Below, in pieces: positions 1 to 64,000 of a stretch of DNA of 64,000 nucleotides (positions are counted from its first letter, which is position 1; every line of letters starts with the position of its first letter). Under the pieces are notes generated by a model. The model did not search any database. It was not told the origin of the DNA and was given only the letters and a program-made list of their open reading frames with translations. The DNA comes from Malacoraja senta. Taxonomy: Eukaryota. Location: the NCBI GenBank assembly GCA_038087875.1, contig CM075990.1:8496001-8560000 (forward strand), written 5' to 3'. A program made the translations under genes and the position numbers.

Positions 1-1295
1 TGCTCAGATAGTATTCTTTGCCCTTCAGATTTGAGACCTCTGTGTTAAAATCCAATCTCATGTGCATCTGGACTACTCTGACTGTGAAGGTTAGGGGTAG
101 AGTCAGTCTGAGCTTCGTGGCCTCATGGTCATCCCCAGCTGTGGCCACTAATCCCTGCCATCTCTCACAGTTTGCTGCGCTCTACTTCATTAGGCAGTTA
201 TCCAAGCTCCACACTCCTTACTCCAGAGGGAAGACCTCAACTACTTACCCAACTACTTGCAGCATTAGGCAGAGCACGCACAAGGATTTGTAAGTAGTGC
301 AGTATTTGGACATTTATAGCCGGTAATTCTTGCAGTTTTACAGTATACGGTAAACTCCTCAGCTGCAGCCCTATGGGTCTCTGTGGCTTACTTGTACCAG
401 AACATGCCTGTTGTCGGGACCATTGTTCACTGGTCTCCCTCGTTCTCTCTGAGTCTACTATCCGGCTCCCCCCTCTCAACAGTGCAGCACCCGCTCTCCG
501 CTGTAATTAAACGCGTGCTGCTGTAGCACTGTGGGTCTCACGAGCTGCCTTCCGAGGTCACAGCTGTGTCCCACAGTAGATCAATGGAGAACGCTGCACG
601 AAGCTGAAACAGTGTAGTGATACACAGAGACAACACTGTTCTCTGAACCCAGGAGTTAAAGATTGAAATCTTTATGGGACATGTACCAACAGTATTAGAG
701 TGATGCCCAGCGCGGGTTTAACACCATTTAAATATAGTAAAATGGTTCCTTGTCCTAATTCTGTTGTTTTCCAAGAAAATCTCCAGACACATTCTAAGAA
801 TTTTTATTTTGGTTAAATCCGAACTTGAATGCATGTCGATTGCTTTCTAAAAGCTATTTTACTAGCTGCTAATGTTGGCGTGCAGATTCACCCTGGGCTA
901 TTCCATTTTGGTCGCTCCTATTACAATGCTGTTGATGGAAACAAAAGCCAAACAGGATGTAAAAATACCGCCAGTGGACTAATCTCCAAGGTGAATTACA
1001 CTCCTTTGTTATAAAACTGTGTGTGGATTCAATCTATCTGCTGCTTTCTGATTTGATGTGACAGTCCGTACTCATTATTTGTGCTTGCAATGGTTCGAAA
1101 TGTGCGGTCACCATGACAACGGCACTATACATGCATCAGAGTTGTTTGACTCCACTTTGCCAGTTGTTTTACAGTCTCAATCATCCTTATAAAGTAATGA
1201 TTTCAGGGCTATGGAGAGGGCAGGAAAGATATTCACTAAGATGGTGCAGGAAGGAACTGCAGATGCTGGTTTAAACCGAAGATAGACACAAAGTG

Positions 1296-1570
1296 TATGA
1301 ATATGAATAGGTTTATTGGCCAAGTATTCACATACAAGGAATTTGCGTTGGTGCTCCGCCCACAAGTGACAACATGACATTTAGTGACAGATAAGAATGA
1401 TACATAAAACATTATACAATAATAATAAAATTATTGAATTAAATAAAATACCAGATCAAAAGGAGGCTACAGATTTTTGGTTATTGAGTAGAACTACTAC
1501 TCGTGGAAAAAAGCTGTTTTTATGCCTGGCTGTGGCAGCTTTGACAGTCCGGAGTCGCCTTCCAGAGGGA
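1296..1570 (-). mobile_element. LINE 3' fragment (Rex1/Babar-like tail) inserted in a Penelope-derived repeat (1245-1652)
   Basis: Host split gatagacacaaagtg|...|tgctggagtaactc. The minus strand reads RRLRTVKAATARHKNSFFPRVVVLLN, similar to the Rex1-type C-termini at 38112 and 44490. Confidence 0.6.
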
Positions 1571-2524
1571 TGCTGGAGTAACTCAGCGGGACAGACAACA
1601 TCTCTGGAGAGAAGGAATGGGAGACATTTCGGGTTGAAACCCTTCTTCAGACTAGGTGGTCCTTTGATGGTTCACTAGGCACACTAAGAATGGGAACGGA
1701 AACGAGAGACTTTATAGGAAGTAAGTGCTGACATTGCACCTCTTTTCAATGGAACCATTAAAGAGTTTTTGAAAACTGAGAGATTTGATCCATTAAACTA
1801 CAAAAAAACAAAGTCATTCCTACTCAGTGTTGAATCAGTGACAAAAATGTATAAATTGAAAATCATAGACAAAGAAGATTTTGTTTTCAACTTTTTTCTC
1901 AACCAGAAAAAGAATCCTATCCAGGGAAACTGCTAAATAATTCAACAAGTACGATTTTTTAATAGAAAGGAAGTAGAATGATTGAACACCTCACTGTTTG
2001 AGAACAGTTCTGTGTGCTGAGGGAATTATTTTTGTTTTATATGATGTTACAATTAAGATTGGAAAGTTCACTTGTATTGCTGAGACCAGGTTTTATTGGA
2101 TTGATTTAACTGTGTAGGAAAGTATTGGATGGGCTCCACCAGATAAGATATTAGGGCAAAGTTTATTTCTGTGAGCTGTGTGTATTTAAACGTCCAAAAA
2201 TACAATTCAGAAGGAAGAGATTTTTCAATATCCTGTCCAACATTGTTCTCTCAATACCAACCACGATAGACTTACTTGGCATTCGTCAGATTGTGGGATC
2301 TAATCTGTGCAGTTTAGCTCTTGCTTATCCTCAAGGGGAAAAAAAAAGCAGCTATTATTCTTCAAACCATTTCACTGCACTGGACATGGTTATAAGATAG
2401 ACACAAAATGCTGGAGTAAAGCCCCTGTCCCACTCACGTGTCCTTGGCACGCTAATTTCCCGACCTCGAAGGTCGCGCGCATCATCATGCGCCCGCACAG
2501 CCGTCTGGAGCGCGTGACGTCATT

Positions 2525-2719
2525 TGAAGATGGACACAAAGCTGGAGTAACTCAGCGGGACCGGCAGCATCTCTGGAGAGAAGCAATGGGTGATGTTTCG
2601 GGTCGAGACTCTTCTTCAGTCTGAAAGAAGGGTCTTGACCCGAAACGTCACCCATTCCTTCTCTCCAGAGATGCTGCCAGTCCCGCTGAGTTACTCCTGC
2701 ATTTTGTATCCATCTTCAA
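2525..2719. mobile_element. Fold-back Penelope-derived repeat inside the MITE
   Basis: Two ~95-bp arms in inverted orientation centred near 2618. Hammerhead-like core at 2621-2649. Confidence 0.75.
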
Positions 2720-2732
2720 TTTTCTTGGCCCC

Positions 2733-2783
<51 letters not shown>

Positions 2784-2880
2784 CCGTAAATGTTTTTTTA
2801 TTAGATTTTTAAACAAATGTACAATTTACAAGGAAGGGTAGAAAGCTCACACAATTTAAAAAACCATTTACACATAATTA

Positions 2881-5800
2881 TCAAATAAAAATATTAACAT
2901 TTTTATCTATAATATATTCAACCTCCTGCGGTGACCAGCGTTCACAGAAGGCCTCCACAGTCCCCGTGGACACCGCGTGTTCCCTCTCTAGGGACACGCG
3001 GGCACGGACGTAACCCCGGAAAAGGGGCAGGCAGCCGACCGCTGTGCGGCCATCGACCGCCCGCTGCCTGGACCCGCGAATGGCCATCTTGGCCAGGCCC
3101 AGGAGCAGTCCGACAGGGAGACCCCCTCCTCCCTCCCGACCCTCCCCCCTCTTTACCGGGTGCCCATAAATTAATAGCGTTGGACTAAAATGTAACCAAA
3201 ACTTGAGGAGCAGCCCTTTCAAATACTCGAACAGGTGCTGCAACCTCTCGCACTCTATATACACGTGGAACACGGTCTCTTCCTCACCGCAGAAATGACA
3301 AGCAGGGGAAGAGTCCGTGAACCGGCTCAAGTACCTATTACAGGCCACGGCTTTGTGCAAAACTCTCCACCCCAGGTCCCCGATGTAAAGGGGGAGGACT
3401 CCCTTGTAGAGATACCTCCACTGGGGACCGCTCCCCTCGTCAGGTGGTAACACGGACCGCCAGGGTGTGTCTGGACGGAAGACGAGGGCGAGGAAGTGGA
3501 GAGTGTGCAAGAGCAGCCTGTACAGTACTCGCCTCTCCGCGCCACGGAATGGCACACTGGGCATCTCAGAAAGGCGGCTCATGTTGCATGGGGCCGGCTC
3601 TCGGGGAGGGTCCCGGGCCATGGGCCCTATGAACAATTCCGACTGAGCGGGGGTAAGCTCGTCCGGAATCGCTCCATGCACACGCCTCTCCTCGATACCC
3701 ACCGTCACAGCCACGACACCCCCCTCCCCCTGAGGAGCAGGGCCCTGGCTGAAGGTGACCAAATTCCTGGCCTTCAGGACTTCACGGTAAAAGCCAGGCA
3801 ACTCCCGCCTAGCGCGTCGACTCATGCCCGCTACCGGGAGCCGGGAGCCCTCCTGAAGGCACCGCCCCTGACGGAAAAAGTACGTCGCCAGCACGTGCCA
3901 TTTAGGAGGGTAGTCCGAGTAGACGTACCTCCGCAGGGTCCTGAGTCGGAGAGCCGCCACCTGGGTACGAGTACAGACCAGCGCCTGACCACCCTCCTCC
4001 AACGGGAGACTCAGAACCCCAGCAGAGACCCAGTGGTTCCTCTCCCCCCAGAAGAAGTTGACCAATCTCCTCTGTAACATGGTTATAAAATAAGAGGATG
4101 GGACCATAGTGGCCATCCGGTACCACATTAGAGAGGCCACCAGCTGGTTTATAACTATAGCCCTGCCCCGGTAAGAGAGCACACCAAGTAGGCCTGACCA
4201 ACGTCCCAGCCGGGCGACCACTTTCGCCTCCAGCTCCTGCCAGTTCGCCGGCCACCCCTCCTCAGCGGGACTCAGGTAGACCCCCAGATAAAGGAGGTGC
4301 GTGGTACTCCACGCAAAACCTGCCATCTCCTCCGGCAGGGAGTCCACCTGCCACCCACCCATCAAGAGACCAGAACACTTCCCCCAGTTGATCCTGGCGG
4401 AGGATGCAGCCGAGAAAACCTGCTGGCACTCACGCATCCTCCGCAGGTCAACAGGGTCGGTGAACATCAGAAGGACATCATCGGCGTAGGTCGAGAGAAC
4501 CACCTCCATCCCCGGCCCCGGTAAAGCCAGGCCTGTCAACCGCCTCCGGAGAAGGCACAGGAAAGGCTCGACACAGATGGAATACAGCTGGCCGGACATG
4601 GGACATCCCTGACGAACCCCCCTCCCAAAGGGAATGGGGGCCAACAATGAGCCGTTGACCTTAACAAGGCATTCTGCAGCAGTATATAACAGTCGGACCC
4701 AGGCCACAAAATGCGGTCCAAATCCGAACGCCTGCAGAGTCCCAAGAAGGTAGTCGTGCTCCACCCTGTCAAACGCCTTCTCCTGGTCGAGGGAGAGAAA
4801 GGCGACCGACTGACCAGCCCCCTGGGACAGATGGATCAGGTCCCGGAGCAGATGGATATTGTCCTGGATGGACCGGCCCGGGACTGTGTACGACTGGTCA
4901 GGGTGGATCACCTGGGACAGCACGGGACCCAGGCGATTCGCCAATGCCCTTGCAAAGACTTTATAGTCCGTGCTGAGGAGAGAGACCGGGCGCCAGTTCT
5001 TCAAAAGGCGAAGATCGCCCTTCTTGGGCAGCAGGACAACAACTGCCCTGCGCCAAGAGAAAGGCATCTCCCCGGTCGCCAGGCTCTCCCCCAGGACCTT
5101 CATATAGTCACCCCCCAGGACATCCCAGAAGGCTCTAAGGTACTCCACAGTCAGCCCATCCAGCCCTGGAGACTTGCCCCTCCTAAGCTGGTGCAGGGCA
5201 CCAGTCAACTCCTCCAGAGTTAGGGGATCATCCAGGTGTTCAGCCACATCATTGCACACTACGGGTAAGCCCTCCCACAGGACTTCTTGCGCCTCCCCAC
5301 TCGATGTGCCAGCTGAGAACAGAGTCCTGTAGAAAGACCGAACCGAGGCACCAATGCTCTCTGGATCTGTGACAGAGGAGCCATCATCCGCAAGCAACTC
5401 TACAAGCTGCCTGCGGGCTCCTCGCCCCTTCTCCAGAGAAAAGAAAAAGGGGGAGGCGCGGTCCAGGTCGTGCAACATCTGGACCCGCGACCTCACATAC
5501 GCACCCCGGGACCTCCTAAGCTGCAAGTCCCTCAGTGCTCCCTTCTTCTCCTGGTATTCCTCCCACTCACACGAAGCCCCACCAGTCTGATCCAGATGAG
5601 CCTCCGAGTCGAGCAACTCTCTCTCAAGCCGTCCGATCTCGGATTCCCGCCCCTTGGTCGACCCCCTCGCATAGTCCTGGCAAAACTGACGGACGTAGAC
5701 TTTCCCCACGTCCCACCACTGCCTTAGGGAAAGGAAACGCCCCTGCCTCTCTCTCCACCTCACCCAGAACTGCCTGAATGAATCCCGGAATCGGCAATCC

Positions 5801-6558
5801 TCCAACAGCTGGCTATTTAAATGCCAGTACGCGGACCCTGCCCGTGTGCGCGCTGGGATAAAGTCCACTCGCACCAGGCAATGGTCCGAGCATGGCGCCG
5901 GCTGCATGGAGGCTGCCGAAACACAAGAGACATAGGCCTTGGACACGTATAAATGATCAATACGGGACCCACCACCCTCAAACCTGTACGAGAAGGCGTT
6001 AGAGTCAGGATGGAAATTCCTCCAAGCATCTACCAGCTCAAAAGAGTCCACCATCTCCCTCAAGGTCTTCACTGCTCCCGGGTCACGCTGAACGCCAGAG
6101 CGATCTCTTGTCTCAAGGGCACAATTAAAATCTCCCCCAAGGAAAACACACTCCCCACGGTCGATAGTATTCAACAACGTGGTCACTTCCCCTGTTAAGC
6201 GCGTCTGCATTGCGCCGATCTTGGGGGCGTACACATTAACGAAGTGTAATGGCACACCATCCAAGCGCACGGCCAGATACAGCAAACGGCCTGGTACAAC
6301 CTCCTGCACTTTGAGGATCTCCGGCTGGAAAGACGGGGCCAACAGGAAGGCTACTCCACTCGATTTGGAGCTGAGATGACTCATATAGACCCCCCCTTCC
6401 CACTCCAGGAGCCATGTGGGTTCATCACTAGCCACAGTGTGTGTTTCCTGCAGGAAGCTCACCGCATATCTCCCGTCTCTGAGCACTGAGAGATGGTGAA
6501 ACCTACGGAGAGACCCCCTGCCCCCATTGATATTAAGGCTGGCTATAGTGAGCTTCAT
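2881..6558 (-). CDS. Tx1-type ORF2: APE endonuclease + reverse transcriptase + C-terminal CCHC zinc finger (1225 aa)
   Basis: APE motifs SLNING, FLQETH, NVYAP, GGDFNC, SRIDHLY, SDH. RT motifs KSPGLDGL, NWRPVSLLSTDYK, LDQEKAFDRV, GVRQGCPMS, YADD, YLGV. C-terminal CHFCGEEETVFHVYIEC. No stops or frameshifts. Confidence 0.96.
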   Translation of the reverse strand: MKLTIASLNINGGRGSLRRFHHLSVLRDGRYAVSFLQETHTVASDEPTWLLEWEGGVYMSHLSSKSSGVAFLLAPSFQPEILKVQEVVPGRLLYLAVRLDGVPLHFVNVYAPKIGAMQTRLTGEVTTLLNTIDRGECVFLGGDFNCALETRDRSGVQRDPGAVKTLREMVDSFELVDAWRNFHPDSNAFSYRFEGGGSRIDHLYVSKAYVSCVSAASMQPAPCSDHCLVRVDFIPARTRAGSAYWHLNSQLLEDCRFRDSFRQFWVRWRERQGRFLSLRQWWDVGKVYVRQFCQDYARGSTKGRESEIGRLERELLDSEAHLDQTGGASCEWEEYQEKKGALRDLQLRRSRGAYVRSRVQMLHDLDRASPFFFSLEKGRGARRQLVELLADDGSSVTDPESIGASVRSFYRTLFSAGTSSGEAQEVLWEGLPVVCNDVAEHLDDPLTLEELTGALHQLRRGKSPGLDGLTVEYLRAFWDVLGGDYMKVLGESLATGEMPFSWRRAVVVLLPKKGDLRLLKNWRPVSLLSTDYKVFARALANRLGPVLSQVIHPDQSYTVPGRSIQDNIHLLRDLIHLSQGAGQSVAFLSLDQEKAFDRVEHDYLLGTLQAFGFGPHFVAWVRLLYTAAECLVKVNGSLLAPIPFGRGVRQGCPMSGQLYSICVEPFLCLLRRRLTGLALPGPGMEVVLSTYADDVLLMFTDPVDLRRMRECQQVFSAASSARINWGKCSGLLMGGWQVDSLPEEMAGFAWSTTHLLYLGVYLSPAEEGWPANWQELEAKVVARLGRWSGLLGVLSYRGRAIVINQLVASLMWYRMATMVPSSYFITMLQRRLVNFFWGERNHWVSAGVLSLPLEEGGQALVCTRTQVAALRLRTLRRYVYSDYPPKWHVLATYFFRQGRCLQEGSRLPVAGMSRRARRELPGFYREVLKARNLVTFSQGPAPQGEGGVVAVTVGIEERRVHGAIPDELTPAQSELFIGPMARDPPREPAPCNMSRLSEMPSVPFRGAERRVLYRLLLHTLHFLALVFRPDTPWRSVLPPDEGSGPQWRYLYKGVLPLYIGDLGWRVLHKAVACNRYLSRFTDSSPACHFCGEEETVFHVYIECERLQHLFEYLKGLLLKFWLHFSPTLLIYGHPVKRGEGREGGGGLPVGLLLGLAKMAIRGSRQRAVDGRTAVGCLPLFRGYVRARVSLEREHAVSTGTVEAFCERWSPQEVEYIIDKNVNIFI

Positions 6559-8657
6559 TTTGAAAGTACACTTGATCTTTTACCCGTCCCCGGTGATGGA
6601 TTGGAGCCGCCCCTACCCTTCTTCCCTCTCTTTAGGACCTTAAAAAGCTCTTGGAACTGGCGCCTCTCATTTCTTACTAGCCCCGCCTCATTCCCCTTCT
6701 TCTGAAGGATGGCATGAATGGACTGCATGGGCGCCATCAGGTCCGACCAGCGGTCGACAGCCAACTCCACCTTGTTCCTACTCCCTCTAGTGTCCTTTAA
6801 GAACTTCCGAAGTTCCCAGACTTCGACAAGTTGAGACACGGGGCCGCGGGTGGAGCAGTCCGTCAACTCATTGTCGATGGACTCCGGGTACCCCTCCTCC
6901 TCACACTCAATGTCCGAGCCCGAGTCCAGATGGTTACTACTCTCAGCCGCCTCGCTCACCCCTCCCTGTGAGGTGGGCATTCCAGCCACATCACACAGTC
7001 CCTCCTCTGTCACCATCCCACCCCCAGGATCAGTGACAGGGGCAGGTACCGGTGCCTCTGACCGCGGCAAGCTTTCTGACAGTTGGCCAGTCTCCTGCAC
7101 GCTCCCATCGCCCTCTGTAACCAGATTGGGAACAGTGAACTCAGAGCAAGTCTCCGGGCCTTGCTGTAAGCGGGTCTGTCTGGAGTCCGACCTAAGGACA
7201 CGATCCAAAACGATCTTGCCCTCCTCCGCACCCAGGGTATCCGCCCCTGCACCGTCACCCAGAGAGTCCCCGTCCCCCACCACCAGGTGAATCACCCCAC
7301 TGTGTCCCTCAGGGGCCGATGTTACTGGAGTCTCCCCTGCTCCCTCAACCAGTGGGGCATTACACCCCTCAACTGGGCTTGTAGCCTCAACGGGGAGCTC
7401 ATGTTGGGGACCCACCCCCTCACCCAATTCCCCCCCTTCAGGCTGCCCCTGGTCATCCACTAAGCTAGCAGACATGTTTTCTGGGGGAACAGCCCCCAAG
7501 AGCAATATATCGCCACTCTCAGGTGGCCCCAGACCTACAGAGGCATCCTCCCCCTCAGAGGAAACTTGCCCTGGGTACCCCACCTCAACAGGAGGGGAAG
7601 GCTCCCCTTCAGGTTGCCCCTGAACTTCAGGGCCCTTCTCTGTATCGGACGACCCATGCCTCCTCCTCTTCGAACCACTGGCGTACGGTGGTACGGTGAG
7701 CTCCATTGCAGAAGCCTCTACCTCCACATTACCTTCTATCTCAGAGGCGAGCATGAAATTATCTGCTTCCTGGGGTCCCGCTTGGAGGTGATCATCTTCT
7801 AGGGGATCAGCCTGGAGATGTTTCTTCTTTTTATTGACTTTCCTCCCCTGCTGATGCTCCCAAACCTTCCCATCCACCCTACGCACTTCTCCGGCATCCA
7901 CCGCCACAGGTACGGGACATGGGGGTGGTGGGGGGATAGGGGTTGGGGGTAGGGGAGTAAAGCCTTCACGGGCCACCGTGGTAAAACCAGCAGCCCCAGA
8001 TGGGCCAGTAGTGCTTTCCCGTGCCATCGTGGTGGAACTGGCAGCCCGGGTCCTGGGACAATTCTTGCGAAAATGCCCCACCTGTTTGCAACCGTGACAA
8101 CGCACTTGGCCCGCATTCCAGAACACGCGATAGGAGAAATCATCCACCTCCACCTCAAAACTCCCCTCCGTGTCCATCCCCTTTGCCAACTGTATATACA
8201 CGCGACGCTTGAACGTATATACATGCTGCATCTCAGGATCGTCAAACCTGTACAACAGTTTGGTGAGCCCTGACCGCACCTCCCCCAGCTTCCTTACATG
8301 TGGGAGCAGGAGCGCATCCGGAACAAAAGTGGGAACATTGGACAGAATGACCGGCAAAACGGGACCCCCCCAAGGGTCCACCGCCGCGAAAATCCCCCCT
8401 GCTGTTACCCCCCTTTCCAGAGCCAGAGCCACCGCCTGTTCAGTCTTTAGTATAACCACAACCTTCCCACTGACCACCGCGCCCGAGACTATGGCTTTCT
8501 TGCCAACAGTCTCACCCAACGCATCTAGAAAGGCCTTTAAGGGCAGGTTGCTCTTCATGTACATTTTTACACCATATGTGCGCCCCATCAACTCATGGCC
8601 CTCAGTCGCTGAGACTGCCGACCGCGCGACAGCTGCATAACTCTGAGGGGCCGCCAT
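6555..8657 (-). CDS. Tx1-type ORF1, gag-like nucleic-acid-binding protein with CCHC zinc knuckle (~700 aa)
   Basis: The first ATG (MAAPQSYAAVARS) is at 8657; the ORF track's 8783 start is a TTG. Zinc knuckle CHGCKQVGHFRKNC and a long acidic/Pro-rich middle. The TGA stop overlaps the ORF2 ATG (ATGA at 6555-6558). Confidence 0.9.
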   Translation of the reverse strand: MAAPQSYAAVARSAVSATEGHELMGRTYGVKMYMKSNLPLKAFLDALGETVGKKAIVSGAVVSGKVVVILKTEQAVALALERGVTAGGIFAAVDPWGGPVLPVILSNVPTFVPDALLLPHVRKLGEVRSGLTKLLYRFDDPEMQHVYTFKRRVYIQLAKGMDTEGSFEVEVDDFSYRVFWNAGQVRCHGCKQVGHFRKNCPRTRAASSTTMARESTTGPSGAAGFTTVAREGFTPLPPTPIPPPPPCPVPVAVDAGEVRRVDGKVWEHQQGRKVNKKKKHLQADPLEDDHLQAGPQEADNFMLASEIEGNVEVEASAMELTVPPYASGSKRRRHGSSDTEKGPEVQGQPEGEPSPPVEVGYPGQVSSEGEDASVGLGPPESGDILLLGAVPPENMSASLVDDQGQPEGGELGEGVGPQHELPVEATSPVEGCNAPLVEGAGETPVTSAPEGHSGVIHLVVGDGDSLGDGAGADTLGAEEGKIVLDRVLRSDSRQTRLQQGPETCSEFTVPNLVTEGDGSVQETGQLSESLPRSEAPVPAPVTDPGGGMVTEEGLCDVAGMPTSQGGVSEAAESSNHLDSGSDIECEEEGYPESIDNELTDCSTRGPVSQLVEVWELRKFLKDTRGSRNKVELAVDRWSDLMAPMQSIHAILQKKGNEAGLVRNERRQFQELFKVLKRGKKGRGGSNPSPGTGKRSSVLSK

Positions 8658-10048
8658 CTTTAGGGCGTGGCACAACACACAAAGTATCAGTAGTTTATAT
8701 CCAAAGCAGTCTTTCTGCTGTTGCTGCACCTCCACTCTTTTGCAGCAGTTAAATAGTCCTGTGAAGGCTTTCTTGGCAAGCAACAGAAGCAGTCTCCTCC
8801 TGATAAGATAGGAAATGTCCGTGCCAATCCTCCCCGTCGTAAAAAAATGGAGCTTCCTTATGCTTCTTCCTCAGGCCTCCGACTCCTCCCCGGCTTCAAC
8901 GAAATCCAAGGCACTGTTGCCGTTCTTACCCAGCCCACCTGGACCGGGCAAGTCGGTGTAGGAGGGAGCTTTCCGATGTTACTGACCACAAACACCACTC
9001 TAGACTCAGCTCCCACTCGTTCAAGTGTACTTGGCCTTCCGCCAGCCACTGCCGCTCCTACGACTTTACAGATACACGGACAAATCCTCCCTAATTAGAG
9101 GAATCCTTGAACAAAGAAAGTCTCTGCAGATCGACAAAGCTCTGAACTGCAAAGTCTGACTGCTTTTGTTTCTCCCCGCCAAACAAAACCTTCTGAAAAG
9201 TTCATCAAATCCTCCCCGCCAGCAGAACAGCTCCTCACCTGGCCCCGCTCTGGGAGTAGAAGTGGGGGCGGATCCGGACCGCAACGGCCGTGGGCCCCAG
9301 GCTGAGTTTGACGATTGTTTGCCAGCTTCTGCTGCTGTTGGAGGTGAGACGTTGCGTCGCGCCAGGGTCTTGGGCCTGTCCCACTTTGGCCGTCAGTTAC
9401 CGCGCACAACTCCATACCCCTCCGCGCTTCTCAGTAGGACCGGCCCCGCGCGGCCATACGATGCCCATGCGCCTCAACGCGACGACGAGGTCGCGTAATA
9501 TGTGTGCCAAGGACACAGTGGGACAGGGCCTTAACTCAGCGGGACAGGCAGCATCTCTGCAGAGAAGGAATGGGTGACTTTTCGGATCAAGACCCTTCTA
9601 CAGACTGAACTTTCCTACACATTTTGTCCGCTCCACTGTGAGTTCTTTCCAACCTATGGTTATAATATGTTTCAGAGGCTGTTTGCAAATCAACCATAGT
9701 GCTTCAAGCCCTTTGGACACCCATTCATAATTCCTTTTCCAGAACTTCAACTTCAGTGGAGGTTAAAATAGACTGTATTGGGGAAAAATGCATTATTTAA
9801 GACATTGTCAATTATTTCAGGAATTAATACAGTAATTTCTTTTAAATTCATGCAGAGATACAAGTCCCCATTCCACTCTTTCTTCGTTGTCTCTCCCCTC
9901 TCTTGTCATCCCTTTTGCCTCATTTTCGTTTGGTTTCATAAGTCAACTGCACATGGTAACAGGCTCTTTGGCCCAACTCATCCATGCCGACAGAGATGTC
10001 CTTTCTCTGTTAGTGCCATTTGCCGCGTGTGGCAAATATCCCTCTAAA

Positions 10049-10880
10049 ACCGGAAGTGTAGGCGCTGCCCTGCAGCTGCAGCTCGCCTGCAGTCCATTTG
10101 TCTTTTCTTTTTTTTTGTTTTCTTTTTGTCCTGTTTCAGTTTATTTTAGTTTATTTTGGTTGTGTATGTGTGTGTGGGGGGGGGGTGGGAGAAATGTTTT
10201 TGGTCTCTTCCTTCGGGGAGATGTGACCTTTTCTTGTCGTATCCTCCGTCTCCGTCTGCGCTGAGGCCTCATCGTGGAGCTGGCGGCCTCCAACTGGGAC
10301 CGACCTCGAGGCTCCGGAGGCAGAGCCAGGGCTTTCCAACGCGAGGCTGGCCAACTTCGGGGCTGTGGTGGCGTTGCGGCGGCAGCGACCCGACTTCCGA
10401 CCCGACTTCTGACCTGACTTCGGAACCTCGGAGGCTCAGCCGCGGGCCCATTGGACTTGGCCGCGGGCCCAGTGGACTCGGCCGCGGGCCCAGTGGACGA
10501 CATCGTCGGGAGCTCGCAGGTCCCAGGTTGGTGACCTGTTTTCCGGAGCTCCCGCGGCAACAGCTTCGTCCGCTGGACTGGAGGGCGGCTGAGTTTGAAC
10601 CGGCCCGTTCGCGGAGCTTGGATTCGGCCGCGGGACTTACCATCACCCGGCGGGGTCGCAACATCGGAAGCCTGGATCGCCTCAACGCAGAGGGAGAACA
10701 AGGAGGGAAGAGACAAGGACTTTAAGACTTTTGCCTTCCATCACAGTGAGGAGGACCTGGTGGACTCACTGTGGTGGATGTTAAATCTGTGTTTATTGTA
10801 TGTTTTGTTATTTTATTCTATGCAAGGTACGAAATTTCGTTCAGACTGAAAAGTCTGAATGATAATAAAGGATACTTTTT
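10049..10880 (+). mobile_element. GC-rich non-autonomous retroelement with a LINE-like 3' tail, inserted in a CR1 3' UTR fragment
   Basis: Starts CCGGAAGTG and ends gaaatttcgttcag...gataataaag, resembling the Rex1-like tails in this window. Internal short tandem repeats (ggccgcgggcccagtggac). Shares motifs with 57135-57760. The CR1 UTR host resumes at ~10885. Confidence 0.55.
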
Positions 10881-11084
10881 ACTTTTTAAACCATTTGTGT
10901 ACCTATCCAAATGTATTTTAAATGTTGTTATCGTACCTGACTTTAGTCTGGCAGCTTGTTCCATTTGCCTTCCCCCTCTGTGTGAGAAAGTTGCCCACCA
11001 GGTTCCTATTAAATCTTTCCCGTCTCAATTGAAACCTATGCCCTCTAGTTCTTGATTCCCCTAACTGGAGAAAATGACCATGTG

Positions 11085-11220
11085 CTTCAGTCTGAAGAAG
11101 GGTCTCGACCTGAAACGTTGCCTATTCCTTTGCTCCATAGATGCTGCCTCACCCGCTGAGTTTCTCCAGCATTTTTGTCTACCTTCGATTTTTCCAGCAT
11201 CTGCAGTTCTTTCTTAAGAA
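11085..11220 (+). mobile_element. Penelope-derived repeat with hammerhead-like core
   Basis: ctgaagaagggtctcgacctgaaacgtt at 11092-11119, followed by the shared 3' consensus. Confidence 0.7.
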
Positions 11221-12306
11221 AGATAGGCATTCACCCAATCTTTCTCCCTCATAATGTTATTGTCATTAACTAGCATCTTCTAGTTTGCTATCCACCTGTC
11301 CTTTCTATTAGTTGCTTGGAATAAAGAAAGAAATGAGAGAAAATAATACAGAGAGAAGGAATGTTTACCAAGAGGAAGAGAAACTAAGAAAACCAGGAAT
11401 TATCGTCACCCCTCAAACACTATTTACCTTCACGATTCATATATTATGCTCAGCGAAGGTAGAAAAGCAATGTTTTGTATATATCTTCATTGCTCCTGTA
11501 TTGCACATCCATATTTATAAACTTAAAATGCTGTAGGCTTTTTGCTTATGGATATGCCAACCTGCACTTCCATTGAGTGGATTGACATGGCTATCTCTGA
11601 CAGGACAAGATCAGATGCAAACACATGGCTAATCCCCTGTAAGAGCATCTGAATCCCAGTGTCACTTACTAGTTCTCATTTCTTCTCGTTCCTTTCCCTG
11701 TCCGTGCTGTTTGCTGGCAGCTGCCTCTGTTGTCATGTCACTTGTGCCCTTGCCAGCTTTGCACGTCGTCTAAATGTCAGGAGACGCAGGGAACCGCAGC
11801 TGCTGAAATCTGGAGCGAAACACAGAGTGCTGGAGTAACTCAGCAGGTCAGGCAGCATCTATGGAGGAGGTGGACTGGCGACGTTTCACACCGGGGCCCT
11901 TCTTCAGTCCAAAGACAGGTCCTGACCTGAGACCTTGCTGTCCATTCCCTCCATCGATGTTGCCTGACCTGCTGAATTACTCCAGCACTTGGTGTTTTGA
12001 TCTCAATGTCAGGACTGGTTAAACTGAATCCAGCTCTGTAAATAAACGTGTAGGTATGAGCTCCGATTCTGTACATTGATAAGCTAAAGTAACAGAAGGC
12101 AATTGTGCCCTTCACTCTGGTCCCTCGCTTGGTCACTTTCTCACACCTCTCCTCCCAGGACAGGTTTGTTCCTTTAGAAGCCAGAATCTGATCACCCATT
12201 CTGTTCTTCATTTCTTCATTTGTAGAAAGGTTTCCGCTCCACAGAGTGTGGCTGGTATTTGCAATTCCCAACGTGGGAGGAGCATGTGTCCTTAATGGCC
12301 CATTGT

Positions 12307-12490
12307 GTTTAAGAAGGAACTGCAGATGCTGGAAAATCGAAGGTACACAAAAATGCTGGAGAAACTCAACGGGTGCAGCAGCATCTATGGAGCGAAGGAA
12401 ATAGGCAACGTTTCGGGCCTAAACGTTGCCTATTTCCTTCGCTCCATAGATGCTGCTGCACCCGCTGAGTTTCTCCAGCATTTTTGTGTA
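12307..12490. mobile_element. Fold-back Penelope-derived element with 17-bp TSD
   Basis: Inverted arms. CCTTAATGGCCCATTGT at 12290-12306 and 12491-12507. Confidence 0.85.
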
Positions 12491-12534
12491 CCTTAATGGC
12501 CCATTGTTGGCTGGGGTGAAGATCTCCTAATCAT

Positions 12535-12799
12535 CCGCTTGGGCAGTCTACATCCTGGGGGCTTGAACATTGAATTCTCCCAATTCTGCTAGCCCTTGCT
12601 GTCCCCTCCCCTTCATCAGCCATCTGGTTGTCTCCTCCCCTCCCCCAGCCCTCAGGCTCCTCCTCCGCCTTTTTCCTTTTTTCCTTTCTTCTCCCCACCC
12701 CCTATCAGTCTGAAGAAGGGTTTCGGCCCGAAACGTTACCTATTTCCTTCGCTCCATAGATGCTGCTGCACCCGCTGAGTTTCTCCAGCATTTTTGTGT
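12535..12799 (+). mobile_element. 5'-truncated Penelope-like element: endonuclease C-terminus + 3' UTR + hammerhead-like motif
   Basis: Encodes RLGSLHPGGLNIEFSQF, the end of the PLE ORF (also seen at ~33070-33100 and ~34720-34790). Pyrimidine-rich UTR. CTGAAGAAGGGTTTCGGCCCGAAACGTT at 12710-12737. TSD ATCTCCTAATCAT at 12522-12534 and 12800-12812. Confidence 0.85.
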
Positions 12800-13410
12800 A
12801 TCTCCTAATCATGCCTTGTACATTCTCATCTAACTCATCAACATAACCCACAACCGCAATGGGCCCAGCATCGATCCCTGAGCCACACCATTAGTCACAG
12901 GCCTCGAGTGACGAGCATGTTATCATTGTATAGATGCCAAGTTTGTTCCCATTGGATGGGTACTGGGCATGTTCTTAGTGGATGGACACCAAGCATCCAC
13001 TTGGTGATTTGTTTCTGGTTGGAAGGTGAAGGTATTAAAGACGCCCATCTTGTGACTGTGTAGTCTCCTTCGCAAACTGACTTGCACAAGGTGATGCGCA
13101 AATGACTTGCACAAGGTGATGCGCAAATATATCATTCTTAGCTGCATTGAAGATACATGGATTTTGACAGCTGAATAAGCGGAGCAATAATGCAACCAGT
13201 AATCTGGCTCCAGTGATCAGGCGTTGCTTAGTATGGACTTGATGAGCTGATGACCTCTTCCCATGCTGTATATTTCTGATGTTATGTGTCGTATTGTTAA
13301 TTTGTTCAATGAGACGATTTGCGATGCATTATAGAATATTCTATTAATGGTCACCTAGGTGAAGGCTGAAGGATCTGCAATGTTATTCAAACTGCCCTTA
13401 ATAGAACTGG

Positions 13411-13714
13411 AGTTTAGTTTAGTTTACGATACATCGCGGAAACAGGCCCTTAGGTCCACTGACTCCGCACCGACCAGATCCCCACATATTAACACTATCC
13501 TACACACACTAAGGACAATTTTTACATTTACCAAGCCAATTTACCTATAAACCTGTACGTCTTTGGAGTGTGGGAAGAAACCGAAGATCTCTGAGAAAAT
13601 CCACGGTGAGAACGTATACCTCCGTACAGACAGCACCCGTAGTCGGGATCGTACCCGGGTCTCCGGCACTGCAAGTGCTGTTAGGCAGCAACTCTACCGC
13701 TGCGCCACCGTGCC
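13411..13714 (-). mobile_element. tRNA-derived SINE (V-SINE/HE1-like)
   Basis: The reverse complement has a tRNA-like head (ggcacggtggcgcagcggtagag), a central V-like core (cggtttcttcccacactccaaagac) and an (aaact)n tail. Confidence 0.8.
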
Positions 13715-15059
13715 ATAGTCTCAAGCAATTAAAAAATAAACGACCAGTTCTTAATAGAAACACATGCTGGAAATTTATTCTGATGTAATGTGTTTCTCTG
13801 TTCTCAGCAGTCACCTGAATTCTCAGTATTTCCTGCATATTCTGTTTTAATTTCAGTTCCAGCACCAATAAAGCTTTGCCCTTGCATTGTGACATTAGTT
13901 GTGTTCAGAGCAAGTGCTTCTGAAAACATGGCACATTGGCGGATTGGAAAAAACAGAAAAATTAGTCTTCCCCTTATTCTTCCTGCTCTTTTACAAACAT
14001 TTTATGGAGAATCTGAATATTAAAACCATTTCTCAGATGTCTCATAAAAAATTAATGATTTATAAAGGACGATTTATAAAGGACAGCTACAAAAGATTTA
14101 CAATTCTGTGACTGTCATTGGTACATTTGAATTTTTTTTGTTTGATAAAGAAATGTAGATCAAAACGACGTCTGAAGAAATTGCACATTGGATTTATATT
14201 TAAACTAAACAGCTTAACATTTTATTTTGCAGACTTGCCTTCAAACAAAACTGCTAAGTTGTAGGAATGGATGATATAATGAATACATATTTTCAGTGAG
14301 TGCCTTATTTTGATTCTTTACACACCCTAACTGGATTAAAGAGGTCAATAGCATTCTATTCTCTCAGACTCTCAGACGAATATGTTTTCTTATTCTTACA
14401 GATATATCTGTATGTGCTAGCAATTCATATCAACATTAAAGAGCTAATGTTTCTTTCAAGATGGCAGGCTGCTTTTTTTGCTTTCTGAAACCATCTCGGG
14501 CGAAAAAGTTAAGTGGTCAATGGCAACTGATTGGGAATAGTTGCTGCTTTCTGTCTGTGCAACATAGTTGTCGTACACATAAGGAGATTCAGTCTGCGAG
14601 TTGGAATTTGATTATTTGATAGGTTGACGTGGATAGATTGATGTATTTTATAATAAAAATGGCTTTCAGTGGAGAGAAGGCCAAAAGCTCTTCAGCTTGA
14701 GACTTGTGGGGGAGCTTGGTGTGCTGTTTGTGGTACACCTAATTATTAAAGAACAAAGCATTGGTGCATTTCCAAACATCGCCTCAGGCTTGTAAAGGTC
14801 TAATGAGCCCATGTGCCAATAATTAAAACATTCTCCACACTATTGGGAATCCATGATTCCTCACACCACATGAATTCTAATTATAGCTATGAAAATTGCT
14901 ATAATATGACAAATGCAAGGCTGAATTAGTATGGTTAAACAATAATGACTGGGAATCAGATCAAGATTAGAGATTTATGGATTGAGAAAGATAATACTAA
15001 GAATGTACGGTTTCTTTTGCTGACTGCATTCTCCACTTCCTCTTATCCTGGAATATTGC

Positions 15060-15782
15060 TCTCTCTTTGTCTTTCTCTATCTCTCTTTGTCTTTGTCCTC
15101 CCTGTCGCATTCTCTCATTCCCTCTGTCTCTCTCTCCCTCTTTGTCTCTGCCTCTGTCTCTCTGTCTGTCTCTCTCTCTACCTCTCTTTTTCTCTCTCTT
15201 TCTCTCTAACTCTGTCTCATTCTCTGTCTGTCTGTCTCTCTCAGTCTCTCTGTCTCTGTCTCCCTCGCTCTCACACAAACACACACAATGTTGTGTATCA
15301 TGGTGGAGTTTTTATCTGATTATTACTGCATTCAGCAAGATTGACATCTCTCTCTCCCTCTCTTTCTCTGCCTCTCTGTCTGTTTCTCTCTCTCCCTCTC
15401 TCTCTCTATCTCTGCTTCTTTGTCTCTTTTTCTCTCTGTCTCTCTCACTATCTGTCTCTCTCTGTCTCTCTCTCTGTGTCTCTTCCGTTCTGTCTCGTTC
15501 TCTCACTCTCTGCCTCTCTCTCACTCTCTGTCTCCCTCACTCTCACACAAACACACACCATGTTGTGTATCATGGTGGAGTTTTTATCTTGTTTCTTGTT
15601 TCTTTCTCTGTCTGTCTTTTTCTCTCTGTCTCTCTCTCTCTATCTGTCTCTCTGTCTCTCTCTCTCTGTCTCTTTTGTTCTGTCTCGTTCTCTCTCTCTC
15701 TGCCTCTCTCTCACTCTCTGTCTCCCTCGCTCTCACGCAAACACACACCATGTTGTGCATCATGGTGGAATTTTAATCTAAT
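15060..15782. repeat. CT-rich low-complexity tract with a three-copy higher-order unit (~200-270 bp)
   Basis: The block ctctcacacaaacacacaccatgttgtgtatcatggtggagtttttatct recurs at ~15268, ~15539 and ~15730, separated by (CT)n/(CTGT)n. Confidence 0.9.
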
Positions 15783-16575
15783 TATTACGCTGCATTCAGC
15801 AGGTTTGACATCAACAGCCTGCATTTTGCACAGAATTATGCCTATAATGTGCATTTTTATGTTAGTATTTCTGACACTATTTTGTGGAATAATTACCTAC
15901 CTACACAGCAAACCTTTATACCCTGTTTGTGATTCATGTCTTTTCATAGGCCCCACACAACAGTGTCTCTATGCTGCAAAAATTGAACGAACTAATGTCC
16001 AGACAAAGGTAGAAACAAAATGCTGGAGTAACTCAGTGAGGCAGGCAATACCTATGGAGAGAAGGAATGGGTGATGTTTCGGGTCGAGACCTTCTTCAAT
16101 CTAAAGAAGGATATCAAATCGAAACATCACCCATTCCTTCTCTTCAGAGATGCTGCCTGTCTCACTGAGTTACCCTGGCATTTTGTGTCTAGCTGATTAG
16201 GGATAGTCAGCCTGGCTTTTCACATGGGAGAGCTTGATTGAGTTTTTTGAAGAGGTGACCAAGAGAATTGAAGAGGGCAGGGTAGTGGGCATTAGACATG
16301 AGCCTTAACAAAGCCCTTGACAAGGTCCACCTTTGGTAGGCTGGGCCTGAAGATTTGAACTCATGGAATCAAAGATGAACTGTTGAGGGATCACCAGTGG
16401 CCAGAATACTGGGAATAATTCCCTAACTCTTTGAATAGTGACATGGGATTTTATTCTATTCCCACTATAGAGGAGAGGTGTAATCAATGCTTTATCTTAA
16501 AGAAAGTAACTCCTTTCCTTTGCTGACCCAGCATTTGTGTAGCTGGGCTAGTTAAATCAATGGTAATCCCCACAA

Positions 16576-17138
16576 ATATGAACACAAAATGCAGGAGTAA
16601 CTCAGCGGGACAGGCAGCATCTCTGGAAAGAAGGAATGGATGACGTTGCAGGTCGAGACCCTTCCTCAGACTCACGACCCGAAACGTCACCTATTCCTTC
16701 TCTCCAGAGATGCTGCATGTCCTGCTGAGTTAAACCCCTGTCCCACGGTACGAGTTCATTCCAAGAGTTCTCCCGAGTTTGCTCTGATTCGAACTTGGAG
16801 ATTTACGGTAATGGCCACTCGTCGGTACTCGGGGCTCTCGTGGACATTTTTCATCATGTTGAAAAATCTTCACGAGTCTTCCCGTGCTTACCCGCCGTTA
16901 GCGAGTCTTCCCGAGTACCTGCCGTTAGCGCTAAGAGACGTCCCAGAGCTCCGAGGTACCCGCTACGTTCATTCTCCTTGCTTACCACGAGTTTGATTTT
17001 TTTAACATAAAATACTAACATAAAAACTCGGGAGAGCTCTTGGAATTAACTTGCACCGTGGGACAGGGCTATTACTCCATAATTTTTGTGTCAATCTTTG
17101 GTTTAAACCAGAATCTGCAGTTCCTTCCTACACATTTC
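16576..17138. mobile_element. Fold-back Penelope-derived element with 13-bp TSD, interrupted by a Harbinger MITE
   Basis: GTAATCCCCACAA at 16563-16575 and 17139-17151; inverted arms. Confidence 0.8.
16733..17071. mobile_element. PIF/Harbinger-type MITE
   Basis: TIRs AACCCCTGTCCCACGGTACGAGTTCATTCCAAGAG / CTCTTGGAATTAACTTGCACCGTGGGACAGGGCTA. TTA TSD at 16730-16732 and 17072-17074. Confidence 0.88.
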
Positions 17139-18060
17139 GTAATCCCCACAACGTTGATTCTGCAGCGTTCAGCAATGTGCTGCCTTCAGATTCTGTTGCT
17201 GCAAGTTTGTGAAATCTGAGCCACACTCTTGTCAAAAAATAAGTGAGGGTTGATGGTCTGTATGTTGTCTAACCTTTGTCTCAGCTTAACATCCCAATCC
17301 TGTTGTAACTCTGCAATGGAAACAGATCATGTCAGATATATCTGCCAAAAAATTGAAACACCAATTTAGAATTTTATTTTGACATTCTATTTGCTGCAAT
17401 AAGTTTCCCATTTCATGAAAGAATAGTCAGAGCTTGCTTTTGTCTGTAGGTGAGGATCCCAACATATAGTGAGTAGCCTAGGATTCGAATGGGCCAAATG
17501 CTAGCCTACACCAGCGCACCTCCATGTAATAATCCCTCCCATGCATTTACTTTGCTTTAGTGTATTCTCATGTGTAACGAGGTGCAGTGAAAAGCTTTAT
17601 TGTTGCATGCTCTCCAGTCAGCACAAAAACTATCCAGAATTACAGCCAAGCTCTCCACATTGTACGGATACAGGATAAAGGGAATAATGTTTAGTGCAAG
17701 ATAAAGTCCGGGAAAGTCTGATTAAATATAGTCCTATGGTCTCCAATGGGGTAGACGGTAGGTCAGGACCGCTCTCTAGTTTGTAATAGGATGGTTTAGT
17801 TCCTGATAACAACTGGGAAGAAACTGTCCCTGAATTTGGAGTTGTGCATTTTCACAATTGATGTGTTTCCCAAAATCATTTGATGTTTAATATAACGGGA
17901 CTTCCACTCAAAAAATAAACCAACAGTGTTCTAAACCTTTACACTTTGGTATTGATTTTGCTGGAATTTTTAAATTAGTAGCCAGAACTGCCCAACACAA
18001 TCAGCTGCACAAGATTCAACACCAATTACTTCTTGGCAGGTTTCAGAGGCTCACGAAAAG

Positions 18061-18290
18061 GGCAGCACCGTGGTGCAGCTGGCGGAACTTTTGCCTCAGC
18101 ACCAGAGACCCAAGTTCAATTCCGACCTCGGTTGCTCTCTGTTTGCACGTTCTCCCTGTGAACGCGTGGGTTTTCTCCGGGTGCTCCGGTTTCCTCACAC
18201 ATCCCAAAGACTTGCTGGGTTGTAGGTGAATTGGCCTCTGTGAATTGCCCCTAGCGTGGAGGGAGTGGATGAGAAAGTGGGATCACATAG
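18061..18290 (+). mobile_element. tRNA-derived V-SINE copy (3' truncated)
   Basis: tRNA-like head; core gggttttctccgggtgctccggtttcctcacacatcccaaagac. Confidence 0.75.
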
Positions 18291-19160
18291 AACGTCACCG
18301 ATTCCTGCTCTCCAGAGATGCCGCCTGTCCCAGTGAGTTACTCCAACTTTTTATGTCTATCTTCTATTTGTCTAAAGATCGGTTTATTGACCATTGATTG
18401 AATTGATGATGATTTAATTGATTACCTCCCCAGTCCATCTCGCAGACAAATACATGGCTTTCCCCAATGAGTAAAAGCATTGCACGTCATCAGGTCTCAT
18501 CTTCTCATCTGTTCTAAAGTGGTACAGCACAAATCTGTGCAGGAGACACATGGAAGTGCAGATGCTGCAATCATGAGCAAAGCACAGAGTGCTGGAGGAA
18601 CTCAGTGGGTCAGGCAGCATGTGGGGAATTGGAAGGCAACGTTTTGGTTTGGGATCCTTCTTCAGACTGATAGGAATAGGGGGAGTGGGGGAGTGTGCAG
18701 TTAGCCAACATCTCTTCCGGATGCTGTACACCATGCTGCTTCACCTTTCTCCAACAGTGAATGGGAAAGCATGGCATTTTGGACACTGAGTTTAATTTCC
18801 CTGGTGGAGTTTGTCATGCAGAAGGACACAGAGAAACAGAGACATCAGATTACACTTGTTTTCCATTCACGGGGGGGGGGGAAACAGCTGCTGCATCTGT
18901 AGCCTCGGGCATTATTTTTGTAACAATGAGCAGCTTTCCAGCCTCTTATCAAAATGATCTCATATCTTTGTCAGAAGGGCTGTGGGTTTTGTTAACATGC
19001 CATTTATATAAGTCAGTGCCCAGAGAACATTTATTGAACCGACTTTCAGATTTGGTCTCCTTCAACGATACTGACTATGAAAATGCTGTGGGGTTGTGAC
19101 AGCGACGTTTACACCACAAAACACCCAGCACTTAACACAGCAACACCACAATATACGATG

Positions 19161-19361
19161 TGTTTAAGGAGGAACTGCAGATGCTGGAAAATCGAAGGTA
19201 GACAAAAGAGCTGGAGAAACTCAGAGGGTGCAGCAGCATCTATGGAGCGAAGGAATAGGCAACGTTTCCGGCCAGAACCCTTCTTCGGCCCGAAACGTTG
19301 CCTATTTCCTTCGCTCCATAGATGCTGCTGCACCCTCTGAGTTTCTCCAGCACTTTTGTCT
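19161..19361. mobile_element. Fold-back Penelope-derived element with 16-bp TSD
   Basis: ACCACAATATACGATG at 19145-19160 and 19362-19377; inverted arms. Confidence 0.85.
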
Positions 19362-19829
19362 ACCACAATATACGATGCACCACCACAACTTACTGTTCTA
19401 AATTGGGATAAATGTAAACATTTTGTAAAATGCAATTCAGCCTTACAATTAATATTAGTCATGTGAAAATTGTTAAATTATGAAGAATTAAATATGCTGG
19501 CAGCCTCAAATGGAAGGAGTTTCTCAGTGAGATATGGCAAGTTGTTCATATATTCACATTCCTTATGATACAGAAGGAGGACATTTGGCCCATTGAGTCC
19601 ATGTTGGCTTTCAGACCCTTCCACTCAATCCCCTCATGCTCCTTTTCATTTCCCTGTAACCTGTTATTTTACACGTCCCTTTAAACCCCCCCCACCCCCA
19701 CGCTTGATTCTCGTACCAATCACCTGCACCATTGGTAATTACATTGCGCCCAATTAACAGACCATCCAGGATCTCTTTGGAAAGTGGGAGGAATCCAGAG
19801 TACCCAGCGGAAACCCACACGGTCAGATC

Positions 19830-21326
19830 CATGTGCCATGCATCTGCCCACTCACCCAACTTATCCAAGTCACCCTGCAGCCTCATGCCATCCTCCTTGC
19901 AGCTCACACTGCCACCTAGCTTTGTGTCATCTGCAAACTTGGAGATGTCACATTTGATTCCCTTGTCTAAATCGTTAATATATGTTGTCAACAACTGGAG
20001 CCCAGTACCGAGCCTTGCGGCACCCCACTAGTCACTGCCTGCCATTCTGAAAATGACCTGTTAATTCCTACTCTTTGCTTCCTGTCTGCCAACCAGTTCT
20101 CTATCCATGTCAATACCCTACCCCCAAATACTATGTGCTCTAATTTTGCACACTAATCTCTTGGTTGGGACCTTGTCAAAGGCTTTTTGAAAGTTCAGAC
20201 AAACCACATCCACTGGCTCTCCCTTATCCATTCTACTAGTTACATCCTCAAAAAATTCCAGAAAAAGTCAAGCATGATTTCATAAATCCATGCTGTGACT
20301 TGAGGCGCACTCGTCGTGGTGTCTCTGTGACCATCTGACGGAGGAGGTGGGATTCACTGGTCTGTGCCTTTCAAGAGAGGGCCAGCGTAGCTGCTTCTCG
20401 TCTGATGTTGGCCGGGGCGATGCCAGTGAGGACGGGCAGTTGGTCTACTGGGGTGGCTCGTAGGCATCCGGAGACAGTCCGCAGGGTGCTGTTGAGGGCA
20501 GCATCCAGCTTCTTGGCGTGAGGGCTATGGCACCAGATCGGGGGCGCAGTACTCGGCGGCTGAGAACACCAGGGCCCACTGTGGACATGCGCAGTGTCTT
20601 CGTCGTGGCTCCCCATGTGGTGCTGGCTAGGCGGCGAATCAGTGCGGCACGGGCGTTTGTCTTTGCCTTGCCACCTTCAAGGTGTTGTTTGAATGACCCC
20701 TTTGCCACGCAAGCCCAAGAGCTGCTCTGCACAACACCGGCTGACGCATCTAAGGCTGCCTGGGTCAAGACGAGATGGAGAGACCAGTGGAAGTCAGCGG
20801 AACCATCTAGGCTACACCATTACATCGATGACCCCATGGACGTCCCTGGCCAGGACCTGCCCCGAAAGCAGTGGACAACCCTCAACCGCTTGAGGACAGG
20901 CATTGGACGCTATGGAGTAGCGATGAAGAGGTGGGGCCTCATGGACAGCGCCTCCTGCGAGTGTGGGGACCCAACACAGACAGTGGAGCACATAGTCACC
21001 AGTTGCCCCAAACACCGGCCACCGAATGGTGAACGAGGTCTGATTGCACGTCTGAAGACACGTTGGCCTGGCTCGCCTCAACGGAGCTGCAGGTCTAAAA
21101 GACACACGACAGAAGAGAAGATAAATCCATGCTGACTTTGACCGATCGTGTCACTGTTTTCCAAATGCGCTGCTATAACATCTTTAATAATCGACTCCAG
21201 CATCTTCCCCACTACCGATGTAAGGCTAACTGATCTATAATTCCCTGTTTACTCTCTCTCTCCTTTCTTAAAAAGTGGTTACATTGGCCACCCTCCAGTC
21301 CACAGGAACTGATCCAGAGTCGAGAG
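19830..21326 (-). pseudogene. CR1-type LINE RT fragment (decayed), split by an Ingi/Vingi-like insertion
   Basis: YINDLDKGIKCDISKFADDTKLGG (19611-19994 ORF); closely similar to the CR1 at 40621-41300. Confidence 0.88.
20296..21120 (+). mobile_element. Ingi/Vingi-like LINE 3' fragment with 5' inversion and 14-bp TSD
   Basis: TSD ATAAATCCATGCTG at 20282-20295 and 21121-21134. Minus-strand part (20296-~20696): LIRRLASTTWGA..AEYCAPIW..LPVLTGIAPANIRR. Plus-strand part: PGQDLPRKQWTTLNRLRTG..CECG..QTVEHIVTSCP. GAA-type tail. Clade assignment is from motif memory. Confidence 0.8.
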
Positions 21327-22449
21327 AGCTAGTATTTAAGAAGAATAAGCAATAAGAATAAACCAAATCCGCCTGCTCTAGCAAGCGGATATGAAAGATT
21401 GTTTAGCTCTGCTTTGAAGAAGTGTGTGAAAATTAGCCCTTGTGTCTTGGGCAAAATTGATCTCTCGATCAACTTTGTTAAAGCAAAGATTATCTGCCTG
21501 CAATTACATTGGTGTTTTGGGACCTTGTTACATGCTGTTTTGCTGCCATGAGTCCTATTGTGAAATGCTTTAGGATACCTTGAACAGGTTGTGAAAGGCA
21601 TTATAGAAGTAAACAAATATTTTCAGTTTATCCAAATGTGTTTCAAAATCTGTTGGGGACATCTTGAAATTCAGTTGCCTTGGTTATGTATGGAAGCAAA
21701 TATATGGACTGATGTAAATTGATAGCTGAATAAAAGCACAATGTATCCTTGATCATATTTCCCTGCTGATAGAACATACACTTTGGCCCTTCAAGGCAAT
21801 GGCAGATGAGTGCAATCCCATTCCACAATTACTTCTGCTGTCATCTATTCTCTTCTCCTTCTGGTCAACTCCCCAGAGTTTACCAATCACATTAGGTACC
21901 ATTTACAGAGGCCTGTTAATCTACTAACCTGCACATCTTTGGGATGTGGGAGGAAGCTAGCGTAATCAGATGAAACCAACATGATCGCTCAGAGAACTTG
22001 CAAACTCCATACAGAAAGCACCCAAGGTCAGATTGAACCTGCATCACTGATGTTGGGGGGCAATGGTTCTGTACCTGCATCTCCTTCCTAGCCGTGGCTC
22101 CTCTTTCCTGTAACACGTTCCCATCTGAAAGACTAGCAGATGCTGGTTTACACTGAAGATAGATACAAAATGCTGGAGTACTTCGCGGGACAGGCAGCAT
22201 TTTGGATACATGAGTCTCAAGAAGGGTCTCAACCCCGAAACGTCAGGCCCGTACGAAGCTTTCCAAAAAGGGGGTGGCATGACAGGATTACAAAAAATGT
22301 AATATGACGAAGCGTGAAGTCCCTCGATGCCAGTGTCTAGGGCCCACTTAAGGGCCCTGGAAGCTCTGGGATTTTAGATGCTCTCTGATGCATTCTGAGC
22401 CTTATTTTGGAGCATTTTTGCACCAAATTTATGACCAATATTTCAGAAA

Positions 22450-24465
22450 TTAAGAGGAATCTGAGGTAGCATTTTCACACAAAGGGTGGTGGGGTGTATG
22501 GAACGAGTTGCCAGAAGAGGTAGTTAAGGCTGGGACTATCCTAATGTTTAAGAGACATTTGGACAGATTTAGATGGATATGGGCCAAACGCGTGTGAGTG
22601 GGACTAGTTTAGATGGGACATGTTGGTCGGTGTGGGCAAGTTGGGCTGAAAGGCCTGTTTCCACACTGTATCATTCTATGACTAAAAAGTTAAGAAGGAA
22701 AATGCATGTAGATAAGTAGAGCAGATTTGAAAGAGGAGTGAAATGTAAAGGCAGAGAGAGGTTTATGGGTGGAAAAGGAACATATGAAAGGAGGGGCTTG
22801 GGCAGATGGGTGAAGGGAAAATAGACACAAAGTGCTGGAGTAACTCAGTGGGTCAGGCAGCATCTGTGGAGAATATGAATAGGCGACGTTTCATAGAATG
22901 CTGGAGTAAGTCAGTGGGTCAAGCAGCATCTCTGGAGAACATGGATAGATGACATGTCACAGAGTGCTGGAGTAACTCAGTGAGTCAGGCAGCATCTCTG
23001 GAGAAAAGGTATAGATTATATTTCGGGTCAAGACCCTTCTTCAGTAATAGTCATGATGTGACATGCATAGACATTCCTGAATGTTACCCAAACCATCGTG
23101 AGCTACTTTGTGACGGTGCTTGCCCTCTCCTATAACGTCTCTGCTGCCTTGGGTGATGCAGGACAGGACACGAGCTTTGGGACACGGTGTGAAGCTGTTG
23201 CCGTCCATCCCAGCCTGGTAAAAACCTGGATGGAGTGGATGTGGGGAGGATGTTTCCACTAGTGGGAGAGTACAGGACCAGTGGCCACAGCCTCGGAATT
23301 AAAAGACATTTCTTTAGGAAGGAGATGAGCAGGAATTTCTTAAGTCAGAGGGTGGTGAACTGTGGAATTCATTGCCACAGACATCTGTGGAGGTCAAGTC
23401 AATGGACATTTTTCAGGAGGAGATTGATAGATACTTGATTGATACGGGTGCCAGAGGTAATGGGGAGAAGGCAGGAGAATGGGTTGAGAGGGAAAGATAG
23501 ATAGAGTCATAGAGTGGTACAGTGTGGAAACAGGCCCTTTGGCCCAGCATGTCCCATCTGCACTAGTCCCACCTGCCCACGTTTGATCCATATCCCTCCG
23601 AACCTGTCCTATCCATGTACCTGTCTAACTGTTTCTTAAATGTTGCGATAGTCCCTGCCTCAACTACCTCCTCTGGCAGCTTGTTCCATACACCTACCAC
23701 CCTTTGTGTGAAAAACATACCCCTCAGATTCTTATTAAATCTTTTGCCCTTCACCTTAAACTTATGTCCTCTGCTCCTCGATTCACCTACTCTGGGCAAC
23801 AGACTCAACTTGATCTATTCAAATCATGATTTTATACACCTCTATTAGATCATCCCTCATCCTCCTGTGCTCCATGAAATAAGTCCCAGCCTACACAACC
23901 TCTCCCTATAACTCTGGCCCTCTAGTGCTGGCAACATCCTCGTAAATCTTCACTGTACCCTTTCCAGTTTTGATGACATCTTTCCAATAACATGGTGCCC
24001 AGAACTGAATACAATACTCTGAATGCGGCCTCACCACCTTCTTATGCAACTGCAACATGACCTCCCAACTTCTATACTCAGCCTGACCCGCTGAGTTACT
24101 CCAGCACTCTGTGAAACATCATAGAACAGGGCAAGATTAGCAAGTTTGCTGATGATACAGCAGTGAGTGGTTTTGCATATAGTGAAGATGGTTGCGAAAG
24201 ATAGCAGCAGGATCTGGATCAATTAGCCAGGTGGGCAGAGGAATGGTTGATGGTTGCATGGTTCCTTGAAGGTCGTGTCGCAGGTATATCAGGTGGTCAA
24301 AACGTATTTTGGCACTTTGGCCTTCATCAGTCAGAGTATTGAGTATAGAAGTTGGGAGGTCATGTTGCAGTTGTATAAGACGTTGGTGAGACCGCATTTA
24401 GAATATTGTGTTCAGTTCTGGGCACCATGTTATAGGAAAGATGTCAAACTGAAAAGAGTACAGAG
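22450..24465. mobile_element. Cluster of CR1 3'-end fragments in both orientations plus tandem Penelope-derived units
   Basis: FFTQRVVGVWNKLPEEVVEAG (23563-23808, minus) and LQLYKTLVRPHLEYCVQFWAP (24254-24568, plus). Three ~61-bp tandem units at 22822-23045. Confidence 0.8.
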
Positions 24466-24467
24466 AT

Positions 24468-25445
24468 CCCCATCCTGGATCAGTCCAATCAGGATTGTGT
24501 CGCCCGCAAACTTGAGAAGCTTGACAGAGGTGTCTGTGGAGGTGCAGTCATTGGTGTGGCGAGAGTAGAGGAGAGGGGAGAGTACGCATCTGCGGTGATC
24601 CTATGCTGAGCGTTTGCGGGTCCGAGATATGCTTCCCCGTCTCACATGCTGCTTCCTGTCTGTCAGAAAGCTGGTGATCCACCGACAGAGGGGTTCAGGC
24701 ACAGTCAACTCAGAAAGTTTGGAGTGTAGTAGCTCTGGCACAATTTGTGTTGAATGCAGAGGTAAAATCAACAAACAAAATCCTCGCATAGGTCCCATGG
24801 CTGTCTAGGTGCTGGAGGATGAAGTGTAGACCCAGATTGACTACGTCATCCACAGATCTATTGGCCCGATATGCAAAATGCAGATGGTCCAGCAGAGGGA
24901 TTGTGATATTTTTCAGCTTGGCCAGCACAAGCCTTTCAACGGTCTTCATGACTACAGAGGTCAGTGCGACAAGCCTGTAGTCATTAAGACCAATAATCCT
25001 TACCTTTTTGGGTACAGGGACAATAGTGGAGACTTTGAAGCAGGCAGGGACAGTACATCTTTGCAGGGACTGGTTAAAAATGAGTAATTGGGGTGTGAAG
25101 TGTTGGTTGGGGTGAGAAAGGGTCTGCTCTTTTCATACTGGAGTCTTGCCTTAAGTAGGAGTGAAGTGGTGAATGGGAAGGAGAGGGTGCAGGGTACATT
25201 CTTTGCAGACTGGGGTCTGGCTGTGTTTGTTGGGGAGGGTTACGTTTCTGATTTTCAAACATGCAGTAAAACTCATTCAGGTTGTTCGTCAGCTGACGAT
25301 TGTCCAAAGAGCGGGGGGCTTTCCTCTTATAGCTGGTGATTTCTTGCATGCCCTTCCAAACTGAAGAAGAGTCACTAGCTGAGAACTTGCTCCTCAATTT
25401 CTCAGAGTACCTTTCCTTGGCAGCTCTGATTCCTCTTCTCAGCTC
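24468..25445 (-). pseudogene. Rex1/Babar-type LINE RT fragment (frameshifted)
   Basis: [67 protein letters not shown] (degenerate FADDT). Confidence 0.85.
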
Positions 25446-25544
25446 TTTATCGATTAGGCTATCTTTTAACTCTTTAACGATTAGGCTATCGGCTTGACGC
25501 ATATTGCCCCCCCTCTTTCTGGCGGGGGGGGGCGAAGATGAAGG

Positions 25545-25735
25545 TGGCGCGGGCCCAGCAGGGGCCCAGCGGGCGGGGGGCGATGAAGGTGGCGTAGGCC
25601 CAGCGGGGGTGACGTGGGCCCAGCGGGGGTGGCGTGGGCCCAGCGGGGGTGGCGTGGGCCCAGCGGGGTGGCATGGGCCCAGTGGGGGTCAGTGGGAGTG
25701 GCGTGGGCCCAACGGGGGTGGCGTGGGGGGAAGAT
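25545..25735. repeat. GC-rich ~20-bp tandem repeat (ggcgtgggcccagcgggggt)
   Basis: About 8 degenerate copies visible. Confidence 0.85.
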
Positions 25736-26914
25736 GGCTTGGGCCCTGGTGGCGGGGGGAGGCGAGGGGAGCGGGCCCCGCCGCAGCGGCGTCTGGTGTT
25801 GGGGTTACAGCCGCTGGGTTCAGATTCAGCCACTCCCGCCCGGCGACGGGAGAACGGTCTCCCGCCCGGGCCCACTGCGCACGCGTGGAGAGACGGCGTC
25901 ATTTTGCGTCGCTTCCCCAACTGCACAGGTTGCATTTTTTCTCCCAAATCATCCAGCGGCCGGAACCAGAATTTCAGGCGCTTTCCCGACAAAGTGGAAA
26001 CGTTGATTTTCACACCCAACGCACCCCCCCCTTCGGACGTCCATGAACGTCAACCATTCCTTCTATCTAGAGACACTGCCTGTCCCGCTGAGTTACTCCA
26101 GTATTTTGTGTCTATCTTTGAAGATTTTTTCATCCCTGGTTACAAATGGTTACCCTGCTCTTTGATCTTTGCCATTTTCCTTCTGATAAATGCCCTATTG
26201 TTAAATGAGTCCACCTTGAGAACGAGCTTTGCCTTCCCTTGTTCAATACTCATTGTGGTTTAAATGTGTTCATTTGGTTGCTTTTCTGCAGTTGGTTGAT
26301 GAATCAATGATTAAAAGATCAAATGGTTGATGAATCGAATGATTAAGTAGGTGAGGAGATTAACCGCCAGTATTTTTCTGTGACAACACGGCTATCTTGC
26401 ACACTGAACGAGATTAAACTTGAACTCATCAGTGAAACATAAGATTCCAAAGAAAGATTCCGCTTGTGTTGCCCTTGACAAAAATGAGATGAAATTTAGT
26501 GGTCAAATTAATATTGCATTTGAATTTCCAAACTAAGTTTGAGTCTGAAGAAGGGTCTCGACCTGAAATGTCACCTATTCCCTTTTCTCTAGAGCTGCTG
26601 TCTGACCTGCTGAGTTTCTTCAGCTTTTGTCTATATTCATCATGAAATATAAGAGTTTGGTTTAAAGTTGTAGAGAGCTGAAGACTGATGATTGTTTTCA
26701 TGGCATCATTCAGACATGGTATCGGAAGTGTGACCATGTCATGGGCTTTGACTTCAGTTGTTTAATACACATTGTGGTTTAAATGCATTAATGGAGTTGC
26801 TTTGCCTTGTTGATGAATCAAATTATTAACTGGGTGAGAAGATTAATTGTCTGGCTTCTTCTGTGACAACTGGGCTGTTTTGAAAACTAAGAGAATTTGC
26901 TGGTGAGTTCAATA

Positions 26915-27325
26915 AAGGCACAAAACGCTGGAGTAACTCAGCGGGACTGGCAGCATCTCCGGAGAGGAGTGGGTGACGTTTTGTGTCGAGACCCTTCTTA
27001 ACACTGAGAGTCAGTGTGGAGAGGGAAGCTCGAGATATGGAAGGGTAAGGTGTGAAAACGACGGATCAAAGCATATGAAGCTCAAGGGAATGTAGAATGA
27101 TTCATTGTTGGCTGAGGGGATGGTGACAACAAGGGGAGGGGACTGGTGTTGCATCTCCTGCGGTTGCAGGCGAAAGTACCCAACGAGGGGGTCGTGTGGG
27201 TGGGAAGGAATGAGTTAACAAGGGAGTTTCGGAGGGAACGGTCTCTGCGGAAAGCGGAAAGCGGTAGAGATGGGAAGGTGTGGCTAGTAGTGGGATCCCG
27301 TTGGAGGTGGCAAAGGTTTGCTTGC
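26915..27325 (-). mobile_element. Penelope-like element fragment (RT-endonuclease linker joined to 3' repeat)
   Basis: HLQRDPTTSHTFPSLPLSAFRRDRSLRNSLV..GTFACNRRRCNT (27082-27348) matches the PLE linker, and is followed by the hammerhead-bearing repeat at ~26975-27005. Confidence 0.8.
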
Positions 27326-27721
27326 CATATGCTGTGTTGCCATTGCAAGGAGCAGCTGGGTGGGGTAGAGGGTTGGGGATAGTGGGCAAGTCCTGCAATG
27401 AAGAGGCCTTACAATGCACGTTCTGAAGACTTTGTGAGGGGAGGTGATCGCTGAAAGATGTGACACAAACTTTCTAAGAGTGTTGAATGGACAGTGCTAT
27501 TGGTGTTTGCCTTTGGCCTGATAAGACTACACTGGGACATAGCAAGGGGAGTGAGTGCCTGAGAGCAGAATTTGATGGACAAGTGGAGTGATATGGAGGT
27601 TAACAATTTAACTGTTCACTACCAGATAGATAGTTTGAAGGGAAACTGGCAAAAAATCATGGTTCACATGGGAAATCTACAATCATCAGGTTCTTGATCC
27701 ATTATACGCCCTAATTCTACC

Positions 27722-27948
27722 TCTGTGTATGAAGGAACTACAGATGCTGGTTTACACCGAGGATAGACACAAAATGCTGGAGTAACTCAGCAGGAAAGAC
27801 AGCATCTCTGGATCAAAGGAATGGGTGACGTTTCGGGTCGAGATCCTTCTTCAGACGCAGTCCCAATTGGGAGTATTGGGAACTCAGTCTGAAGAAGGGT
27901 CTCGACCCAAAACGTCACCCATTCCTTCCATCCAGAGATGCTGCCTGT
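27722..27948. mobile_element. Fold-back Penelope-derived element with 12-bp TSD
   Basis: CCTAATTCTACC at 27710-27721 and 27949-27960. Inverted arms around a hairpin-like spacer. Confidence 0.8.
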
Positions 27949-28271
27949 CCTAATTCTACCATGACGGTAGAACACTATGGTTAATCTCTTGCCCTACAGT
28001 AGACTTGTATTTTTTTAATTAATTTGATTTTTCTAATCTTTTGTAATTTTTATTGATTTGCTTTTTGCATTAATCGCTTGTATTTTGTGTGCACAACCTT
28101 CTTCCTTTTAGAAATGTTATATATAATTGATGTATGATTTGTTTTTGTTTGTTTAAGTCTATTTGCCTGTGGCACTGCTGCAAGCAAGATTAGTCATTAT
28201 GCTGAAGATAGACACAATATGCTGGAGTAACTCAGTGGGACAGGCAGCATCTCTGGAGGGAAGGAATGGGT

Positions 28272-28299
28272 GACGTTTCGGGTCGAGACCCTTCTTCAG
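28272..28299 (-). ncRNA. Minimal type I hammerhead-ribozyme-like motif (consensus copy) in a Penelope-derived repeat
   Basis: Minus strand CTGAAGA-A-GGGT-CTCG-ACCC-GAAAC-GTC: CUGANGA and GAAA core boxes, 4-bp stem II, palindromic ACGU helix III, GUC cleavage triplet. Helix I is weak. Confidence 0.65.
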
Positions 28300-30184
28300 A
28301 CTGAGAGTCAGAGGAAAGGGAAATGAGGGGTATCGACGGTCATGTAGAGAGATATAGAACAAATGCATGAAAATCCCACTGAGTTACTCCAGCATTTTGT
28401 GTCTATCCTCGGTTTAAACTGGCATCTGCAGTTCCTTCCTACACATTTTGTCCTTATACTTGTAGCTCATTGTACATGCATATGAGGCAATAAAAACCTG
28501 TCTTGCATCAGTGCCATAGGATAGAATCACTCTGATTCTCCCATATGGAGTTTGCCCATTTTGGAGAGAGGTGTAAGAACAGCAGCAGAAGCAGCAAGAT
28601 AGCAGTTTTAGTATGCTGTATTTTTAATATTTTTTTGGATAACATCAGCAACATACTGTCAAAAGTCGTCAAATGGTGAGCCACCTTATTGAAGCAGCAC
28701 AGTATTGAAGCATCTGTGAGTCTGAAGAAAGGTCTCACCTGAAACAGCACCTATTCTATTTCTCCAGAGAAGTTGCCTAACCCGCTGAGTTACTCCAGCA
28801 TTTTGTGTCTGAGGGAAGTTGCTTTATTTTATTGTCCTGCTTTATCTCTTCAGGCCAAGATAGACACAAAAAGCTGGAGTAACTCAGCGGGCTAGGCAGC
28901 ATTTCTGGAGAGAAGGAATGGGTGACGTTTTGGGTCAAGACTCTTCTTCAGACCTCTTCAGTCACCCGTTCCCAACAGTGTTAGACCAGCTGATGAAGGG
29001 TCTCGACCCGAAATGTCACCTATTCCATTTCTCCAGGGAAGCTGCCTGACCCGCTGAGTTACTCCAACATTTTGTGTCTATCTTCACAATAAAGTTATTC
29101 GTAGGCAACTTTTTTGGGTCAGGACCCTTCTTCAGACTGATGTCTGATTAAGGATCCCGAATCCCCAACATTGACTGTCCATTCCCTCCACGGATGCTGC
29201 CTGACTCGCGGAGGTACCTCGGCACTTTGTGCTTTGCTCATGATCCCAGCATCTGCAGTTGCTTATCTCTCTAAGGTACTTGTACAATTAAATCACATTG
29301 TAAAATGAAAATACTGGCCTCCCCGTGGCTAAGTTGACTCTCCATAAAAGCAGTACAATTTTGTTCATTTTTCCATTTCGTTCTATCATTACCGAACATT
29401 CCCCCCCCCCCCCCCCTCATATATCTCATATATATATGGAGCTATCTTTTGAAAGATTATTACATTTGCTTCCACCATGGTTTCATGAAGTGCATTCACT
29501 GAATTGTAACAGTTCAACATATTTTTTTTTAATCCTCATCCCCACTCTTGTATTTTTTTCAAATCTATCTTCTGTGCTTCCCGAACCTTAAGGCAGTGGA
29601 ATCAATTTCACCCTATTGATCAGCCCAAACCCCTTGTGATCCTGAACACCAAAATGAAATCTCCATTAACCTTGTCTGAGAGAGAACAAACTCATTTTCT
29701 TCAATGTCTCCGGAGTTAGGCCATAGAGATGCAATAATCTCGTTGAACAGTGCTACGGGTTGAAGAGGAAAAATGGGCTTTTTCTTTTCTTATGTTTCAA
29801 TCAAGGTAACTGGATCTGCTCATCCCTGGGGCTGTTCCAGTGAATCCTCTTTATGCCTCTCCAAGGCTAACATCAGTAGTAGGGGAATTATTGGAAGACA
29901 TTCTGAGGGACAAGATTAATGGTCATCTGGTAAGTCAAGGACTAATCAGAGATAGCCAGCATGGTTTTCTCCAGTAGAGATACTGCTTGACAAACCTGAA
30001 TGACATTTGACGAAGTGTATTGATGAGTGTAGTGCAGTAGATGCAGTAGAATTTAATTGTACCTAGGTACATGTGACAATAAAGTATCATTTGTTCTTTC
30101 ATTCATTCATTCATTCATTCATCCATTCATTCACTCATTTATTCATTCAGAGATGTGGTTTACATGGACTTATTGAAGAGCTTA

Positions 30185-30384
30185 NNNNNNNNNNNNNNNN
30201 NNNNNNNNNNNNNNNNNNNNNNNNNNNNNNNNNNNNNNNNNNNNNNNNNNNNNNNNNNNNNNNNNNNNNNNNNNNNNNNNNNNNNNNNNNNNNNNNNNNN
30301 NNNNNNNNNNNNNNNNNNNNNNNNNNNNNNNNNNNNNNNNNNNNNNNNNNNNNNNNNNNNNNNNNNNNNNNNNNNNNNNNNNNN
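30185..30384. other. Assembly gap (200 N)
   Basis: Run of N. Confidence 1.
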
Positions 30385-32041
30385 ATTGCCTATTGTCTAT
30401 TGTCTATTGTCTTAAAGGATTCCAATTTTGATTTAACTCATGATAACTAATCAAAGTCAACTATTCACACATAAAACAGGTCAATGCTTTAAGCTATTTA
30501 TTGCTCGGAACACAGGAGGATTGGGGGTGATCTTATCGAGGTGATTAAAATCATGAGGGGAATAGATAGCATGAATGCATGTCTTTTCAGGGAATCAAGA
30601 ACCAGAGGACACAGGTTTAAGTTGAGAAGGGGCAGATTTCATAGGAATCTGAGGGGCACAGTGGGTGGCGGGTATATGGTTGAGTCAGATACTATAACAA
30701 CATTTAAAAGACATTTGGACAGGTGCATGGGTAGGAAAGGTTTAGAGGAATGTCAGGCACAATGTGGGCAGGTGGGACTAATGTTGATGGAGCATCTTGG
30801 TCGGCGTGGGCAAGTTGGAGGGAAGTGCCTGTTTCCGAACTGTATGAATCTATGACTAATAAACAAGCAGATCGACATTTAATCATGGCTGATCTCTCTT
30901 TCCCTCTCAACCTCATTCTCCTGCTTCCACCTCATAAACCCTGACACCCTTTACCCTCAACTTTTATGGTTACTTCTTCAAAACCTCAATCAGATTTGTA
31001 GGACACAACTCCCGTGTACAAAACCATGCTGACTATCTCTAATCAGCCGCTGTCTATCCAAATGAACATATATCTTTTCCCTCCGAATACCCAACAGTAA
31101 CATCGTGCCTACCTACCACAGATGTTAAATGAATACAAGGTACACTCTCTAGATGGTAGCTTCAAATACGCTTGGAAGGTAGCATGAATCTTCATCCAGA
31201 AATCAACATTTCAGTGAACAATGTGTCTTCAACCAATGTTTTGTTCTGTGTGAAAACCTCATTAGTGAGCAGTTCTGTGTACCAAGACATTGACAATGCA
31301 TTGTGGGAAAGTAGCCAAACATACACTGTGTAAATTGGCATTTGTTATCAGCAGTGACTGATGTCACTAATTTTCTGCAAAGGACTAAAACAAATTTGCA
31401 CAGCGATTTCCCAGATCAAAGAGGGAAATGCTACTTTCAGTTGACACTCTGTTAAATCGAGATATGTTTCTTTGCAATTCAACTTATCTACTTTAAACAA
31501 TAATTTCCTCTATTAAATTAATACAAATACTTTAAAGATCAACATTCGTTGCAGGGTTTGGTTCGATCAATATTCGTCTCTTTACTTTATACAGTGACAG
31601 TAAGTCAAACATTTGTCCTCTAGCTGTAACATTGCTTGTGATTATGCTGGGCTCCTGTATTAATGTATTGAAAAGCAATTTCCCTGGAGTATTCTTCACA
31701 ACGTTGGCTCTCTAGGTTCAAGGAATCCCAATCTGCCACTTTCAGGTATTTCTTGGATATCTTTAGCTCTGTGTGTTTTATTAAAGTCTTAGTGTTAGAG
31801 AACCATAACCCATCTGTAAACGACCTGATCCGAGTGGCACTACTATCTCCTTTGTTATTGTTACGTGTGTACATGCGAATGTGATCATATTCACTTTCCA
31901 ACTCTTCTCTCTCGTCCATTGTCACTATATCCCCCTCACCATTGATCTTCCTATTCCCCTTCCCCTTGTTTGTGCTGCATAATCTTTATGTTTCCTGTGA
32001 GCAAGCCCTACCATGGGCGTCTTCTCGTTAGTGCTATCCTC

Positions 32042-32678
32042 CAGGGGCGGAAAACACGGGGGGGCCAGAGGGGACACGTCCCCCCCATGTATTTGAGAGG
32101 TGGGGGACATCCCCCCCAAGTTTTTGTCATCCGTATTTTTAAATCTCCGCTTTCCGCGAGGCAGTGGGGGTGGGACTGATGATCGAGGGCGCGATGATTG
32201 CAGGAGGGAGGAGTGGGGGGGGGGGGGTGGGAATGAGGATAGAGCGCGGCGATTGGAGGAGGGAGACATGGCACAGACCTGCGCCTCATCCGCAGGCTGG
32301 ATCGATCCCGGCCAGGTCTCCGGCACTGTCCCGCGTGCCCCCCCCCCCACGGGTGGCCAGAGAGGTCGGGAGTCAGACTGGACCTGTGCCCCCAGGCCCA
32401 CAGCCAGCGCAGAGAAACAGCACTAAACCCGACTCACTCTGCCTGTCCTGCCTGGGCTTGTGAGAAATATGGCCAGCGTGGAGAAGCAATGCTGGTGACC
32501 CGTCAGTCCAGACAGGGCTGTAGTTAACCCGGCGAGACAGGCAGTGTTGAGCTGCATTTAGTGCTGGATTGAGCCTTCGAAGCCTCGCGTGTGTGTGTGA
32601 GTGTGCGCATGCGCGCGCGGCCGCCAAAAAATTGTGTCCCCCGTCCCCTCTATGTTTTGATAGCGAGATCTGCTCTTG
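32042..32678. mobile_element. Non-autonomous hAT-type DNA transposon
   Basis: Perfect 8-bp TSD CTATCCTC at 32034-32041 and 32679-32686. Imperfect TIRs CAGGGGCGGA / TCTGCTCTTG. Subterminal ggggacac/tgtcccc motifs. Confidence 0.8.
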
Positions 32679-32854
32679 CTATCCTCGATACTTCGATACT
32701 TCCATTGTCCTGCAGCCCACCCTTTATGCAAATGTTCCTCAATTTGTCCACAACCATCATTCCGCAAATTCATCAGTCAGAGGGTAGTTAATCTGAGGAA
32801 CTCATTGCCACTGAAGGCTGTGGACACGCATCTCACATATTTGATGCCAAAGAG

Positions 32855-33350
32855 AGACAAAAATGCTGGAGAAACTCAGCGAGTGAGGCAACATCTATGG
32901 AGCGAAGGAAATAGGTGACGTTTCGGGTCGAGACCCTTCTTCAGATTGATGTGAGGGTGAGGGGGAGCGGGAAGAAGAAAGGAAAAGGCGGAGCCAGTGG
33001 GCTGAGGGAGAGCTGAGAAGGGGAGGAGAAAGTAGGGACTAGCTGCAATTAGAGAAGTCAATGTTCATACCGCTGGGGTGCAAACTGCCCAAGCGAAATA
33101 TGAGGTGCTGCTCCTCCAAATAACGGTAGTCCTCACTCTAGCCATGGAGGAGGCCCAGGACAGAAAGATCGGATTCGGAATGGGAGGGGGAGTTGTAGTG
33201 CTGAGCCACCGGGAGATCAGGTTGGTTATTGCGAACCAAGTGGAGGTGTTGGGCGAAGCGATCGCCAAGCCTACGCTTGGTCTCAACGATATGGAGCAGC
33301 TGACATCTAGAGCAGCAGATGCAATAAATGAGGTTGGAGGAGGTGCTGGT
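32855..33350 (-). mobile_element. Penelope-like element 3' fragment: GIY-YIG endonuclease remnant + 3' UTR + hammerhead-like motif
   Basis: TSSNLIYCICCSRCQLLHIVETKRRLGDRFAQHL..PVAQHYNSPSHSESDLSVLGL (33138-33440 ORF) is the PLE GIY-YIG domain. It continues to EEQHLIFRLGSLHPSGMNIDFS, then an intact core at 32917-32944. Confidence 0.9.
32917..32944 (-). ncRNA. Minimal hammerhead-ribozyme-like motif ~100 nt downstream of the PLE endonuclease ORF
   Basis: Minus strand CTGAAGAAGGGTCTCGACCCGAAACGTC. Confidence 0.65.
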
Positions 33351-34174
33351 AATGCCAACCTTTTTGATGCCAACCTTGGTCAACAAGTTAGAGGATGGTC
33401 CTCTACCCCAGGAGGCAAGGAGATCCTCTGAGAAAATCACAGTGGACTGAGAAACCCATGTTTGTGGAGAGGAATTTGGGCCATGCAGCTTCAGGAGGTG
33501 AATGCACTGCTTCCGATGATCTAGTTAAACATCTTGACCCTGTTTAGGTGATCTCTTTTCTCACATCCACCACACAGCAAAGCATTCTCATTTTTATTGA
33601 ATGGTGGACAGGCTCACTGAATCGCACCTTAACAACAACGACCCAGGGGAAGCCGTCCTCCCAGTTTGTGTCGCAATTTGCCAGGTAATTCCTTGCAGCT
33701 GCCTATTTAAAAATCAAATTTCGTATTCTGAGTCGTTTAGTTGAGTGTTCTGTGGAATGATAGACTGCCAGATAGCAAAATGAATTAGTGACCTTGTCAT
33801 TTTCAAGCTTATTACAAAGGAACACATGTATTTCTATACGCCTTTCATAGCTGCAGTATGTCCCAAAGCATTTACGACTAACAGACTACTTTCCAAGTGT
33901 AATCGCTTTTGTAATGTAGAAAGCATGAGAAGCAATTTGTGCTCAGTAAGTATTCACGAACATGATGCTCACAATGGCCAGATAATTTGTTTTAAATAAT
34001 GATATTGATTGAAGGATAAATATTAACTTGCACCCAGGAATAACTTCTCAACCCTTCTCCAAAATTGTGCTGCGGGATATATCACTTCCACCTGGAATAT
34101 CAGACAGGGCATAAGTTTAAGATCTCATCAGAAACCCTTATCATTGACTTTGACAACCAAACAAGTAAGTTGGC

Positions 34175-34810
34175 TAAATCTCAGTGGGTCGGGCAGCATC
34201 ACTGGAGCACATGGATAGGTGATGTGTAGGAAATGCAGATATTGGTTTACACTGAAGATATAAACACAAAATGCGGCTGGAGTAACTCAGCGGGACAGGC
34301 AACATCTCTGGAGAGAACGAATGGGTGACGTTTCGGATGTTGCCTGTCCTGCTGAGTTACTCAGGCATTTGGTGTCTATTTATGGATAGGTGATGTTTCA
34401 GGTCGGGAGGAGGGGGGGGGGAGGGGGGTGGGGGGGTAAAGAAAGTTGGAAGTGAGAGGCAGGATGAAGCCTGGCAAATAATATGTTGATGCACGTTGGC
34501 AGAAGGGGTGGTTGATAGGTAGCTGGTCGGACAAAGGCCTGGGAAGAAAGAACAAGAAGGGGCGAGACAAAAGAATTGAAGAGTTGTGAGCTGTGGAGCT
34601 GAGGAAGGAATTTAGATGGAAGGGGAGGGTGAGGAGAGAAATTGATGTAAGTTCAGGTGGGGGACAAACGAAGGAGGGGGTGAGGAAAGGGGGTGGGGAG
34701 GGGATTTAAGTTACCTAAAATTGTAGAATTCAATGTTAATGCCGTTTGGTTATAAGCTACCCAAGCGGAATACGAGGCGCTGTTCCTCCAGTTTACGTGT
34801 GGCCTGGTTT
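34175..34810 (-). mobile_element. Penelope-like 3' fragment with a nested fold-back repeat
   Basis: The minus strand of ~34715-34800 reads RKLEEQRLVFRLGSL*PNGINIEF. Purine-rich UTR on the plus strand. Nested fold-back at ~34225-34378. Confidence 0.7.
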
Positions 34811-37734
34811 GGCTCACATTAACGCACCTCAGGCAAAGAATGCTGCATTGGTATGGCCACAGAGTTTATTCAAACGCAGTGACATACATGGTAGAAACAA
34901 GGTCTGAGGAAGGGTCCCAACCCAAAACGTCACCTATCCATGTTCTCCAGGGATGCCGCTGAGTTACTCCAGATCTTTTGTGGGTTTTTTTTAAGAGACA
35001 AACGTTCTGTCAAGGTAACTCAAAAGAAGGCCGTGATTCATTTGTAGCTATGAGTGGTAGCGAGTGAGGCAAGAACTGAATGGGGCCACTCGGGGCATGT
35101 ATGAATTCAAGCTGGACATTACTGATTGAGACCAGAAAATACTGCCACATGATACCGGGCACACAAGTAGCATCAATAGACGCATATATCCACAGTACAC
35201 TCACGCACAGAATCTTGCATCTCTACCCAAAGGTGTTGCATTAATTTAGCCATCAAGCTTTACCTTTCAACACATACATGTAGTATTCACATATACTGTA
35301 CATAACACTGCTTCTGTGGACACATGCCACACGGGTGGTATTAACATTCATATGAGACTATGTCCCACAACACTTCCATAGCTTAATTCCATGGAACCTA
35401 TTTTCTCTCTGCTAAATATATCTCTTGCACAATGGCGTGACATATTTTTAGGATAACAGATGAGATTCCAGTTAGGATCACAGATAATCATTGATTACAT
35501 TCTCTTTCTGAGAATCCACTCTCTCAGCGTGTGACTTTGAAGTTTCAATACTTTTAACTAATTGGCCCTTAAAGCCAAAGTCTCTTCCACTCTTCATAGG
35601 TTTTCTCCCAGAATAAATGGAACATTGGAACACATTTACTTTTTTCATTATTAATTCAATTTGGATAATTTCCAAAGCTCCCAAATGCTTAATTTGAAAA
35701 TAAGAATTACACAAGACGATCTCAGAGCAATGGTTCTGTAGCATAAAGCAAAGCAAACAGCATTGCATTGTGTATTGAGCAGAGGTTGTGAAAAATGAAT
35801 AGGAGGGTAAGGAATAATCAGTCATGAAATTCTTTAAACAAGATTCAGGATTTATTGCGTTCATTCTGCATGTGAGTGATGTCTAAGCATCTTTTGGTTA
35901 CAAAGACCACAATTTTTTTTGCAACTAATAGATGACAGCTTTCTTTCACTGGAACTTTAAAAGCTGCATCATTTTCCTCTTGAGATGCTTGATGCAATCC
36001 TGTAATCCACAAAGCTCCCCGAATAAATTTGTTACACCTCATTAATTGGATTATTGACTCTAGCATCTCCAGGAAGAAAATTCTTAAAGATACTGCACCT
36101 TAGCAATTCAAAGCTAATTGGAGCCAGCATATTAAGGAATTTGTTGTATATGTTCCTTGCTGTGCAGTTCCTGCGAGATTTGTCTGATGTTATTTTGTCG
36201 CAAACCAGGATGGCTGCTGTTCGTTTGATGTTGTTACGGTTGACAATTTGTAAAACTATAAATAAAACTCAATTTTCTTTGTCCATTGAAGTGCTGCGCA
36301 TTGATTCCATATGCCAATGGATGAGATATGATGCAAGGATGGAAAGGCATTAATCTTTCCTCAACTGATAAAATGAAAGACAAAAAACGGACAAGTATTT
36401 TAGGGCCCAAGACATAACGATAGGGTCTTTAGAGCAAGGGAAAAGGTTGTCAGGAAGTACTACTTCACATCGAGGAGAGAAGAACTCAGAGGTGAATTGA
36501 TACATCGGGCTGGGGAATACTGGATTTACTTGAGACAGTGACTGGGAATGGACTGATGACTGCATATCATTTGATTGTGATGAACTACCTCATCCATGTA
36601 TTTCGATGAAAGTACACAATCCTGCAACTGTGTGGGAAAAGCATCTCCCTTGTAATATCCAGGGATCATAGAGTCATACACCATGGAATCAGGCCTTTTG
36701 GCCCCACCTGTCCACGCTGACCAGGCTACCCCATCTACACTAGCCCCACCTGCCCGCATTTGGCCTAAATCCCTCTAAACCTTTTCTGTGGGGTTTGGAA
36801 TGAGGTTGGAAGGGAAATATAGATCAGTCATGATTGAATGGGGGAGTAGACTTGATGGGCCAAATGGCCTAATTCTGTTCCTTCAACATGAACCTATGAA
36901 CTTATGAACTTAACCATGAGCCTGTCCAAATATCTTATAAAAGTCGTTATAGTACCTGCCTCAGTTACCTCCTCTGGCAGCTCATTCCATCTGTGTGGAA
37001 ACGTTGCCGCTCAGATTCCTATTAAATCTTTTCCCTCTCACCTTAACACTATGTGCTGTGAATTGACACAAGTTTGTTTTTTATTAGGTTCCATTGTAAG
37101 ATATGCAGTTTGTTGCAAAATGTGTTTTTAATGATCAGCTTGGTGAATAATGCTGCTTAGCAACCTTAGTCTCTTTGCATAAATCGCCAGGTGAGGGATC
37201 TTGTAGACAATTATTTCAAAATAAAATGGGTTTAACAATAAAATGTTTTACTTTTTTTTAAAATATTTTTGTTTCAGCCATACTGCTATAATTTGTATCC
37301 CATGCTCAGCGACATATCTAATATATCAGTTCATTTGTAATTTTTTGCTTTTGGTTTGCTGCCTTTGAGAGAATTCTTTAATGTGATTTTCTGCTGACGT
37401 TATGTACTGCCGTCACTGTTGCTGGAGCTGAGGGAGTCTTTGCAACTGTGCCTGACAGAAGCAGGCATCGAGAATGGGAAAGGCCACAGCATAACGTTCA
37501 CCAGATCTTTGCAGACATCTTTTCTTGAGGCGCGTTGCCTTGGACCCAAGCACTAAGTTCACCATTGATCAGAATTATTGTGCAGTAATAAAATTAATGA
37601 TCATGTTGTTACTAGGTGGTGGTGAGGAACTGCAAAATGGGGTCAGAGGTGGATAGGAAACATTGGCATCTTTGGATTGCTTCCTAAAAGTTAAGGCACA
37701 TCTGCTATTTTGTGCATTAATTTTAGGTAGATTA

Positions 37735-37785
37735 ATAAATAGATAAATAGATAAATAGATAGATAGATAGACAGACAGACAGACT

Positions 37786-37865
<80 letters not shown>
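37735..37865. repeat. (AGAT)n/(AGAC)n microsatellite
   Basis: Direct observation. Confidence 0.97.
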
Positions 37866-37929
37866 CTTTATTCTCACATAAAGCTAAGGTACAGTGAATT
37901 TATTTGTTTTTGCATACCAAGTACACAAA

Positions 37930-38350
37930 TAGTCAAGTCAAGTCAAGTGAGTTTATTGTCATGTGTCCCTGGTAGGACAATGAAATTCTTGCTTTGCTTG
38001 AGCACAACAGAACACAGTAGGCATTTACTACAAGGCATTCTATAAATATATACACAATGGTCAATATACTGATAAAGTGCAAATAACAGTATTGGCTAGT
38101 AAAGTTCAGTGTTATGTCCGAGCCAGGTTTAATAGCCTGATGGCTGTGGGGAAGTAGCTGTTCCTGAACCTGGTCGTTGCAGTCTTCAGGCTCCTGCACC
38201 TTCTACCTGAAGGTAGTAGGGAGATGAGTGTGTGGCCAGGATGGTGTGGGTCCTTGATGATGCTGCCAACCTTTTTGAGGCAGCGACTGTGGTAGATCCC
38301 CTCGATGGAAGGGAGGTCAGAGCCGATGATGGACTGGGCAGTGTTTACAA
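37930..38350 (-). mobile_element. Rex1/Babar-type LINE 3' end
   Basis: VVNTAQSIIGSDLPSIEGIYHSRCLKK..DPHHPGH..LLPSGRR..RFRNSYFPTAIRLLN; (TTGAC)n tail. Confidence 0.85.
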
Positions 38351-38806
38351 CGTTTCCTCTCCAGGGCACTCATGGAGTTGTCACAAAGTTGTCACAAATA
38401 GTTGTCACAAAGGCACAAAAAATGCCCTTTATGCAATGTTGGCCCCTTCATCATCGTGTTGTTTGCCGGGACCTTCCCGGGCACGTTGATTTTCTTCCAC
38501 CTTTCCTTCCCTTCTGCTGTGAAATGCTGGATAGACTGCCAGGTACAGCAAGGGTATGTTGGCAGAAAGCATGAAGGTTGGAAGATTACGGAGAGTCAGT
38601 ATGTCAAGGAGGACTTTCTTGAACTTCTACAGGTGCACAGTGGAGAGCATGCTGACCAGTTGCAGCGTGGCTTGGTTCGGCAACCTGAGCGCTCAGGAGC
38701 GGAAAAGACTGCAAAAAGTTGTAAACACTGCCCAGTCCATCATCGGCTCTGACCTCCCTACCATCGAGGGGATCTATCGCAGTCGCTGCCTCAAAAAGGC
38801 TGCCAG

Positions 38807-39811
38807 ATGTCTCCAGACTTATTAGACGAGATAATGAATATAAAAGTGGAATCAACTAATTTAATATCATACCTGTATAATACCATTTTAAACATAGAAA
38901 TTCCATCATCTGATAGGATTAGAAGAGATTGGGAACAAGAACTAGCTATAAAAATCTCGAAAGAGAGTTGGGATAAACACCTGTTATATGTGCATAAATG
39001 CTCGATTAACGTAAGACATACTCTAATTCAATTTAAAATTTTACATAGATTATACTATTCAAAAGCTAAATTAAGTAAATTTTACCCAAATGTCTCTTCT
39101 ATCTGTGATAAATGTCTAACCCAAGAAGCAACTATAGCACATTCTTTTGTTTTTTGTATAAAAATCCAAAAATTTTGGAATGAAATCTTTGAAATTTTCT
39201 CGAAATTATTTAAAATAAAACTGAAACCGAATGCAGAACTGATCATTTTTGGAACAATCGAAGCCAGATTGGAGCTGACTTCGTTTCAAAGGAGCTTTCT
39301 TAATTATGGCTTAATAACGGCAAAAAAACTTATACTGAAATTTTGGAAAAACGCTCCTACGCCAACGACAAAAATGTGGATTTCTAATATGTCGGAACTG
39401 TTACACCTAGAAGATATGAGATTCCGCTTAGCAGGTAAACCAGACCAATTCCAAAAGATTTGGTCTCCATTTATCGACTTATTACAAATATAGGGTAAAG
39501 AGGGGTGAGTAAAGATATGAAGTAGGTACATCCCTTTTATATTGTCCTATCTTATCTTAATTCTTTTTGCTGCTTTTGGTTTTTCCCTTTTTTTTAAACT
39601 ATTTCTTGTGGTTTAGGTCCATATGGGTGTTCCTGGACCACTCTTTCAATCACTCACTTACTATCTTTACTAACTCTTTCTATCCTTTCTCTTATTAAAG
39701 TTTAAAATAAGAAGTGGTACAAGAAAAGTATAACCTTATGTTTATTGGAGATCACTGTACTGTACAATACTTCTAATAAAAAAATAATTAAAAAAATAAA
39801 AAATAAATTAA
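38807..39811 (+). mobile_element. 5'-truncated L1-clade LINE (ORF2 C-terminus, 3' UTR, poly(A)) with 14-bp TSD
   Basis: Open frame 38807-39493 with QFKILHRLY and CDKC..AHSFVFC..FW. AATAAA plus A-rich tail. TSD AAAAAGGCTGCCAG at 38793-38806 and 39812-39825. Confidence 0.92.
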
Positions 39812-39899
39812 AAAAAGGCTGCCAGCATAGAAACATAGAAACATAGAAAATAGGTGCAGGAGTAGGCCATTCGGCCCTTTGAGCCTGCACCGCCATTCG

Positions 39900-42800
39900 A
39901 TATGATCATGGCTGATCATCCAAGGCAGGGATGGGAACATAATCCGTGCCTTCTCTCCATACCCCCTGATCCCTTTAGCCACAAGGGCCACATCTAACTC
40001 CCTCTTAAATATAGCCAAAGAACTGGCCTCAACCACCTTCTGTGGCAGAAAATTCCACAGATTCACCACTCTCTGTGTAAAAAATGATTTTCTCATCTCG
40101 GTCCTAAAAGACCGAGATGAGAAAATCTCACTGGATAACCTCACTCATATCCTTAAACAGTGACCTCTAGTTCTGGACTTCCCCAACATCGGGAATAATC
40201 TTCCTGCATCTAGCCTGTCCAACCCCTTAAGGATTTTGTAAGTTTCTATAAGATCCCCCCTCAATCTTCTAAATTCTAGCATGTACAAGCCGAGTCTATC
40301 CAGTCTTTCTTCATATGAAAGTCCTGCCATCCCAGGAATCAGTCTGGTGAACCTTCTCTGCACTCCCTCTATGGCAAGAATGTCTTTCCTCAGATTAGGA
40401 GACCAAAACTGTACGCAATACTCCAGGTGTGGTCTCACCAAGACCCTGTACAACTGCAGTAGAACCTCCCTGCTCTTATACTCAAATCCTTTTGCTATGA
40501 ATGCTAACATACCATTTGCTTTCTTCACTGCCTGCTGCACCTGCATGCTTTCTTTCAATATTTGGTGTACCATGACACCCAGGTCTCGTTGCATCTCCCC
40601 TTTTCCTAATCGGCCACCATTCAGATAATCCTGTTTTTGCCACCAAAGTGGATAACCTCACATTTATCCACATTATACTGCATCTGCCATGCATTTGCCC
40701 ACTCACCCAACCTATCGAAGTCACCTTGCAGCCTCCTAGCATCCCCCTCACAGCTAACACTGCCCCCCAGCTTCGTGTCATCCGCAAACTTGGAGATGTT
40801 GCATTCAATTCCCTCATCGAGATCATTAATATATATTGTAAATAGCTGGGGTCCCAGCACTGAGCCTTGCGGTACCCCACTAGTCACTGCCTGCCATTCT
40901 GAAAAGGACCCGTTTACTCCTACTCTTTGCATCCTGTCTGCCAGCCAGTTCTCTATCCACATCAATACTGAACCCCCAATACTGTGTGCTTTAAGTTTGC
41001 ATACTAATCTCTTATGTGGAACCTTGTCGAAAGCCTTCTGAAAGTCCAGATATAACACATCCACTGGTTCTCCCTTATCCACTCTACTAGTTACATCCTC
41101 GAAAAATTCTATAAGATTCGTCAGACATGATTTACCTTTCATAAATCCATGCTGACTTTGTCCAATGAATTCACCACTTTCCAAATGTGCTGCTATCCCA
41201 TCTTTAATAACTGACTCTAGAATTTTCCCCACCACCGATGTTAGACTAACTGGTCTGTAATTCCCCGTTTTCTCTCTCCCTCCCTTTTTAAAAAGTGGGG
41301 TTAAATTAGCTACCCTCCAGTCCTCAGGAACTACTCCAGAATCTAAAGAGTTTTGAAAAATTATTACTAATGCATCCACTATTTCTGCGGCTACTTCCTT
41401 AAGTACTCTGGGATGCAACTTATCTGGCCCTGGGGATTTATCGGCCTTTAATCCATTCAATTTACCTAACACCACTTCCCGGCTAACCTGGATTTCACTC
41501 AGTTTCTCCATCTCATTTAACCCTCGGTCCCTTGCTATTTCCAGCTGATTATTTATGTCTTCCTAAGTGAAGACAGAACCAAAGTAGTTATTCAATTGGT
41601 CTGCCATGTCCTTGTTCCCCATGATCAATTCACCTGTTTCTGACTGCAAGGGACCTACATTTGTTTTAACTAATCTTTTCCTCTTCACATATCTATAAAA
41701 ACTTTTGCAGTCAGTTTTCTTTCATAATCTATTTTCACTTTCCTAATTAACCCTTTTGTCCTCCTCTGCTGGACTCTGAATTTCTCCCAGTCCTCTGGTA
41801 GGCTGCTTTTACTGGCTGATTTGTACGCTTCATCTTTTGTTTTGATACTATCCCTGATTTCCCTTGTTATCCACGGATGCACTACCTTCCCCGATTTATT
41901 CTTTTGCTAAACTGGGATGAACAATTGTTGTAGTTCATCCATGCAGTTTTTAAATGCCTTCCATTGCATATCCACCGTCAACCCTTTAAGAATCATTTGC
42001 CAGTCTATCTTGGCCAATTCACGTCTCATACCCTCAAAGTCACCTTTCTTTAAATTCAGGACCCTTGTTTCTGAATTAACAATGTCACTCTCCATCCTAA
42101 TGAAGAACTCAACCATATTATGGTCACTCTTGCCCAAGGGGCCATGCACAACAAGACTGCTAACTAACCCTTCCTCATTACTCAATACCCAGTCTAGAAT
42201 AGCCTGTTCTCTCGTTGGTTCCTCTACATGTTGGTTTAGAAAACTATCCCGCATACATTCCAAGAAATCCACTAACTCAGCACGCCTGCCAATTTGATTC
42301 ACCCTATCTATATGCAGATTGAAGTCACCCATTATAATTGTTTTACCTTTGTTGCACGCATTTCTAATTTCCTGTTTGATGCCATCCCCAACTCCACTAC
42401 TACTGTTAGGTGGCCTGTACACAACTCCCACTAGCGTTTTCTGCCCCTTAGTGTTTCGCAGTTCTACCCATATCGATTCCACATCCTCCAAGCTATGTCC
42501 TTCCTTTCTATTGCGTTAATCTCCTCTCTAACCAGCAACGCTACCCCGCCTCCTTTTCCTTTCTGTCTATCCCTCCTGAATATTGAATATCCCTGGATGT
42601 TCAGCTCCCAGCCTTGGTCACCCTGGAGCCATGTCTCCGTGATCCCAACTATATCATAATCATTAATAACTATCTGCACATTCAACTCATCCACCTTATT
42701 ACGAATGCTCCTTGCATTAAGATACAAAGCCTTCAGGCTTGTTTTTACAACACTCTTACCCCTTATACAATTATTTTGAAAAGTGGCCCTTTTTGATTTT

Positions 42801-42913
42801 TGTCCTGGATTTGTCTGCCTGCCACTTTTACTTTTCACCTTGCTACCTATTGCTTCTACCCTCATGTTACACCCCTCTGCCTCTCTGCTCTTGCACCCAT
42901 CCCCCTGCCACAT
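39900..42913 (-). pseudogene. CR1 ORF2 (APE endonuclease + RT), broken into about six fragments
   Basis: ORF pieces 42464-42913, 41907-42491, 41685-41882, 40621-41511, 40145-40594 and 39788-40144 are collinear. Confidence 0.93.
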
Positions 42914-43850
42914 TAGTTTAAATCCTCCCCGACAGCACTAGCAAACACTCCCCCAAGGACATTGGTTCCATTCCAGCCCAGGTGCAGACCGTCCTGTTTG
43001 TACTGGTCCCACCTCCCCCAGAACTGGTTCCAATGCCCTAGAAATTTGAATCCCTCCCCCTTGCACCATTTTTCAAGCCACGTATTCATCTGCAATATCC
43101 TCCTATTTCTACTCTGACTAGCCCGTGGCACTGGTAGTAATCCAGAGATTATTACCTTTGAGGTCCTACTTTTAAGTTTATCTCCTAGCTCCCTAAATTC
43201 ACCTAGTAGGACCTCATCCCTTTTTTTTTACCTATTTCGCTGGTGCCAATGTGCACCACGACAACTGTCTGTTCACCCTCCCCCTCCAGAATGTTCTACA
43301 GCCGTTCAGTGAGATCCCTGACCCTTGCACCAGGGAGGCAACATACCATCCTGGAGTCTCGTTTGCGGCCGCAGAAACGCCTATCTATTCCCCTTACAAT
43401 GGAATCCCCCATTACTATGGCCCTTCCACTCTTTTTTCTCCCCTCCTGTGCCGCAGAGCCACCCATGGTGCCATGAACTTGGCTGCTGCTGCCTTCCCCT
43501 GATGAGCCATCTCCCCCAACAGTATCCAAAATGGTATACCTGTTTAGGAGGGAGATGACCGCAGGGGACTCCTGCACTACCTGCCTACTGCTATGCTGGC
43601 TAGTGGCCACCCGTTCCCTTTCTGTCCTCTTACCTTTTACCTGCAGTGTGACCAACTCACTGTACGTACCATTCACGACTTTCTCAGCATCGTGGATGCT
43701 CCAGTATGAATCCAATCGTTCAATACGGTCTGCCAGGAGCTGCAGCTGGACACACTTCCTGCAAACGTAGTCACCAGGGACACCGACCATATTCCTGATC
43801 TCCCACATGTTGCAGGCTGAGCAAACCACGGGGCCAATCTCCACTGACAT
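42913..43850 (-). pseudogene. CR1 ORF1 (N-terminal Cys4 zinc finger + SGNH esterase), disrupted
   Basis: CSACNMWE..CRKC; GDSIVRG; DGLHL. In-frame stop at 43296. Confidence 0.9.
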
Positions 43851-43933
43851 AGCTTACTCCCAAATTAAATCAACTCCCGCACACTATAAAAATCTTTATC
43901 CTTTAAACTGTACCTTTACTAATAAATACTGTA

Positions 43934-44309
43934 CCCTTAACTCACAGAACCCTCAACTCACTGAACCCTCAACTCACTGAACCCTCAACTCACTGAACCC
44001 TCAACTCACTGAACCCTCAACTCACTGAACCCTCAACTCACTGAACCCTCAACTCACTGAACCCTCAACTCACTGAACCCTCAACTCACTGAACCCTCAA
44101 CTCACTGAACCCTCAACTCACTGAACCCTCAACTCACTGAACCCTCAACTCACTGAACCCTCAACTCACTGAACCCTCAACTCACTGAACCCTCAACTCA
44201 CTGAACCCTCAACTCACTGAACCCTCAACTCACTGAACCCTCAACTCACTGAACCCTCAACTCACTGAACCCTCAACTCACTGAACCCTCAACTCACTGA
44301 ACCCTTAAC
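43934..44309. repeat. 16-bp minisatellite (AACTCACTGAACCCTC) x ~23 in the CR1 5' UTR
   Basis: Near-perfect tandem array with no spacers. Confidence 0.97.
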
Positions 44310-44341
44310 CTGAAAGCAGAAATGCAAACCTGGGGTTGCAC

Positions 44342-44397
44342 CCAATCAGCTGCTTCCTCGGGTCCTCTTCCACCAATCAGAGGCTTCCACCAATCAG
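44342..44397. promoter_or_regulatory. Three CCAATCAG (NF-Y-type CCAAT) boxes near the CR1 5' end; candidate internal promoter
   Basis: ccaatcag at 44342, 44373 and 44390. Confidence 0.4.
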
Positions 44398-45376
44398 AGG
44401 CTTCCACCAGACCCCTTCTCTGGAAGTGAGGTGGAACGCTGCAGATTTGGGTAACTCCTCCTCTCACCAACGGCTCCCCGAGCCTCCATCCTGGCCGCTC
44501 ACTCATCTCCCCGCTGCCTTCAGGTAGAAGGTACAGGAGACTGAAATCTGCAACATCCAGGTTCAGGAATAGCTGCTTCCCCACAGCCATCAGACTATTA
44601 AACTCCTCAAACAAAACTCTGAACATTAATAGCCCATTGCACTTTATCTGCTTATTTATGTGTGTATATATATATATTCAATGGTATATGGTCACACTGA
44701 TCTGTTCTGTATTTATTTATGCCTACTATATTCTGTTGTGCTGAAGCAAAGCAAGAATTTCATTGTCCTATCTGGGACACATGACAATAAACTCTCTTGA
44801 ATCTTGAATCTTAAATGCATTCATGAGATCGCCAGTGAGTTGGCCCAGAGCAGATGCAGATATTGTCCAGGCAATTTCCACCGGGCGAGAGAAAAATCTG
44901 AATGTGATTGAGGGGAGTTGCCTGAAGGAGTTCAAGTGATAATGGAATGAGGAGGACTGTCAGGAGCTATATGGCAGAGAAGTGACAATTGAACTGAATG
45001 TGAGAAAAATGGGAATAGCAGTAGATCAGAGAAATTGAATGATGGATAAATAAAATGGAGAATGGGAGGAAAAGTGAGGACAAGGTAGTAGGATACAGAA
45101 AGTTGGTTTTGTCTGAAGCTCAGAGACAAGTTAAGTCATGCAGGAGGTCACATTACTGTTGAGCATATCTGTTCGCCCATTCCCTGGCTCAAGAGATGCT
45201 GGTAAATTATTACCAGCTCACCCACTCGCTTGTGTAATGGTGCATGTCTGAAAGGGTAACGTGACTTTAAAGATTCACATAACCTCCATGTAAGTGGCGT
45301 AAAACAGGACTTAATGGTTGTTATAGCTCAGTCCTGCAGGCCTCACTGAGCCCATCCCCAAGACACCTTTGATTGC

Positions 45377-46716
<1,340 letters not shown>

Positions 46717-47410
46717 GAGGAATTGGTTAACAAAGCTCTAAAGTGCACTGTTAGAAATGCCTGAGAGTTTCTAAGTGACATTCAACAACTTGAGCGCGCC
46801 ATTTTGTCATCTTAGGGGAGAGGGAAATGCATTCAAGGTAATACCGGTCACATATTTTAAAATGTACCAAGTGGGTTCATGTTAAATTTAAAAAGCGACA
46901 TACTAGTAGACTCGCAGGCAAACCTATCATGAAAGCTTTGGAAGTGGCATTGCTTCTCACAGGTGAGTGTGTGCAATTCATCTATGTACATTTATATTAC
47001 ATCAGATCTCATTCATACCCAGTTTGTTATAAATTACTCCTTCAAATTGATAAATGGGTGGGAAGGTGCAATTTAGAGGCTGCAATCAGGCGCTACAGAT
47101 ATGTAGCTGTGTAAATAATTTATTATGCCGCTTTTGTTTTAATGAGGATTAAGATGAAAACATAACTGCTGGAGAATTGTTGAAGCAAAATTAACTGTGA
47201 ACCATGTTTTCTTTATTCTGCAGATACAAATCTTTTAGACAAAAAGGTAGTAACTGTTCCCACGGTTACAGCAGAGATCATTTTGGTCAGCAGCGATATT
47301 GAACAACTTTAGATGTTGTCTTGTTCAGCTTGTTATCAGCATGAACAATTCTCTAATATCTGGGGGAACTATGTAATTAGACAGCTCCTTTGCAACGACA
47401 CAATGAGTTG

Positions 47411-47619
47411 TGTAGGGATGAACTGCAGATGCTGGTTTACACCGAGGATAGGCACAAAATGATAGAGAAACTCAGCGGGACAGGCAGCATCTCTGAAGAG
47501 AAGGAATGGGTGGCGTTTCAGGTCTGAAGAAGGGTCTCGACATGAAACATCACCCCTTCCTTCTCTTCGGAGATGTTGCCTGTCCTGCTGAGTTACTCCA
47601 GCGTTTTGTGTCTGTCTTT
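47411..47619. mobile_element. Fold-back Penelope-derived element
   Basis: Inverted arms; diverged TSD gacacaatgagttg / gacacaattaattg. Confidence 0.75.
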
Positions 47620-47666
47620 GACACAATTAATTGAATGGTCTCCCATTGTATAATCTGCCTCTATTA

Positions 47667-47940
47667 AAGGCCTGTCCCACTTACGCGATTTTTGTCGGCG
47701 ACTTGCCGGCACCCGTCATAGTCGCAGCAGGTCGCTGAAAATGTAGGCGACTACTCACGACCATACAGGAGTCGCCCCGCGACGTGTCACCGGTATGATC
47801 GTGGTGACGCCTGTTTGGTCGTGAGTTGTCGCCCAAAGAATCATACCTTTTTCTGGTCGCCACTGGATTTTCAACATGTTTTGGCGACCTGACGGGTGCC
47901 GGCAAGTCGCCGAAGAAATCGCGTAAGTGGGACAGGCCCA
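47667..47940. mobile_element. PIF/Harbinger-type MITE
   Basis: Long TIRs GGCCTGTCCCACTTACGCGATTT..CGGCGACTTGCCGGCACCCGTCA; TTA TSD at 47664-47666 and 47941-47943. Confidence 0.9.
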
Positions 47941-48005
47941 TTACATTCAAACCGGAGATTGTATTATTCGTAAAGATTGTCGTGGTTTAATGGTGCAGAG
48001 ACAAT

Positions 48006-48224
<219 letters not shown>

Positions 48225-49849
48225 GGTCTCTGTGTGAAGTATGTGTTTAAATCCATACCTAATCTATTCAGAATGAGTGGAAGTTTTAGTAGCTCAGGCC
48301 AATAATGGGACCTGCAACAGGCCGCCAGGGGCAGTCAAGTTAATAAAGGAACTGTGATTAATTAAATCCACAGATGCAACTCAAGACTGAAAAATGTGCC
48401 CAATAATGTACTCATTTTGTCAACGGCAGGTAACTTTCCAAGTTTCCTCATAAACGTTTAGAAACATGGCTGCAATTCAACGTAAGCGCTCGTATCTCAA
48501 TAAAATATAGGAGATATGCACCGCGTTTTCCTCTTTATGAAGACATAATGAAATGTTTACTTGTCATGTTCACCCGCCATCCATATACATCACGCACAGG
48601 CGGTCGAGGAACCCGCATTTAGCAAAGCCTTTCAATTTTTTATGTGGCTTATAGTGAGCTCAGGAAAATCTATTCAAAGAGCAGCGAACACAGATCCTGT
48701 CTCAGTGAGAATAAATTATTAAAAAGCAAAATCTGGTTTAGCCAGAACACCTGACCATAATTTGTAGTAACTCTTCCTTCCATTTCTAATTGAAAGATGT
48801 TCACACGGGTGGCACGGTGGCGTAGCGGTAGAGCTACTGCTCTGGTTTCCTCCCGCCCCCAAGACATGTGGGTTTGTGGGTTCATTGGCCTCAGTAAATT
48901 ACCTCTTGTGTGTATAGAGTGGAGGATAAAGCAGGATTACACAGATCTAGTGCGATAGTTGGCATGGACTCGGTGGATTGAAGTGCCTGTTTCCATGCTG
49001 TACCTTTCAGTCAGTTAGTGAAAAGGTAACAAATGGGTTGAAGATGATGAAGGGCAGGGAGAAAACATTACCAGCTGTCAAATGTTCACCGGGAAAATTA
49101 AATGATAAATAATAAAATAATTCAGCACAAAAGGAAGAGGAATGTTTAGTCCGAAGATAGACACAAAAAGCTGGAGTAACTCAGCGGGACAGGCAGCATC
49201 TCTGGAGAGAAGGAATGGGTGACGTTTCGGGCCGACATCCTTCTTCAGTGGTTAGGGATAAGGGAAACAAGAGATACAGATGATGATGTAGCTGTGGCAA
49301 GTATATGCAGCTAAAACCACCCCTGCAATGAAATTCATCACTTCTGTGGATCCCCCGATGCCCACTTTGCTGTTAATTTGATTGCTAGACATGTTAGAGT
49401 CATTTTTTTGCATTTTGCTTTGTGTTTGAAATAATTAAAACAACCGTCGTCGACTGTGCATGAGCAATTATGCACACAGGGCCTTATTGTGATATGGGTC
49501 ATACTCCTTTTGCGGAGGAATTTTCATGCAAGCAATTGGGAATTGAAGCCTGTAATCAGAGAACAAAACATTTTAATCACTTAAATTAAAGCTTAAATGC
49601 GAAAACTGTCAAATTATGAAAATGTTGTGACAACCTATTAAGCAAAACAATATCAGATCTTTCTGTAGAACAAAAGCTATGAAAAATAGAAGTAACCCCT
49701 TTCAGACTCTCAAACAAGTGAACTCTCGGATAAAGCTACTATCAGCTTCTACAATGGTTAGTGTGCCTCTGCTGGTGAGTTAGGGGGTTAGTAGGTTCTG
49801 CCATTACGCTAGCAAGATCCAGTGCTGAACCCCTGATTAATACTGATTC

Positions 49850-50452
49850 AAAAGGAAGGATGTGGAGACTTTGGAGAGGCTACAGGAGGGATTTACCAGC
49901 ACGCTCCCAGGATTAGAGGGGGGCAGCTATAAGGAGAGGATGGAGAGACTTGGATTGTTTTTTTCTCCAGGAACGTAGAGTTTGAGGGGAGACCTTATTG
50001 AAATATATAAAATGATGAGAGGAATAGATAAGGTAGATAGTCAGAACCTTTTTACCCATGGTGGAAATTTAAAGATTGGAGGACATAGCTTGTAGGTGAG
50101 AGGGGCAATGTTTAAAGGAGATGTGCGTGGCAAGTGTTTTACACGTGGAGTAGTGGGTGCCTGGAACACGCTGCCAGGGGTGGTGGTGGAGGCAGATACG
50201 ATAGTGGTGTTTTAGAGGACAGGCAGAGAATGGAGGGATATGGATTGCAGGCAGAAGAGATTAGTTTATCTTGCCATGTAGGAAGGAACTGCAGATGCTG
50301 ATGTGAACCGAAGATAGACACAAACAGCTGGAGTAACTGAGTCCCGCTGAGTTACTCCAGCTTTTTGTGTCAATCTTAGCTTAACTTTGCTTCATGTTCG
50401 GCACAGACATTGCGGGCTGCAGGGTCAGTTCCTGTGCTCTATTATTCTATGT
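49850..50452 (+). mobile_element. Old CR1 3' fragment with a nested Penelope-derived fold-back (50277-50375)
   Basis: Degenerate similarity to the CR1 ORF2 C-terminus and 3' UTR elsewhere in the window. Confidence 0.7.
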
Positions 50453-51785
50453 TCTCTCACTTGCTTACAGCACGCTGGGGTTGGATAACGTCTCCAAGGG
50501 TATGTCAGTATTTACTGGGAACGTGCAAGTGTTCGCAGGGGGAATATCTGAAACAGCTCAGTGTTTTGCTGGCTTCTCTCGGGACAGTGTTATGGTTCAT
50601 AGGGGATGCAGACAAGCATGTCCTTAATTCCACGAGTCAGTCCATGTTCCTGGATCTGTGTCCTTGGTTGTGGTTTAGTATTTATCAGGAAATTGTTTCG
50701 AATCATCTTCTCAGGTACATTTCCTTCTGACTAGCAGCATGTAAAGGGGCCCAATTTAGCATCGTTCAGTAGTTTGATTAGTACGGGTGTCAGGGGTTAT
50801 GGGGAGCAGGCAGGAGAATGGGATTAGGTGGGAGAGATAGATCAGCCATGATTGAATGGCAGAGTAGACTTGATGGGCCAAATGGCCTAATTCTGCTCCT
50901 ATCACTTATGAACATGAACTATGGGCTAAGGCAGATGATGGGTGCTTAGTTAAAGTGGACAGTGGGCTGAGGCAGATGAGCCCAAGATGTACGATGATCC
51001 TGAAGCCTATATGAAGGGCTGGATGGAAACCAGGTTGAAACTGAACTAGTCCAGTCTCAGTGACCAGTTGCAAATAAAGTGACCTTAAGTAAGCCCATGT
51101 GTGGAGGATGGAACTGCAGCTTCTGGTTTAAACTGAAGAAAGACACAAAAAGCTGGAGTAACTCAACAGGTCAGGCAGCCTCTCTAGAGAAAAGGAATAG
51201 GTGACGTTTCAGGTCGAAACCTCAGGTTACTCCAGCTTTTTGTGTTTATCATAGACATCTCTACCACAGAAAGCAGCAGAAGCCAAATAATAAAAATATT
51301 CTCAGAAAAGTTAGATGTAGTTCCATGGCTAAAGAGGTTAAAGGATCAGATATAAAAGCAGCAACAGAGGACTAAATTTGGATGTGTAGGTGCTGGTTTA
51401 AACCAAAGGTGACGTTTCAGGTCGAGACCCTTCTTCAGGTCAGCCACCATCGTAATGAATGGTGCAACAGAGTAGTCTTGCTTTCCCCCTCTCTCCATCC
51501 CTGCCCCTTCCCAGTTCTCCGACCAGTCTGACTGTCTTCAGCTACATTATATCTCTGTTTGCTTTGTTGTTAGCTTCTCCCAGCTAACAATGATCTATTC
51601 TACATTTTCCGTGATCTCCACCCTCTTTGTCCTGTTTCACACCTTACACTTCCTTATCTCTGTATCTCCCTCTCCCCTGACATCAGTCTGAAGAAGGGTC
51701 TTGACCCGAAACATCACCCATTCCTTCTCTCCAGAGTTGCTGCCTGTCCCACTGAGTTACTCCAGCATTTTGTGTCTATATATAG

Positions 51786-51962
51786 CAGGGATTCCCAACC
51801 TTTTCCGTCCCGTTTACCCCAGGCAACTTTAATAGCACATAACAATGTTATTTCACTTCTTTATGGACAACTAATGATGAACAGATGCCAGTATACCAGA
51901 ACCAAACACAGTCAGTCAATGAGAAAATGACTGTATAAATCCAGATGGGTTGGGAACCCTTG
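51786..51962. mobile_element. hAT (Charlie-like) MITE
   Basis: TIRs CAGGGATTCCCAACC / GGTTGGGAACCCTTG; 8-bp TSD ATATATAG / ATCTATAG (7/8). Confidence 0.8.
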
Positions 51963-53886
51963 ATCTATAGAATGGCTGCCCCTTCGCTCACTTTCTATCT
52001 GTCAATGTTTATGGGAGAGTATTGCTTCTCATTTCAGGACTTGACTGCAAAAATCACCCCTGCTGTGTTATCTGCCGAGAGTTGTGAAGGCATCAATTGG
52101 GAATGCCACACTGAAACCGGCGCTGTCATTTTAATACAATGACACGCTTCATAACTTGACACCAATGCGAACTTCCTGTGTGAACCTCACAAATAATGTC
52201 CTCACCATGTATACGATTGTTACAAACAGCCTTCGGGTGACCCACTATGCTGTTCTATTGCTGAATTAAAAGTCCGTTAACTGTTTCCAGGCTATAGTCT
52301 TTGTGACCCTGTGGGAGAGCCTGGACACTTTGGTTGATGTGACCACCACTTGGACCCAGTTGTGAATCGATCGTGTTCCCGCATTGTATCAGATGTGATT
52401 TTAAAGAAATGACTAGGCTGCTGCTGACTGCAGAACATTTTCCATTTTCCAACCCTTTGCTAACAAATGAGGTAAAACAGTGATGTAGAAACAAGGAACC
52501 GCAGATGCTGGTTTACAAAAGAAGACAGAAAGTGTTGGGTAACTTAGTGGTCAAGAGGAGAACATGGATAGGTGCCGTTTTGCACCAGAACTCTTCTCCA
52601 GACTGGAAGCGGAGAAATGACTAAGTAGAAGAAAGGTGCCACAGCGCCCATCAAAGCAACCCCACTTTTCACTAAATTAAAGCTTTCTACACTCCACTCA
52701 CTTCCAGTTTTCTGACCATTCCCACCTGATTTGCTTGGGACAGAAACTTCCGAAGATTTGTCACTGTCTGGATAAATAAATTCTACACCTCGGTCCTAAA
52801 TGTTGGGTTCTCAGACCACTTAGTTCTAGCTTTTGGAGTCAAAAGGAACTGCAGATGCTGGAATCTTAAGCAAAATGCTAAGTGTTGGAGTAACTCAGGT
52901 GGTCAGGCACAACGGTGGGAGGAAAGAACGATGCTTGAGATCGGAGTTCTTTATCTCATAGGTTCAGCGGTGATAGGAGCAGAATTAGGCCATTTGGCCC
53001 ATCAAGTCTATTCCGTCATTCAATCATGGCTAATCTATATTTTCCTCTCAACCCCATTCTCCAGCCCTCTCCCCATAATCCCTGACACCCGTACTAATCA
53101 ATAATCTACCAGTCTCTGCCTTAAAAATATCAATTGACGGCCTCCACAGCCTTCTGTGGCAATGAATTCCACATATTCACAACCCTCTGACTAAAGACAT
53201 TCCTCCTTTCTAAAGGTATGTCTTTTTATCCTGAGGTGTGCCATCTGGTTGTAGACTCTCTACTAGTGGAAACATCCTCTCCACATTCACTCTATCCAGG
53301 CCTCCTTCTTCAGTCGCCTGATGCTGCCTTCCGATGCTGCCTGACCCACTGGGATGCTCCAGCAATTCATGTTTAGTTCTAGATTTTCTAGCATAAGAAA
53401 ACAGCCTCTTGGCACCTTCACGAGCATTCCTTCAGAACCGTAGATATCAATGCGGTCACTTTGTTTTACAACTAAACTCTTGTGGTGGAGCAATCTGAGG
53501 CTCTGATCATGGGACGAGCAACTGAACCAATGGATCTGCACCAAGGGGACCAATACCTGGGGACAAGTATTCACACATTGCTCAAGGCATGGCCTCGCCA
53601 AAGCAGGAAGACTTCCTAAATCCTGAAATTCCGAAGCCTCTTTCTAAACTTTTCCAATTTCACCACCTCTTTGATTAATCATTGGTCCTTTTTCTTAATT
53701 TGTCCTGATTTATATCAGCAGTTATCATCTTGTGAAGAGCCTTATGACATTTTAATTTGTTAGGGCTACTGTTGAAAGTCAAGTTGTTTTTTAAGTTTCG
53801 CAGCTTATATTACATCAGCCACTGTACTGCCTAATCTAATTGTCATTGCCACTTATCAACACATAGAGTCAGAGAGCTATACAGCA

Positions 53887-54200
53887 TTCACTGTTGCACC
53901 GAACATCACAGCCCCACTCGGCTCGGACCTGCCCCGCAAAGAGTGGGTCGCCCTGAACCGGCTCCATACAGGGGTCGGCTGGTTCAAGGCCAACATGCAT
54001 CGCTGGGAGCTGCGTTCATCAGCATCCTGTGCATGTGGAGCAGACCAGCAAACAGCGGAGCGCGTCATTTTCGACTGCGCTGTCCTCCACCCCCCTGATG
54101 GAGGGGTAGACCTCACGGCCCTTGGCAACAGCACACTGAACTGGCTACAGCGCCTGCAGGGCATTACATAACCTCTGCTGCCTCAAACGCAAGAAGAAGA
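53887..54200 (+). mobile_element. Ingi/Vingi-like LINE 3' end (second family) inserted in a CR1 3' UTR
   Basis: GSDLPRKEWVALNRLHTGVGWFKANMHRW..SCACGADQQTAERVIFDC; (GAA)n tail; AGCA on both sides. Confidence 0.75.
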
Positions 54201-55257
54201 AGCATGGAAAAAGGCCCTTCGGCCCAACCTGTCCATGCAGACCAAGTTCGCATTCTGGGATAGTCCCATTTGCCTGCATTTGGCTCACATCCCTGCATGA
54301 TACTGCCAGAGGTTGGGTGTTTGGGAGACACTTGATTGCCTTATTTACCACAACCTGTGATAATGATTTGCAGTCAGTTCAACTCAAAGTCGGTAATTAT
54401 TTGAAATGATTTGTAGTACTTCTCGGGATGTGAAGTTATTATGGAGACACATCTAATGCCTTTGAAAGTCACTCTTTCTCAAAACGTTGAAGGAATGTAA
54501 TCGAATATGTTATCACTTGCTGTGAACATAGGTTTTATATATCGACTCCAGTCCTTTGTTTCACCAATGTTAAATTGCTCACTAAAATAGACTCACAAGT
54601 GTTCAGGCCATGGTTCAATGATTAAAGCCTGTTCCCTTACTGATGTTCATTTAGCAAGTTCATCTTTCTCCTTCAGAAACCATTTCAGATGTTGGTGGGA
54701 AATAAATTCAGGAGGAGTGTTGATTATACGTTGCTGCTTAAAAGGTCAGCCTAAACCTAAATGCCACTCTAAAACAATTACCTCCACCTACACTTAAATT
54801 ATTGAATTTCGTGACCCTTCTCTCTCATCGCTTTTACGGGGTTGGATAAAAGATACTGACATGAATCATTGGTTTGAGTTGAGGGATGAATACAATACAA
54901 TACTTTTTCAGAAAGAACGTCGCCTTCCCCTGTGCTGCCATCTTCAGGGATCTTCGGCCTTGTGAGAAGGATGCCCAGAGGTCCAGGGGTTTATTAGACT
55001 GGGGAAGTGAACCAAGAGTCTAGAGATTCAAGAGTTTCATTGTCATTTGTACCGAAACAGAACACTGAAATTCTTCCTTGCAGCAGGACATCAGGTTTGT
55101 GAGCGCAGTATGTACTAACATAGAATATGGATTGTGATATAGAACAGTGTGATGTCAATTACCAGCAGAAAACAATAGGATAGAGTAAGTTAGAGTAAAG
55201 TGTTTATTTTCAGAGAGACTTGGGTGTCTAGACACATGGCCACATGTTAACATGTAA

Positions 55258-55486
55258 AGGGCCTGTCCCACTTTCATGACCTAATTCACGACCTTTTTTA
55301 CTCGTGGACATTTTTCATCATGCTAGAAAAAACGGCCCGACCTACTTGATGCCACGAGGGTACCTACGACTAGCTTCACGGCCTGCTACGACCTCCTACG
55401 ACCTCATGACAACCATGTTGCGAATATGAGTCAAGGGCAAACTCGGCAGATGTCGTGAATTAAGTCGTGAAAGTGGGACAGGCCCT
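55258..55486. mobile_element. PIF/Harbinger-type MITE
   Basis: TIRs AGGGCCTGTCCCACTTTCA(T/C)GAC; TAA TSD at 55255-55257 and 55487-55489. Confidence 0.9.
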
Positions 55487-55984
55487 TAAGTGAGGCAAAC
55501 AATCAAGAAAGACGAAGGCATGTTGGTCTTCAACACAGAGGGTTTGAGTACAGGTTTAGAGATATCTAGCTTCAGTTACATGGGGCTTTGGTGAGACCGC
55601 ATTTGGAATATCATATAGAGGTCTGGCTGCCCAATAAGTGAATAAGAGCTATAAGTTTTCAGACTAGTAAGGTTGAAAATTACATTAGAACCGCTGTTGA
55701 TGCTATTTGGGGAATTCTATGCTAGCAAAAAGTGCCAGCAGAAAGAAAAAGCCATGAGTCAAATTTCTGGCAGGTGCTAAGTGGTCCCTCAGTATGTTCA
55801 ATTTGGTCAATGTAAGCTGTTTTTAACTGCACTGTACTATTTATGATCAAAGTTGTGTGAAGGAATATTGAGCTCAGAGTAAACTGACTCCTACTTAGTC
55901 ATGAAATCTCTGCAAAGGCGACGTGAAGTAGGCTGTGACTGAGGGATTGATCCAGGCAAAACCATGTGTATGGAAGAGATAAGG

Positions 55985-56283
55985 ATTTTAGATTTTAGAG
56001 ATACAGTGCAGGAATGAGCACTTTGGCCTCCCGAGTCTGCACCGACCAGTGATTACCCAGTATACAGACCTACACGCTAGAGACAAATTTACAAATTTTA
56101 CCAAAGCCAATTAACCTACAAACCTGTACATCTTTTGAATGTGGGAAGAAACCGGAGCACCTGGAGAAAACACACACAGTCACTTGGAGAATGGACAAAT
56201 TCCATACAGACAGCACCCGTAATCAGGATTGAACCTGGGTCTCTGGCGCTATAAGGGAGCAACTCTACCACTGTACCACTGTG
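55985..56283 (-). mobile_element. tRNA-derived V-SINE
   Basis: Reverse complement of the 60883 copy, diverged. Confidence 0.75.
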
Positions 56284-56447
56284 TCTTGCATACACTACAT
56301 GTAGGGCATGAGTTCTGAGGCCAGTGGACAGTGAAATGAAGCCTCTACTCTTGTCCTCAATCCCTCTGTATTGAAGGCCAGCTTGCCATTGTCCTTGATT
56401 GCTTGCTGTGTAAAATGTCGTCCAGCTGTTGTATATGCACAACAAAT

Positions 56448-56647
56448 NNNNNNNNNNNNNNNNNNNNNNNNNNNNNNNNNNNNNNNNNNNNNNNNNNNNN
56501 NNNNNNNNNNNNNNNNNNNNNNNNNNNNNNNNNNNNNNNNNNNNNNNNNNNNNNNNNNNNNNNNNNNNNNNNNNNNNNNNNNNNNNNNNNNNNNNNNNNN
56601 NNNNNNNNNNNNNNNNNNNNNNNNNNNNNNNNNNNNNNNNNNNNNNN
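56448..56647. other. Assembly gap (200 N)
   Basis: Run of N. Confidence 1.
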
Positions 56648-57134
56648 ATCATATGGAAATTCAATAATGTTAAATTCTCATTGCGTTCAACTAAAGAGCC
56701 CTCTCTGTGTAGAATGATTACACTAATATGTTAGTGAAAAACAATATCAAGAGATCAAAGATAGCACAGTAGAGGGATAGATAGGGTATATAGTCAGTAA
56801 CCTCTCTACTTGCCAGCAGTATCTAAAACTGGTGGGTATAGAATTAAGGTAAGGAGTTAGATGTTTCGAGGGGATCAAGGAAACAAAATCACCCAGGAGG
56901 TGGTTGGAATCTGGAACATACTGTCTGATTTGGTGATGAGGGCAGGTACTCTCACATTTTCCAGTATGACAAGTATCTCTGTTATCACAATTATGACGAC
57001 AGCACTTGATCAATAAGGCATGGAAGGCAAGGAACCAATGTCATTTTGACAAGATTGCTTTCTCTTTCCTTCAGGACTGAATTTTTTTAACCATAAGTAC
57101 TCGCACATAGTTTGAAACTTTTTTTAAAATAGGG

Positions 57135-57760
57135 CCATCGCACTGTTCTTTATGCTCATAATCTGAGGGGACCTGGCCAGAACATCGGCTTTGGCGGCGG
57201 CGCAGAACATCGGCTTTGCCGGCGGTGCAGCGCTGGAGCGCTGTCGTGGAGCGATGCCTTTCCTGAGTCGCCGCGCTGGAACTCCAGTATGCTGGGACCG
57301 CCGATGAGAACATCGTGGAGCCGCGGTTCTGTGGAGCGGCCCAGCTGCGACGCTGAACGTTACATCCCGGAGCCTGGGATCTCTCGCTGAGATCGCCAGT
57401 GTGTGGAGCTCCGTCCGGCGCGGTCTGTTGGCTTGGAAGCCGCGGTCTTCGGTGGGAAGGTGGTCGTTCCTGGTACCCCAAGCCGCTGGGGGTTCTCCCG
57501 ACGCCGGAGCACCATCACCCGGCGAGAACATCGGGCGCCGTGGCGGCGACTGTGGAGGCCTCAATAGGCCCGACTCTGGGTGGACAAGAGGATGGGGACT
57601 GGACTTTGTGCCTTCCCCCACAGTGGGGACCATTGTGGGGGGATGTTTTGGTGTTGAACTTCTTTTTAATACTATGTTGTATTTTATTAGTGTGCTGCAA
57701 GGACATCTGAATTTCCCCTGAATAAGGGGATTAATAAAGTCTAATTCAATTCAATTCAAT
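57135..57760 (+). mobile_element. GC-rich non-autonomous retroelement with LINE-like tail, related to 10049-10880
   Basis: Shared accatcacccggcg and acttt(g)tgccttcc..cacagtg. Ends gaatttcccc..ggggattaataaagt followed by (AATTC)n. Confidence 0.55.
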
Positions 57761-57765
57761 CGCTC

Positions 57766-57973
57766 GTGCAGGAAGGAACTGCAGATGCCGGTTTACATCG
57801 AAGACGAAACACAAAATGCTGGAGTAACTCAGCGGGACAGGCAGCACCTCTGGGTAGAAGGAATGGGTGACGTTTTGGGTCTGAAGAAGGGTCTTGACCT
57901 GAAACGTCACCCATTCCTTCTATCCAGAGATGCTGCCTGTCCCGCTGAGTTACTCCGGCATTTAGTGTCTATT
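57766..57973. mobile_element. Fold-back Penelope-derived element
   Basis: Inverted arms; core at 57881-57908 flanked by TGGGT/ACCCA. Confidence 0.75.
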
Positions 57974-58403
57974 TCCCATAGTCTCTTGTGCTTCCACTGA
58001 GACACCCATTGGATATCTGTTGTACTGCAGGTGAAAACCACGTTGAATTCTCACGGTCTGTGAATTGATCATCTGCCGTTTTTATATCATTGTTTCCTTC
58101 TGATCTGGTATTTCAAATGCCTTTTAAAATTATGAGATGCATAGATAGGGTAAACAACCAAAACCTTTCTCCCAGGGTGGAAATATTAAGGTCTAGAGGG
58201 CATAACTTAAAGTCAGAGGGGCAAAGTTGAAAGGAAATATGCAAGACAAATTTATTACACAGAGGGTGGTGGATGCCTGAAACACGCTGCCAGGGGTGGT
58301 GGTGGAGGTAGATATGATAGTGGTATTAAAGAAGCATGTTGATATGCAAGTGATGGAGGGATATGGATTAGGTCTAGGCAGAGGAGATTAGTTAACGTGG
58401 CAT

Positions 58404-58639
58404 GAAGATAGACAGAAAAACCTGGGGTAACTCAGCGGGACAGGCAGCATCTTTGGAAAGAAGGAATGGGTGATGTTTTGGGTCGAGACCCTTCTTCAGA
58501 CTTCAGACTCCGGAGAAGGGTCTCGACCCAAAACGTCACCCATTCCTTCTCTCCAGAGATGCTGCCTGTCCTGCTGAGTTATTCCAGCTTTTTGTGTCTA
58601 TCTTCGGTTTAAACCAGCATCTGCAATTCCTTCTTACAC
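58404..58639. mobile_element. Fold-back Penelope-derived element with 14-bp TSD inside an old CR1 3' end (58130-58710)
   Basis: AGTTAACGTGGCAT at 58390-58403 and AGTTAACTTGGCAT at 58640-58653. Confidence 0.82.
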
Positions 58640-58767
58640 AGTTAACTTGGCATCATGTTCAGCATAGACAATTGTGGACTGAAGGGTCTGTTCCTGCTCT
58701 GTACTGTTCTAGATTAGTTACAGGATGCTGTATTACTGTAACACTCAGGTCTGATTATTTTACACAA

Positions 58768-59062
58768 TTTAGTTTAGAGACAGCGTGGACATAAGCCCCT
58801 TTGGCCCACTGAGTCCATGCTGACCATTGATTCACACGCACACTAGATCCATATTGTCACACTCTTACATCCTACACTGGTGGGGCAATTTTCAGAAGCC
58901 AATTAACCTACAAACCATAACATCTTTGGAATGCGGGAGGACATTGGATGTGTCGCAGTTACAGGGAGAACGGACAAATTCCACACAGAGAGCACCCATA
59001 GTCAGTATCGAACTCAGGTCTCTGGAACTGTGAGGCTGTGACTCTACCGCTGTGCCACTGTG
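58768..59062 (-). mobile_element. tRNA-derived V-SINE (diverged)
   Basis: Reverse-complement tRNA head and core. Confidence 0.7.
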
Positions 59063-59736
59063 CTCATTTAATTCCTGAATATAATCAAAGGCCATTTTAA
59101 TGTCATAATTTTTTCTCTACTGATGTTACTTGCATCGGTACTGGAGATTCTTTGGTTTCAAAACACGTTCGGTGTGAACGTTCGGCATCAGGGTAGGTTT
59201 TCATTTCCTCTTTGCTGGGCTGGAAATGACTTGTGAATACTCCCTTGTAATTAATGTACGTGTAGCGATTTTCTTCATTTAAGCTGTGGTTTCAACTTTC
59301 CACGTTGGCATTACATCTGGACAGAACGAGTGAAAAATCTATTGGTTTTCAATATGTCAGATTTACACAAATAAATAAAATATTGTGGTATTTACAAAGA
59401 TAATGGTTGAATTGATTTTGCTCAGTTTGATAAATTTCATATCATGATTTGACCTGTGAATATCATGGTTAAAGGCTAAGCAATCTATTTTCTCTTTACC
59501 GGTGCCCATAGAATTTCCGCCAGTAACTGTTGTCACAGGAAGGTCATTTAATACTGTTGACTATTTTTTCCAAGAAAAAACGTGATTTTCAAATATTGGA
59601 AGATATATATAGTTGCTAGATATTGCGCTTAAATAAATGTCAGCTGTTGCCAAGTAGAACATTCATCTATCTGTTAATGAAAGTTTCCTGAGCTAGTCCA
59701 CAGGTTTCATTATACATCAGGTTGACATCATGGTGC

Positions 59737-60015
59737 AGTAGACAGTAGACAATAGACAATAGGTGCAGGAGTAGGCCATTCGGCCCTTCGAGCCAGCACC
59801 GCCATTCAATGTGATCATGGCTATGCATCCACAATCAGTATCCCGTTCCTGCCTTCTCCCCATATCCCCTGACTCCGCTATCTTTAAGAGTCCTATCTAG
59901 CTCTCTTTTGAAAGCATCCAGAGAACCTGCCTCCACCGCCCTCTGAGGCAGAGAATTCCACAGACTCACAACTCTCTGTGTGAAAAAGTGTTTCCTCGTC
60001 TCCGTTCTAAATGCC
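59737..60015 (-). mobile_element. CR1 3' end
   Basis: FRTETRKHFFTQRVVSLWNSLPQRAVEAG; (TTGTCTA)n tail. Confidence 0.88.
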
Positions 60016-60882
60016 TTACCGGGCGGATACTGGGGAGGCGGGGGGGAGGGTAAATAATGCTCTATCAGAGGGACCACTTTAGTCTGTCAGGTGAGTGTAA
60101 AATAACCCATGCTGCGATACATTGAATATCAGTAATAGTAGCAGAAGTAGGGATAGCAGTGATTGAGCAGGTAGGACTGCTCGTCGTTGAATGACGCAGA
60201 ATGTGCAAAACGTGTGGAGACCTCACGTGTACAGTATAGACAGCCCTTGTGTAAAGTTAAAGAGAGCCCGTGTATAAAAGTACAGAGATCCCACGTGTAA
60301 AAGTATAGTGAGTCTATGTGTAAAAGCATAGAGAACCCAGAATTCTTTACCAGAATTCTTTACAGTACATTTCAGTTGCCCATCAGAAGAGCGGGTCATT
60401 CTGAACAGAGTTCTGAGGGGGAGCAAAAAGGATCAGTGAAAGGTACAGAAGACAGCACGGAGTTGTTAAAATAAATTTATTTTATTTTTGGAGGGGTGAA
60501 GGTATAGGGAAAAAGTGATGTGCATTTGGTGTAGTTTGTGTGAATTTTAGCAAGATACTTAACAAGAGTTCATATGGCAGATGAATCAGAAAAGACCGAG
60601 ATCCCCCAAAAATGGTCAGATTGGATATGAAGTTGGTTCAGTGGCAGAAAACAATGCACCAAGGTCAAACGGTATTTTACTGCCTGCAATCCATGCGCAA
60701 TGTGGTTCTACAGAGCCTAGGGCTGGGTCTCTTATATTAAGAATTCAGATTTGCAAGTGGCAACTTAACATGTTTGCAAATCTATCTTTGGTTATATAGT
60801 TGAAGGCAAGGAAGGGAGTTTAGAGTGCAGGAAGATATCAATGAGATTGTTGGATGGGCAACAAGGAGAGTTCAGTCCAGTT

Positions 60883-61202
60883 GGCGGCACGGTGGTGCAG
60901 CGGTAGAGTTGCTGCCTTACAGCGCTTGCAGTGCCGGAGACCCGGGTTCGATTCCGACTGTGGGTGCCGTCTGTACGGAGTTTGTATGTTCTCCCAGTGA
61001 CCTGCGTTGATTTTCTCCGAGATCTTCGGTTTCCTCCCACATTCCAAAGACGTACAGGTATGTAGGTAAATTAGCTTGGTAAATGTGAAAATTGTCCCTT
61101 GTGTGTGTAGAACAGTGTTAATATGTGGGGATCGCTGGTCGGTGCGGACCAGGTGGGCCGAAGGGCCTGTTTCCGCATATCTCTAAACTAAAATAAACTA
61201 AA
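60883..61202 (+). mobile_element. Full-length tRNA-derived V-SINE (HE1-like) with CR1-derived tail
   Basis: A box tggtgcagcgg, B box ggttcgattcc, V-like core, CR1-type tail gggccgaagggcctgtttcc, (taaac)n end. Confidence 0.85.
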
Positions 61203-61928
61203 TGTGAGGTAATGTATTTGAGAGTGAAGACAAGAGAAGGAAGAATTGAAACATGCAGAGGATATGGAGGAAATCTGATCCACTTGAATAAATGGGTTTG
61301 CATTCATTGTGTTAGATATTCACTGATAGCTAAAAGTAGCAAGACAGGTGGACATTGAATATATGAATAGTGCATACACAGGGAACTGCTGATGCTGAAA
61401 TGTTCAGCCAAGCACAAAGTAGTGGAGTGACTCTGTCAGGCAGCATCTGTGGAGAGAATGGACAGGTGATGTTTTGGGTCAGGGCACTTCTTCACACCGA
61501 TTATTGCATTTTGGACATTGGATATTCAATCTTGATATTGGATACTTGTCTTCAGCATGTGAGGCTTGAACCACAAGTGCAAGGAATACATGTTGCTAGT
61601 TATGCATCAGACAAATGTTCTTCCAAATATCACAATAAGGAAATGATAGCATTTGAGATGTCATAAAGGAGATTTAAGAGAGATTCAAGATTCAAGTTTC
61701 AAGATTCAAAAGAGTTTGTTGTCATGTGTCCCTGATATAACAATGAAATTCTTGCTTTGCTTCAGAGTGTTACCAGGGTTAGAAATTCTAGATATAGGTA
61801 GAATTCTAGATATATCTAGAATTATATCATAATACTAGATTACCTGAAATAGAAGGGGCTGAGCTAAGTTTATAAACAAGATACCAAGTGCTGGAGAAAC
61901 TCAGCGAGTCAGTCAGTATCTCTGGAGC

Positions 61929-62127
61929 TAGACACAAAAAGCTGGAGTAACTCAGCGGGACAGGCAGCATCTCTGGAGAGAAGGAATGGGTGATATTTCG
62001 GGTCGAGACCCTTCTTCAGACGTCACCCATTCCTTCTCTCCAGAGATGCTGCCTGTCCCGCTGAGTTACTCCAGCTTTTTGTGTCTATCTTCAGTGTAAA
62101 CCAGCATCTGCACTTCCTTCCTACACA
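61929..62127. mobile_element. Fold-back Penelope-derived element nested in an older copy (61880-62315)
   Basis: Near-perfect inverted arms. Confidence 0.8.
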
Positions 62128-62917
62128 GTGTCTCTGGGGGACACCATTGGTGACATTTTGGGTCGAGGACTTTCATTGGAATGATCAGTGCAAAGAAGGG
62201 TCCCGACCTGAAACATCGCTTTTCCATGTTCATCCAGAGATGATGCCTGACCCGCTGGGTTACTCCAGCACTTTGTGTCTATTTTGGGAAAGCAGCATCT
62301 GCTGTTCCTTGTTACTCCAGGCCTAGATGAGAGTCAGGCAGCTGCAGTGTAAATGACTTCCAACCGTTCAGACTATAGCACGGAAATCAAGCTGATGCAT
62401 CTGACCTCCCACTGATTCCCTGGACCCAGTGGGAACTGATTCAATTTCTCTCTGAGCTCTGAGACCGAGCACACTGATACCTTTGCTTTACTCCAGCCAT
62501 CGCTGACATAAGGCTGACGTACCAGTATCCCAGAAGTCTTTCAGAGGCGCCTGGGGCAGGCTCTACTGCTCACTGACATTTACACCAGTGAAAGTACATT
62601 TTAACAAATTAAAATAGTAAGCATTCTTTTTTTTTTAAAGCAATGAACTGTTAAATTTACTTTAAAACACATTCAAAATGATTAAAATAAGTATAACATC
62701 AACATGCTTCATAGCTTCACTTACTTTTTTTTAATGAATACAACCCCATTCATTCAATAGGATCATTGACGCCCATTGGAAAAGTAAGTGAAGTATTAAC
62801 TCACCAAGTGTCAAACGTGTTTAATTATCATATGTACCGACAACAGAATAATGAAATTCTTACTCGCAGCAGCACAACAAGCCTGTAAATGAAATACGCA
62901 TAGATAACATATAATGT

Positions 62918-63214
62918 CATGGTGGTGCAGCGGTAGAGTTGCTGCCTTACAGCAAATGCAGCGCTGGAGATCCGGGTTTGATTCCGATTAAGGGTGCTGT
63001 CTGTACGGTGTTTGTACGCTCTCTCCGAGATCTTCGGTTTCCTCCCACATTCCAAAGACGTCCAGGTTTGTAGGTTAATTGGCTTGGTGGATGTAAAAAT
63101 TGTCCCTAGTGGGTGTAGGATAGTGTTAATGTGCGGGGATCGCTGGTCGGCACGGACCCGGTGGGCCGAAGGGCCTGCTTCTGTGCTATAACTCTAAACT
63201 AAACTAAACTAAAC
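62918..63214 (+). mobile_element. tRNA-derived V-SINE
   Basis: Same family as 60883; (TAAAC)n tail. Confidence 0.82.
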
Positions 63215-64000
63215 AAAAATTTCAATAATCTAATAACCAAAATATAGGTGCCAATAAATACAAAGTCCTTAGTGCAACCGTGGGCAGGTATTGCATCATC
63301 ATCGCGATCTGAATCTGTAAAACTGCAGAAAACCCCGAAGAACATGTGACAAGCAAATTCCTCTATGTTCATGAGAAAAACAAGTCTCAATTGTATTTAA
63401 AGATACACACAAAGTGCTGGAGTCAGGGTCAGGCAGCTCTCTGGAGAGAAGGGATAGGTGACATTTTGTGTCAGAACCCTTCTTCAGACTGAAAGATAGA
63501 GGGGTGGGGGTGGGGGGTAGGGGAGGTGGAGGGAGGAAACCGGAGGCGAGAAAAGACCAGAACAAAACAGGGTGGCCAGCTTGTATTTACCACATTATGA
63601 ATGATGTATATTTTTGAAAAGGTGCATAATACAATAAACAAGAAATACTTGAAATGTACTTTTCTAATGTGAGGCTGTCGACCTGAAATGTTAATCCTTT
63701 AACTCTCCCTACAGATGCTGCAGGGCAGTTCCCATTTTCATTTTACATTTGTTGCACATAAACTCGGGTGGTCCTAAAGCACTTTATGATGAGGTACTTT
63801 TAAAGACAGACGCAAAAAGCTGGAGTAACTCAGTGGGTCAGGAAGAATTTCTGGGGAAATAGGTGATGTTTGGGATGGAGATGGGTCTCAACCCAAAACC
63901 TTTTCCGCAGAGATGCTGCCTTACCCGCTGAGCAACTCCAGCTTTTTGTGTCCGTCTTCGGTTTAAACCAGCATCTGCCGTTTCTTCCTACACATACTTT

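What the first reader, a model, noticed from the sequence alone, without database searches (positions are those of the whole stretch)
12290..62127. Abundant fold-back elements with 10-17 bp TSDs are Penelope-derived and look retrotransposed rather than MITE-like
Seen: many 180-240 bp elements are made of two inverted arms of the same consensus, usually with one arm more complete and with variable breakpoints. They are flanked by variable-length direct repeats: 17 bp (12290/12491), 13 bp (16563/17139), 16 bp (19145/19362), 12 bp (27710/27949) and 14 bp (58390/58640). The same consensus lies directly downstream of PLE ORF remnants at 12535, 26915, 32855 and 34175. Established: Penelope-like elements often insert with an inverted partial copy of their 3' repeat. 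Inference: these hairpins are extreme-truncation or non-autonomous PLE products in which the inversion is created anew at each insertion. They make up a major source of potential dsRNA hairpins in this region.
Basis: partly seen in the sequence, partly recalled or inferred. Interest (0 to 1): 0.72.

Follow-up and report, generated by a model that had tools for sequence, protein, structure and literature searches.

The report
Short hairpin Penelope-like retroelement insertions
These hairpin-shaped repeats are short, back-to-back copies of the end of a Penelope-like jumping gene, a known insertion pattern; the one unexpected detail is that very many copies stop at the same base, which may mark where the element's RNA begins.

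Summary
All five target duplications are at the stated places, and 4 of 4 Penelope-like (PLE) ORF remnants lie upstream of the repeat in the same orientation. The repeat is the 3' end of a Neptune-type PLE pseudo-LTR with a minimal hammerhead motif. I count 20 fold-backs by hand. Their 3' ends face outward, and 17 of 20 carry a 36-38 nt tail on exactly one arm. This is the published PLE 'inverted copy plus tail' structure, not a MITE. In 5 units each arm holds sequence the other lacks, so two primings are needed and the inversion is made at insertion. The scan reported this pattern twice before on other DNA. New here: 5' ends are not random. 29 of 38 arms stop at the 5' edge of the hammerhead motif (2.3 expected). 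Contigs of three organisms show 800-1200 ends per base there, with unrelated flanks and often an extra G. This may be run-off cDNA from a capped transcript start; unproven. dsRNA is potential only: transcription was not shown.

The parts
2392..9620 (.). Fold-back (core arm plus 12-nt tail arm) split by a nested TIR element, which itself holds another fold-back and a LINE
   Evidence: not scanned as one unit for a duplication
2522..2722 (.). Fold-back, core/core, centre at the TCAG-N-CTGA near-palindrome, inside the TIR element; no duplication found
11783..12000 (.). Fold-back of an older subfamily, tail left; duplication 14 nt, 1 mismatch (11769-11782 / 12001-12014)
12307..12490 (.). Fold-back, tail left; duplication 17 nt (12290-12306 / 12491-12507); arms 79/83 identical
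12535..12799 (+). 5'-truncated PLE copy: last codons of the endonuclease, pyrimidine tract, hammerhead motif, core end; own 13-nt duplication (12522-12534 / 12800-12812), no inverted arm
16004..16194 (.). Fold-back, core/core, centre at the near-palindrome; no duplication found
16576..17138 (.). Fold-back, tail right, interrupted by a TIR element at about 16733-17071; duplication 13 nt (16563-16575 / 17139-17151)
19161..19361 (.). Fold-back, tail left; duplication 16 nt (19145-19160 / 19362-19377); both arms share one variant seen in no other arm
22126..22245 (.). Degenerate fold-back, tail left, short right arm; no duplication found
26916..27351 (-). PLE remnant: RT-endonuclease linker with the Cys motif (last Cys lost in this copy), endonuclease missing, then pyrimidine tract and repeat core
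27722..27948 (.). Fold-back, tail left, 29-nt spacer with short internal repeats, right arm ends early; duplication 12 nt (27710-27721 / 27949-27960)
28204..28444 (.). Fold-back: core arm running about 70 nt into the upstream tract, short tail arm; used (28195-28372) as the reference for public contigs
28299..28304 (-). 5' edge of the hammerhead motif (sense TCAGTC): the bases where 5' ends pile up in the window and in contigs of three organisms
28858..29087 (.). Fold-back, core/core, 37-nt spacer partly templated from the element; no duplication found
29102..29270 (.). Degenerate fold-back, tail right; not scanned as one unit for a duplication
32852..33398 (-). PLE remnant: GIY-YIG-type endonuclease region with one stop codon, pyrimidine tract, hammerhead motif, core end
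34175..34818 (-). Older PLE remnant (endonuclease C-terminus, long pyrimidine-rich tract, degenerate repeat core) into which the 34226 fold-back inserted
34226..34381 (.). Fold-back, tail left; duplication 15 nt (34211-34225 / 34382-34396)
47410..47619 (.). Fold-back, tail left; duplication 13 nt with 2 mismatches; same centre junction as 57766
50277..50375 (.). Short fold-back, tail left; possible decayed duplication (16 nt, 5 mismatches, not counted)
51100..51255 (.). Fold-back, tail left, short right arm; no duplication found
57766..57974 (.). Fold-back, tail left; no duplication found
58404..58639 (.). Fold-back with near-complete arms, tail right; duplication 14 nt, 1 mismatch (58390-58403 / 58640-58653)
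61926..62125 (.). Fold-back, tail right, inserted in an older repeat copy; duplication 12 nt, 1 mismatch (61914-61925 / 62126-62137)
63802..63994 (.). Fold-back, tail right; 6 nt of a possible duplication, cut by the window end

Best explanation
Each fold-back is one dead-on-arrival insertion of a Neptune-type Penelope-like element. The GIY-YIG endonuclease makes staggered nicks on both strands of the target (inferred). Each 3' end primes a cDNA on element RNA, usually one at the tail end and one at the core end 36-38 nt further in (end positions shown; priming inferred from in-vitro work on the anole element). Both cDNAs are short, most often because they run to a fixed 5' edge just before the hammerhead motif (shown). 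Their free 3' ends are joined head to head by microhomology, at the TCAG-N-CTGA near-palindrome, or with a short templated filler (junctions shown; repair route inferred). Fill-in leaves duplication, antisense arm, sense arm, duplication. The hairpin is therefore made anew each time and is not the mobile unit. Why the 5' edge is fixed is the open step: I put 40% on its being the physical 5' end of a capped transcript, 25% on palindrome annealing or RT stalling, 20% on a splice-acceptor-linked cause, 15% other.
For: Polarity: of 19 adjacent opposite-strand pairs, 17 have 3' ends outward (P 0.0004). Two 3' end clusters. Tail on exactly one arm in 17 of 20, on none in 3, on both in 0 (hand count; P 0.0009 if arms were independent). 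Variable 12-17 nt duplications in 8 of 18 units against 4 of 400 controls. In 5 units (16576, 28204, 47410, 57766, 61926) one arm has the tail and the other has 5' sequence the tail arm lacks, so neither can be a copy of the other. Centres differ: of 190 pairs among 20 centres, 3 reach 19 of 25 matching bases; the one exact junction repeat (47410/57766) shares no rare variant and is no closer than other copies. Public contigs show 290 joint kinds on a single-arm reference, the 15 best supported held by at most 29 contigs per run. 4 of 4 ORF remnants upstream, same strand. Literature: inverted 5'-truncated copy and 30-40 bp tail at one end are typical of PLEs (PMC8557442, passages; PMC3846280, results read, with 8-10 bp duplications); the anole protein cuts and extends both strands and starts at two sites that bound the tail (PMC11167929, main text).
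Against: 8 of 18 scanned units have no passing duplication. 3 of 20 have no tail. Arms are more alike than the median of other copies in 16 of 16 pairs and share rare variants in 9 of 16, which fits one RNA primed twice but also later gene conversion or copying of one arm from the other. Three centres sit at the same near-palindrome and two share one junction, as a propagating subfamily would also give. One fold-back lies inside a TIR element and could travel as a passenger. One search showed only 15 of 290 joints and did not count all of them. No intact autonomous copy was seen, and no genome was held. The in-vitro data are for a Poseidon-type element, not Neptune.
Confidence: 0.8

Rival explanations
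1. Propagating non-autonomous hairpin subfamilies: a fold-back formed once, is transcribed and is retrotransposed whole by the PLE protein.
For: One junction occurs twice (47410, 57766) and three centres lie at the same near-palindrome. Some opposite-strand joints recur in 5-29 contigs per run in three organisms.
Against: The two copies with the same junction share no rare variant. Both outer ends sit on priming sites, though copying a hairpin RNA would fix only one end (inference). 290 joint kinds, none dominant among those shown.
Confidence: 0.07
2. Snap-back: one cDNA folds on itself and the second arm is copied from the first.
For: Arms are unusually alike in some units (79/83 at 12307, 75/79 at 19161 with a shared variant found in no other arm).
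Against: In 5 units each arm has sequence the other lacks, which a self-copy cannot give. It may still apply to units where one arm is nested in the other.
Confidence: 0.08
3. MITE: a non-autonomous DNA transposon whose arms are terminal inverted repeats.
For: Small size, inverted arms, very high copy representation (about 219,000-257,000 contigs laid per DNA run).
Against: Ends are asymmetric (tail on one side), duplications vary from 12 to 17 nt, the same sequence occurs as single arms and behind PLE ORF remnants.
Confidence: 0.02
4. Two separate insertions or later rearrangement placed solo copies back to back.
For: The repeat fills 9.4% of the window, and two fold-backs did insert into older copies.
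Against: One duplication brackets both arms in 8 of 18 units; polarity is 17 to 2.
Confidence: 0.03

Closest known systems
Complex insertions of canonical EN+ PLEs: adjacent inverted 5'-truncated copy plus 30-40 bp tail (PMC8557442 passages; PMC3846280 results)
   Same: Inverted copy joined at the truncated 5' ends, tail at one end only, variable duplication around the whole unit, hammerhead motif in the pseudo-LTR.
   Different: Here both copies are usually cut to about 100-135 nt, so only the hairpin remains; duplications are 12-17 nt against 8-10 in the rotifer paper; 5' ends pile up at one edge, which I did not find in the parts read.
Neptune clade (CX2-5CxxC linker before a C-terminal GIY-YIG endonuclease; Nematis also has such a linker) (PMC8557442)
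   Same: 34 of 38 long relatives carry the linker motif; the window's 27145 remnant has it with the last Cys changed.
   Different: No RT sequence in the window and no tree built, so Neptune versus Nematis was not tested; no microsatellite targeting evident in the duplications.
Anole Poseidon element PAc in vitro (PMC11167929, main text)
   Same: Both strands cut and extended; two internal start sites bounding the tail; uncleaved hammerhead RNA used as template (no 5' ends at the predicted cleavage site among 64 arms here).
   Different: Different clade; the paper's text does not discuss inverted copies, truncation or transcript start. Its supplementary figures were not readable as text and may bear on 5' ends.
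Minimal hammerhead motifs of metazoan PLEs (PMC4209133, results and discussion) and non-LTR retrozymes (bioRxiv 10.64898/2026.07.22.740005, introduction, methods, first results)
   Same: Core motif with an extra base before helix II; pairs on opposite strands 100-700 bp apart and many solo motifs were already noted in Schistosoma.
   Different: Retrozymes are head-to-tail tandem arrays of canonical-type units; here units are mostly head-to-head or solo.
L1 twin priming (PMC11702581, passages)
   Same: Both target ends prime; discrete 12-18 bp duplications; microhomology at the inversion junction; an extra G marks full-length 5' junctions.
   Different: L1 inverted parts are adjacent, barely overlapping stretches of one RNA; here both arms cover the same 100 nt.

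Membership tests
EN+ Penelope-like element | C-terminal GIY-YIG endonuclease with CCHH-type motif | tested here: met
   33048-33398 is 75% identical to proteins with Pfam GIY-YIG matches (E 0.0013-0.00014, near or at the cut-off); the window fragment alone had no Pfam hit.
EN+ Penelope-like element | PLE-type reverse transcriptase in the same ORF | tested here: inconclusive
   No PLE RT remnant in the window; the relative P0004 and its long homologues carry RT-like sequence before the endonuclease.
EN+ Penelope-like element | Pseudo-LTR sequence downstream of the ORF, same strand | tested here: met
   4 of 4 remnants.
EN+ Penelope-like element | 30-40 bp tail at one end, inverted truncated copy, variable duplication | tested here: met
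   tail also seen as loose ends in contigs of other organisms.
EN+ Penelope-like element | Pseudo-LTR includes the ORF N-terminus | tested here: inconclusive
   Profile of 12 relatives' N-termini scored translated arms at E 1.6 or worse.
Neptune clade | CX2-5CxxC linker between RT and endonuclease | tested here: met
   34 of 38 long relatives; degenerate in the window copy.
Neptune clade | RT phylogeny | not tested
   No RT in the window and no named reference set.
Minimal hammerhead ribozyme | Core boxes and helix II | tested here: met
   Core largely conserved in 26 copies; helix II 90% paired. Rfam gave no match at gathering score.
Minimal hammerhead ribozyme | Covariation or self-cleavage | tested here: inconclusive
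   Covariation no higher than shuffles (462 of 500 reach it); cleavage not testable.
MITE | Symmetric fixed terminal inverted repeats | tested here: not met
   Tail on one arm in 17 of 20.
MITE | Constant short target duplication | tested here: not met
   12-17 nt, variable.
Non-LTR retrozyme | Head-to-tail tandem units each with a hammerhead | tested here: not met
   4 of 23 adjacent pairs are tandem, and those are partial units or nested insertions.

The most novel reading that the evidence does not exclude
The fixed 5' edge is the capped transcription start of the element. Because the PLE protein primes internally about 100-135 nt from the RNA's 5' end, it mass-produces run-off cDNAs; two of them joined give the hairpin, one gives a solo copy, and the cap leaves an extra G. 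Short copies would then be a built-in by-product of internal initiation (and could re-seed themselves as SINE-like units if the promoter is internal), and the genome would hold a very large in-vivo read-out of both PLE priming sites and of the transcript start.
Probability: 0.4. Interest if true: 0.62.

Novelty: new member of a known kind. Interest (0 to 1): 0.37.

Why it matters
The hairpin pattern itself is known and was found twice before in this scan. What could matter is mechanism: how PLEs make inverted copies and tails is described as unresolved (PMC8557442). This family gives many short insertions with both priming ends, the junction and the duplication within 250 bp. They support two primings per insertion in vivo, and the sharp 5' edge makes a precise prediction about the transcript start that one 5'-end sequencing experiment would settle. 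For annotation, these elements should be classed as PLE fragments, not MITEs.

Tried and rejected
Genome-wide table: no genome is held, so contigs laid on one arm were the substitute. Rfam: no match. Pfam on the window's PLE fragments: no match. A search with P0003 returned unrelated LINE-type RTs because that protein is chimeric; not used. N-terminal profile test of the translated arms: not significant. Hammerhead covariation: not above shuffles. A single arm folds no better than shuffles (z -0.15). Summed contig depth falls steeply beyond the 5' edge, but the tool says it cannot rank parts and other subfamilies have different upstream sequence, so it is not used. The possibly-RNA run X21 holds the repeat (4,780 contigs) but is not shown to be RNA, so it is no evidence of transcription. 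5' ends at the predicted hammerhead cleavage site: none among 64 arms, so cleavage there does not set the edge. A shared spliced leader: loose ends at the edge agree at only 0.31-0.32, against it. Extra G in the window alone: 5 of 8 hand-picked unambiguous ends, P 0.06, not significant. Which arm reaches further 5': core arm 8, tail arm 4 (hand count), not significant. The duplication scan found nothing of 10 nt or more around the solo ranges tested. Ten paper searches gave no paper on this family in cartilaginous fish or on a 5' pile-up; Repbase, Dfam and subscription journals were not searched, so this is weak evidence of absence.
Full report
Observation. A profile made from 12 window copies finds 69 hits covering 9.4% of the window and none in the reversed sequence. 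By hand I count 20 fold-backs (centres); 14 are 180-241 nt. Of 18 scanned as whole units, 8 are bracketed by a 12-17 nt repeat with at most one mismatch, against 4 of 400 random position pairs. Eight have none that passes, one has 13 nt with 2 mismatches, and one is cut by the window end. The lengths are upper bounds, since a few bases at the ends also match the element. No genome is held for this window.

What the repeat is. The fragment at 33141-33332 is 79-83% identical to two predicted skate proteins and 57% to an unnamed one; these carry weak Pfam GIY-YIG matches. With them as queries, four remnants appear in the window, and each lies upstream of a repeat copy on the same strand. One, 12535-12799, has its own 13-nt duplication and no inverted arm. 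Of 38 long relatives, 34 have the CX2-5CxxC linker that marks Neptune and Nematis rather than Penelope/Poseidon (PMC8557442, passages). In element sense the repeat starts with a minimal hammerhead motif: core boxes, an extra base, a 4-bp helix II, as described for metazoan PLEs (PMC4209133, results and discussion). Rfam does not detect it and covariation is not above shuffles, so activity is unproven.

Anatomy. 3' ends fall in two clusters, 34 of 69 at the core end and 24 of 69 at a tail end 36-38 nt further. Of 19 adjacent opposite-strand pairs, 17 have their 3' ends outward. The tail is on exactly one arm in 17 of 20 units, on neither in 3 and on both in none (P 0.0009 if independent). This is the published PLE pattern: an inverted 5'-truncated copy next to the element and a 30-40 bp tail often at one end only (PMC8557442; PMC3846280, results). 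Hammerhead pairs on opposite strands 100-700 bp apart were already noted in 2014. Two earlier notes of this scan reached the same verdict on other DNA; I saw them after forming my reading, and they are not independent support.

Mechanism. The anole PLE protein cuts and extends both target strands and starts at two internal sites that bound the tail (PMC11167929, main text). That predicts what is seen: duplication, antisense arm, sense arm, duplication. In five units one arm has the tail and the other has 5' sequence the tail arm lacks, so two primings are required and snap-back copying is excluded for them. Centres are mostly different; three sit at the TCAG-N-CTGA near-palindrome, two share a junction with a 3-nt overlap but no rare variant, and two have short fillers that look templated. 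Laid on one arm, public contigs give 290 joint kinds, of which 15 were shown, each in at most 29 contigs per run; not all joints were counted. Against a clean reading: arms are more alike than the median copy in 16 of 16 pairs and share rare variants in 9 of 16, which fits one RNA primed twice, one active subfamily at a time, or later conversion.

The 5' edge. Truncation is not random. Of 64 arms with E below 1e-5, 38 reach the start of the hammerhead core; 9 run on into the element's pyrimidine tract and 29 stop there, where the rate inside the arm predicts 2.3 (run-on was judged by pyrimidine content, which assumes all subfamilies have such a tract). In contigs of three organisms, 802-1112 loose ends follow window base 28301 and 932-1218 follow 28302, with median lengths of 166-255 nt and agreement of 0.31-0.32, meaning unrelated flanks (only the top six places per run were shown). 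These are the G and the A just before the core. The commonest next letter after 28302 is an element-sense G in all three runs, and after 28301 in two of three, although the element's own next base differs. All 8 opposite-strand joints shown have one side at 28299-28304, and head-to-tail joints run from 28301 to the core end. The other side of those joints lies beside a variant in my reference and may be biased. In L1, an extra G at full-length 5' junctions reflects the cap (PMC11702581, passage), and the sequence here fits the initiator consensus with that A as +1 (consensus recalled). I infer, at 40%, run-off cDNA from a capped start, made possible by internal priming near the RNA's 5' end. 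Rivals: the same bases form a near-palindrome that lets two cDNA ends anneal; and they look like a splice acceptor, and in Drosophila virilis Penelope an intron ends at the 5' side of the hammerhead, with the start 46 bp before the intron. Against my reading: the window's own G count is not significant (5 of 8, P 0.06), untemplated addition needs no cap, and a start here would leave no AUG in the open frame that follows. No 5' ends map to the predicted ribozyme cut.

dsRNA. Sixteen of 19 local inverted repeats of at least 40 nt come from this element, and two tested units fold as near-perfect hairpins (z -19.7 and -23.2). Whether this region is transcribed was not shown.

Verdict. Real, PLE-derived, retrotransposed, not a MITE; a new family-level example of a known insertion structure. 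The sharp 5' edge with an extra G is the one feature I did not find in the papers read or in ten searches; supplementary figures of PMC11167929 could not be read and repeat databases were not searched. Interest 0.37.

Noticed in passing
window 2420-9531 and 16733-17071: Two elements with matching terminal inverted repeats and a 3-nt TAA/TTA-type duplication inserted at the same site of the PLE repeat core in two different copies; Harbinger-like by recollection only.
   Followed up: partly
window 2881-8870 (-): Apparently full-length L1/Tx1-like LINE with two open frames (771 aa; 1232 aa with endonuclease, RT and zf-RVT matches) and a poly(A) tail, nested in the first TIR element. The Tx1 label is recalled.
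   Followed up: partly
window 50261-50391 and 58390-58653: The only two copies of one LINE 3' segment found in the window are each interrupted by a fold-back at nearly the same base, with different arms and opposite tail side; hints at target preference, n = 2.
   Followed up: partly
window 34175-34410 and 61871-62190: Two fold-backs inserted into older copies of their own repeat; about what chance gives at 9% coverage.
   Followed up: partly
window 22817-23044: Three partial repeat units head to tail; public contigs also show head-to-tail joints from the 5' edge to the core end.
   Followed up: no
window 26916-27351 (-): The linker region runs into the 3' tract without the endonuclease; could be an internally deleted non-autonomous derivative.
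   Followed up: no
window 27724-27857 (-) and other tail-bearing arms: One reading frame is open from the CUG of the hammerhead core to the tail end in many copies, with no AUG; its last residues resemble a motif near the N-terminus of related ORFs, but the profile test was not significant.
   Followed up: partly
window 40140-43850 (-): Large decayed CR1-like LINE with RT match; many further LINE fragments elsewhere.
   Followed up: no
window 23974-24446: The longest inverted repeat in the window (107 nt, 93%) is LINE-derived, an inverted LINE insertion with a short PLE repeat piece at its junction.
   Followed up: no
window about 30185-30385 and 56195-56395: Two 200-nt assembly gaps; long microsatellite tracts at about 15000-15900 and 45300-46700.
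   Followed up: no
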